Shown piece after piece: positions 1-35,337 of a stretch of DNA of 35,337 bases. Both the position numbers and the translations under genes were made by a program. This DNA is from a virus, in IMG/VR virus record IMGVR_UViG_3300043754_000046, positions 73,981 through 109,317 of that record; one strand, given 5' to 3'. Positions within the stretch are counted from its first letter, which is position 1. Every line of letters begins with the position of its first letter. The notes below the pieces were generated by a model that searched no databases, was not told the DNA's origin, and worked only from the letters and a program-made list of their open reading frames with translations.

Positions 1-296
1 GCAACGACGTTGGCGACGGTCTCGGATTTTCCGGACTGGCGGCTGAAGAGCGCGCTGATCGTGTCGCCATCACCGATGATGACGGACTCCATCACTCGGC
101 GCGCGAAGGGCGTCTGATATGGATGGAGTGGATGGCCGGAGATCTCATCGACCAGGACCAGCATCTTGTCCAGGAGTTTGTCAACGAACTCTCGGGACAG
201 TTCATCGAGGACGACTTCGGAGTCTATTCGGGCTTGGCGCTCTTCCTCCGACTCGTCGTTGTAGTCTTCTACTTCCTGGTCGAATTTCTCCTGCAT
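1..296 (-). CDS. terL: Terminase large subunit, N-terminal part (runs off window)
   Basis: Own translation from ATG 296: MQEKFDQEVED...HPLHPYQTPFARRVMESVIIGDGDTISALFSRQSGKSETVANVV; adenine-binding PYQ motif and terminase-type Walker A (SRQSGKS). Not in ORF track because it is truncated. Confidence 0.85.
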   Translation of the reverse strand, partial: MQEKFDQEVEDYNDESEEERQARIDSEVVLDELSREFVDKLLDKMLVLVDEISGHPLHPYQTPFARRVMESVIIGDGDTISALFSRQSGKSETVANVV

Positions 297-331
297 GATG
301 CCCCAATCGCGTCTGCCACGCGATCAAGGCT

Positions 332-369
332 AAAAAGAAAGACCCCCGGACTGTTAGTCCAGGGGTGTC
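332..369 (-). terminator. Intrinsic terminator (minus strand)
   Basis: ACCCC-CGGACT/AGTCC-AGGGGT hairpin next to an A-tract (U-tract on minus), just after stop of 379..672. Confidence 0.6.
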
Positions 370-378
370 GCCGGGAGA

Positions 379-672
379 TCAGGTGAAGTCGTCCCAGCGT
401 TTTTCCTGCTGCTTCATCAGTATCCCCGCATAGCCGGGATTCTTGTTGAGTGTTCGGCTTAGGGCTGCTGCGGTAGTGGGTGTGCCTTCAAGGATGGCAA
501 CACACAGGCCCGGCAGCGTCGGGTCCTCCGCGCGGCTCGTGGTGGTCGGCGGGTAGAGAATGCACGGCCGGTCAGTACAGAAGACGGCACCGGAGACCTT
601 GCGATCAACCGCTGTGTAGCCCAGGAGCGTTCCGCACACTGAGCAGGTGAGTTCATACCGGTCCATGCTCAC
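379..672 (-). CDS. Hypothetical protein, CxxC..CxxxxC putative zinc finger
   Basis: ORF in leftward operon; CSVC and CTDRPC. Confidence 0.7.
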   Translation of the reverse strand: MSMDRYELTCSVCGTLLGYTAVDRKVSGAVFCTDRPCILYPPTTTSRAEDPTLPGLCVAILEGTPTTAAALSRTLNKNPGYAGILMKQQEKRWDDFT

Positions 673-889
673 GCACCAAGTGATCCTGGAGAGCCCCGAT
701 GAGGGCCTTGATTACCTGTGGGTCATCAGGGAACGGGCAGCCGAGGTGGTACTTCATCTCCGGGCTCCAGTTGGACAGCTCCAGGTGCGGCTGGATGCCC
801 GGGAGCGTTCGTGAGCGCAGCTTTAGCTGTACGTCCTTGGTGATCCCGATGGATCCCAGCTCCACGTCCGTGGGCCTGATCTCTGGCAT
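653..889 (-). CDS. Hypothetical phage protein
   Basis: 78 aa ORF packed into operon. Confidence 0.65.
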   Translation of the reverse strand: MPEIRPTDVELGSIGITKDVQLKLRSRTLPGIQPHLELSNWSPEMKYHLGCPFPDDPQVIKALIGALQDHLVREHGPV

Positions 890-922
890 GCGTACCAGTG
901 TCGACGCACCGACACACGTGAG

Positions 923-1144
923 TCAACTCCGGTCGCGTAGCTCCTCGATCATGGCTGTCAGGATGGCCACGCCTCGCTCCGCCTCCCGCAGGGAGATCTC
1001 GTCGCCAGTGCGCACGTGCTCTCGGAGGCTCCGGCAGTCGATGCCAGCATCATCGAGCCACATGGTCATCTGTTCTGGTGTCATGCGTCGGACCCTGCGC
1101 CGTATCGGCTGTGCGAGGTCGGTGAGCCACGTAGGAGCCTTCAC
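923..1144 (-). CDS. Hypothetical phage protein
   Basis: GTGA overlap with upstream gene. Confidence 0.7.
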   Translation of the reverse strand: MKAPTWLTDLAQPIRRRVRRMTPEQMTMWLDDAGIDCRSLREHVRTGDEISLREAERGVAILTAMIEELRDRS

Positions 1145-1506
1145 TGGTCAAGCCCCGTCATCTCTAGGATCGTCCATTCGTCATCGGGGTCTGTCGCGTG
1201 TGCCGCAACCTGCTGGCGTGCAGCCTGGGCGAAGCGGGAATCCAGCTCGCCATTGGCGTCGTTGAGGTCCATCTCGCGGACGGACTCGGCAAAGAAGTGC
1301 TGCCGCATCTCGGCCTGAGTCATGCCGGTCAGCTTCCAACGGCCGAACCCTATTGCCACCCGGAACGGCCAGATACGCAGGAATCCTGCCTCGGCACTCC
1401 GGCATTCACCGTCAATCTCGTAGACGGCGAAGCGGTGCCACAGTGGCGACCTCGGCTTGAGCCGCACCGGAAGGAAGAACCAGTCCCAAATATCGAATGT
1501 TCTCAT
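1141..1506 (-). CDS. Hypothetical phage protein
   Basis: 121 aa ORF coupled to neighbour. Confidence 0.7.
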   Translation of the reverse strand: MRTFDIWDWFFLPVRLKPRSPLWHRFAVYEIDGECRSAEAGFLRIWPFRVAIGFGRWKLTGMTQAEMRQHFFAESVREMDLNDANGELDSRFAQAARQQVAAHATDPDDEWTILEMTGLDQ

Positions 1507-1532
1507 GGGCGAATCCTAGGACCATGGCGTCA

Positions 1533-2237
1533 TCACTTTAGAGCCGGACGGATTTCTGAGTACGGGTAGGCGTTCAGGACACGGTTGATCGTGCGGCCGG
1601 TGGAGACATTGCGCCGGACCATGCGCCAGACGTTTTTGGGGACGCCGAAGTATGCGTATACGGCGCCGTCCCTGCTGGTCGGGCTCTCTCCGAGGCTGAA
1701 CAGCATGAATAGGGTCTGTGAGCGGCTGTCGTAACCGGCGAGCTGAGTTCTCGGTCGGCGGCCTACTATCCGCTTCTGTCCCTTGGTGTTGATGATGGTC
1801 CGAGTGCCTGCTGAGTGTGTGGGGTAGTACAGCAGATCCTCGATGTTCCCTGATTTCTGCCATGTGTCCAGACGCCGGGACATCGCCGGTGACATGTTCT
1901 TTTTGGCCTGGGCGTAAGCCTCAGCGGCCTCCTGACCGAAGAGCCTGTGGAACCCGTATTCCTCGGCGCGGTGTCTGCCGCTCTGGTCGCGGCCGGGCTT
2001 TCCTGTCGGGCCTGCCAGGCGCTCCATGCCCCGGTTGACGCGCCAGGTTCCGGCCTTGTCCCGGTGGAATCCCTCGGGGCGCTGGTACGTGGCCCAGTTG
2101 GTCGGCTGTCGCGGGGCGGGCTTGGGTTTGTCCCCGAGGAGCGTGCGCTCGTAGATGCTGCTCGGCTTTTGGCCCTGACGGTTCTTGGGCTGGATGCTCG
2201 GGATCTTGGGGATGCCGCGCCGCTGCTTACCCGGCAC
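1533..2237 (-). CDS. KTSC-like domain protein with basic N-terminus
   Basis: C-terminal GYDSRSQTLFMLF..GAVYAYFGVPKNVW..STGRTINRVLNAYPY resembles KTSC pattern. Confidence 0.7.
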   Translation of the reverse strand: MPGKQRRGIPKIPSIQPKNRQGQKPSSIYERTLLGDKPKPAPRQPTNWATYQRPEGFHRDKAGTWRVNRGMERLAGPTGKPGRDQSGRHRAEEYGFHRLFGQEAAEAYAQAKKNMSPAMSRRLDTWQKSGNIEDLLYYPTHSAGTRTIINTKGQKRIVGRRPRTQLAGYDSRSQTLFMLFSLGESPTSRDGAVYAYFGVPKNVWRMVRRNVSTGRTINRVLNAYPYSEIRPALK

Positions 2238-2421
2238 GGCGGGCTCCCTGAACCGTCCAGCCTGGCTGCTGCTCCTCCGGCACCTCTTCTGGCTGGCGCA
2301 TGGTGGAGTGCACGAGTTCGCCGTCCTTGTACCAGGCGGCGTCTACGTGCATGGGGAGGATGCCCTCGTAGGTGTCTGGTCGGCCCCGGAACTCCTCAGG
2401 GAGCGGCGCGGGTTCGGTCAT
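2227..2421 (-). CDS. Hypothetical protein
   Basis: ATG 2421 overlaps upstream stop (ATGA). Confidence 0.55.
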   Translation of the reverse strand: MTEPAPLPEEFRGRPDTYEGILPMHVDAAWYKDGELVHSTMRQPEEVPEEQQPGWTVQGARRAG

Positions 2422-2585
2422 CGGCCCAGGAGGTGCTCGGCCCGAGCGAGACAGTCCCTGCATAGGGAGATGGCCTGGTGCAGGACAGCGGAAGTGGTGT
2501 GGACCGCCGGACGGTCGGGGTGGTTGTCGCAGACTGCGGGCGTCTCCGGCGCCGTTGCTTCATCCGTCTTCTTCGTTACGGGCAT
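2418..2585 (-). CDS. Small Cys/His protein
   Basis: GGGAGG RBS before ATG 2585; CDNH...CRDC. Confidence 0.65.
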   Translation of the reverse strand: MPVTKKTDEATAPETPAVCDNHPDRPAVHTTSAVLHQAISLCRDCLARAEHLLGR

Positions 2586-2596
2586 GTGGTCCTCCC

Positions 2597-2650
2597 AAAA
2601 GAAATCCGCCCGGCACATAGGACGTTTCAATCCTACGGTCGGGCGGATTC
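2597..2650 (-). terminator. Hairpin plus U-tract (minus strand)
   Basis: AATCCGCCCGGC/GTCGGGCGGATT stem next to an A-rich tract. Confidence 0.5.
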
Positions 2651-2727
2651 TGGGGGTTAGCCGTGAAGAGAAGAAATAGCTCCACGACTGCCCTGAGGCT
2701 ATGACCTACTTCCCGGTAGGGGAAGTC

Positions 2728-3438
2728 TTATGCAGCCATGCCTTTCACGGAATCGACTTCCATCTGAAGGCCGGGGTGTGCGTGGAAAGCCAGAGTCAGC
2801 CATTCAAGATCCGGTTCCCGGTACCACCTGCCCTTGAGTACCTTTCCGTCCTCCCTGCGCTCCACCCTGCCTGTAGCCGGATTGGCCTTGGACAGGTTCG
2901 ACGCATGTACTGCATCGAACACGGCCTGGAGAGGAATTCGGTAGCAGAACGCCAGGACGGCGATGTGGTCGACCAGACTCTGGAGGAGTGGCGCTATCCC
3001 GTCGATGAGGTCGGTCAGATCCCTCTCGTCTGCATCGTCGGCGAAAAGCAGACGCATGAGGGAGATCAGGTCCTCGATGACATCGTGGACCCTTTCTTTC
3101 AGTACGGGGGTGAGCTGAGAGAAGGGGTATGCGCGGATCTTGTCGGGGTCGACGTGAGGATCGGCAAGCGGCAGGTGGAGAACCTCAGCGGTGCCGACCG
3201 TGACATACGTCAGGTCAGCGATTTCCTTCGCCAGATGCGTGCGCTTCTCGTCGCGAGGGCGAGACAAGAAGTCCTCGTTCGCGGCGATGACCTCAAGCAG
3301 CTCCTCCTCAATCAGCGTCGCCCGCAGGGAGACGAGTGCCAGCCGATGCTGGCGGTCCAAGGAGCTGAACGAAGGGACCTCGAAGATCTGGTGGAACTCC
3401 GTGAGGGAGGTCAGAAGATGCTGGCGATCGTTGGACAC
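2728..3438 (-). CDS. MazG-like / PRA-PH family NTP pyrophosphohydrolase
   Basis: LIEEELLEV..KEIADLTYV..AVHASNLSK..RREDGKVLKG..EPDL motifs; GAAGGAG RBS. Confidence 0.85.
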   Translation of the reverse strand: MSNDRQHLLTSLTEFHQIFEVPSFSSLDRQHRLALVSLRATLIEEELLEVIAANEDFLSRPRDEKRTHLAKEIADLTYVTVGTAEVLHLPLADPHVDPDKIRAYPFSQLTPVLKERVHDVIEDLISLMRLLFADDADERDLTDLIDGIAPLLQSLVDHIAVLAFCYRIPLQAVFDAVHASNLSKANPATGRVERREDGKVLKGRWYREPDLEWLTLAFHAHPGLQMEVDSVKGMAA

Positions 3439-3481
3439 GCTGAGCTCCTTCGGTGGGCCAGTGCGGCACCCTGAGCCTAGA

Positions 3482-3515
3482 GTTGACCAACTCTGCCGTC
3501 AACTGTTGACCAACT
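3482..3515. promoter_or_regulatory. Paired GTTGACCAACT operator-like sites
   Basis: Copies at 3482 and 3505, 23 bp apart. Confidence 0.6.
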
Positions 3516-4034
3516 CTAGGATCGCCCAGAAACCTTGCGCTTCCAGAGCCTTTTGATCTTCGAGCGCTCGCGGATCCCTTCCTCCTGGCCCCAGAGCTCT
3601 TCGGTCTGCGTCCGCCCCTCGGATCCCCACTTCTCCTCAACGACGGCCAGCTTCTCGCCGTCGGGCACAGGTCCGCTCTTGGCGACGGACCGACCCATGT
3701 CCGTCAGGGCGGCACGGAAGTCGGCGTCAGAGATCAGGATCTCGCTTCCGGCGATCCTGTTCAATTTCGGGCTGCGGTTCTCCTTCGCCCCGAGCGGCCC
3801 CGTCTCAAAGATGGCGCTGGCGAACGGCTCCAGAGCCGCGTAGAGCGCACGCCGGTGCTCCGCGCAGAGCATGTATGAGTTGCCCCAACGGGGGGCATTG
3901 ACCGCGACCCAGGGCAGGCTGCCCTCCGGCACCTCTTTGCCACAGTCAGTACCAGGTGCCTCTTCCAGCCAGCACGTGTACTTCTCCCCGGCCGCGACGT
4001 CGGGGCTCGACGCAGAGCGGTGTGTTGGGGGCAT
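3516..4034 (-). CDS. Lsr2-like nucleoid-associated protein (divergent)
   Basis: YMLCAEHRRALYAALEPFASA resembles Lsr2 dimerisation domain; DFRAALTDMGRSVAKSGPVP resembles DNA-binding domain; AGGAGG RBS before ATG 4034. Confidence 0.55.
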   Translation of the reverse strand: MPPTHRSASSPDVAAGEKYTCWLEEAPGTDCGKEVPEGSLPWVAVNAPRWGNSYMLCAEHRRALYAALEPFASAIFETGPLGAKENRSPKLNRIAGSEILISDADFRAALTDMGRSVAKSGPVPDGEKLAVVEEKWGSEGRTQTEELWGQEEGIRERSKIKRLWKRKVSGRS

Positions 4035-4080
4035 GACGACTCCTCCTGGGATGGGGGTACCAACGGGAGGACCGTAGTGC

Positions 4081-4114
4081 GTTGACCAACTAGATAGCAA
4101 CTAGTTGACCAACT
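4081..4114. promoter_or_regulatory. Paired GTTGACCAACT operator-like sites
   Basis: Copies at 4081 and 4104, again 23 bp apart. Confidence 0.6.
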
Positions 4115-4134
4115 GTGGCATATGCGGTGAGGGC

Positions 4135-4872
4135 TTACCCGATGTCTTGGGCGTTCGGGTCCTGATCTTCGCAACCGACCGGCGGTTCAGTAGGACTCGG
4201 CGCATCCGATGCTCGTTTAGAGGGTCTCCCCTGTTCAGCGTGGGCAGTGACAGCGTGACCTTGGAAACCCGAAGGTCCCTGCGAAGCTTGCACGCTGCTT
4301 TTAGCCTGGGTGTCCCCGGAGTCGTCCGTGTGACCCACCTTACGGTGACGGCCCACCGGCGCACTTGCCGCGATGTGCTCGACATGCGGTGGGGTGGTCG
4401 GCTTGCGATGACGTCCCATTGGAGTCGGAGGCGCTGTGGTCGGGACGTCCGCTGGCACCATGCCGACAGAGGCCGTACCAATATCGGGCGTGGCATAAGC
4501 CTTGGGGCGCACCTGGTTCGCCGGTCCCTCAACACCCCCTCCGGCAGGCCGTGACGCCCCTGCCGCGAAGAGGCTTCCTGCGCCGACTGAGGTGACCCCC
4601 AAGACGGCAAAGAAGGTGGCGAGGGCGCGGGCAGTGCGCTGAGACGGTGCGGGGCGCCGGTGGGAATGAGGAGAGGGGCGTGCCTGCACCCGGCGGACTG
4701 CGCGGATGATGTCGTCGCGGAGATCCGGAGGGCATGTCGGCGTCAGTGTCCAGTAGAGCTCGCCGGTCTCCGGATCCTCCATGCTCGTGGCGTATCCGGC
4801 GGCTGCAAGTAGCGCAATCCGCGCTTCCGTGGCACATCCTCCGCCGTCGTCCGCTTGCGCCTGCGCCCCCAC
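4135..4872 (-). CDS. Hypothetical protein, one hydrophobic segment and Pro-rich tail
   Basis: ALATFFAVLGVTSVGAGSLFAAGA segment; GAAGGA RBS. Confidence 0.55.
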   Translation of the reverse strand: MGAQAQADDGGGCATEARIALLAAAGYATSMEDPETGELYWTLTPTCPPDLRDDIIRAVRRVQARPSPHSHRRPAPSQRTARALATFFAVLGVTSVGAGSLFAAGASRPAGGGVEGPANQVRPKAYATPDIGTASVGMVPADVPTTAPPTPMGRHRKPTTPPHVEHIAASAPVGRHRKVGHTDDSGDTQAKSSVQASQGPSGFQGHAVTAHAEQGRPSKRASDAPSPTEPPVGCEDQDPNAQDIG

Positions 4873-4987
4873 TGCGCCCGTCCTTCCCGGAGCCCCCGCA
4901 GGCTCTTCGAGTGCCAGTTCGATTCGATTGTGCCACCACTGCCCCGCGTTAGGGCGGTGATGTGGTGCGGTTATTCCTGACTGTGTT

Positions 4988-5392
4988 TCAGGCGGCCATG
5001 ACCTTGGCTGTCACCGTAGGCGCCGTGCCGCCGGTCAGGCTGGACAGGTCGGTGCGTACGTAGCGCCAGGCGCCATTGGACAGTACGGCAGCGGCAGGGT
5101 TGGCGCCGACCGTGACAGTGGTCGTGGTGGCCACGTACGTCACGCCGTCGTCACTCACCATCAGCGTGACCGTACCGCCTGTCGGAGAGCCAGTCGTGGT
5201 GACCTCGATGGAGACGTCCTTCACGCCTCCACCAAAGTCGACAGGCACGCCTGGACCGTTCGCCGTCACCGCATTGAGGCTGACAGCCCCACTGTGTTGG
5301 CCATCAGTTGTCGGGTCCGGCACGAAGGCGTTCTGCGCCGTCCATCCGGCAGCCGTTGGGTCGGTGGACCCGGCTTTGCGTGTTCCGCTCAT
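4988..5392 (-). CDS. Thr/Gly/Val-rich beta-type protein, possibly virion-associated
   Basis: ATG 5392 after AAGGGCGG; composition typical of a beta-sandwich. Confidence 0.65.
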   Translation of the reverse strand: MSGTRKAGSTDPTAAGWTAQNAFVPDPTTDGQHSGAVSLNAVTANGPGVPVDFGGGVKDVSIEVTTTGSPTGGTVTLMVSDDGVTYVATTTTVTVGANPAAAVLSNGAWRYVRTDLSSLTGGTAPTVTAKVMAA

Positions 5393-5659
5393 CTGTCCGC
5401 CCTTATACAGAACTGAAAGGTGTTCATGTTTCAGGTTACGAGGGCGGGCCGAGCGGGTTCTAACCGACCGAAATACCGAACGCAACGCACACCATTGGCC
5501 AACGCTTTCCGACTCTGCTGCAAGCGGAGAGACTTCCCAGGCCGAGAACGACATCCCGTTTACCCCAGTGCGTCCGTTTTATAGACAAACACACTGCTGT
5601 ACAGCGCATGGATCAACAGCGGAATCGGCCATATCCTCTACGTGACAGCGACTCAGGAC

Positions 5660-5842
5660 TCAGCCCCAGATGGAGTCTTGCATCGGTACAGCCATGGGCT
5701 GGTCGCCATCGGACTGCACAACTACAGAGGAGTCGCTCTGGGGCGCGTCATCCGCCGACGCGGTTGCCGCCGTCACGACGACAGCGGCTCCTGCCAGCAT
5801 GAGGGCGCCGACCCAGCGGGCACACCGACGGAAAGGAGACAT
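5660..5842 (-). CDS. Small secreted peptide ending DSIWG
   Basis: GGAGG RBS; Sec signal (RRCARW, hydrophobic core, ASA/DD); acidic linker; C-terminal DxxWG. Confidence 0.7.
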   Translation of the reverse strand: MSPFRRCARWVGALMLAGAAVVVTAATASADDAPQSDSSVVVQSDGDQPMAVPMQDSIWG

Positions 5843-5999
5843 CCGAACCTCCATGGGTCACTAGGGCTAGCCGGGCGCAAGCCACTCCCGCCACCTCACC
5901 TAGTTGTGAAGCTTTCGTGCAGGTCGAGTGACTACGTGGTGTAAGCCTCTCCGCTTCCCGCCACAAATTGCAACCCATTGACCCCTTCCGGTAACTGCA

Positions 6000-7022
6000 A
6001 TGCAGCCAGACGAAGGTTCAAAAGTGAACGAATCCGACATTAAGGTGAGGGTACCGCTTCGACCACTTGACGCTGTGGACGAGGCCGTCTACGAGCGCCT
6101 TACCAGACGCGAGCACATTCGTCCCACCGACGCGCCGAGTGTCGCCCGCCTGCGTGAACACCATCTCGTGGAGCACGATCCGCACGCACCAGCTACTCCC
6201 CTGTCGCTCGACCCACGGGCCGCCGAGCGGCAGACCGTGCTGGAGGTCAGCGACCGCATCATCCGGGACCTGACGACGCTGCGTGACAGCGCCGAGGCCT
6301 ATGACCGGCTGGCGCGAATCTACGGCCAGCAGACGGCACATGACGGTACAGGGGTACGGGTCCTGGAGACACCGGACTGTATCAACGCGGCGATCGGCCG
6401 CTCGATGTCGCATCTCCGGTCAGCGATCTACACGGCCCAGCCGAACCAGCGGTCTGCCGAGGTACTGGACGCATCCCGCGAGCGGGACGGTGGGTTACTG
6501 CGCCGGGGAATCGGGATGTACACCATCTATCCCCAGAGCGCCCGCAGCCGCGAGCCGGAGATCCGCTGGGCTGAGGAGATGTCAGCTCTGGGCGCCCACA
6601 TCAGGACCAGCGCGATTCCCTTCCCGCGCATCATCCTGATCGAGCATGTTGCCGCCTACCTGGAGGCACCCCTCGAAGACGAGCATGACGGCGGCGTCGG
6701 CCCTGCGCTGGAGTTCACTCACCCCACGGCAGTGGCGTGGGTCAAGGCCTTGTACATGCTCTGGTGGGGCCTGGCACAGCCGTGGGCGGGAGAGTGGACT
6801 CGCGGCGGCGACGGCGAAGGCACATTCACCACCAGCCGGGAACGCGCGATCATGCGGCTGCTGGAGACCGACGCAACGCGCGCCGCCATCGCACGCAGCC
6901 TCGACGTCAGTGAACGCACTGTCGCCTACGAACTGTCCTCCCTGCGGCGGAAGTTCAACGTCGAGACGGAGTTCGCTCTGGGTACCCGCTGGCGAGACCA
7001 CCCCGAGTACAACCTGCCCTGA
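6000..7022 (+). CDS. Transcriptional regulator with C-terminal LuxR-type HTH (start may be GTG 6024)
   Basis: TSRERAIMRLLETDATRAAIARSLDVSERTVAYELSSLRRKFNVET; TrmB-like middle domain; in-frame TTA at 6495. Confidence 0.85.
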   Translation: MQPDEGSKVNESDIKVRVPLRPLDAVDEAVYERLTRREHIRPTDAPSVARLREHHLVEHDPHAPATPLSLDPRAAERQTVLEVSDRIIRDLTTLRDSAEAYDRLARIYGQQTAHDGTGVRVLETPDCINAAIGRSMSHLRSAIYTAQPNQRSAEVLDASRERDGGLLRRGIGMYTIYPQSARSREPEIRWAEEMSALGAHIRTSAIPFPRIILIEHVAAYLEAPLEDEHDGGVGPALEFTHPTAVAWVKALYMLWWGLAQPWAGEWTRGGDGEGTFTTSRERAIMRLLETDATRAAIARSLDVSERTVAYELSSLRRKFNVETEFALGTRWRDHPEYNLP

Positions 7023-7054
7023 TTTCTCGTGTGCGCGGGGGAGACACGAGACGT

Positions 7055-7106
7055 AACAAGGCCCCGGCTATCTCCCTCGGGGGAGAGAGACAGCCGGGGC
7101 CTTGTT
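7055..7106. terminator. Long hairpin between convergent genes
   Basis: AACAAGGCCCCGGCT/AGCCGGGGCCTTGTT. Confidence 0.75.
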
Positions 7107-7118
7107 GTGCGACTCAGA

Positions 7119-7529
7119 CTAGGCCGACGGGCAGCCGGATTGGTCACAGGGGAACAGTTGCCGGGAAACATACTGGCTCCGCGTCCAGTATCCGTGAATC
7201 ACCGCGTTGTTCCTGGGCAGTTGAAGCCGGGCACGGGAGTATTCCATACGAACACTCACTGGAAACCCCTTGGCGTCAGTCGGCTCATGGGTGGTCATTT
7301 CCTTTTCCAGCCACCCAATTGCTTCGTCCACGCTCTTGAACGTGGCCACGGATTTCCGATTGCCCATGCCGACCACAAGAGGAGGGAAGCTCGGGGGCGC
7401 CAAACCCGCAGCAACTTCCCGGTCGGTATATCCCTTCCCGGTGTACGCGAAGGCGTGATAGTGCAGTGCGGGCATGACGGCCTCCGGCGGCGGTTCTGGA
7501 GGAGAGGAACGGTAGCGCAGATGAGTCAT
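7119..7529 (-). CDS. Hypothetical protein (alternative start ATG 7475)
   Basis: ATGA overlap with JmjC gene; GGAGG before 7475. Confidence 0.7.
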   Translation of the reverse strand: MTHLRYRSSPPEPPPEAVMPALHYHAFAYTGKGYTDREVAAGLAPPSFPPLVVGMGNRKSVATFKSVDEAIGWLEKEMTTHEPTDAKGFPVSVRMEYSRARLQLPRNNAVIHGYWTRSQYVSRQLFPCDQSGCPSA

Positions 7530-8410
7530 GTCGTGCGGGCCTTGACGCGCGCGGAGGTCGCGGCGGCTTCGGGATCAATGGCGAGAAGCGCACCGATGGC
7601 GTACTTCCGGGCCCACTCCAGCGATGTGGTGCTATCGAACAGATCGGCGGCACTAACGACCTCGCGAGCGTCGAAGTCTGCTCGGACGTGCCGCACGAGG
7701 ACGTCGAGGAGGTGCTCGACGTACCACGCCCGGGTCCTCTGTTTGAGCGCGAAAGTCAAGTGCAGACTTGGCTCGTCGCTCGTCGTCTCCAGCGCGTGCA
7801 CCCAACTGCGGGGGAGAAAGAAGACATCGCCAGGCTCAAGCACGATGTCATTGGGCTGGGTGGCATGAAGGAACTGGCGCTCCTCGTCGGTCCACCGCCT
7901 GGGGAGGAAGTTGCCGTACTCCTCGGTGGCTCGCGGAACGATCGGAGGGTGGAGGTGCCACACCTTCCGACCGTGCAGTTGCACGATGAGGGTGATGTAC
8001 GGGTCATAGTGGTACCGCAGACCTTGCTGGTGGCCCGGCGTCAGGTAGGCGTTGACATGGGTCCGGCACCCAGTCTCTTGCCGAATGTGCTCCCTGAACC
8101 GTGCAAGGTCGGGCCGTAGGGTGTGCAGCAGGCGCAGGGAGATTGACTGGCCCTCAGCGAGGTGCCGCCGGACGGCACCTTCGTACGGCATGTCGCCATC
8201 GCTGTACTCGTGGGGCTCGACCACAGCCCCGTCCCGGAGCAGGACAATGTTGCGGGCTGCAATGCAGTCGGTGTCGATGAGGGCGTCCACCTCGCCCATG
8301 GTGAGCAGGTCCCGGAATAGGGACGGGTCATGGTGGTACACCTTGGGCTCTTCAGGCCAGTGCTCGCGGATGACGTCAATGTCGTCTACCAGGTCGCGTA
8401 GCAGCAGCAT
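7526..8410 (-). CDS. JmjC/cupin-4 2-oxoglutarate Fe(II) oxygenase
   Basis: NAYLTP..GLRYHYD..VQLHGRKVW..LEPGDVFFLPRSWVH..SLHLTF; HxD...H triad. Confidence 0.9.
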   Translation of the reverse strand: MLLLRDLVDDIDVIREHWPEEPKVYHHDPSLFRDLLTMGEVDALIDTDCIAARNIVLLRDGAVVEPHEYSDGDMPYEGAVRRHLAEGQSISLRLLHTLRPDLARFREHIRQETGCRTHVNAYLTPGHQQGLRYHYDPYITLIVQLHGRKVWHLHPPIVPRATEEYGNFLPRRWTDEERQFLHATQPNDIVLEPGDVFFLPRSWVHALETTSDEPSLHLTFALKQRTRAWYVEHLLDVLVRHVRADFDAREVVSAADLFDSTTSLEWARKYAIGALLAIDPEAAATSARVKARTT

Positions 8411-8437
8411 GAGGTACTCCGGCTGGTGAGGGGCGAA

Positions 8438-8478
8438 TCGGGCGCCTCAGAACCGCTATGCAATTCTGGGGCGCCCGA
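8438..8478. other. Intergenic stem-loop
   Basis: TCGGGCGCCTCAGAA/TTCTGGGGCGCCCGA. Confidence 0.65.
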
Positions 8479-8494
8479 CTCAGAGGGTGTGGGC

Positions 8495-8746
8495 TCAGGC
8501 CGTGGCGTCCGGCTTGACGGTGTTCGTGATGAGGGTCGCCAAGTTCAGCAGCTCGGTGGCAGTGCCCCGCAGCTCCTGGCCCGCGCCCGCAGCCTTGGTG
8601 TCACGGAGGGCGAAGCCACCGCCCTCAACCCGGGCAAGGGAGAGGCAGGATTCCATGGTCTCCTCGGTCCCATTGCCATTGCAGAGGTACGAGAACTCAC
8701 CCTCGATCGGGCGGTCGTACAGGTTGTCCGGTTTGGGTGCAGACAT
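8495..8746 (-). CDS. DUF397-like small protein
   Basis: ESCLSLARVEGGGFALRDTK..ELRGT motif; GAAGGAG RBS before ATG 8746. Confidence 0.7.
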   Translation of the reverse strand: MSAPKPDNLYDRPIEGEFSYLCNGNGTEETMESCLSLARVEGGGFALRDTKAAGAGQELRGTATELLNLATLITNTVKPDATA

Positions 8747-8816
8747 GCTCACTCCTTCTTTGAGTCGGATGTCCTGCCCTGCATACTCCGCTCACCCATT
8801 ACAGTGAACAGAGCAG

Positions 8817-8915
8817 TCTCCTCACCCGGATTCGAACCGGGGGCCTCCGCGCTATACCCACATCCCCGTCACGAGTATGGATAGGCGCGGTGCTCTACCG
8901 CTGAGTTATGAGGAG
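8817..8915 (-). tRNA. tRNA-like RNA with 34-nt expanded anticodon loop; no assignable anticodon
   Basis: CTCCTCA/TGAGGAG acceptor, D-arm ACTC-AGCGGTA-GAGC, CCGCG/CGCGG anticodon stem, AGGCC variable loop, CCCGG-TTCGAAT-CCGGG, A73. Confidence 0.8.
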
Positions 8916-8918
8916 TTG

Positions 8919-8995
8919 TGCCCGTGTCCGGTGACCCACACCGGAGTGCAGCCGACGCGGCCGTTCATAATCGCGACTTGCCTGCTTTCACGGGC
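8919..8995 (-). ncRNA. Degenerate tRNA-like element
   Basis: 77 nt; GCCCGTG/CACGGGC then AC; TCCGG/CCGGA stem in T-arm position but non-canonical loop. Confidence 0.4.
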
Positions 8996-9075
8996 TCTCT
9001 GTCGACACATTCGATGTCTCCCCCCAATGAGGATCGCCCGTTGCAGGGGCGACGCCGACAGAGATGCATTAGAGA

Positions 9076-9537
9076 TTACGCTGCTACCGATTCCGCCTTA
9101 TTCGACTTCTCCAGCTCAAGTGCGAAGTGGTACGCGTCGTCGGCGATCTCGTTGAACAGGTCGTCGTGCTTGTCCCGCGCCGTAAGCCGACGTGAATCCC
9201 GGGCGGCTTCCCAGTAGCGTCGGCCCGCTTCCTTGCGCATGAAGTGTTCCACTGCCGGACGCAAGGACCGCGAGGTGAAATAACCCAGGCGCAGCGAGGA
9301 GCTCCAGAAGCTCATCCACGCGTTCGCCATCAGCATCTGAGCCGCTTCTTTGGGGTCACACCCGGGGTACTCGATCTCGGGCAGGTACTGATGTTGTGCG
9401 GCAAAGGCGAGACGCTCCCAGTGCTGCTCGGAGAAGAACATGTGCTTGTGCTGCTTGTGATGACGTTCGCGCTGAACGTGATTCGCAACACCCAGTGCGA
9501 GACTGGCCAGACCGAGAACCAGAAGTCGGTTCTTCAC
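9076..9537 (-). CDS. DUF6082-like protein
   Basis: N-terminal hydrophobic segment, QHWERL..ANAWMSFW..RRYWE pattern of this actinobacterial family (recalled, not searched). Confidence 0.7.
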   Translation of the reverse strand: MKNRLLVLGLASLALGVANHVQRERHHKQHKHMFFSEQHWERLAFAAQHQYLPEIEYPGCDPKEAAQMLMANAWMSFWSSSLRLGYFTSRSLRPAVEHFMRKEAGRRYWEAARDSRRLTARDKHDDLFNEIADDAYHFALELEKSNKAESVAA

Positions 9538-9584
9538 TGAACCCCCTACCGAAGAAGTTTCGAGTTCCTTGCATTGTTGCTAGG

Positions 9585-9687
9585 TCCCCTCGCCCGGACT
9601 CGAACCGGAGGTCTCCCCTCGCCCGTAAAGGAATGCGCAAAACGGGCGTCTCGGACGGGGCGTTCTTCCTGACTGAACTACAAGGGG
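9585..9687 (-). tRNA. tRNA-like RNA with elongated anticodon arm
   Basis: CCCCTTG/CGAGGGG, GTTC-AGTCAGGAA-GAAC, CCCC/GGGG enclosing CGCCCGT/ACGGGCG hairpin, TCCGG-TTCGAGT-CCGGG, then ACC. Confidence 0.8.
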
Positions 9688-9710
9688 TCGGTATTCAGTT
9701 GTTTTTCGAG

Positions 9711-9830
9711 ACCCCTCGCCCGGAGTCGAACCGGGTCCTCCCCTGTATGGCCTATTGCGAGCAGGGAGATAGGATGAGTGCAGCCCATACAGGTTATTTG
9801 GTGTTCTACCGCGTGTGGAACTCCGAGGGG
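9711..9830 (-). tRNA. tRNA-like RNA with elongated anticodon arm
   Basis: CCCCTCG/CGAGGGG, GTTC..GCGGTA-GAAC, CCTGTATGG/CCATACAGG long arm, CCCGG-TTCGACT-CCGGG. Confidence 0.75.
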
Positions 9831-9901
9831 TGGAACCACGCTCTCTGCTGCGAAAAGGCCTGTGGTGGCATCACGGACCACCTGCAACAGAGAGCGCGGG
9901 T

Positions 9902-10114
9902 CTATCTCGCGGTCAAATCCGCGAAATCTTGCAAACGGTGCTGCTCGTACGCTTTTCGCTCGAACCGGTACAGGCAGTCAGCACAGGCAAAAATATCCAC
10001 ATCGCCATATCGCGTCCGACTGGAGCCGACCGGCAGAACCTGCACGCTGACTCTTTCGCACCACAGCCAGCACGTTCCTTCGCGCCAGCGCACTCTTACG
10101 GAGCCAGGCCCCAA
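9902..10114 (-). CDS. Small Cys-rich protein
   Basis: CWLWC..CADC, directly downstream of the HATPase gene. Confidence 0.6.
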   Translation of the reverse strand: MGPGSVRVRWREGTCWLWCERVSVQVLPVGSSRTRYGDVDIFACADCLYRFERKAYEQHRLQDFADLTAR

Positions 10115-10548
10115 CTTGAATCCTTGCCGTCGTCAGAATGTCTCAGCGGCAGCATCGCGTACACGATCTTTCCATTCCTCGAAGGAATCACGTCCCAGGA
10201 GGAAGCGAGTGCTTTCACCAGGACCATGCCACGCCCGCACTCAGCCCTCCAGTCGGGCAGAGCAGCAATCGGAACGCGGGGATCGCGGTCGGAGACGCCG
10301 ATGAACAGCTCTTCCTCCCCCGTCTCCTCGTTCCTCCGGATCTGCACCCACAGGGCGCCGTCCCCCGGAGTGTGGTTGCACATGTTGGTGAGCAACTCGC
10401 TGGCCACCAACCCCGCGTCATCCGCTTCGTAACCCCGCTCGGCGAGCTCGTTACGCACCAGGCGCCGCCATCCAGCCACGTCGCACGGTTTCAGCGCCCG
10501 GAGCTCCCAGCGCTCAGTTAAAGCCTTCACGATCGTGCCCGCGTGCAT
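10096..10548 (-). CDS. HATPase_c anti-sigma-like ATP-binding protein (AbaA-like)
   Basis: LVASELLTNMCNH, VSD, GRGMVLVKALASSW, GKIVYA; TTA at codon 10. Confidence 0.9.
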   Translation of the reverse strand: MHAGTIVKALTERWELRALKPCDVAGWRRLVRNELAERGYEADDAGLVASELLTNMCNHTPGDGALWVQIRRNEETGEEELFIGVSDRDPRVPIAALPDWRAECGRGMVLVKALASSWDVIPSRNGKIVYAMLPLRHSDDGKDSSWGLAP

Positions 10549-10758
10549 GACTCGCCTCCGAGGTCAAGCTGTGCTTTGAGCAAGAGAGTTGAGCTGACAT
10601 CAGCTACGAGGAGCTCGTTGCTGGCGCTGTAGCCATACTGCTCGCGAGAAAATTTTCTCGCAACTCCTCTCGCCACTTTTCCTTCGATCGGGGAGAGTTG
10701 GCATATGACAGCAACGAGGCGCCCGGTAGGCTGCCTGGTCAAAGGAGGTGGTGGCACG

Positions 10759-11652
10759 ATGGCTGACGCCCAACCCAACTACCACAGAAGGCGGTTGGGG
10801 CTCGCCCTCAAAGATCTGCGGCTCAGCGTTCCGCGCAGCGATCAAGAGAAGGCTGGCCTGACCAGCACCGAGGCCGCCAAGCGACTCGGCATGTCGGGCC
10901 CCTCCGTCATCAGCAAGATCGAATCTGGCAAGCAGCGAGTACCAACCAGCCAGCTCGACTCGTTCTTCAAGGCCTACGAGGTCGCCAGCGAGACCAAGAA
11001 GCGGGAGCTGCGCGATCTTGCCTCCCTGGCATCCTCCAGCAGACGAGCCAACGTGCTCAGGGAGTACCGAGGGCACGTATCTGACCCCTTTGCTGAGACT
11101 CTCTACCTCGAAGATCTCGCCCTGCGCTACGAGACGTACGCGCCGATCATCATCCCCGGTCTCCTTCAGACCGAGTCGTACGCACGAGCCGTCGTGGAGC
11201 GGAGCAGGCAGTGGCAGACGAGCCGCGAGGTGGCCAACTTCGTGGACCTCCGCCTGGCACGCCAGCAAGTCCTGCGACGCAAGGCGCCTCTCCAGCTATG
11301 GTGCATCCTCGATGAGGCAACGCTCCGGCGTGAAGTCGGGGGAAAGGAGGTCATGAAGGAGCAGCTCCAGCAGCTTCTGGAGATCACCAAGGAGCAGCGG
11401 AACATCGCCCTTCAGGTGCTACCGTTCAAACACGGAGCGCACGCTGCGGTTGACGGTGCGTTCCACATCCTGAGCTTCGCCGCCGGTCCTCCAGTTGTCG
11501 CAGTAGAGCCGATGACAACCACCCTCTACTTGGAGGACGATGGAGACATCGGACGCTACGAGACATCCTTCAACCACTTGAGGACCGAAGCGCTCGATAT
11601 CGAAGCATCCCGCAAGATCATCACTGACACGATCAAGGAACTTTACGCATGA
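10759..11652 (+). CDS. XRE HTH / DUF5753 regulator (WhiJ-like)
   Basis: RRRLGLALKDLR..ISKIESG; IPGLLQTESYARA; LDEATLRR; AAGGAGGT RBS. Confidence 0.92.
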   Translation: MADAQPNYHRRRLGLALKDLRLSVPRSDQEKAGLTSTEAAKRLGMSGPSVISKIESGKQRVPTSQLDSFFKAYEVASETKKRELRDLASLASSSRRANVLREYRGHVSDPFAETLYLEDLALRYETYAPIIIPGLLQTESYARAVVERSRQWQTSREVANFVDLRLARQQVLRRKAPLQLWCILDEATLRREVGGKEVMKEQLQQLLEITKEQRNIALQVLPFKHGAHAAVDGAFHILSFAAGPPVVAVEPMTTTLYLEDDGDIGRYETSFNHLRTEALDIEASRKIITDTIKELYA

Positions 11653-11852
11653 AGATCCAGGGTGACCTCCACTCCGCCGTGTTCATCAAGAGCACCTATT
11701 CCAACGGAGGCAACAACTGCATCGAGGTTGCCGCCGTCCCGGGGACCACTGCCTTCCGCGACTCGAAGGACGTCAGCCGTGGCTTCGTCCCCATGACCGA
11801 CAGCGCTTTCGACGCCTTCGTCCGGGGTGTGAAGGCCGGTTCTCTGCGCTGA
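11649..11852 (+). CDS. DUF397 protein (BldB-like)
   Basis: KSTYSNGGNNCIEVA..FRDSKD..AFVRGVK; ATGA overlap. Confidence 0.92.
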   Translation: MKIQGDLHSAVFIKSTYSNGGNNCIEVAAVPGTTAFRDSKDVSRGFVPMTDSAFDAFVRGVKAGSLR

Positions 11853-11865
11853 CCTCCCGAACGTG

Positions 11866-11894
11866 AAGAGGGGCCCCTCGGGGCCCCTCTTTTT
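11866..11894 (+). terminator. Intrinsic terminator between convergent genes
   Basis: AAGAGGGGCCCC/GGGGCCCCTCTT plus T-tract. Confidence 0.85.
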
Positions 11895-11906
11895 CGTGTT
11901 CGTTGC

Positions 11907-12470
11907 TCACCCGATGCGCCTGACTCCCACCAGGTACGGCTCGCCGCGACTGCTGGTGATGGGCACCTCCAGGCCGCCGACCTTGAGCATCGCGTACTCG
12001 TCTGTCCCGAGGACCGTGTAGCCCCGCCGTCGGTACCACCCAAGTGCCGGCTCATCGTCGGCCAGGATCTTCACGAGCAGCGCCTTGCAGCCACGCTGCC
12101 GCAGCGACTCCTCCCCGATCGCTAGCAGCGACTTGGCGTGTCCCTTTCCCCGGAGATCCTCGTCCACCGCGAGCAGATTGATCTCCGCAACCCTCTCGAC
12201 CAACCGCTGCTGCCACTGCTCCCCACGCTCCGCGTAGCTCTCCGTCAGGCGGACCGGCGGCGCTACATAGAGGAGTGCCCGGACTTCGCCGTCCACGTCC
12301 CCCACCATGGCGTAGGCACGCCCCCAGGGCACCTGGATGTTGCCACCCTGCTCGTCAATGGCGCGAGCCAGGTCACCGGTCGTCGGTCCAGTCGTCGGGC
12401 CCTGGAGAGCCATCTCCCCGAGGTGGGCAACGGCGTCCCCCTCACCCTTGCGGGCCAGACGGAACCTCAC
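11907..12470 (-). CDS. GNAT acetyltransferase
   Basis: LAVDEDLRGKGHAKSLL..ALGWYRRRGY; start GTG 12470 overlaps upstream TGA. Confidence 0.85.
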   Translation of the reverse strand: MRFRLARKGEGDAVAHLGEMALQGPTTGPTTGDLARAIDEQGGNIQVPWGRAYAMVGDVDGEVRALLYVAPPVRLTESYAERGEQWQQRLVERVAEINLLAVDEDLRGKGHAKSLLAIGEESLRQRGCKALLVKILADDEPALGWYRRRGYTVLGTDEYAMLKVGGLEVPITSSRGEPYLVGVRRIG

Positions 12471-12904
12471 TCCTCCCCCTTCGTGATGTCGATCGACGCC
12501 AGGTCCAACGCGACGGCAACTTGCTGGGCGAGCTGCTCCGTCTCCTGTTTGAGTCGCTCCATCGTCCAGCGGCGTCCCCAGGACATGCGGCTGGACATTT
12601 CCCGCATCTCGTTTACGAACTGCATCTCTCCTTCGGAGACATATTTGATGAGGTCGTCCGGCGCCCAATAGTCGCCCGCGTGGGCTGTATCGAAGCCAAC
12701 CCAACCATCGTCGTCGGGTCCGTATGTGACGCTGTAGTGGACAGTCAGTACTTGCTCGGCCGTCTCTGGGCTGAACAGCTCCGCAGGGATCTGTACGTAA
12801 CCATTGATCGAACCGAAGCCGGGACGCGCACGGCACCTCAGGCCGTATGCCTCCCACTCCTCAATGGTGCTGGCCCAGAATTCCTCAGCCTCGTCGTCAC
12901 TCAT
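12467..12904 (-). CDS. Conserved phage hypothetical protein
   Basis: NGYVQIP..VTY..WVGFDTAHAGD motif. Confidence 0.75.
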   Translation of the reverse strand: MSDDEAEEFWASTIEEWEAYGLRCRARPGFGSINGYVQIPAELFSPETAEQVLTVHYSVTYGPDDDGWVGFDTAHAGDYWAPDDLIKYVSEGEMQFVNEMREMSSRMSWGRRWTMERLKQETEQLAQQVAVALDLASIDITKGEE

Positions 12905-13148
12905 GACTGTCGCCCGTGATCTCCCGCAGGCCCGCATCAACATCGAGAAGACTCGCCAGGTCATCAGCCAGCTTTGCCTGTGCCCTGTCGAGGTCCTCGC
13001 AGGCGTGCATGTCGCACGAGGCGCAGTGATGGCCGTCCCGGACTATGCTCATGATCAGCTCGGTCGCGGCTTCCTCGGTGATGGTTCCCAGCCTGGCTTC
13101 TTTCACCGTCGCCAGGATTTCCAGGCCGAGTTCAGTCTCGTCATCCAT
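12897..13148 (-). CDS. Hypothetical protein
   Basis: Overlapping operon gene. Confidence 0.65.
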   Translation of the reverse strand: MDDETELGLEILATVKEARLGTITEEAATELIMSIVRDGHHCASCDMHACEDLDRAQAKLADDLASLLDVDAGLREITGDSHE

Positions 13149-13464
13149 TGCCGTATGCCTCCCACAACCGCTGAGCTTCCAGGGCCTCTTCCCGCAGCGT
13201 CTGCACCGGCTTTTCCTCGTGCCAGCCGGTACAGGTGCAGCGCCCCACCTGATGTCCAGGAGAACCTATGATCTGCCGCAGGAAGCACTCCCTGTGCTCG
13301 GGGAGCTCGCTAAGGCCTTCCGGCCCGGCATACGGAATGAGAACCCCGCTGTCGCCGGTGACCAGCGGCTCCTTGCACCAGGCGCATGGGGTACCAACCG
13401 GCGTCGGCGCACGATCTGCACCCTCGCACACCGGCGCGTCCCACAGTTCACCGAAGATCCTCAT
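13141..13464 (-). CDS. Cys/His-rich hypothetical protein
   Basis: GGGAGG RBS; CAWC, HREC, CTC. Confidence 0.7.
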   Translation of the reverse strand: MRIFGELWDAPVCEGADRAPTPVGTPCAWCKEPLVTGDSGVLIPYAGPEGLSELPEHRECFLRQIIGSPGHQVGRCTCTGWHEEKPVQTLREEALEAQRLWEAYGNG

Positions 13465-13472
13465 GTCCTCCC

Positions 13473-13586
13473 CTACTCTTCGTGGACGTGACAGATGCAG
13501 TCGCACAGATCCAGGTAAATGACATCGCCGTCGTCAGTGGTCTCTTGGTTGTAGTGCTCGCAGCACACTGGCACTTCAGGTGTCAC
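13473..13586 (-). CDS. 37-aa Cys/His-rich microprotein
   Basis: Own translation MTPEVPVCCEHYNQETTDDGDVIYLDLCDCICHVHEE; GTGA overlap, fills operon gap. Confidence 0.55.
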   Translation of the reverse strand: MTPEVPVCCEHYNQETTDDGDVIYLDLCDCICHVHEE

Positions 13587-14149
13587 GCCACGCTCCATCC
13601 GCCGCACCGCGCGCAGTCCACCTTGGCCTCGATTCCCTTGTCTGCTGCCCAGGAGACACAGTCATCCCTCTTGGACCGAGGGATCTCCTCAACGGACCAC
13701 CGTGAACCGTCGGCCAGCTCTTTCCCGTCCTCCGGCGCCATTGGGCACCAGGCCCGGTGGATACTCGCTGCCTTCAGGTACTCCGCACGCCAGCGGCGTG
13801 CGAAGACGTACACAGGGTCCGGCGCGGGACCGCCCGCCTTGGCCTCCACCACCTTCAGCGGATCCGGGTTGATCTGCAAGCGTTGGTCGGATTCGGGCTG
13901 GGAAACCTTCGGGTCGATGAGGTCGGCCAGACTCCCCGCGATGACTCGCCGAAGTACCGCTGGCGCTTCGTCGCCAGGCCACTCATTCTCGGCGTGGTCC
14001 CGCTGCTTTTCGGCGAGAGCGTGAGCGTAGGCCGACTCGAACTTCTTCATCGCCTCCAATACCTCGTCGCCACCGACAGGCATGTCCTGAGAGGCGATTC
14101 CGTAGAGCTCCTCTGCGGCGTCCTTGAGTGCCTCCTCTGCCTCGGTCAT
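13583..14149 (-). CDS. Hypothetical protein
   Basis: GGAGG RBS, ATGA overlap. Confidence 0.7.
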   Translation of the reverse strand: MTEAEEALKDAAEELYGIASQDMPVGGDEVLEAMKKFESAYAHALAEKQRDHAENEWPGDEAPAVLRRVIAGSLADLIDPKVSQPESDQRLQINPDPLKVVEAKAGGPAPDPVYVFARRWRAEYLKAASIHRAWCPMAPEDGKELADGSRWSVEEIPRSKRDDCVSWAADKGIEAKVDCARCGGWSVA

Positions 14150-14736
14150 GTCTCGTCCTCCACGGTCGCCAGCCAGCCAGCCGGAACGCTCTCGCTCCGC
14201 GCCCAGGACAGCACCTTCAGTTCCCACGCCAACGACATGCCCTCCGCCGCCCAGGCCTGCGCCTCCTGGACCTGGTCCTCCGCGAACTCATCGGTGACGT
14301 CCAGGAGCCGGTTCCCCTGGTGCAGTTGCCAGGCCCAGCCCTCGTCTTCTTCGTGGGCGTAGATGAGAGTCCAGTCGGTTCCGCCGTCGTTCTCTTCGCA
14401 GCCGTGATCACACTTGCCGGGATGGTCTGCAATGAGGAGGCATGTGGCCTCTCCCTCTCCAGTGGCTTTCCCGCAGAGCGGCGACACCTTGATCTCTCGG
14501 TGACCGTCGTCGTTCCAACGCAGGAACCAATCCACAGCGTCTGGGTCCGTGCCGTCGTACTGGCTCTGCACCGCGCGAGCATGCAGCACTTCGGGCCCAT
14601 GGGTCCCGAACTCACACGCGAACAGATCAGTGCCTGCCTCATTCTCGGCGTCGGGCAACGCGTTCATGCGCTCCGCCTCGGCGGCCGTCAGAGCCGCCTT
14701 TCCCGTACAGCCGGTTGTTGGATCCGTCAGCCCCAT
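14146..14736 (-). CDS. Acidic Cys/His hypothetical protein
   Basis: 196 aa operon ORF. Confidence 0.7.
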   Translation of the reverse strand: MGLTDPTTGCTGKAALTAAEAERMNALPDAENEAGTDLFACEFGTHGPEVLHARAVQSQYDGTDPDAVDWFLRWNDDGHREIKVSPLCGKATGEGEATCLLIADHPGKCDHGCEENDGGTDWTLIYAHEEDEGWAWQLHQGNRLLDVTDEFAEDQVQEAQAWAAEGMSLAWELKVLSWARSESVPAGWLATVEDET

Positions 14737-14981
14737 GCCTCTGCCTCCCAGACGTTCGCTTGCCCGTAACCCTGCCGCGTCACCTTGGCCGCGTCGTTCA
14801 GGAGCGTCTCCACCGTGTGCGGATCAAGGTCGGTGCGCTCCAGGTAGACGTCCCGCAGGGCCTCAAGGTCTCGCGCCACCTGCTCGCGTACTGAACGCTC
14901 AACGCCCTCGAAGTCCACACGCCACTGAGGTGGGGACGTCCTGTTCCGGAGGGAGTGGAGTACCTGCCTGGCGAAGCTCAC
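14727..14981 (-). CDS. Hypothetical protein
   Basis: GTG 14981 overlaps upstream TGA. Confidence 0.6.
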   Translation of the reverse strand: MSFARQVLHSLRNRTSPPQWRVDFEGVERSVREQVARDLEALRDVYLERTDLDPHTVETLLNDAAKVTRQGYGQANVWEAEAWG

Positions 14982-15400
14982 TGGTCTCCCTGGTCGTCGG
15001 CCGGATCCCACGTCGCCAGCGGATTGCGCTCCGTCGTCGCCCACACATGAGTAGGGCACGGGTCCGGCTCACCGCACTCGATGCACGTGCCGTCTGTCAT
15101 GCCTCCCGCACCGACATTCTTCGTGTGGGCTTCGGCGATCCGTGCCAGTCGGGCTCGCGCTTTCTTCAGCCCCTCGTCCTGGTGGGCCTCTCGGTCTGAC
15201 GCCCCGACGATGTAGTAGTCCATGGCGGCCTCGGGCAGGACGTAGATCTTCTTGCCGACCTGGAACTCCATGGTCCAAGCACCGTCGCCCTCGTTCCAGG
15301 TGATCGACCACCCCGGTTGGACGAAGGCCTCGGCCTCCCAGCGCGTCAGGACCGACTCGTACTCCTGGCGGGTCTGCTCCCGCTCCGCAGCCTCAGTCAT
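14978..15400 (-). CDS. Hypothetical protein, C-terminal CxxC-PCPT (start uncertain)
   Basis: CIECGEPDPCPT; first gene of leftward unit. Confidence 0.7.
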   Translation of the reverse strand: MTEAAEREQTRQEYESVLTRWEAEAFVQPGWSITWNEGDGAWTMEFQVGKKIYVLPEAAMDYYIVGASDREAHQDEGLKKARARLARIAEAHTKNVGAGGMTDGTCIECGEPDPCPTHVWATTERNPLATWDPADDQGDQ

Positions 15401-15849
15401 GCGCCGAGTATGCCGGTCCGCACCCCCGCCTGCACCTTTGTCCAACTCGTTTTGAATTTCCCGGTGTTACTGTCCGCTTTGCCCTAGAGGCTACCTACGT
15501 GGGCGATCAGGGGCGAATTGAATTCAAATTTCTTTTAAAGGTGGGGGGTCGGGTTTTGTCAAGCGGATTCGCAGATTTGCAGCACGTGACCTGCGCCACG
15601 CGCAAGCCGGACATCACGGGCACGGAGTGAGAGCTAACACCCGTTAGCGCTCAGCGCCGACAGGGGAAGCAAGGTGATCAGCCGCGCACACCTATGAGTG
15701 TGAGAGTGGCTGCAATGTCAAGCAAAGTGACGAGTCGTCAGTTACAGCGAGCGTTACATGATCACGCAGACCACTGCATTTGCGGGCTCGCGCCCTAGCG
15801 AATTGAGCAGTAAGCACCCGCTTAGTAATTGCACAATGAATCCACCATG

Positions 15850-15908
15850 TATTGCAGAACGGTAACGCTCAAATTGCAGCGGTATTACAACTATTGCAGA
15901 ACGGTAAC
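15850..15908. repeat. Iteron-like direct repeats
   Basis: TATTGCAGAACGGTAAC at 15850 and 15892 with a degenerate copy between (about 21-bp period). Confidence 0.65.
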
Positions 15909-16568
15909 AACGATTTAAATCACCTCAAACCAGACACAGGCCACCGCTCGCCAGCGAGCACGGGCCGACGGGGGCTCAGCCACTGGGGCTCACACTGCTC
16001 TCTCTATGACTGTCTCTACTGGGGGCAGTACGCACGCACCCTTGCCCCCGAAAAACGGCTACCGAGCCACCTGAGAGCCGCTCACACCCCTAGATGGACA
16101 GAGAGACTCACACGGCCCCCTGAGGGGCTCACAGGGGCACGCAGCCATGATCGCCAGTCGCCCCCGGAATCTCGCGCCGGACACGGCCGCAGCACCTCTC
16201 ATTACATGTCAGGACAAACGCTGTGACCTGCGTAAACATCGTTAGCTGACACACCATCACATACATGTCACGTCAAACTCGCCGACCTGCACTGATTCAT
16301 GGTTTGTCCTATTTCACAAACGTTATCGCACGTTATCGCCAGAGAGTCATGACATAGCCGGGCAACTCGCCAGTAGCGATCTACAGCACACATCACGAAA
16401 ATATAACGACTGTTCTTGCAGGTCACATGGCCCGTTTGGGGCTGAAGAGAAGATCAACCACCAGTCTCGACGCATTCACACACGTGTGGGGGCGTAGCGT
16501 CTTCCTTGCAACACCGCACGGCGCAGCAACACCCCAGCACCACCGGGGAGGCGCCGGAGCAACGCAGA

Positions 16569-16584
16569 TTGAGAACTCAACAGC
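16569..16584 (+). promoter_or_regulatory. rrn-leader boxA-like motif
   Basis: TTGAGAACTCAACAGC resembles the actinobacterial rRNA leader motif as recalled. Confidence 0.55.
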
Positions 16585-16599
16585 AGAGACGATCACCAC

Positions 16600-17275
16600 G
16601 CGCGACAGGCGCGGGTGTGTGCCCCTTATGGGGGCGCGCGTTGGTCATGGTCATGCGTCGCGCGGATTTCTCGCGCAGAGCGTCAGCACGTAGGGCGCGG
16701 AGTATGACGACGACTGGCAAGCACCTGTGTAGGCCGCGTAATCGGTTGTCTCTGCTGTAGCACGCGAGGGAGTAGCGCTCCCTCAACCTGCCCGCGCATT
16801 CGTGCACGGGTAGTTGATCACAAAGCGCTCGCGCCCATCGGTACCTGACACGGCCGATGGATTCAGTCAACCGGGACCACGCTGTGAAGCGTCGAGACTG
16901 CCCTACATAGAGAGTCAGAAGGTGCACGCGTAAGCCGTTGCCATAGAAGACGGACGCGCGTGACCTAGGGCCCTTACAGGGATGCCTAGAAGAGTTGAGG
17001 GATTGCTGTCCCTCCCCCCGCGAAATTCGATGTGGGCGGACCTACCGGCGAACGGGCGTATTGATCATGACCCTAAGCCTGATAGATCATCCCAACCCAC
17101 GGACAATCCCCCGGGCAGGAATGTGAAGCGGACAGCATGAGATCAACTATTCCCCTATTCCCCTTAGGCACACGGGAACGGGGCGGACAGTACCTAGGCG
17201 GGTTTACCCGTCGACAGTCATTCGCCCCGCTCCCGTGCTGCCACCAGTCATCAGGGCTTTCCCCTGGTGGCCGTT
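16600..17275 (+). ncRNA. Putative large structured RNA / leader
   Basis: About 10 hairpins, long-range GTAGGGC/GCCCTAC pairing, no convincing CDS. Confidence 0.45.
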
Positions 17276-17299
17276 GGTAGTCACTACAGGGGAGGAATC

Positions 17300-17866
17300 A
17301 TGGGAAAGCGATACCGCGCAGCAACGGCACCGACTCCCCTTAAAGGAACGAGCGCCGGTGTGCCGATGGGTAAAGCCACTCACACCGTTCGGGTCATGCA
17401 TCGCGAGTGTGTGACGCGTACGGCGCGCGATCACTGGAAGCTGCGGAAGCTTGCCTACGCCGTAGTGGAGTACCGGGGTACGCGTCCCGCGCGTGTCCTA
17501 TTCGCTACGGATGACGAGCGGTTCGCTCATACTTCCGCGTATCGCATGGCCAATGACTTTGACCGTAAGGGTGATCCTGCGAGCGTGCGCGAATTGCACA
17601 CGTGCCGCAAAGTCAAGGTTGTTGCGCCGAAAGCACGGCACGAACTGACTCAACAGGACTTGCACGTTGCCGACATTGACAACATGCGGGAATGCCGCGC
17701 ATGCAGTAGCCGTGACAAGTCTCGGCTGTGCAAGCCCAATCGTGCCGGAAAGACGGAACGCATGCGCGCACAGACGTCGCATCTTGCGCTTGTCTCGGCC
17801 AACAGGAGCGATGACACACCATCGGATCCCAACATCATCACGCGTTGGGCGAAAGATGACGAGTAG
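17300..17866 (+). CDS. Basic hypothetical protein, first gene of array
   Basis: AGGGGAGG RBS before ATG 17300. Confidence 0.7.
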   Translation: MGKRYRAATAPTPLKGTSAGVPMGKATHTVRVMHRECVTRTARDHWKLRKLAYAVVEYRGTRPARVLFATDDERFAHTSAYRMANDFDRKGDPASVRELHTCRKVKVVAPKARHELTQQDLHVADIDNMRECRACSSRDKSRLCKPNRAGKTERMRAQTSHLALVSANRSDDTPSDPNIITRWAKDDE

Positions 17867-17932
17867 TCGTTAGGGCGACTCTAAACCGCGTTAAGCCCTA
17901 AGCGTCTGCCCCGAAATTCGGGGCAGGGTCGC
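17865..17932 (+). ncRNA. Pistol ribozyme 1
   Basis: P1 AGTCG/CGACT, loop TTAGGG pairs with CCCTAA, TAAA linker, P2 GCG/CGC, TTAAGCCCTAAGCG core, P3, predicted cut G17928/U17929. Confidence 0.92.
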
Positions 17933-17953
17933 AACACAACCAGGGGAGACATC

Positions 17954-18145
17954 ATGATCACTGCTGAGACATATCACGGTAAGCGTGTTGTGAACTCTGT
18001 GATCACGCCACAAGTGTGCAATGACATGATCAACACGTATGAGTCCATGGGGGCCGATATCGTCTATGACACCCATGGCAAAGAGGTATGGGTGTTCGTA
18101 ACCCATGGTCCCGTCGACGTAGCCACGCTCGTTATCGGTCGTTAG
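17954..18145 (+). CDS. Hypothetical protein
   Basis: AGGGGAG RBS. Confidence 0.75.
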   Translation: MITAETYHGKRVVNSVITPQVCNDMINTYESMGADIVYDTHGKEVWVFVTHGPVDVATLVIGR

Positions 18146-18202
18146 GGCGACCTTAAACAGGCATCAAGCCCTAAGCGTCTCCCCGAAATCGGGGAGGGTT
18201 GC
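18137..18202 (+). ncRNA. Pistol ribozyme 2
   Basis: P1 GGTCG/CGACC, pseudoknot TTAGGG/CCCTAA, P2 GCA/TGC, predicted cut G18198/U18199. Confidence 0.92.
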
Positions 18203-18224
18203 ACAACCAACCAGGGGAGGAAAC

Positions 18225-18437
18225 ATGCTACCGGGGCGCACTTTCAAGCGGGTCACGGCACACATGCCCGGGGCCGGAAGCATGACAGGCCCGGTCACAT
18301 CGGATCAGTGCCGGACTATCAGGGACCTTGAAGCCATCTTCCATGGCGACGGAATGTCCATCACTCGTGAGACGAACGGCGACGCCATCGTATACACGGC
18401 GAGCATGGTGCAGATCTTTACGTATCACGTCGACTAG
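18225..18437 (+). CDS. Hypothetical protein
   Basis: AGGGGAGG RBS. Confidence 0.75.
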   Translation: MLPGRTFKRVTAHMPGAGSMTGPVTSDQCRTIRDLEAIFHGDGMSITRETNGDAIVYTASMVQIFTYHVD

Positions 18438-18495
18438 GCGACGTTAAACAGGCGTTAGGCCTAGTGCGTCGCCCCGGAAATCCGGGGCGGATCGC
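18427..18495 (+). ncRNA. Pistol ribozyme 3
   Basis: P1 ACGTCG/CGACGT, covaried pseudoknot ACTAGG/CCTAGT, P2 GCG/CGC, A18491/U18492 at cut site. Confidence 0.85.
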
Positions 18496-18520
18496 AGCAA
18501 TGCGAGAAAGGGGAGGAAAC

Positions 18521-18646
18521 ATGATCATCTGTGAAGCTTCCATGCCGCGTGCGGGTGGCGAGCGTAAGTATCACAAGGCAGTCATCCTGATTCGTATGGC
18601 CTATGCACGACAGGCTTTCTACAGCCGGTTGGCTAAGCGCGCATGA
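18521..18646 (+). CDS. 41-aa basic microprotein
   Basis: GAAAGGGGAGG RBS. Confidence 0.65.
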   Translation: MIICEASMPRAGGERKYHKAVILIRMAYARQAFYSRLAKRA

Positions 18647-18652
18647 CCACCA

Positions 18653-18701
18653 GTCCGGCAGACGGTTTCCACAGACGTAGGCGCAAAGCCACTGCCGGGC
18701 A
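18653..18701 (+). ncRNA. Mini-tRNA-like element 1
   Basis: GTCCGGCAG/CTGCCGGGC-AC; GGC-GCAAA-GCC variant T-loop. Confidence 0.55.
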
Positions 18702-18743
18702 CAAACTCCCCCGATTTTCCGGGGCGAGTGGAAAGGGGAGGAA

Positions 18744-19028
18744 ATGAGCAACGTTCGTCCGCTTCACCAGCTTCAGGCGCCTATCATTTGGCAGAACTTG
18801 CTTCCCACCATACAGGCAACAAATACGGCGTCCGGACAGGTCTTTGCCTGGCACCCGCAGTATCGGGAGGTCATTCAGGTATTCGACAGTGTTTCGGCGT
18901 TCATGTATGGCGGGCAGTCCGACCTAGTGTTGCCCTTCCCGGAGCGGCTCATCAATCCGGTGAGCGGAGTTCCGGCATTGCATCACTACGTCGAGACGAT
19001 TCGGAAGTATCAGGAACGCCCGCAGTGA
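18744..19028 (+). CDS. Hypothetical protein
   Basis: GAAAGGGGAG RBS. Confidence 0.75.
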   Translation: MSNVRPLHQLQAPIIWQNLLPTIQATNTASGQVFAWHPQYREVIQVFDSVSAFMYGGQSDLVLPFPERLINPVSGVPALHHYVETIRKYQERPQ

Positions 19029-19035
19029 TGCGACA

Positions 19036-19077
19036 GCCCCGAACGGTATTCGGCCGGTTCGACTCCGGCCCGGGGCA
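19036..19077 (+). ncRNA. Mini-tRNA-like element 2
   Basis: GCCCCG/CGGGGC-AC; GGCCGG-TTCGACT-CCGGCC. Confidence 0.8.
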
Positions 19078-19110
19078 CTGATCCGAAAGGGTCTGGAAAG
19101 GGGATAGAAC

Positions 19111-19590
19111 ATGGTGGAGATGCCCAAAGAGTTTTTGGGTCGCCCGGTTGTACGGTCCGTCCAGCACGCCACAGACGAAAGCGAAGCGCCCTACTTCGGC
19201 ACTGTCGTTCTCGACTACGGCAACGGCATTCAAACCGTCATCGACGTGTTCAGTCACGACGGTGAGGTGTGGGGCGGGCAGAATGGTGCCCATCGGATTC
19301 TGGCGGACAGTGCCGAACGGATCTTCGTGGACCGGTGCAAGCGGCGCACCCGGTTCACGCACATGGTCATGGAAGGCAAGTGCACCTGGCTTGCCGTAGC
19401 CATGATGCGCTGGGATTCCATTCCAGTATCCGGCCGTGATGAGTTCACGGTCTATGCCCGCGATGCTGCCGGTAAGGCGCGTGACTTCCTGGAGTTCTAC
19501 TACCCGGTGAACCGGGAGGTTCGGAACGCCATCGAGCGTTGGCTTATCCGGTACTCGGAAGCACACACGCATCCGGACCTGCGCTCATGA
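19111..19590 (+). CDS. Hypothetical protein
   Basis: GAAAGGGGAT RBS. Confidence 0.8.
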   Translation: MVEMPKEFLGRPVVRSVQHATDESEAPYFGTVVLDYGNGIQTVIDVFSHDGEVWGGQNGAHRILADSAERIFVDRCKRRTRFTHMVMEGKCTWLAVAMMRWDSIPVSGRDEFTVYARDAAGKARDFLEFYYPVNREVRNAIERWLIRYSEAHTHPDLRS

Positions 19591-19596
19591 GGTCCG

Positions 19597-19643
19597 GCCC
19601 GTAGCCGCGATGTTGGCGGTAGGCTTCGATGCCACTGCGGGCA
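19597..19643 (+). ncRNA. Mini-tRNA-like element 3
   Basis: GCCCGTAG/CTGCGGGC-AC; GGC-TTCGAT-GCC. Confidence 0.7.
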
Positions 19644-19678
19644 CTGGGAGTCATGCGACTCCGGCAAGGAGGGGAAAC

Positions 19679-19849
19679 ATGAACACGTGGACCGTTACCA
19701 CCTGGGCTTTCTATAACGCAGCGGAAGCTGATCCGCATTACGAGCGGCAGGAGGTTACTTTCACTGGCCTGTCCGAAGAACAAAAGGATCGAATCCTTGC
19801 GCTCTCTGACGACGGACTCAAGTTTGATGCCGAAGCCAAAGAAGAGTGA
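19679..19849 (+). CDS. Hypothetical protein (56 aa)
   Basis: AAGGAGGGG RBS. Confidence 0.7.
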   Translation: MNTWTVTTWAFYNAAEADPHYERQEVTFTGLSEEQKDRILALSDDGLKFDAEAKEE

Positions 19850-19861
19850 CCAAATCGCTCA

Positions 19862-19907
19862 GCCCTAAATGGTTTTCAGGGAGGTTCGATTCCTTCCTAG
19901 GGCACCA
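19862..19907 (+). ncRNA. Mini-tRNA-like element 4 (ACCA end)
   Basis: GCCCTA/TAGGGC-ACCA; GGGAGG-TTCGATT-CCTTCC. Confidence 0.8.
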
Positions 19908-19945
19908 TGCGTGATCCGTCACGCAGCAGCAGGAAAGGGGATGCA

Positions 19946-20173
19946 ATGCCGCACAAAGGCTCGTACACCATGGGCACGCAGGAAATGATCGAGCACATGG
20001 TGACGGAACTTCCTGACAAGTACCTGATGGAGCTAAACCAGTCCGACATGGAGACCCTGATTTGGGGTCTCGGCGCGCACGTAGGCTTTGTAACGCCAGA
20101 TGACGCCATGCAGGACCGGATTTCTTCCCTGTTCTCCAGCATCGCAGAGACGCTGGAAATCGAGGGTATCTGA
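19946..20173 (+). CDS. Acidic hypothetical protein
   Basis: GAAAGGGGAT RBS. Confidence 0.75.
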   Translation: MPHKGSYTMGTQEMIEHMVTELPDKYLMELNQSDMETLIWGLGAHVGFVTPDDAMQDRISSLFSSIAETLEIEGI

Positions 20174-20180
20174 TCCGGCA

Positions 20181-20230
20181 GTGCGCAACGGTTGCCCTTA
20201 TGGGTGAGGGTTCGATTCCCTCGACGCACA
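20181..20230 (+). ncRNA. Mini-tRNA-like element 5
   Basis: GTGCG/CGCAC-AC; two mini-hairpins; GAGGG-TTCGATT-CCCTC. Confidence 0.75.
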
Positions 20231-20269
20231 CTCACTCCCCCGAAATTCGGGTGCGAGTGGAAAGGGGAT

Positions 20270-20956
20270 ATGGAAATGGCATTGAGCACGCGTGAGCGTC
20301 GCATTCGTCGCATCCGTCGCGCACTGCCGATCATTGAGGAGCTGGAGGAGTACACCAAGCAGGTCTATTCCGACAATCTCTTCACCAGCGAGGAGGGGCA
20401 CGATGCCTCTCCTATGTGGCTTGCAACTCCCTTTTCACGATCCCGCGACGCTGAGTTGCGGGAAAAGTGCAACTGGGAAGTCGTGAGTGAGGATCTCCTC
20501 GAACGATTCCCCGACACAGTGTCGAGTCAGACGTTCGGTCACTGGGGGTTCGGCTGGTACGAGCGGCTCTACGTCCGTCGTGACGATGCGCTTGCACTCA
20601 GGGCAGTTCAGGGCTGGGTCGGCACGATCCAGGACACTGGGTTCGCCAGCGAGGAGCGTATCGATGAAGCGGAGCGCGAGGAGTACAACGAGTACCTGTC
20701 ATCGCAGCTCGGTGGGTATCCGGGCAACGATGACGACGAGTACCTCGACCGGGTCCGGCGGTACCTCTTTGAGACGCACAGCGCTGTCCGGAGCGATGAG
20801 GTCGACCAGAGCATGATCAAGGACGCCATCGCTCACGTCCCCCACCCCTACGACGACTGGCAGTGGGGTGAGGGCGAGGACGAGGACGAGCGGGAGTGTA
20901 ACTTCTGCGGTCAGTCCGAGTCAGCCGAGTGCCACAATGAGGCGGCACAGCCCTAG
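20270..20956 (+). CDS. Acidic hypothetical protein
   Basis: GAAAGGGGAT RBS; FGHWGFGWYE motif. Confidence 0.8.
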   Translation: MEMALSTRERRIRRIRRALPIIEELEEYTKQVYSDNLFTSEEGHDASPMWLATPFSRSRDAELREKCNWEVVSEDLLERFPDTVSSQTFGHWGFGWYERLYVRRDDALALRAVQGWVGTIQDTGFASEERIDEAEREEYNEYLSSQLGGYPGNDDDEYLDRVRRYLFETHSAVRSDEVDQSMIKDAIAHVPHPYDDWQWGEGEDEDERECNFCGQSESAECHNEAAQP

Positions 20957-20997
20957 GCCTGGTGGCCTGCGTCCGGGTTCGATCCCCGGATGGGGCG
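20950..20997 (+). ncRNA. Mini-tRNA-like element 6
   Basis: GCCCTA/TGGGGC-GC; GGCC-TGGT-GGCC; TCCGGG-TTCGATC-CCCGGA. Confidence 0.8.
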
Positions 20998-21043
20998 CAA
21001 GTTCGCCCGGAAATTTGGGTGAGCTGGAAGGAGGGGAAACTAA

Positions 21044-21445
21044 GTGACTAATCCGGATGACGCTATTACTCAGGCAGTGGCTACGGCTCGGAGCACTGAG
21101 ACTCCGATCAGTCACGGGGTAGCACGTGCCATTGCGATGCGATTTCAGCCCCAAGGACGTGCCCCATAAGGGCGTGCGGTATATCGCAACGCCTTGAAGG
21201 CATTCATTGCGTCAGGAGTTATGAAGTCAATTAACACCACTCCACCACGATGGAGGCCGCATCCCAGCGCTGAGCTCGATGGCGAACATGCCGTTTGGGC
21301 AGCCGTCTCCGGTGAAGGACAGTGGGTACGGGCGTCCGACGCAGAGAAGGATGTGATGGCCGTATTCGGTGACTACTTGCACAGCCGTAAGCAAGCTGGC
21401 GACCTGGATTCTGTGCCTGGCTGGACAGATCTGCCGATCGAATAA
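21044..21445 (+). pseudogene. Array gene interrupted by in-frame TAA (21167-21169)
   Basis: RBS plus GTG 21044 is in frame with ORF 21194..21445; only one stop separates them. Confidence 0.6.
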
Positions 21446-21447
21446 CA

Positions 21448-21490
21448 GCCCTAAGTGGTTCTCGGCTCGGTTCGATTCCGGGCTAGGGCA
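21448..21490 (+). ncRNA. Mini-tRNA-like element 7
   Basis: GCCCTA/TAGGGC-AC; GCTCGG-TTCGATT-CCGGGC. Confidence 0.8.
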
Positions 21491-21517
21491 CGCAGTAACT
21501 AGGAAAGGGGATATGAG

Positions 21518-21778
21518 ATGTCCGAAGAGCACATCGAAGAGGCGCACAGGCAGCAGCTCGACACGCAATATTTCGAGCCTCCTTACGATCCCATCGCAGA
21601 GATGCATGATGAGCTTCAGGAGCGCATTGACCGGCTCAGCTCAGGGTGCGATGGTCTGTTCCTGATTCTGGACACGGCCAAGCACAACGGTTGGCGTCCG
21701 AACGTCAAGGAGATCAAGGAGCACATCCGGGAGTGCCCGGAGTGCTTCCAGGTCAACTCGGATTTCTTGGACGACTGA
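21518..21778 (+). CDS. Hypothetical protein
   Basis: RBS; HxxxCxxC. Confidence 0.75.
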   Translation: MSEEHIEEAHRQQLDTQYFEPPYDPIAEMHDELQERIDRLSSGCDGLFLILDTAKHNGWRPNVKEIKEHIRECPECFQVNSDFLDD

Positions 21779-21780
21779 CA

Positions 21781-21831
21781 GCCCTAGAGAGACACCAGGT
21801 CTCCTAGTCCGGTGCAACTCCGGCTAGGGCA
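21781..21831 (+). ncRNA. Mini-tRNA-like element 8
   Basis: GCCCTAG/CTAGGGC-AC; GAGAC/GTCTC; CCGG-TGCAACT-CCGG. Confidence 0.75.
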
Positions 21832-21873
21832 CTCAATCCCCCGATTTCCGGGGTCGATTGGAAAGGGGAGGAA

Positions 21874-22164
21874 ATGACGGAAGCTGAGGTTACTCCGGCG
21901 ACTCTGGATGAATACCGGAAGATGCTGGAAGAGATCGGCCTGTTCACACGTGTCGTTGACGGCGGTATCGACGCCGTCTGGTGGCTCGGTATGCGCTCTT
22001 TCAGGCTGGCGTTCCGACGCGCCGAAAACGGCTGGTGGGAAATCCACAGCTTGAACGCATTCGAGACGCTGGACGTGATGCTGTGGTGTTCTGCGTACGC
22101 CAGCGACGACACGCGTGAATTCATCAACAACTGGGTACGCGTTCATCCGCGTGCCAAGCGCTGA
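21874..22164 (+). CDS. Hypothetical protein
   Basis: GAAAGGGGAG RBS. Confidence 0.75.
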   Translation: MTEAEVTPATLDEYRKMLEEIGLFTRVVDGGIDAVWWLGMRSFRLAFRRAENGWWEIHSLNAFETLDVMLWCSAYASDDTREFINNWVRVHPRAKR

Positions 22165-22199
22165 TGGTCGTGGGGCTGGTTCGACTCCAGCCCAGCGCA
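22158..22199 (+). ncRNA. Mini-tRNA-like element 9
   Basis: GCGCTG/CAGCGC-AC; GGCTGG-TTCGACT-CCAGCC. Confidence 0.8.
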
Positions 22200-22234
22200 C
22201 TAGCCCGATTTCGGGTGTAAGAAAGGGGAACGCA

Positions 22235-22615
22235 ATGTCCGACGACGTCCGATACCAGGGCGAGCAGATCAGCGGCTACCGGATCACCGGTGAGCACGTC
22301 CAGGAGCTCGCTAACGCATTCGGTAAAAACGTCCTCGTGGTGCAGCCCGGTACCGCATTCCTGTGGGTAATCGGCACCGGCAATAAACACTACGAGGGCG
22401 CCCGGACTGTGTACGCCACCAGTGAACAGGTTGTCGAACTGGCCGCCGAGGAGGACTACGACTCTGAGGGTGGGCTGACCATTGAGGCGGCATGGCGCAT
22501 CGCTGGCGAGATCGAGCGTGAGGGCCGTGCCGCCGCACAGGCGTCTGCTTACACGATGCCCTACTCGGACGGCTTCAGTGCGCGTGTCATGAACACCATG
22601 CACAACGATGATTAA
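22235..22615 (+). CDS. Hypothetical protein
   Basis: GAAAGGGGA RBS. Confidence 0.78.
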   Translation: MSDDVRYQGEQISGYRITGEHVQELANAFGKNVLVVQPGTAFLWVIGTGNKHYEGARTVYATSEQVVELAAEEDYDSEGGLTIEAAWRIAGEIEREGRAAAQASAYTMPYSDGFSARVMNTMHNDD

Positions 22616-22618
22616 TCA

Positions 22619-22674
22619 GTCACCCACTCCCCCGCGAAATCGGCGGGCACGGATCAGATCCGAGGGTGGGACCA
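22619..22674 (+). ncRNA. Mini-tRNA-like element 10 (degenerate, ACCA end)
   Basis: TCACCC/GGGTGG..ACCA; CGG-ATCAGAT-CCG. Confidence 0.5.
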
Positions 22675-22711
22675 TGCGGATATCCACTCCGCAGCAGGAA
22701 AGGGGAGATAG

Positions 22712-23221
22712 ATGATCGCTGAAAACCGCTCCGTGGCCTTCCTGGTCTACGTCGGCACGACGTTCGATGTGAACGGAAACCGGCGCAAGGGCTGGGTGGT
22801 CTACAACACGGACGGGGAGCGCATCGACTTCGTCCAGGAGGACGCAAGCGGCGATGGCCCGTTGCTCGAATCCGGGTACGCCGCGTTCCGCAAGATGGAC
22901 GAGTCCATCAGGATCACCGAGGAGGAGTGGGAGAACCTCTCCAACCTAGCCTCCTACCCGGCGTCGTCGCGCAAGTTCGACAATCTGTTGGCTGAGAAGC
23001 TGTGGGATTTGTCCCTCAGCAGCAACCAGGACGCCGACCTGGGCGACTCCGAGACGTTCGGCTGGTATGCGCTCTTCAAGGGTGACAGTGCCATCCTTAA
23101 CACGAACTCCCAGGGCTTCGTGTCCGTCTCGGTATTCGAGTCCGAGGAGGAGGCAGAGAAGAAGTGGGAGGAGCTGGAGAACGAGTACAGCGAGTTCTGC
23201 GGTGATGACGAGGAGGAGTAG
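22712..23221 (+). CDS. Acidic hypothetical protein
   Basis: GAAAGGGGAG RBS. Confidence 0.8.
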   Translation: MIAENRSVAFLVYVGTTFDVNGNRRKGWVVYNTDGERIDFVQEDASGDGPLLESGYAAFRKMDESIRITEEEWENLSNLASYPASSRKFDNLLAEKLWDLSLSSNQDADLGDSETFGWYALFKGDSAILNTNSQGFVSVSVFESEEEAEKKWEELENEYSEFCGDDEEE

Positions 23222-23230
23222 TCCTCGTCA

Positions 23231-23274
23231 GCCTGTCTGAGTAAGACTCCGCCGGTTCGTGACCGGGACAGGCA
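23231..23274 (+). ncRNA. Mini-tRNA-like element 11
   Basis: GCCTGTC/GACAGGC-AC; CCGG-TTCGTGA-CCGG. Confidence 0.75.
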
Positions 23275-23311
23275 CTAGCCCCGAATTTCGGGGTGAGGAA
23301 AGGGGATAGCA

Positions 23312-23563
23312 ATGACCGAATGCATGAATGGCTATGACGGCACAATCCGGCACCGTGAGTACACGGAAGCCATGTACCGGGTGCAGACGTCGGAAGCTTT
23401 CGCACAATCCACCTGGTGCCCGGACTGCCTGATTCAGTACGTCGAGTCCGGCATGGGGTCGTGTGTCGAGTACGTGGGGCTCCTGGAGCCGCTGAAGACT
23501 CAGGAGGACCGCGACAAGCACGACAAGGTTTTGGGACTCGGCCTCAACGTCGAACAGCCCTGA
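23312..23563 (+). CDS. Hypothetical protein
   Basis: RBS; WCPDC. Confidence 0.75.
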   Translation: MTECMNGYDGTIRHREYTEAMYRVQTSEAFAQSTWCPDCLIQYVESGMGSCVEYVGLLEPLKTQEDRDKHDKVLGLGLNVEQP

Positions 23564-23602
23564 TCTGGTGATCTCGCCGGGGTCCGATTCCCCGGCTGGG
23601 CA
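23557..23602 (+). ncRNA. Mini-tRNA-like element 12
   Basis: GCCC/GGGC-AC; GATC-TGGT-GATC; GCCGGGG-TCCGATT-CCCCGGC. Confidence 0.8.
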
Positions 23603-23639
23603 CGAGCCCGATTTTCGGGTGAAGGAAAGGGGAGGAAAT

Positions 23640-23864
23640 ATGTATCACCCTGACATGGGTACGCTCGCCCAGTTCGTTGGTGAGCAGCCCTACGAGTCTC
23701 CCGCTTTCGTTCCTGGTGTGGATTTCGATCCTTGGGATCCGGAAGAAGTGGAAATCGTCGGACTGGCAACGGAAATCCACCGACACGACAAGATGCGGCG
23801 TCTTGAAGAAGAGAACTCTCGTCTCCGGGCGCGACTTGCCGAACTGACCGACGGCAACGAGTAA
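23640..23864 (+). CDS. Hypothetical protein with coiled-coil tail
   Basis: RBS; RRLEEENSRLRARLAEL. Confidence 0.75.
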   Translation: MYHPDMGTLAQFVGEQPYESPAFVPGVDFDPWDPEEVEIVGLATEIHRHDKMRRLEEENSRLRARLAELTDGNE

Positions 23865-23883
23865 CGCGAACATGGTCTAAGCA

Positions 23884-23925
23884 GCCCCGTATTGGCTGAA
23901 CACGGTTCGAATCCGTGGCGGGGCA
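23884..23925 (+). ncRNA. Mini-tRNA-like element 13
   Basis: GCCCCGT/GCGGGGC-AC; CACGG-TTCGAAT-CCGTG. Confidence 0.8.
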
Positions 23926-23964
23926 CTTTGTGCTGCCCGAAAACGGGAGCACATGAGGGGAGGA

Positions 23965-24195
23965 ATGATGGAGGGATTCATTCACGATTCGATGACGTTC
24001 AAGGTCAGACTACTGACCTCGTGCTGTTCGACATGCGCAGAGCTCATCGAGATCATGTTCGTGCCTGCGGAGTTCGCTCCGTTCATGCCGGACGTACCGA
24101 CGTACCGCGCGGCCGAGGCTCAGCGCGGGGAGTGGGACCAGGAGCACGCCAGGGAGTGCAAGCAGTCACGCCCTTGGCACCTCACAGCGGTGTGA
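23965..24195 (+). CDS. Hypothetical protein
   Basis: GAGGGGAGG RBS. Confidence 0.7.
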   Translation: MMEGFIHDSMTFKVRLLTSCCSTCAELIEIMFVPAEFAPFMPDVPTYRAAEAQRGEWDQEHARECKQSRPWHLTAV

Positions 24196-24200
24196 CCGCA

Positions 24201-24253
24201 GCCCTGATCCGCATCCGAGGCGGACGGCCGGTGCGAGTCCGGCCAGGGCACCA
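24201..24253 (+). ncRNA. Mini-tRNA-like element 14 (ACCA end)
   Basis: GCCCTG/CAGGGC-ACCA; TCCGC/GCGGA; GCCGG-TGCGAGT-CCGGC. Confidence 0.8.
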
Positions 24254-24294
24254 TGCGTCCCTGTTGGGCGCAGCAGCAGGAAAGGGGAGAGCAC

Positions 24295-24696
24295 ATGGGC
24301 AAGTACGTGGTCGTTCTCGATGAGAAGGACGAGCCCACCCAGGAAGACACTGCGTCCCACATCTTCGGTGCGATCCCGCACACCTATGACTGGTGGCGGG
24401 GGATCACGGAGCACTGGGACACGCAGGACGCTCCCGACGGGTGGACAGCGACGATCCGCGTCACCGACCCGGAGGACGAGAACGAAGAGCGGACGATCGT
24501 CAAGACGATCACCCACACCGACCTCATGGACGCGATGCGGAAGATCATCAGCGGTGAGATCGGCGAGGATGTGACCGACTCGTGCAAGGGCGCGTGCCGG
24601 GACTTCGTCTTCAACCGCGACGCGGCCGACTTCGACGCGGCCACCTCCGACGAGGTACTCCAGGTCGCGGTACTCGGAAAGGTCGTCTACTGCTGA
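24295..24696 (+). CDS. Acidic phage protein
   Basis: RBS; DFDAATSDEVLQVAVLGKVVY tail. Confidence 0.8.
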   Translation: MGKYVVVLDEKDEPTQEDTASHIFGAIPHTYDWWRGITEHWDTQDAPDGWTATIRVTDPEDENEERTIVKTITHTDLMDAMRKIISGEIGEDVTDSCKGACRDFVFNRDAADFDAATSDEVLQVAVLGKVVYC

Positions 24697-24702
24697 GTGC
24701 CA

Positions 24703-24756
24703 GCCCAGCGAGGGCCCCGGATTCCGGGGCGACGGGTGCGAGTCCCGTCCTGGGCG
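24703..24756 (+). ncRNA. Mini-tRNA-like element 15
   Basis: GCCCAG/CTGGGC-GC; GACGGG-TGCGAGT-CCCGTC. Confidence 0.8.
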
Positions 24757-24820
24757 CTAGGACCCCTGACTGTCGGCGGGTCCTACTAGGCTGCGGCCTA
24801 GTGAGCAAAGGGGATAGAAC

Positions 24821-25147
24821 ATGAGTGAGGACAGGACACCGCCCGGCATGTACTACGCGGGCTCCAAGCATGGCATGGGCCTGGCCACGCACAACGTCGC
24901 GGTCTGGTTGGAGAACGAGCCGGGCCTCCTGGAACGGGCGCGTGAGATCGTCGCCAAGGGTGGTGACGACCTGCTCCGGCAGTGGGTGACGTTCCTGTGG
25001 TACGGAGCCCCGGAAGGCGGCTTCAATCTGAACGACGAGCCCAAGCACGACAGTCGGATCGTCTTGAACCTCAAGACAGACACCGACCGGGACGCCTTCC
25101 GAAGGATCGACTGGCAGTACGTACGCGAGTCCGTGAACGCCGAGTAA
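24821..25147 (+). CDS. Hypothetical protein
   Basis: AAAGGGGAT RBS; similar motifs to 25745..25999. Confidence 0.78.
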   Translation: MSEDRTPPGMYYAGSKHGMGLATHNVAVWLENEPGLLERAREIVAKGGDDLLRQWVTFLWYGAPEGGFNLNDEPKHDSRIVLNLKTDTDRDAFRRIDWQYVRESVNAE

Positions 25148-25149
25148 CA

Positions 25150-25197
25150 ACCCCAGGTCTGGTGACCTCCTTCCCGGTTCAATTCCGGGATGGGGTA
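25150..25197 (+). ncRNA. Mini-tRNA-like element 16
   Basis: ACCCCA/TGGGGT-AC; GGTC-TGGT-GACC; TCCCGG-TTCAATT-CCGGGA. Confidence 0.8.
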
Positions 25198-25242
25198 CTG
25201 GGCAGTCCGGAGCCCGAAATCCGGAAATGGAAAGGGGAGGGC

Positions 25243-25647
25243 ATGTATCAGATAGTGAAGGAGCGTCCGGGCCTCCCGGTCGTGGATGACTGCACTCGGG
25301 ACGACTTCAACCAGGTAGGTCACTGCGGTGAGTACAAGGGTGTCGTCGTCGGCAAGTGCGGTCGTTGCTGGGACTGCCACGCGATCAAGAACGACCCTGA
25401 TCAGCTGAGGACGGAAGAGAAGACCGCGTCCGAGGTACAAGAGGAGGACTGTTTGGTCTTCCCTGAGGACGACGGCCGCATTGAGGTGTTCAAGGTGAAG
25501 ACCATCGACACCTTCCCCGGCCGGTTCATGGCGGACCTGGACGCTTCCGAGGAACCTGGTGCCAAGTGGTACCGGTTTAGCTGCCATGGTGGTCCGGTCG
25601 CGGCAAGAAACATGGACGACAAGGTTCTGATTATCACCAGAACATGA
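25243..25647 (+). CDS. Hypothetical protein
   Basis: RBS; CxxCxxC. Confidence 0.78.
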   Translation: MYQIVKERPGLPVVDDCTRDDFNQVGHCGEYKGVVVGKCGRCWDCHAIKNDPDQLRTEEKTASEVQEEDCLVFPEDDGRIEVFKVKTIDTFPGRFMADLDASEEPGAKWYRFSCHGGPVAARNMDDKVLIITRT

Positions 25648-25654
25648 CGTCTTA

Positions 25655-25708
25655 CCCCGAAATCCGTATAGGCGGATACACCCGAGTTCGAGTCTCGGGC
25701 GGGGACCA
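25655..25708 (+). ncRNA. Mini-tRNA-like element 17 (ACCA end)
   Basis: CCCCG/CGGGG-ACCA; ATCCG/CGGAT; CCCGAG-TTCGAGT-CTCGGG. Confidence 0.78.
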
Positions 25709-25744
25709 TGCGGAGATATCCGCAGTAGTTGGAAAGGGGACGCA

Positions 25745-25999
25745 ATGAGCGATGAGGGATACAACGGCTACACGAACTGGGCAACCTGGTTCGTCGTTTC
25801 CGAGCTGGAGAACAACGCGGAATGGTACAAGCTGACGCAGAGACTCGTGCGTACCGAGGCGCCTGCCGAGGAGTTCAAGAAACTCGCGAAAACGTGCCTG
25901 TTCCCCTCCGCCGACGTCACCTCCTACGGCGAGATGGGCCGCAGCAACTTCGAGGACGTCAACTTCGAGGAAATCCGCGACACTCTCCTCAACAACTAG
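25745..25999 (+). CDS. Phage protein with YNGxTNWATW motif
   Basis: RBS; YNGYTNWATW..VNFEEI. Confidence 0.8.
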   Translation: MSDEGYNGYTNWATWFVVSELENNAEWYKLTQRLVRTEAPAEEFKKLAKTCLFPSADVTSYGEMGRSNFEDVNFEEIRDTLLNN

Positions 26000-26015
26000 T
26001 CGGCCAGGAGACAAA

Positions 26016-26222
26016 ATGACCGATCACTTCGAGCCCGGCACACGTGTCCGCGCCGAGGAAACCGGCGAGATCCCCGAGCAGTTCGGCTACGTGGATCGGG
26101 ATCACGGTGGTGCCGTCGTGCACATCTTTTTCGACGGGCAGGATACGAGGTACCCACACAATGCCACACCTGTTCCCCGTGAACAGGTGCACGCAGTAGT
26201 CGAGGAAGACGAGGAAGACTGA
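26016..26222 (+). CDS. Hypothetical protein
   Basis: AGGAG RBS. Confidence 0.7.
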   Translation: MTDHFEPGTRVRAEETGEIPEQFGYVDRDHGGAVVHIFFDGQDTRYPHNATPVPREQVHAVVEEDEED

Positions 26223-26229
26223 CCTGCAA

Positions 26230-26276
26230 CCCCGGCCGTAATCACGCGGCTCCCATGTGCAATGCATGGGCGGGGG
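26230..26276 (+). ncRNA. Mini-tRNA-like element 18
   Basis: CCCCG/CGGGG-GC; GCCG/CGGC; CCCATG-TGCAATG-CATGGG. Confidence 0.65.
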
Positions 26277-26329
26277 CTGGGCTGATCCGATGCCCTGAAA
26301 ATCGGATACCAGAAAGGGGAGTACTGGTT

Positions 26330-27028
26330 TTGCCTGTCTTCTATGTCTACGTCCACAACGGCGAGGCGTACTCCACAGACGATATGGAGTGCTCACCCAG
26401 TGCCGCAGTCGTGAAACGAGAGTTCGCTTCACGCGTGCGATCCGGTAAGGGAAAATCCTGCTACGTCTTGGATCTGGATGAAATAACTCCCGAGACGGTG
26501 AGGAAAACCTCCGAAGAGGAAGCATGGCCGGAGGCATCGGACCGCGCCTGCATGGTGGTGTGGCGGACTCAAAAATGGGAGACGCCCACTGGTCATCCGG
26601 ATGAGATGTGGCTCTTCAGCGGAAATGTTGACAGACCCACGATCATTCCGGCGGAGATTCCCGAGATAAAGCCGGTCCCGACGTCCGACATGCGTGTCTC
26701 GAAGGACGTATTCCAGCGTCGCGTGAATATGGGATGGGACCCTGAGCGGGCTCGCACGACGCCTCTCGGTAACAGGGCGGGCAGTGTGCAAGGGAAGTTC
26801 ACCCCCAGCCTTCGTCATGCTGACCATCAAGTCGATGACACATCCGTCAGGCTCACGGCTGGGATGGCCCCCGAGGTTTTCACCGCCTTTGGGATGACTC
26901 GGTCGATTGCTGAGTGGAAGGATCTGACGGGGATCAGCGAGAACGCGCTGAGAGTCGGAGCCAGGAAGCACGGCATGGAGGGATACCTCAAGAAGAAGCA
27001 GTGGCATCCCCGCTGGGGGAAGCCGTAG
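26330..27028 (+). CDS. Putative DNA-binding protein (HNH-associated HTH-like repeats)
   Basis: TTG start after GAAAGGGGAG; FQRRVNMGWDPERARTTP and AFGMTRSIAEWKDLTGISENALR. Confidence 0.7.
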   Translation: MPVFYVYVHNGEAYSTDDMECSPSAAVVKREFASRVRSGKGKSCYVLDLDEITPETVRKTSEEEAWPEASDRACMVVWRTQKWETPTGHPDEMWLFSGNVDRPTIIPAEIPEIKPVPTSDMRVSKDVFQRRVNMGWDPERARTTPLGNRAGSVQGKFTPSLRHADHQVDDTSVRLTAGMAPEVFTAFGMTRSIAEWKDLTGISENALRVGARKHGMEGYLKKKQWHPRWGKP

Positions 27029-27035
27029 GACCAAA

Positions 27036-27080
27036 GTCCCGCTAGGTGCGGAAGGAGCGCTGCAAATGCGCTCCGGGACA
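27036..27080 (+). ncRNA. Mini-tRNA-like element 19
   Basis: GTCCC/GGGAC-AC; GGAGCGC-TGCAAAT-GCGCTCC. Confidence 0.75.
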
Positions 27081-27122
27081 CGAACTCCCTCGAAATTCGG
27101 GTGGAGTTGGAAAGGGGAGATC

Positions 27123-27533
27123 ATGTACACCGTTGAGAACTGGCGCACTGCGTACGACGAGGTTGAGGGCAACGGCTTCGACCCGATCGACTCTGAGGAG
27201 TCGGCTGGAGCCATGGGCGCTGCCCTGGCCGAGGCCTACGACAAGCTCAAGACCGATGAGTACGCGGTCCTCGCCGCACTCGAAGCCGCAAACCAGCAGT
27301 TCCCGGACGGCTGGGACGTCGACCAGTTCAACAAGGTCGTGGACGGCTTCACGGTCCGCTACGACGACATGAACGAGCCCGTACAGAACTACCTCGATGA
27401 CAACTACCCCGGGGTGCAGATTGAGTGGCTCAAGGACGACGCTCCGGTCTGGGATGGGCCCGTAAGGGACTCCGAGGTGTGGATCGATGACACCGAGATC
27501 CCGGGGATCTACGTCTTCAACAAGGTGCGGTAG
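27123..27533 (+). CDS. Very acidic protein, possibly ArdA-like
   Basis: RBS; D/E-rich; ends GIYVFNK (function tentative). Confidence 0.7.
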   Translation: MYTVENWRTAYDEVEGNGFDPIDSEESAGAMGAALAEAYDKLKTDEYAVLAALEAANQQFPDGWDVDQFNKVVDGFTVRYDDMNEPVQNYLDDNYPGVQIEWLKDDAPVWDGPVRDSEVWIDDTEIPGIYVFNKVR

Positions 27534-27537
27534 GACA

Positions 27538-27578
27538 GCGTGGATGGTCGCAGGGGAGGTCCGACTCCTCCCCCACGC
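27538..27578 (+). ncRNA. Mini-tRNA-like element 20
   Basis: GCGTGG/CCACGC-AC; GGAGG-TCCGACT-CCTCC. Confidence 0.78.
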
Positions 27579-27614
27579 ACAAGCCCGAAGTTCGGGTGAG
27601 GAAAGGGGACAGTT

Positions 27615-27974
27615 ATGGGCACCATGGACATCACACCTGTCACGGACCAGAGGTACCCGCTCAAGATGTGGGCCATCAACCTCGGCATGTGGGAGGTCAC
27701 GGAGGAGAACTGGCCCGAGTTCTTCGTGCGGATCCGCCTGTACGAGGAGCTGGCAGGTGCTCCGATGCTTCAGAACGCGGACACCAATGAGCCGGTCACC
27801 ATCACGCCGGAGCTGGCCAAGCAGCACATCGGGTGCAGCATCGGCGACAAGATGGAGAAGCGCGACGAGTGGTGGCTCCGCATCATGCACCGTCGCGCGC
27901 GGTCGTTGGAGTACGAGGCCCGGGAGTTCGACAGCAGTGTCTTCCCCGTCGCCGAGGACGACGACGAGCTTTAG
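27615..27974 (+). CDS. Hypothetical protein
   Basis: GAAAGGGGA RBS. Confidence 0.8.
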   Translation: MGTMDITPVTDQRYPLKMWAINLGMWEVTEENWPEFFVRIRLYEELAGAPMLQNADTNEPVTITPELAKQHIGCSIGDKMEKRDEWWLRIMHRRARSLEYEAREFDSSVFPVAEDDDEL

Positions 27975-27981
27975 CAAGGCA

Positions 27982-28025
27982 GCCCAGTGAGGAGACACTG
28001 ACCGGTTCGAATCCGGCGCTGGGCA
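27982..28025 (+). ncRNA. Mini-tRNA-like element 21
   Basis: GCCCAGTG/CGCTGGGC-AC; CCGG-TTCGAAT-CCGG. Confidence 0.8.
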
Positions 28026-28066
28026 CGCAATATCGGCCCCGAAATCCGGGGCGGAAAGGGGAGGAA

Positions 28067-28429
28067 ATGAGCGGCGAGATGTGGGGCACTAGCTTCACGC
28101 GTCCGGAGCCGTGGAAGTACACGATCTGCCTCAAGCAGCACCTCGTTGACGACCATGATCCGGAGGGCGAGGAGCTGAAGGAAATCGCTCGCAAGATGGC
28201 GTCTGAGATCCGTCAGGCACGTGACTACCGAACGCCGGAGCAGATGCAGCGAATTCGGGACGGCGAGCTCTACACCAAGTACGACACGCTTGGAAGCGTC
28301 GTTGAGGAGTTGGAGAATGCGTCCGACCTCGCGGACCTCAACTCCGCGTTGAATCTGCTCTACGACTGGGCTGACGAGCATCGCGTATGGATCGGTGGCG
28401 ACCGCAAGGCCGATTTCAGGGAGCGGTGA
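28067..28429 (+). CDS. Phage protein with LYDWAD..RVWI motif
   Basis: RBS before ATG 28067. Confidence 0.8.
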   Translation: MSGEMWGTSFTRPEPWKYTICLKQHLVDDHDPEGEELKEIARKMASEIRQARDYRTPEQMQRIRDGELYTKYDTLGSVVEELENASDLADLNSALNLLYDWADEHRVWIGGDRKADFRER

Positions 28430-28436
28430 GTACGCA

Positions 28437-28485
28437 GTCTCTCTCCCGACATGGTCGGGCATCCGCGTCATGGCGGGGAGAGGCA
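28437..28485 (+). ncRNA. Mini-tRNA-like element 22 (degenerate T-loop)
   Basis: GTCTCTC/GAGAGGC-AC; CCCGAC/GTCGGG; CCGC-GTCATG-GCGG. Confidence 0.6.
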
Positions 28486-28535
28486 CAGGGCTGCCCCGGG
28501 GCCCGAAATCCGGGAAGGAAAGGGGAGGGAAACAA

Positions 28536-28925
28536 ATGGAGACTGAGGACCGCACTCAAGACGTCTGGTTCGCCACGGTCACTCTCAGGAACTCCGAGGG
28601 GCAGACCACCGACACGAAGAAGGGGCTGGTGGATCTGCCCCGAGCGATGCCTGCGAGCGAAGCGGCGAAGTATCTTGTCCGCCTCATCGTCAGGGAGACC
28701 ACACGGTTCGGTGGCCTGTGGTACACCGGCGAGCCTCCGCACGAGGTTCACGCTGTCGCCTGGAGCCGCCGAGACAGTGGCAGTGATCGGTACCAGCGGG
28801 CCGGATCTCTGGCTGAGTACAAGGAAGATCGCGACGCCTACATGCATCCTCCCGTACTGGGAAGCGGATGGCGCGAGGTTGGTGCCCACGAGGGCACATC
28901 CTTCATCGAGCTCGACTGGCAATAG
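28536..28925 (+). CDS. Hypothetical protein
   Basis: RBS before ATG 28536. Confidence 0.75.
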   Translation: METEDRTQDVWFATVTLRNSEGQTTDTKKGLVDLPRAMPASEAAKYLVRLIVRETTRFGGLWYTGEPPHEVHAVAWSRRDSGSDRYQRAGSLAEYKEDRDAYMHPPVLGSGWREVGAHEGTSFIELDWQ

Positions 28926-28932
28926 TGCCATA

Positions 28933-28970
28933 GCTCCGACTGGCGAAGAGGTTCGATTCCTCACGGAGCA
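28933..28970 (+). ncRNA. Mini-tRNA-like element 23 (38 nt, smallest)
   Basis: GCTCCG/CGGAGC-AC; GAGG-TTCGATT-CCTC. Confidence 0.75.
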
Positions 28971-29007
28971 CGAGGGGGTGCACATTCCCCCGGAATTGGG
29001 GAAATTG

Positions 29008-29505
29008 ATGAATAGTCTTGAGCTGCGGACGCTTATCCACACCGCGCTCAATGGGAAGGCAGGTACGCAGTACGGGGACATCCTCACTGTGGATCCCATC
29101 CCACCGGTTCCCGGGAGCCCCGTTCAACTGCGGGTGGCTGCCCCTGATCCGGTCGGTGAGCGGCGGGTCCACGTCGTCTCCGTCGCCGACGAGGCACTGG
29201 AACTGCCCGACCGCAACCCGGCTGTCAAGATGGCTCTCAAAGCGGCTCAGCGACTTGCTGAAGAGGCGCAGAAGCAACGCGCACGGGTTGAGGCACAGGG
29301 CCGGAACCCGGAGCAATCCAAGGGCGTTACCAAGGCCGACGCGGAGTACAACGGGGCACTGACGGTCCTGGCACACGTCCTCGCAGGCGCTGGCGCCGAC
29401 ATCCTCATCGAGGAGCTTCCGTCACTGGAACTGGCCGAGGTATACCTCGGCCAGTGGGATAAGAAGCGTCACGTTGCCGCGTTCAAACGTGCGATGCAGG
29501 ACTAG
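29008..29505 (+). CDS. Hypothetical protein
   Basis: Start placed after element 23. Confidence 0.72.
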   Translation: MNSLELRTLIHTALNGKAGTQYGDILTVDPIPPVPGSPVQLRVAAPDPVGERRVHVVSVADEALELPDRNPAVKMALKAAQRLAEEAQKQRARVEAQGRNPEQSKGVTKADAEYNGALTVLAHVLAGAGADILIEELPSLELAEVYLGQWDKKRHVAAFKRAMQD

Positions 29506-29512
29506 CAGTTCA

Positions 29513-29557
29513 GCCTGCCGCCCGACTTTGCGGGTGGGTTCAAAGCCACGGCAGGCA
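29513..29557 (+). ncRNA. Mini-tRNA-like element 24
   Basis: GCCTGCCG/CGGCAGGC-AC; CCCG/CGGG; GTTCAAAG loop. Confidence 0.65.
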
Positions 29558-29592
29558 CGAGGGCCAATCGGCCCCGAGGAAAGGGGAGGCAG

Positions 29593-29829
29593 ATGGACGA
29601 GGAAGAGCTGAAGTGCCTGGACACGCCCTCCGGCGGCTGCTCCGGCAGCGTCGAGATGCGCTACCCGCTGTCCGGCACGGGCAAGTCGTTCCCGCGCTGC
29701 AACGCGCACTGGGAGAAGCGGCTCGACAAGCAAGAGGAGATCAACCAGAGGTACGCGCCGTTCTCCGACGTTCCGCCCGCTGACTTCGACCCGACGTACG
29801 CGGGCGAACGCTGGGAGGACGACTACTGA
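29593..29829 (+). CDS. Conserved actinophage small protein
   Basis: CSGSVEMR..GKSFPRCNAHW..DFDPTYAGERWEDDY. Confidence 0.82.
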   Translation: MDEEELKCLDTPSGGCSGSVEMRYPLSGTGKSFPRCNAHWEKRLDKQEEINQRYAPFSDVPPADFDPTYAGERWEDDY

Positions 29830-29837
29830 GCAGCACA

Positions 29838-29890
29838 GTCCGCTCCCCCGCATCAGGCGGGCGGCCGTTCGCGACGGCGGGTGGGCACCA
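29838..29890 (+). ncRNA. Mini-tRNA-like element 25 (ACCA end)
   Basis: GTCCGCTC/GGGTGGGC-ACCA; GCCG-TTCGCGA-CGGC. Confidence 0.75.
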
Positions 29891-29932
29891 TGTTCCCGAT
29901 TTTCGGGAGCAGTTGGAGAAGGGGAGGGCCAC

Positions 29933-30028
29933 ATGGCCAAGAACGGCAGCGGCAAGAAGAGCAACAAAAATGGCGGATCCCAGAAGGGATCCGGCAACGG
30001 CTCCGGCCCGCGCACAACCCGTAAGTGA
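29933..30028 (+). CDS. 31-aa Gly/Ser/Lys/Asn-rich microprotein
   Basis: GAAGGGGAGG RBS; MAKNGSGKKSNKNGGSQKGSGNGSGPRTTRK. Confidence 0.65.
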   Translation: MAKNGSGKKSNKNGGSQKGSGNGSGPRTTRK

Positions 30029-30034
30029 GAACTT

Positions 30035-30349
30035 GTGGAACGCATCAGCCGAAAGGCCTGGCAACTCAAGGATCACGAATTGCTGATCACCGCTGGGACG
30101 TATGAGGAGTTCGACCATCCTCGGGAGATCTCTTCGGTAGCGGTGACAGGCCCGGATGTCCGGGTCTCATTCACGGACGGCAGCCAGCACAAGGTATTCA
30201 ACCGGGATGCAGAGGTGTTCATCGTGGACACCTTCCGCTCCCCGAACGTGACGGCGGAGACCAAGGAGTGTGCCAACTGCTCCGATCCGATGCCGAAGGA
30301 CAGCGTGCACACCGAGTGCAGGCGCTGCCGGACGCGTCCACTGGAGTAG
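30035..30349 (+). CDS. Hypothetical protein with C-terminal zinc ribbon
   Basis: CANC..CRRC. Confidence 0.7.
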   Translation: MERISRKAWQLKDHELLITAGTYEEFDHPREISSVAVTGPDVRVSFTDGSQHKVFNRDAEVFIVDTFRSPNVTAETKECANCSDPMPKDSVHTECRRCRTRPLE

Positions 30350-30355
30350 TGGGCA

Positions 30356-30403
30356 GCCCTGACCCGGTAATGCCGGGCTCCCAGCTCACGACTGGGCAGG
30401 GCG
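30356..30403 (+). ncRNA. Mini-tRNA-like element 26
   Basis: GCCCTG/CAGGGC-GC; CCCGG/CCGGG; CCCAG-CTCACGA-CTGGG. Confidence 0.68.
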
Positions 30404-30440
30404 CTGATTCCCGATCCCGGGAGTCTGGAAAGGGGAGGAC

Positions 30441-30800
30441 ATGTATTTGGAAGAGAAGGTCGATAAGATCCTTGAGCTCGTATCCCAGGACCGGAAGCCG
30501 CTCAACTGGAGCGACCTCATGAAGGAAGCGCGGACACTGGCGCCGGACCTCAAGGTCGAGTTTCTTCAGGCCATGGGGTTCACGCGGTCGGGTTCCAGGC
30601 ACACCAGGAGCTGCGCCAGCATTCAGGGCAGCGGGCTCATCTGCACCTGCGTTCAGCCTGAGTCTGAATGGAGCCACCCGAAGGACGTCCGCGAGTTCCT
30701 CCATGAGACGCCGGAGGAGCGCCAGGAGGCCACTCGGAAGCGGATCCGCGCCGAGGAGGACCCCTACGACGCGGACCGGTGGGAGTCCGTGCATGGATGA
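30441..30800 (+). CDS. Hypothetical protein
   Basis: GAAAGGGGAGG RBS. Confidence 0.75.
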   Translation: MYLEEKVDKILELVSQDRKPLNWSDLMKEARTLAPDLKVEFLQAMGFTRSGSRHTRSCASIQGSGLICTCVQPESEWSHPKDVREFLHETPEERQEATRKRIRAEEDPYDADRWESVHG

Positions 30801-31152
30801 GCCTGAATACGACCGATCCTCGATCATCGACAAGGAGACAGGACTTCCTCGTCTCCTTAAAGAGCAGTGCGCCACGTGCGTCTTCCGCTCCGGGAATCTG
30901 ATGCACCTGGACAAGGGGCGTCTGAAGGAGATGATCGACGCAAACAACACCAACGGTTCGTGGATCACGTGCCACGAGACGCTTCCCTGGGGTCACTACC
31001 CCGAATTCGGCGAAGCGATCTGCCGTGGTTACTACGACACCAACGGCGACAACTCGTGGGGCGTGCGTCTGGCCAAGTCCGAGGCCGAGCGTAAGGGTCT
31101 GCCCGGTCTTCCTGAGGTAGATGCACCGCCGGACCCACGAGAGCAGCAGTAA
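30793..31152 (+). CDS. Cys/His zinc-binding hypothetical protein
   Basis: CATCVFR..ITCHET..AICRGY. Confidence 0.78.
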   Translation: MDEPEYDRSSIIDKETGLPRLLKEQCATCVFRSGNLMHLDKGRLKEMIDANNTNGSWITCHETLPWGHYPEFGEAICRGYYDTNGDNSWGVRLAKSEAERKGLPGLPEVDAPPDPREQQ

Positions 31153-31202
31153 GCCCAGCCCCTATTTCGGGGGCCAGCGAGGTTCGAATCCTCGGCTGGG
31201 CA
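31153..31202 (+). ncRNA. Mini-tRNA-like element 27
   Basis: GCCCAGC/GCTGGGC-AC; CGAGG-TTCGAAT-CCTCG (canonical 7+5 bp). Confidence 0.82.
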
Positions 31203-31230
31203 CGCAGTACAACTCAAGAAGGGGAGGGAC

Positions 31231-32205
31231 ATGACTGCACAGGTGATTGACCTGTTCTCGCGGCAGCAGGTCCGGAAGGAGTCCGTACTTTCGGTGGTTC
31301 CCAAGCCGCCGGACTTCGTTCCCGTCTTGTCCGCTGACCAGCTGGTCTCCTACTACCTGCGACGGTTTACAGGAAAGACCGAAACCGAATACACACGGGA
31401 CATGGAGCAGTTCCGTGAGTTCCTTGATGACGCATACGGAATCGACGTGTATGACGTCTTCGAGTATCACGTGGACGACTGGAAATGGTACGGGCTCGAA
31501 GAGCTGAACGGAGCCAAGGCGTCTGTCCGCAGGCGTATGAGCAGCGTTCAGGGCATGTACCGGTACGCGATGGCCTCTGGCTACTTCAACCGGGATCCAT
31601 TCTTCGGGGTGAAGAAGCCCAAGGTCGGCAACAACGTCCAGTACACCGGCCTGAACCTCAGCGACCTCAAGCGCCTGACGTACCACGTACAGAAGGAGTG
31701 CGACCTGCGGACGCAGGTCGTGGTGTTCGGCATGCTGCTGACAGGCCTCAGGGTTTCAGAGCTGCTGAACGTGGACATTGAAGACCGATGGCCTGATGGC
31801 GGTGTGCTGAAGCTGCGTGTGACCCGCAAGGGCGGGAAGCCTGACGCGGTGGAGCTGCCGCGCAAGGTCGCTGGCATGGTCAACGAGCTCGTTGGCGATC
31901 GTTTGACGGGTCCGCTACTCCTCGGAGATCAGGGCAAACGCTTGGCACCACAGGTCGCCTGGCGTATCGTCCGTCGCGTGGGTGATCGCTACCTTCCGGA
32001 CATGGCTGGAAAGCTGCACCCGCACGACGCGAGGCACAGCTTCGTTTCCGGGGTACTCCTGGTGACGGACCACGACCTCAAGGAGGCTCAGTGGCGGGCT
32101 GCCCACGCCGACATGAACAACACAGTGCGCTATGCACATGCCTTGCAGAGGGCGGAGAGCACAACCGTGGAGGAGCTCGCATCCGTCTTCGGCATCGGCG
32201 CCTAG
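31231..32205 (+). CDS. Tyrosine recombinase/integrase (XerC/D-like)
   Basis: Full catalytic set: TGLRVSE, RKGGK, HDARH, AHAD, TVRY; N-terminal core-binding domain. Confidence 0.92.
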   Translation: MTAQVIDLFSRQQVRKESVLSVVPKPPDFVPVLSADQLVSYYLRRFTGKTETEYTRDMEQFREFLDDAYGIDVYDVFEYHVDDWKWYGLEELNGAKASVRRRMSSVQGMYRYAMASGYFNRDPFFGVKKPKVGNNVQYTGLNLSDLKRLTYHVQKECDLRTQVVVFGMLLTGLRVSELLNVDIEDRWPDGGVLKLRVTRKGGKPDAVELPRKVAGMVNELVGDRLTGPLLLGDQGKRLAPQVAWRIVRRVGDRYLPDMAGKLHPHDARHSFVSGVLLVTDHDLKEAQWRAAHADMNNTVRYAHALQRAESTTVEELASVFGIGA

Positions 32206-32211
32206 CTCACA

Positions 32212-32263
32212 ACCTGGTCCCGTAATTCGGCGGGCAGGCGGGGTTCGAATCCCCGGCCAGGTG
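32212..32263 (+). ncRNA. Mini-tRNA-like element 28
   Basis: ACCTGGT/GCCAGGT-GC; CGGGG-TTCGAAT-CCCCG. Confidence 0.8.
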
Positions 32264-32288
32264 CGCACAGGAGTATGGGGAGGCGTGC

Positions 32289-32780
32289 ATGAGTAAGAGT
32301 GAAGTGGATGATGGCCTTCGTGGCGTGATGACGTTCAAAGACCGTTCCGAAGCTGATGATTTCATACTCGACCTGCCGAAGATCCTGAGGGAACTCAAGC
32401 TGGATTACCGGTTCGACACGGTGTGGGCTCCTCGCGTGGTTACGGAAAGATGGCAACGCGGTCGTAACGCTAGAATCTCTAGCATTTACTACGAAGTCTG
32501 CATGCGGGACAAGTTCCCTGACGCAGCACCGCCCAACATTACTGCGAATGACATCTCCGCAGCATGGCGCCGCGTAAAATACCTCGACCAGCTTCCTGAC
32601 GTAGGCAGGCAGCAGAGCAAGGGGAGAGGCCAGCAGTACGAGGCCCTCGGCCAGCGCATGACCATTGCCCAGTGGGCACGCGCAATTGGGGTTACTCCTT
32701 CCGCGCTGAGCCAGCGCCTCAAAACAGGGCAGACCATGGAGGATGCAATTAAAGCTATTGCGCTAAGAAAATCGGCTTAA
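32289..32780 (+). CDS. Putative HTH DNA-binding protein
   Basis: GQRMTIAQWARAIGVTPSALSQRLKTG. Confidence 0.75.
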   Translation: MSKSEVDDGLRGVMTFKDRSEADDFILDLPKILRELKLDYRFDTVWAPRVVTERWQRGRNARISSIYYEVCMRDKFPDAAPPNITANDISAAWRRVKYLDQLPDVGRQQSKGRGQQYEALGQRMTIAQWARAIGVTPSALSQRLKTGQTMEDAIKAIALRKSA

Positions 32781-32803
32781 CAGCCTGGGCCCTGTGCCCA
32801 CCA

Positions 32804-32849
32804 GGCCCACCACTCAGCTTTGGAATCCCCTTTCCCTGAGTGGTGGGTC
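32804..32849 (+). other. 14-bp hairpin whose loop is antisense to the array RBS
   Basis: GGCCCACCACTCAG/CTGAGTGGTGGGTC; loop contains ATCCCCTTTCC. Confidence 0.55.
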
Positions 32850-32893
32850 CGGTGGTTTCAGGGAACTGTGCAGAAAGGAATACAGAAGTGACA

Positions 32894-33193
32894 ATGCGCA
32901 AGGTCGCCTTGCCCGTGGACGTCGTAAGCGGCTTGATTGAAGGCGACGCGATGGCTAATCAGTACTCCGAGATCGATATGACCGCGCACACGCTACTCCG
33001 CGACGCGCTGAGGTCCATGCAGCCCTACAAGCAGATCCTCGCCCTTGAAGCAGACGAGAAGCTGCTCCGGCACATTGCCGACTACCTTGACGGCCTGTGC
33101 GAACCGGGTTACCCGACGAAGGACCGCTTCGGATTTCAGAAGGCCGCCGCCCGGCAGGCATGTGAGCTGATGCTGTTCCAGCTCGACCAATAG
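32894..33193 (+). CDS. Hypothetical protein (start GTG 32888 or ATG 32894)
   Basis: GAAAGGAA RBS. Confidence 0.72.
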   Translation: MRKVALPVDVVSGLIEGDAMANQYSEIDMTAHTLLRDALRSMQPYKQILALEADEKLLRHIADYLDGLCEPGYPTKDRFGFQKAAARQACELMLFQLDQ

Positions 33194-33199
33194 TGGTAA

Positions 33200-33249
33200 G
33201 CCCAGCCCAGATTTCGGGGGCCCTGAGGGTTCGAGTCCCTCGCTGGGTA
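33200..33249 (+). ncRNA. Mini-tRNA-like element 29
   Basis: GCCCAGC/GCTGGGT-AC; GAGGG-TTCGAGT-CCCTC. Confidence 0.8.
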
Positions 33250-33272
33250 CGCACACGGAAAGGAAGATAAGA

Positions 33273-34361
33273 GTGGGTGTTGTTAAGCCCTCCGAGTTGC
33301 CCGATTTCCGGCGGAAGACAATTCGCTGGCTGGACGATTACGGCGCTCGCATCTGGCAAGTCGGACATGAGGGGCATAATCCGTACTACATTCCGCCGGA
33401 CCTTCAGGGCCTGCCCAACGAAGTCGTCTTCCCGGAACTGGTGGCGCGGACGCGTAGGACTTTGGCGCAGGCTCGCCTGTATGCGGTGACGGAGGAAATG
33501 ACATACCTGGCTCTCAAGACGGGAATGCCGCGCTGTCACGTGCCTAGCGACATCCTTCCTCATGATGAGGGGATTGTTGTTTGGGCGAAACCGATTGGCA
33601 CCGCCGAAGATTTCACTCCCCCACTGATTACTCATGGGGATGAAGTATTGGGCATGGTGGTCAGCGAGTGGTGGACACGCATGGACCTTGACCAGTCCAT
33701 TCCTGTGGTTGCCGCATCCTGGAAGGTCGTACCGGAGCGGAACGAGGTATTCGTGTGGTTCTACACGCTTCGCAGCGATCTGGCACGAAAACAGCGTCTG
33801 ACCGGTAGGGAATACGAAGAGTGGGCACAGTACGCGCCGCCCATGATGTTTGAGCGGGAACAGGTGATCCCCCTCGATCGAGAAATCGCCTGGTTCACAT
33901 CCGAGGATGAGGAACGGCTCCGCCTGAGCGCTTATGCCGCGATGACGTCTGACACGGAACTGCGCAGGAAAAGGGATCTCAACGTGCTCCCGATGATGGA
34001 GCAGATGACCAAGGCTTTGGTCGCGACCTGGCACCTCATGGCTTCCAAGATGGCATCCAGGTCGACCATTCCCACCGATGGCAAGACTCGACGCGCCGAG
34101 CGACGGGAAGGCGTATCCACCAACTCCAGTTCGGTTGGCGTGCAGGTAATCAAACTTGGCAGCAAGATCCGCACTCAGAAGCCACGTGAGGGTGAGCCAG
34201 CCTTCCGATGGAAGAAGCGGCGGATCGTCGGGCCCTTCGTGCGGCAACAGTGGTACCCGTCCGAAGAGACGCACAAGCCCAAGCTCATCGAGCCGTACGT
34301 TGCAGGACCTGAGGGAGCTCCAATCAGCAACGCCGAGAAGGTCTACCTCTTGAGCGAATAG
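33273..34361 (+). CDS. Conserved actinophage hypothetical protein
   Basis: C-terminal RRIVGPFVRQQWYPS..H.PKLIEPYVAGPEGAP motif. Confidence 0.82.
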   Translation: MGVVKPSELPDFRRKTIRWLDDYGARIWQVGHEGHNPYYIPPDLQGLPNEVVFPELVARTRRTLAQARLYAVTEEMTYLALKTGMPRCHVPSDILPHDEGIVVWAKPIGTAEDFTPPLITHGDEVLGMVVSEWWTRMDLDQSIPVVAASWKVVPERNEVFVWFYTLRSDLARKQRLTGREYEEWAQYAPPMMFEREQVIPLDREIAWFTSEDEERLRLSAYAAMTSDTELRRKRDLNVLPMMEQMTKALVATWHLMASKMASRSTIPTDGKTRRAERREGVSTNSSSVGVQVIKLGSKIRTQKPREGEPAFRWKKRRIVGPFVRQQWYPSEETHKPKLIEPYVAGPEGAPISNAEKVYLLSE

Positions 34362-34384
34362 CAGGACACGAAATCTGCCATCAC

Positions 34385-34432
34385 CCTGCTCCCCCGCTTT
34401 TGGCGGGCGCCGGTTCATGACCGAGAGCAGGA
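34385..34432 (+). ncRNA. Mini-tRNA-like element 30
   Basis: CCTGCTC/GAGCAGG-AC; CCCGC/GCGGG; CGG-TTCATGA-CCG. Confidence 0.72.
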
Positions 34433-34469
34433 CTGAGCTATGCAGCACCATCATGAGGAAGGGAATGTC

Positions 34470-35258
34470 ATGGCTGGATTGCTTCCGCAGAACCGGGGCA
34501 ATAAATCGGCTACTCGTATCGGTCCTGTGGTAGCACGGCGACTGAAGAAAGCCGGAATCAACGTCTCATCGGCCGCACGCAAGGGGCGGAGCCAGGGAAT
34601 CTTTGTCTCAGCTCGCGGCGACCGGATTTCAGTTCTCATCGATCTCGATAGGCCCGAACCCATTATCAGCGAGCAGGCTTCGGAGATCGCAGCAGTCGTA
34701 ACCTCTTGGGGCCTCACCCCCGAGATCAGCGTCCGCAAAGTGGAGTCTGGCTTCATCGGCAATGTACGCTTCACACACCCGCTGCCTGCCCCAAAGGACT
34801 CCGCCCCTCGTCCTGCCAGCAAGGCTGCCGCAGACGACACCGAGTGGGGGCGCATTCAGAAGTCCACGGTCCACTCCGCTCTTCTTGCGGCTGGCCTCTG
34901 GACCGACGAGGGCTACACGACGGAGCAGGAGTCGACCACCCTCGTCCGGATCTCGTTCTCCGACGCTTCGCCGGAGCGCGATGAGCTCGTCGGCAAGGCG
35001 GAAGCAGCCCTCATCAAGAAGAAGTACAACGTTCAGCACGAGGACGGCAGTCTGATCGTGCGGAAGGCCAAGAAGCCGAAGAAGTTGTCGCCTCAGGAAC
35101 GAATGGCTCAAGCGGCTGCGGCCGTGGAAGCAGCTCCTGCCACACCCAAGCCTCCTGCCGAAGACCTCGGGAAGCCGGTCTACCACAAAGTAACAAAAGA
35201 GCTTGTTGGGTATCTGAGCAAAAAGCGGTTCATCTCGATTGAAGAGGTGCCAGAGTAA
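34470..35258 (+). CDS. Hypothetical protein
   Basis: GAGGAAGGGA RBS before ATG 34470. Confidence 0.78.
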   Translation: MAGLLPQNRGNKSATRIGPVVARRLKKAGINVSSAARKGRSQGIFVSARGDRISVLIDLDRPEPIISEQASEIAAVVTSWGLTPEISVRKVESGFIGNVRFTHPLPAPKDSAPRPASKAAADDTEWGRIQKSTVHSALLAAGLWTDEGYTTEQESTTLVRISFSDASPERDELVGKAEAALIKKKYNVQHEDGSLIVRKAKKPKKLSPQERMAQAAAAVEAAPATPKPPAEDLGKPVYHKVTKELVGYLSKKRFISIEEVPE

Positions 35259-35265
35259 CCCCACA

Positions 35266-35317
35266 CCTGCTCCTCCGGCTCCGGCCGGACGACGGTCCAT
35301 GACCGAGAGCAGGACCA
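35266..35317 (+). ncRNA. Mini-tRNA-like element 31 (ACCA end)
   Basis: CCTGCTC/GAGCAGG-ACCA; TCCGGC/GCCGGA; CGG-TCCATGA-CCG; near copy of element 30. Confidence 0.72.
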
Positions 35318-35337
35318 TGCGCGCTGGGGAGCGCGCA

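Follow-up and report, generated by a model that had tools for sequence, protein, structure and literature searches.

Three pistol ribozymes at the first junctions of a Streptomyces myovirus gene array whose later junctions hold tRNA-like minihelices

In the mitochondria of animals and plants, transcripts are punctuated by tRNAs and by t-elements, whose tRNA shapes are thought to recruit RNase P and RNase Z. Small self-cleaving RNAs have been found between phage genes as well. The pistol class is reportedly due to Weinberg in 2015, and the structure of one member, env25, is said to be 5K7C. As described in 2015, pistols came mostly from Firmicutes and environmental DNA, were often close to phage genes, and had no established function (Harris, PMC4604425). 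A related arrangement had been reported in 2011 by Perreault, who found several hammerhead ribozymes flanking single prophage genes, saw ~2-kb transcripts cleaved in vitro, and proposed that the ribozymes process transcripts into single-gene messages (PMC3088659). Our literature search turned up no publication in which tRNA-like elements punctuate phage messages, and none on ribozymes of Streptomyces phages.

The locus described here lies in an IMG/VR virus record of 109,317 bp, of which the final 35 kb were analysed; this whole stretch of 35,337 nucleotides is called the window. The phage has a GC content of 62% and is a Streptomyces myovirus, with genes for a portal, a tail sheath, and a DNA polymerase of family A; its nearest cultured phages by portal (~57% identity) are the Streptomyces phages BRock, GiJojo, pSt2308, Alone3, and LuckySocke. 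Homologues of two genes of the array, A and F, occur in S. tubercidicus, S. luteogriseus, and several soil contigs, and the presence of array-gene homologues in Streptomyces genomes indicates that the host genus is Streptomyces and that some arrays are chromosomal. The four sequencing runs listed for the region are all soil DNA. From position 17300 to the contig end, ~35 small genes follow one another on the + strand, each with a strong GGAAAGGGGA-type ribosome-binding site and mostly separated by spacers of 70-124 nt. Pistols fill spacers 1-3 (87, 79, and 83 nt), and tRNA-like elements appear from spacer 4 onward. There are no terminator-like sites on the + strand between 17.3 and 26 kb, and neither tRNA genes nor a phage-encoded RNase P RNA were found in the genome. 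A tyrosine recombinase gene lies within the array (31231-32205).

This layout can be set against each of the known systems. Like the prophage hammerheads of Perreault, it intersperses single small phage genes with several coding-strand ribozymes of a self-cleaving class, but the ribozyme is here a pistol confined to the first 1-3 junctions, the other ~30 junctions being occupied by tRNA-like minihelices. As in tRNA punctuation, the minihelices keep the 12-bp acceptor/T stack recognized by RNase P; in contrast, they are encoded by a phage, have neither a D nor an anticodon arm, share their array with self-cleaving ribozymes, and are putative cut sites. The pistols share with their class (RF02679) the succession of P1, pseudoknot, P2, and P3, the core residues, the 2-nt junction, and the association with phage genes. 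They differ from the known pistols, mainly from Firmicutes or environmental DNA, in residing in a high-GC Streptomyces phage (and, among the relatives, in Streptomyces chromosomes), in carrying a CCCCGAAATTCGGGG-type hairpin in P3, and in the A/U cut site of the third copy. The three pistols genuinely add to a known class, and the type of arrangement is known as well; the new aspect is their combination with ~30 minihelices in one array, in a lineage whose relatives substitute hammerheads or hairpins and whose host genus is cultivable.

An Rfam cmscan search of the whole window on both strands returned only three matches above gathering score, all to Pistol (RF02679, gathering score 34.5), each full-length (model positions 1-68) and at about twice that score. 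On the + strand, pistol 1 occupies 17865..17933 (62.4 bits, E 3e-9), pistol 2 18137..18203 (70.2 bits, E 5e-11), and pistol 3 18428..18496 (68.5 bits, E 1e-10). No further pistols were found on the - strand or elsewhere in the 109-kb genome, and a laxer Rfam scan of 14-30 kb added nothing relevant. A preliminary description of this DNA had recognized the pistol architecture in the first three spacers and proposed an Infernal search with the Rfam pistol model; this search places all three copies well over the gathering score, every core residue is there, and the identification is correct in every detail checked. Each copy is laid out as P1, a 6-bp pseudoknot, a TAAAC linker, P2, a core of the form ..R-G-CC..-GCG-T, P3, and a 2-nt junction. 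P3 bears the CCCCGAAATTCGGGG-type hairpin that belongs to the array itself, and the three copies are 77-84% identical to one another. The pseudoknot reads TTAGGG/CCCTAA in copies 1 and 2, which also have a AAGCCCTAAGCG core, both features being what we take to be those of env25. In copy 3 it reads ACTAGG/CCTAGT, so that the compensatory change first proposed for this copy amounts to four of the six pairs altered on both sides. The cuts are predicted at G17928/T17929, G18198/T18199, and A18491/T18492, the last being the AU site already noted in copy 3, and the equivalents of G40 are G17902, G18175, and G18466. Measured on the sequence, the distance from predicted cut to next ATG (17954, 18225, and 18521) is 25, 26, and 29 nt, which agrees with the 25-30 nt given at first.

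In pistol ribozymes, G40 is the general base. The window copies keep this residue together with purine-32, the G33-C41 pair, G42, and the AAA linker; purine-32 (column 31 of our alignment, A4) is A, A, and G in copies 1-3. The critical core of the class comprises purine-32, the G33-C41 pair, G40, and G42, and an A32G change leaves the ribozyme near wild-type (PMC6154101). The pseudoknot has six standard pairs out of six in each copy, and the junction between P3 and P2 is exactly 2 nt in all three (GT, GT, and AT). Because the identity of the GU at the cut is modestly conserved in pistols, while the length of the 2-nt junction is strict (PMC4604425), the A/U cut site of copy 3 falls within natural variation.

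Conservation of the fold was analyzed in 15 pistols, namely the three of the window, five from relatives, and seven from unrelated phages. In the A4 alignment of this set, columns 19-21 (AAA), 32 (G), and 39-41 (GCG) are invariant, and 91.7% of cells are paired, versus 71.3% after shuffling and 34-50% in slid registers. Both sides have changed at 15 of the 24 pairs, including all six of the pseudoknot, whose cells are paired in 96.7% of cases. Strain variation is also available, since contigs of other strains span parts of the region. In a variant strain from another soil metagenome (run X3), pistol 1 carries 17916 A>T in the P3 loop and 17925 A>G, which turns an A-U pair of P3 into G.U; on the predicted fold, both variants are structure-preserving.

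The three pistols separate four consecutive genes. Gene A, the first gene of the array (17300..17866, +, 188 aa, called from its ORF and SD), has nothing similar in Pfam or the ESM Atlas and ends in a TAG (17864-17866) that overlaps the first 2 nt of pistol 1. It is followed by a 63-aa ORFan gene (17954..18145, +), whose TAG (18143-18145) falls in the P1 loop and pseudoknot strand of pistol 2 and which has no homologue in the relatives, and by a 70-aa ORFan gene (18225..18437, +), whose TAG (18435-18437) falls in the pseudoknot strand of pistol 3 and which matched only itself among 1.84 billion representatives. On the 3' side of pistol 3 lies a 41-aa gene (18521..18646, +, ORF and SD call); its assignment to the 'LNPxDW' family of 41-aa proteins, present in the related arrays L074, L080, and L081, was considered and rejected, the two being unrelated. 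The proteins beside the pistols have no similarity to one another, and a tandem duplication of gene-plus-ribozyme cassettes was rejected on this ground. With unrelated genes on their flanks, the pistols have therefore been kept independently of gene duplication.

In the later spacers, the elements look like tRNAs that lack the D and anticodon arms, and each is followed by a small hairpin and then the ribosome-binding site. They were located with a descriptor scan and with R1, a covariance model built from six clean minihelix copies. R1 matched 18 sites on the + strand, all in array spacers and none in a pistol spacer, and gave two partial matches on the - strand. The first tRNA-like element, in spacer 4 upstream of gene E (18653..18701, +, identified by its fold), is a variant minihelix with a GGC-GCAAA-GCC arm that R1 missed; near-identical copies exist in two related arrays, L077 (988-1091), where the element precedes gene E, and L083 (9904-10001), where it precedes gene F. 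The first canonical acceptor/T-arm minihelix lies between genes E and F (19036..19077, +; descriptor scan and R1 at 57.4 bits), with 12 stacked pairs, a TTCGACT loop, and A as discriminator, and the same slot is held by a minihelix in L077 and L081. With ~12 stacked pairs across the acceptor and T arm, a 7-nt T loop, and an unpaired discriminator, the minihelices have the form of RNase P substrates. Given that both tRNA genes and an RNase P RNA are missing from the phage, they do not serve as tRNAs in decoding, and their cleavage would require the enzyme of the host.

The two kinds of spacers follow a common order of stop codon, element, leader, SD, and start codon, and are similar in length (79-87 nt with a pistol, 70-124 nt with a minihelix); none holds both a pistol and a minihelix. 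Pistols overlap the upstream stop by 2-10 nt and have their cut 25-29 nt ahead of the start codon. For minihelices, the median distance is 7 nt from the stop codon to the element and 41 nt from the element to the start codon. The spacers are not strictly congruent, as the CCCCGAAATTCGGGG-type hairpin is part of P3 in pistols and precedes the cut, but comes after the element in minihelix spacers. That the junctions occupied by pistols and by minihelices are equivalent slots is supported by comparison with the relatives described below.

Relatives of the array were reached solely through Logan and NCBI protein look-ups and consist of Logan contigs and stretches of Streptomyces assemblies. Blastn searches of GenBank phages with 7.9 kb of the array and with pistol 1 gave no match, no loci related to genes A and F were found in IMG/VR and JGI metagenomes, and a DNA pattern search for a T-loop plus SD matched unrelated phages only. 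There are no pistols in BRock, GiJojo, pSt2308, Alone3, or LuckySocke, and the minihelix array is absent from BRock and GiJojo; R1 matches are weak in both and, in BRock, fall on the genes of its ~35 true tRNAs.

Among the relatives, the position of the first pistol stands out. A pistol starts at the gene A stop in all eight lineages for which the sequence past this gene is available (the window, L074, L075/76, L077, L078, L079, L080, and L081), and the gene A homologues (P0002-P0006, P0014, and L081_8405), each followed by a pistol, are 45-63% identical. Mixed arrays of pistols and minihelices, with the minihelices in later spacers, were found in nine related contigs or genomes. The number of pistols per array is one in L074, L077, L078, and L080, two in L075 and L083, and three in L081 and the window. 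At the second junction after gene A, L081 and the window have a pistol, and L074, L075, L077, L078, and L080 have a minihelix. In every array, the pistols are promoter-proximal and limited to the first 1-3 junctions. One could regard them as neutral passengers, i.e., decaying or selfish insertions that do nothing for the phage, given that no system has yet provided proof of what pistols do biologically (PMC4604425). Such insertions would hardly be expected to hold their place after gene A in eight of eight lineages at 45-63% protein identity, or to show intact cores, covarying helices, and strain variants that preserve the structure, and we consider this already disfavored explanation extremely improbable.

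The set of elements widens when further genomes are included. A pattern scan of species genomes identified three more Streptomyces arrays (L084, L085, and L091), each opened by at least one pistol of the same subtype and continued by type II hammerheads, which occupy almost all of the junctions, so that pistols are combined here with the ribozyme class that Perreault described in prophages. For instance, L085 has one pistol followed by eight consecutive type II hammerheads, seven between called genes and one past the last gene, and in L091 a pistol and three hammerheads occur together with a minihelix on one strand. In L082, long plain hairpins take the place of minihelices on either side of the gene F orthologue (66% identity). 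Three cases show an exchange of module type around homologous genes. The gene L081_9410 is preceded by a pistol, whereas its homologues L074_6350 and L080_11951 are preceded by minihelices ending in CCA. Similarly, L084_7299, flanked by hammerheads, is homologous to g22712 of the window (E 9e-12) and to L081_12666 (E 2e-13), both flanked by minihelices. Finally, L084_6533, with hammerheads, is 49% identical to L082_11168, with hairpins. As the module type varies around homologues, structured RNAs of four kinds can occupy the intergenic slot, and two of these belong to classes proven to cleave themselves, although the plain hairpins of L082 may not be cut sites at all.

From the window alone, pistols and mini-tRNAs had been proposed to be interchangeable cutting signals, with a swap in related phages as the check. 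The comparison with relatives supports the proposal, within limits. Modules are exchanged, and the swap between L081_9410 and its homologues in L074 and L080 is of the kind looked for; none was found at the three pistols of the window, where the genes in between are ORFans and offer no orthologous swap. The elements are not freely interchangeable either, because the pistol after gene A is fixed in eight of eight lineages. This tie to gene A and the restriction to promoter-proximal junctions may reflect a position-specific role, such as immediate processing independent of the host. We see the chances as evenly balanced for the broader proposition that, in a lineage of Streptomyces phages and prophages, a single system of mRNA punctuation draws on pistols, type II hammerheads, anticodon-less minihelices, and long hairpins as exchangeable modules. 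In this system, the ribozymes would stand in for RNase P (perhaps also RNase III) sites without needing the host, and pistols would be reserved for promoter-proximal junctions.

An exchange of elements between genes also invites an explanation at the level of DNA. The similar 70-nt sequences could be cassette joints that promote recombination and gene shuffling, with RNA cleavage a secondary matter. Gene content between the elements does turn over fast, with ORFans in the window and different genes in each relative; the pistols are 77-84% identical to one another, and the array includes the recombinase gene mentioned above. However, a DNA joint has no need of compensatory changes that keep helices and pseudoknot, or of invariant catalytic residues, and one and the same slot holds module types of unrelated sequence. 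We therefore find it improbable that the elements are primarily DNA joints.

Our working mechanism is instead the punctuation of mRNA by exchangeable modules, with the three pistols catalytically competent within one long + strand transcript, a reading of the sequence that we hold to be probable. Each pistol, beginning on the stop of one small gene, would cleave itself 25-29 nt before the next start. The upstream message would then end in the compact body of the pistol with a 2',3'-cyclic phosphate, and the downstream message would begin with a 5'-OH and a short leader holding the strong ribosome-binding site. Minihelices would do the same job through host RNase P and a 3' processing enzyme, leaving the pistols as host-independent members of a module set that also includes the type II hammerhead, the acceptor/T-arm minihelix, and the long hairpin. 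Together, the modules would divide the array into single-gene messages. Comparative sequence analysis establishes the family membership, position, and conservation of the pistols, and it shows that module types are swapped next to homologous genes; from these we infer cleavage in vivo, processing of the minihelices by RNase P or Z, and an effect on message stability and translation.

The array offers a natural comparison, with a ribozyme at three junctions, a tRNA-like minihelix at ~30, and, in the relatives, hammerheads or hairpins beside homologous genes, which is the pattern expected if all elements simply mark cut points of a long phage transcript. It also extends pistols to high-GC actinobacterial phages. 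If the punctuation mechanism is true, the long-open role of small phage ribozymes would be answered, namely the making of single-gene messages, and compact insulators, both host-independent and host-dependent, would be useful parts for operon engineering in Streptomyces. Arrays of this type are present in the sequenced, cultivable strains S. luteogriseus, S. tubercidicus, and S. diastatochromogenes ATCC 21481, and experiments on them are therefore feasible.

The ends that cleavage would generate bear on what it might do. A 5'-OH end can attract RNase J, as glmS in Bacillus illustrates, and RNase J is present in Streptomyces; cleavage could therefore destabilize the downstream RNA rather than protect it. 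This leads to an alternative in which cleavage is a regulatory or decay switch that reports upstream translation, hands the 5'-OH product to RNase J, and tunes the promoter-proximal genes. The upstream stops of the window (17864-6, 18143-5, and 18435-7) lie within P1 or the pseudoknot strand, so that the ribozyme would be unfolded by a ribosome terminating there, and the confinement of pistols to the first junctions of every array would suit such a role; in most relatives, however, the stop reaches merely the first 2 nt of P1. Minihelices and hammerheads in the same slots around homologous genes argue for a more generic role, and the pistol cleavage rate of ~10 per min in vitro (PMC4604425) is quick enough to precede the arrival of a ribosome. 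On these grounds we judge a switch unlikely and retain punctuation into single-gene messages as the working mechanism. One feature of the products would fit a switch, in that a hairpin next to the cut is variably present and suggests that the products differ in stability. It follows window pistol 3 and is absent after window pistols 1 and 2; in the fold of the 3' product it is TCGCA-GCAA-TGCGA (18492..18505, +, -6.2 kcal/mol) and would sit at the extreme 5' end of the cleaved downstream RNA. Across the clade, this hairpin, which re-uses the 3' strand of P2 (UCGCA-loop-UGCGA), follows eight of 14 pistols.

The pistol-bearing and minihelix-bearing spacers of the array have a hairpin of the CCCCG-AAAT-CGGGG type in common. 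It makes up the apical part of P3, the helix just before the cut, in all three pistols (17906-17926, 18178-18196, and 18469-18489 in the window), and the same hairpin is found 3' of most of the tRNA-like minihelices of later spacers, for example, at 20236-20252 and 22203-22216. Since the P3 and post-minihelix hairpins are alike, a hairpin of this type is present in every spacer, but its place differs: it precedes the cut in pistol spacers and follows the minihelix in the others. The hairpin might itself bind a protein or have a stabilising role.

The minihelices include a subclass whose 3' end consists of an encoded discriminator and CCA; a UGCG...CGCA hairpin and then GCAG come directly after it. 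Members lie at 19901-19935, 24248-24285, and 25705-25735 in the window, and at L074:5930-5960, L075:3950-3985, and L081:10530-10560 in related arrays. An encoded CCA is bound by bacterial RNase P and blocks RNase Z, a hint that the minihelices may be processed in two different ways. In an unrelated phage of 47% GC (L006:2057-2162, + strand), a pistol is preceded, at a distance of about 8 nt, by a tRNA-like 3' end (GTTCGACTC...GGGGTGCA); thus, pistols and tRNA-type elements can also stand in tandem within a single spacer. The related array L082:8646-11817, which includes an orthologue of the later array gene F, is without pistol, hammerhead, or minihelix, and all its spacers hold long GC-rich hairpins with recurrent GGACGGGAGCGCC... 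arms. These hairpins may constitute a fourth kind of module, or their role may be no more than stabilisation.

Gene A, the first array gene (17300-17866), always has a pistol on its 3' side and has no relative in Pfam or Atlas. Its alignment with homologues (A5) contains invariant H28, H34, C37, C102, C132, C135, and C144, a set of residues that suggests a metal-binding product. In related Streptomyces arrays, the non-coding leaders 5' of the first pistol match 16S rRNA within its 5' domain (roughly positions 101-347); the hits are L085:2422-2640 (+, 130 bits), L091:4527-4682 (-, 75 bits), and L080:9356-9392 (+, 32 bits, below gathering). No such match was found in window 14000-30000, leader included, at a laxer threshold, or in a gathering-level scan of the whole window. 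The leader match would represent an rRNA-fragment mimic preceding a ribozyme-punctuated array.

Chromosomal and metagenomic arrays adjoin a HATPase_c_2/HTH_31-DUF5753/DUF397 gene trio typical of Streptomyces regulators (L081:600-2730, L083:1950-3723, and L080:2415-3890), and an IS605 OrfB/TnpB-like gene lies near the array in L080. These neighbours therefore place the arrays within integrated elements of Streptomyces genomes.

ARAGORN found no canonical tRNA gene in the 109-kb genome, whereas BRock, the cultured Streptomyces phage inspected as a relative, has about 35. Matches to the minihelix covariance model on the minus strand were limited to two isolated T-arm-like pieces, at 8825-8841 and 9718-9738 in the window; both fall where the preliminary description, made from sequence alone, had seen aberrant cloverleaves.

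Follow-up and report, generated by a model that had tools for sequence, protein, structure and literature searches.

Anticodon-less mini-tRNAs in the gaps of an actinophage gene array as candidate RNA processing signals

Why should a soil actinophage carry an anticodon-less tRNA-like element of 40-50 bases in nearly all gaps between some 35 small genes? The window analysed here (35,337 nucleotides of IMG/VR virus record IMGVR_UViG_3300043754_000046) contains a co-oriented array of about 39 small genes on the plus strand (17300..35258), for which a gene and spacer list was compiled. Almost all of these genes lack known families (Pfam and PHROGs were nearly empty), each is preceded by a strong purine-rich Shine-Dalgarno sequence, and GC content is 0.61, 0.43 and 0.74 at the first, second and third codon positions. 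Promoter-like and terminator-like sites are not in excess in the array, and ARAGORN detected no real tRNA genes anywhere in the phage genome. A first-pass annotation had placed mini-tRNAs without an anticodon arm in nearly every spacer; all 31 are present as located, on the plus strand, in 31 of the 33 spacers of at least 50 nt (18653-35313). Each sits between a stop codon and the following Shine-Dalgarno sequence and starts -7 to +23 nt relative to the stop codon, most commonly at 6-7 nt. The mini-tRNAs are always on the coding strand, and none is found where genes overlap.

In each mini-tRNA an acceptor-like stem leads through a short linker or a small hairpin into a T-arm, which stacks on the 3' strand of the acceptor stem; all 31 copies lack an anticodon arm. 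This tRNA-like anatomy, as first described, holds in the curated table, with lengths of 37-53 nt (n = 31) in place of the 38-56 nt originally given. The acceptor and T stems together form a stack of 12 bp in 21 copies, 11 bp in eight and 13 bp in two, with acceptor/T splits that run from 4/7 to 9/3. The near-constant stack between T-loop and discriminator is thus borne out, at 11-13 rather than 11-12. The curated pairs number 358, every one of them Watson-Crick or G-U (16 are G-U). Position -1 is A in 29/31 copies, position +1 is G in 24/31, and in no copy is position -1 able to pair with position 73. The reported R-C after every copy and ACCA after six were confirmed: position 73 is always a purine (A in 26, G in 5) followed by C74, and C75 occurs in just the six copies with ACCA. 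C is found at loop position 3 in 26 of the 27 T-loops of at least 6 nt. About 17 mini-tRNAs have a canonical TTCGA-type T-loop, which is missing from several others; the T-loop consensus is tRNA-like. Determinants of RNase P recognition are present, namely the 11-13-bp stack, G+1, A-1, the unpaired -1/73 and C74.

Such a pattern lies far outside what chance would give. When perfect pairing, a loop of 7 nt, a stack of 11-12 and the R-C flank were all required, 21 of 32 spacers qualified, compared to 0.35 in shuffles, 1 in the reverse complement and 0 in 26 coding windows. Covariance models were built from 4, 13 and 78 sequences. They recovered 20 mini-tRNAs at E<1e-3 and two more at E of about 0.07, all on the plus strand and all in array spacers, and gave no matches in the remaining 74 kb of the genome. 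In the following, coordinates and splits are those of the curated table, and bit scores are covariance-model scores (R3 unless marked R2). The copies recovered at E<1e-3 include, with a 6/6 split, e02 (19036..19076, canonical T-loop, 55.0 bits), e04 (19862..19903, canonical T-loop, ACCA, 49.1 bits), e06 (20950..20996, stop codon within the acceptor stem, 39.4 bits), e07 (21448..21489, 49.0 bits), e09 (22158..22198, overlapping the stop codon, 53.6 bits), e15 (24703..24755, TGCRA-type loop, 40.2 bits), e16 (25150..25196, D-like hairpin with TGGT loop, 37.8 bits), e19 (27036..27079, TGCRA-type loop, 36.8 bits) and e20 (27538..27578, 51.5 bits). The split is 7/5 in e13 (23884..23924, 45.5 bits), e27 (31153..31201, 47.3 bits), e28 (32212..32262, 38.5 bits) and e29 (33200..33248, 47.0 bits), and 5/6 in e05 (20181..20229, with a bulge, canonical T-loop, 38.6 bits) and e17 (25655..25704, ACCA, 31.0 bits). 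Other splits are found in e08 (21781..21830, 7/4, TGCRA-type loop, D-like hairpin, 31.8 bits), e12 (23557..23601, 4/7 with a mismatch, overlapping the stop codon, 45.8 bits), e14 (24201..24249, 6/5, TGCRA-type loop, ACCA, 42.8 bits), e21 (27982..28024, 8/4, 43.8 bits) and e23 (28933..28969, 6/4 with a bulge, 44.2 bits). The two weaker hits, both at E 0.07, are e11 (23231..23273, 7/4, 20.2 bits) and e26 (30356..30402, 6/5, 20.1 bits).

Nine copies were missed by the models. Three have recorded scores: e01 (18653..18700, 9/3 with a bulge, 5-nt loop, 12.4 bits, E 2.1), e03 (19597..19642, 8/3 with a bulge, R2 12.5 bits, E 3.2) and e24 (29513..29556, 7/4, 8-nt loop, 13.4 bits, E 1.3), all divergent. 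The same description applies to e10 (22623..22670, 7/5 with a bulge, 3-nt loop, ACCA), e18 (26230..26275, 5/6, TGCRA-type loop), e22 (28437..28484, 7/5, 6-nt loop) and e25 (29838..29886, 8/4, ACCA, divergent loop). The paralogues e30 (34385..34431) and e31 (35266..35313, ACCA) are both 7/4 with a bulge and have no T-loop. The original count of 31 stands, but not as a uniform family: about 20 mini-tRNAs are canonical and solid, and the remaining 11 or so are divergent and alike in architecture only.

Covariation of the pairs, noted at the outset, is very strong, and the structure is real. Across 78 copies drawn from 20 loci, paired cells make up 96.5%, compared to 67% after shuffling and about 50% in slid controls, and compensatory double changes were found in 12/12 pairs (272 cells). 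The family has no match in Rfam 15, and literature searches for tRNA-like punctuation in phages turned up no description of it, in line with the initial statement that none was known. Unannotated mini-tRNAs are present in the cultured actinophages Morgana (Gordonia phage, 12 copies) and HINdeR (Mycobacterium phage), and at locus L070 one copy lies within a cluster of real tRNAs. About 90 of 108 pattern matches in IMG/VR (about 90 contigs) are mini-tRNAs, versus about 12 of 120 in bacterial genomes; the latter are all in Actinomycetes and are probably prophages. Between Morgana, ObLaDi and Aleemily, orthologous mini-tRNAs share 96-100% identity, against about 83% for the genes, which argues that selection acts on the mini-tRNA, and one of the changes among them converts a G-U pair to G-C.

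What, then, might these elements do? Reading the sequence data, we hold with moderate confidence that host RNase P and a 3' nuclease cut the polycistronic RNA at the mini-tRNAs. Structure, covariation, strict intergenic co-oriented placement and spread among actinophages are observed, and every cleavage step is inferred; the first-pass interpretation as a whole is partly supported. The mini-tRNAs would be anticodon-less tRNA mimics, with an acceptor stem stacked on the T-arm and a short 'elbow' linker, transcribed within one long early or accessory mRNA and acting as processing signals. RNase P of the host would recognise the ~12-bp stack, the T-loop elbow and the unpaired A(-1)/R73-C74 flanks, and cut directly 5' of the mini-tRNA, 0-20 nt past the upstream stop codon. 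A 3' activity, presumably RNase Z in most cases but an endonuclease together with exonucleases at the six ACCA copies, would probably cut at or just past position 73, so that a mini-tRNA of ~45 nt is set free and the single-gene mRNA downstream has a protective hairpin at its start, ahead of the Shine-Dalgarno sequence. Since no CCA-adding enzyme, RtcB or metallo-beta-lactamase-fold (RNase Z-type) nuclease was found in the phage, host enzymes would have to act. Acceptor/T-arm model substrates are cleaved by bacterial RNase P, and tRNA-like t-elements and mascRNA are processed by RNase P and RNase Z. However, C at position 74 is unfavourable for RNase Z, which makes release of the mini-tRNA uncertain. 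Of the R73-C74-C75 contact with RNase P RNA that had been invoked, R73-C74 is present; as C75 is found in just 6/31 copies, the full RCCA contact is mostly missing. Other points also count against cleavage: the 11-bp stacks of eight mini-tRNAs; the nine model-missed copies, several of them without a T-loop fold; and minimum-free-energy folding of whole spacers, which returned 80% or more of the curated pairs in just 14/31. A 5' cut would also leave the 3' ends of upstream mRNAs unprotected.

The cleavage idea is indirectly supported by self-cleaving ribozymes in equivalent slots, which would serve the same end with no need of host enzymes. Three Pistol ribozymes (RF02679, gathering score 34.5) occupy the first three spacers of the array on the plus strand, at 17865..17933 (62.4 bits), 18137..18203 (70.2 bits) and 18428..18496 (68.5 bits). 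In the mini-tRNA array of another phage (L079), a type II hammerhead (Hammerhead_II) lies on a stop codon, with the next start 18 nt downstream. However, ribozymes were found in just 2 of about 27 scanned mini-tRNA-bearing phage loci. The geometry of the leaders also suits cleavage: in 25/31 a stable hairpin follows 0-5 nt past position 74; leaders without it are 24-29 nt long, close to the ~25-30 nt of the Pistol leaders if the Pistol cut lies where we presume it to be. The sequence of this hairpin is found again in the Pistols, where it forms P3 and lies upstream of the cut, which counts against cleavage; the hairpin may thus have another role, e.g. protein binding. Ribozyme punctuation of prophage operons has already been published, with hammerheads flanking single genes (Perreault et al. 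2011; PMC3088659). The slot, between small phage genes, past the stop codon and ahead of the ribosome-binding site, is the same, as is the proposed purpose of turning a long phage RNA into gene-length mRNAs, and Pistol and hammerhead ribozymes share arrays with mini-tRNAs. In contrast to the ribozymes, mini-tRNAs lack a catalytic core and would rely on enzymes of the host, and their products would have 5'-phosphate/3'-OH instead of 5'-OH/cyclic phosphate ends.

The mini-tRNAs could also be structural insulators or stabilisers that are never excised. A single RNase P cut might leave the mini-tRNA in place, capping the 5' end of the downstream mRNA with paired bases, or the uncut fold might stop exonucleases, keep Rho from loading or prevent ribosomes from reading through from one cistron into the next. 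That C74 but not C75 is universal fits an RNase P contact with inefficient 3' cutting, the folds are stable and rich in GC (median z-score -2.6), and protection from Rho in untranslated gaps would be useful in an array without terminators. Nevertheless, such a role seems unlikely to us: a generic insulator would work without a tRNA-type T-loop, without a stack fixed at 11-13 bp and without unpaired flanks at -1/73, the hairpin right after position 74 would be redundant if the mini-tRNA were retained, and the only known activity of the self-cleaving ribozymes in these slots is cleavage.

Two further explanations were considered. Freed mini-tRNAs might be the product that matters, as trans decoys or sponges for host tRNA-binding factors (e.g. 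acceptor-end-modifying defence toxins, the CCA-adding enzyme or RNase P itself), with intergenic placement merely a means of making many copies. The 31 copies on one early transcript, the phage-specific family and the ACCA end encoded in six copies would suit this proposal, which we nonetheless regard as distinctly improbable: acceptor stems vary among copies without conserved identity elements, many phages, HINdeR and Dagobah among them, have just one or two copies, ribozymes in equivalent slots free no such RNA, and no defence or anti-defence gene linked to the array was found with Pfam and PHROGs. Very little speaks to us for DNA-level recombination sites or cassette boundaries like integron attC sites, by which small genes would be shuffled in and out. 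The array does combine many small unrelated co-oriented genes, a structured repeat after each, with a tyrosine recombinase gene of the Phage_integrase family (31231-32205) that might perform such shuffling, and ObLaDi has one additional gene plus one additional mini-tRNA compared to Aleemily. However, attC-type core sites were found in no spacer on either strand, G-U pairs and G-U to G-C changes make sense only in coding-strand RNA, and the T-loop motif is tRNA-specific. Moreover, mini-tRNAs track the coding strand in both arms of Morgana's divergent operons, and single copies occur in phages without such a recombinase nearby.

The mini-tRNAs can be compared with several known systems. They resemble t-elements, which also occur in haloarchaea, as non-decoding tRNA-like folds in mRNA flanks, with mRNA 5' and 3' ends proposed or shown to arise via RNase P and RNase Z. 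The t-elements of plant mitochondria are tRNA-like structures at mRNA ends (PMC1920247). Mini-tRNAs differ in that they belong to a bacteriophage, are far smaller, have no anticodon arm, occur at nearly every gap (31 in 17 kb) and are followed by a leader hairpin and a Shine-Dalgarno sequence. Mitochondrial tRNA punctuation likewise has tRNA-shaped units between cistrons as marks for RNase P and RNase Z, as would be the case here, but those marks are functional tRNAs, whereas the phage mini-tRNAs cannot decode. The mascRNA/menRNA module (RF01684) is tRNA-like and excised by RNase P and RNase Z, as mini-tRNAs may be; it is eukaryotic and nuclear, occurs once in each transcript and still has an anticodon stem, though a reduced one. 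It gave the only tRNA-like Rfam match, on e15 (24702-24756), which was rejected because its 19.7 bits are far under the gathering score of 42.5. Synthetic acceptor/T-arm minihelices were reportedly shown by McClain, Guerrier-Takada and Altman in 1987 to be substrates of bacterial RNase P. They have in common with mini-tRNAs the coaxial ~12-bp acceptor/T stack, the T-loop and the R-C(CA) 3' flank; mini-tRNAs, in contrast, are natural, lie in mRNA and have an added linker or small hairpin, which may stand in for the elbow's D-loop side.

The window forms the final 35 kb of the 109,317-bp IMG/VR virus record and contains, from about 17.3 kb to its end, approximately 39 small genes on the + strand, each of which is preceded by a strong purine-rich Shine-Dalgarno sequence. 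Due to their mean GC content of 0.61, 0.43 and 0.74 at codon positions 1, 2 and 3, the ORFs of this array were considered to be real genes. Almost none of them could be assigned to a Pfam or PHROGs family, the exceptions being a Phage_integrase-family protein (31231-32205) and members of a few PHROGs families without a known function. The spacers account for 3.3 kb of the 18-kb array. The phage's own TAAC-type promoter motifs are entirely lacking inside it. Since promoter-like and terminator-like sites are not in excess within the array, and about 1.7 kb without genes (within 15400-17300) lie directly before it, the array is likely transcribed as one or a few long RNAs. Within the gene-free region, a motif of about 16 nt is directly repeated near 15850-15910 and a 10-mer occurs in tandem near 16320-16340; both are likely regulatory sites of the divergent early promoters.

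The first-pass annotation had described anticodon-less tRNA-like elements in nearly every spacer, with an acceptor stem and a T-arm, and such mini-tRNAs are indeed present in 31 of the 33 spacers of at least 50 nt that come after three slots filled by ribozymes (18653-35313). Each element consists of an acceptor-like stem of 4-9 bp, a linker of 9-22 nt (unpaired and with a YGG motif, or folded into a small hairpin), a stem-loop of 3-7 bp, usually with a 7-nt loop, and the 3' acceptor strand, which follows directly or after one bulged base. The elements measure 37-53 nt, roughly the 38-56 nt reported initially. The stacked acceptor/T helix has 12 bp in 21 elements, 11 bp in eight and 13 bp in two, regardless of how it is split between the two stems. 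All 358 of the 358 curated pairs are Watson-Crick or G-U. About 17 T-loops are of the TTCGA/TCCGA type and five of the TGCRA type, and several of the remaining elements have no such loop; the third loop position is C in 26 of the 27 loops of at least 6 nt. As had been claimed, R73 and C74 (tRNA numbering) occur in every element (31/31) and ACCA follows in six; C75 is found in 6/31. Position -1 is an A in 29/31 elements and could pair with position 73 in none (0/31), and position +1, which is always paired, is a G in 24/31. The count of 31 comprises about 20 canonical mini-tRNAs and about 11 divergent relatives which have only the architecture in common.

When a strict definition of the element was applied, 21 of 32 spacers contained it, compared to 0.35 for dinucleotide-preserving shuffles, one for the reverse complements and none for 26 coding windows. 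The 5' strands of elements with differing linkers could not be aligned by MAFFT, and a covariance model was therefore seeded from four copies of equal length and rebuilt twice. At E<1e-3 this model detects 20 elements, with another two near E 0.07; all of them lie on the + strand in array spacers, and the remaining 74 kb of the genome give no match even when E values up to 10 are allowed. Nine curated elements are missed by the model, several of which carry short or palindromic loops in place of the T-loop. Minimum-free-energy folding of whole spacers yields the curated fold in 14/31 cases only, and our case is thus built on covariation and not on thermodynamics. In 78 copies from 20 loci, 96.5% of the cells are paired, a value inflated by an alignment fitted to the model, versus 67% in shuffled and approximately 50% in slid controls, but the margin is large. 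Compensatory changes are found at 12 of the 12 pairs in this set, and the covariation of the stems noted at first sight holds.

No family in Rfam 15 matches the mini-tRNAs, which is the outcome of a check that the first-pass annotation had suggested. Canonical tRNAs (RF00005) were rejected as an identity: ARAGORN finds no tRNA genes in the window or the whole genome, 16000-35337 contains no RF00005 match at E up to 10, and the distance from acceptor stem to T stem is just 9-22 nt. The mascRNA-menRNA family (RF01684) matches a single element with 19.7 bits (E 7.5) against a gathering threshold of 42.5. For the tRNA-like domain of tmRNA, ARAGORN gives no tmRNA in window or genome, and the third pair of the acceptor stems inspected is mostly C-G and not the G3:U70 alanine identity pair. 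Degenerate tRNA pseudogenes, tmRNA-like domains and attP fragments were all rejected because the 5' acceptor strand exists and covaries.

The first three spacers of the array are filled by Pistol ribozymes (RF02679) at 17865-17933, 18137-18203 and 18428-18496 (+), which score 62.4, 70.2 and 68.5 bits (gathering score 34.5) and are full-length, covering model positions 1-68. These were the only Rfam hits above threshold in the window, and nothing above threshold was found in the other 74 kb of the genome. In another mini-tRNA array (phage locus L079), a type II hammerhead is placed on a stop codon, with the next start 18 nt downstream. A scan of 14 further loci and of the arrays of the Gordonia phage Morgana group gave no more ribozymes near mini-tRNAs, and in total the two occur together in 2 of about 27 phage loci scanned. 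For hammerheads flanking single prophage genes, a role in cutting long phage RNAs to gene-length mRNAs has been proposed and demonstrated in vitro (PMC3088659), and the slot logic of such ribozyme-punctuated prophage operons matches that of the mini-tRNA array.

In 25 of the 31 leaders, i.e. the stretches between an element and the next start codon, a stable hairpin starts 0-5 nt after position 74. Such a hairpin is the protection that an mRNA with a 5'-monophosphate would need. The leaders behind the Pistols would open with a 5'-hydroxyl, unlike the hairpin-bearing mini-tRNA leaders, and no separate hairpin was seen in them upon reading of the spacer sequences. A palindromic hairpin of 13 nt (CCCGA-A/T-rich-TCGGG type) is found downstream of many mini-tRNAs (18703-35337) and also forms P3 of all three Pistols (17905-17927, 18176-18195 and 18469-18490). 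Because the leader hairpin sequence recurs in the Pistols as P3, and thus upstream of the cut site, it may have a further role; protein binding or recombination between spacers may explain its presence in both. A second type of leader opens with ATGCG directly after ACCA and is found behind most of the six ACCA elements.

Close relatives of the phage were not detected by megablast or blastn of the array against GenBank phages, tblastn with the 362-aa protein gave no match, and two array proteins as well as the hairpin-plus-Shine-Dalgarno pattern had no match in IMG/VR. A search of IMG/VR with the element pattern itself yielded 108 loci, about 90 of which are mini-tRNAs of 41-63 nt and not tRNA genes, and same-strand arrays are present on several contigs. 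One 71-kb phage (L098) has 12 copies in a module of stop codon, mini-tRNA, A-C, hairpin, Shine-Dalgarno sequence and start codon, in which the hairpin and Shine-Dalgarno sequences are wholly unlike those of the window. Cultured actinophages also carry mini-tRNAs, which are unannotated and always lie in spacers on the coding strand. Gordonia phage Morgana has 12 copies whose orientation tracks transcription in either arm of a divergent region, and its array is also present in Gordonia phages ObLaDi and Aleemily. Mycobacterium phage HINdeR and Streptomyces phage Dagobah have 2 copies each, and BLAST matches were obtained in other phages, e.g. Corynebacterium phage StAB. In bacterial genomes, 97 of 120 pattern matches are real tRNAs; the others include about a dozen mini-tRNAs in Streptomyces, Nocardia, Herbidospora, Actinoplanes and Nonomuraea, which probably sit in prophages. 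In an IMG/VR phage (L070, 3480-5542), four genuine tRNA genes on one strand are clustered around a mini-tRNA (4794-4839) of the same orientation.

Between Morgana, ObLaDi and Aleemily, orthologous copies share 96-100% identity, compared to about 83% for matched stretches of the surrounding array, and one of the differences replaces a G-U pair with G-C. Relative to Aleemily (L241), ObLaDi (L240, 3731-4219) has one extra gene (gene 151) and one extra mini-tRNA. This difference suggests that genes enter and leave the arrays as units of a gene plus its punctuation mark.

The conserved features of the elements, namely a coaxial stack of about 12 bp, the T-loop C, unpaired positions -1 and 73, and C74, are those read by all tRNA end-processing enzymes. 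In real tRNAs, the invariant T-loop C pairs with the D-loop, and the 3' R73-C74-C75 base-pairs to loop L15 of RNase P RNA. Model substrates made up of acceptor stem and T-arm are cleaved by bacterial RNase P, and both RNase P and RNase Z act on tRNA-like t-elements and mascRNA. As C75 is not conserved and C74 is not favourable for RNase Z, it is uncertain whether a 3' cut would occur and the mini-tRNA would be released. The phage encodes neither a CCA-adding enzyme nor RtcB nor a metallo-beta-lactamase-fold (RNase Z-type) nuclease, and host enzymes would thus have to act.

We propose that mini-tRNAs, 40-50 nt long and placed among early or accessory genes, would recruit host RNase P and a 3' nuclease, and that long transcripts would be cut at these sites into mRNAs of one gene each, whose 5' ends would be defined and protected by a hairpin. 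In such slots, mini-tRNAs and self-cleaving ribozymes would be interchangeable, and the mini-tRNAs would travel with genes as cassettes. That this is a general and apparently undescribed tRNA-punctuation system of actinophages has, in our estimate, an even chance of being correct. The proposed cleavage is supported by the context, i.e. the Pistols in the same type of slot, the hammerhead of L079 and the published hammerhead-flanked prophage genes. In its mechanism, the system would resemble mitochondrial tRNA punctuation and the tRNA-like t-elements of plant mitochondria (PMC1920247).

If the elements were uncut stabilisers or insulators between cistrons, their tRNA-specific features and the slots shared with ribozymes would be left unexplained. 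Action in trans as a decoy is conceivable, at most, as a second function. A cassette site at the DNA level would be in keeping with the joint appearance of an extra gene and an extra element in ObLaDi and with the recombinase gene inside the array, but such a site would account neither for the T-loop, nor for covariation of the RNA type involving G-U pairs, nor for the strict co-orientation with transcription. It would also be expected to contain attC cores, and the inverse core and core sites of integrons (RYYYAAC ... GTTRRRY) flanking an imperfect palindrome were found in none of the spacers on either strand.

Full-text searches of open-access papers retrieved no account of tRNA-like punctuation in phages, in agreement with the first-pass annotation, which knew of none. 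What distinguishes the present array is its density (31 elements in 17 kb), the Pistols in the same array and the existence of cultured actinophage carriers that allow a direct test; culture collections already hold phages with arrays (Morgana, ObLaDi, Aleemily) or with one or two copies (HINdeR, Dagobah). Should the elements be RNase P/Z cut sites, phages would possess a mitochondrion-like mode of punctuation that depends on the tRNA-processing enzymes of the host, and thousands of unannotated structured spacers in actinophage genomes would be explained. To our knowledge, it has long been unclear what self-cleaving ribozymes between phage genes do, and these would gain a concrete functional partner. 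For synthetic biology, the elements would then offer compact, enzyme-dependent insulators for polycistronic designs in Actinobacteria. In annotation, the mini-tRNA family would likewise indicate the strand and the gene boundaries of arrays whose genes lack known relatives, and it would merit a place in RNA databases.

A few details of the window deserve mention. On the - strand, the mini-tRNA model gives weak matches of about 100 nt at 8816-8917, 8918-8997, 9584-9689 and 9713-9766 (E 0.04-2.6), none of which is called by ARAGORN. The spacer at 32781-32887, one of the two long ones without a mini-tRNA, opens with a 6-bp stem that has C-A on its 5' side and C-C on its 3' side and may represent a decayed element. 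After this stem come a perfect 12-bp stem-loop and a weaker, atypical Shine-Dalgarno sequence, and the spacer may be an internal transcript boundary. A 41-codon ORF (21044-21169) has atypical codon-position GC (GC3 0.45) and the next spacer (51 nt) holds a simple hairpin only; the gene calls in 21044-21445 are doubtful. Finally, the product of a 31-codon ORF (29933-30028) is a very basic peptide with many Gly, Ser and Lys residues; a mini-tRNA, a hairpin and a Shine-Dalgarno sequence of its own precede this ORF.
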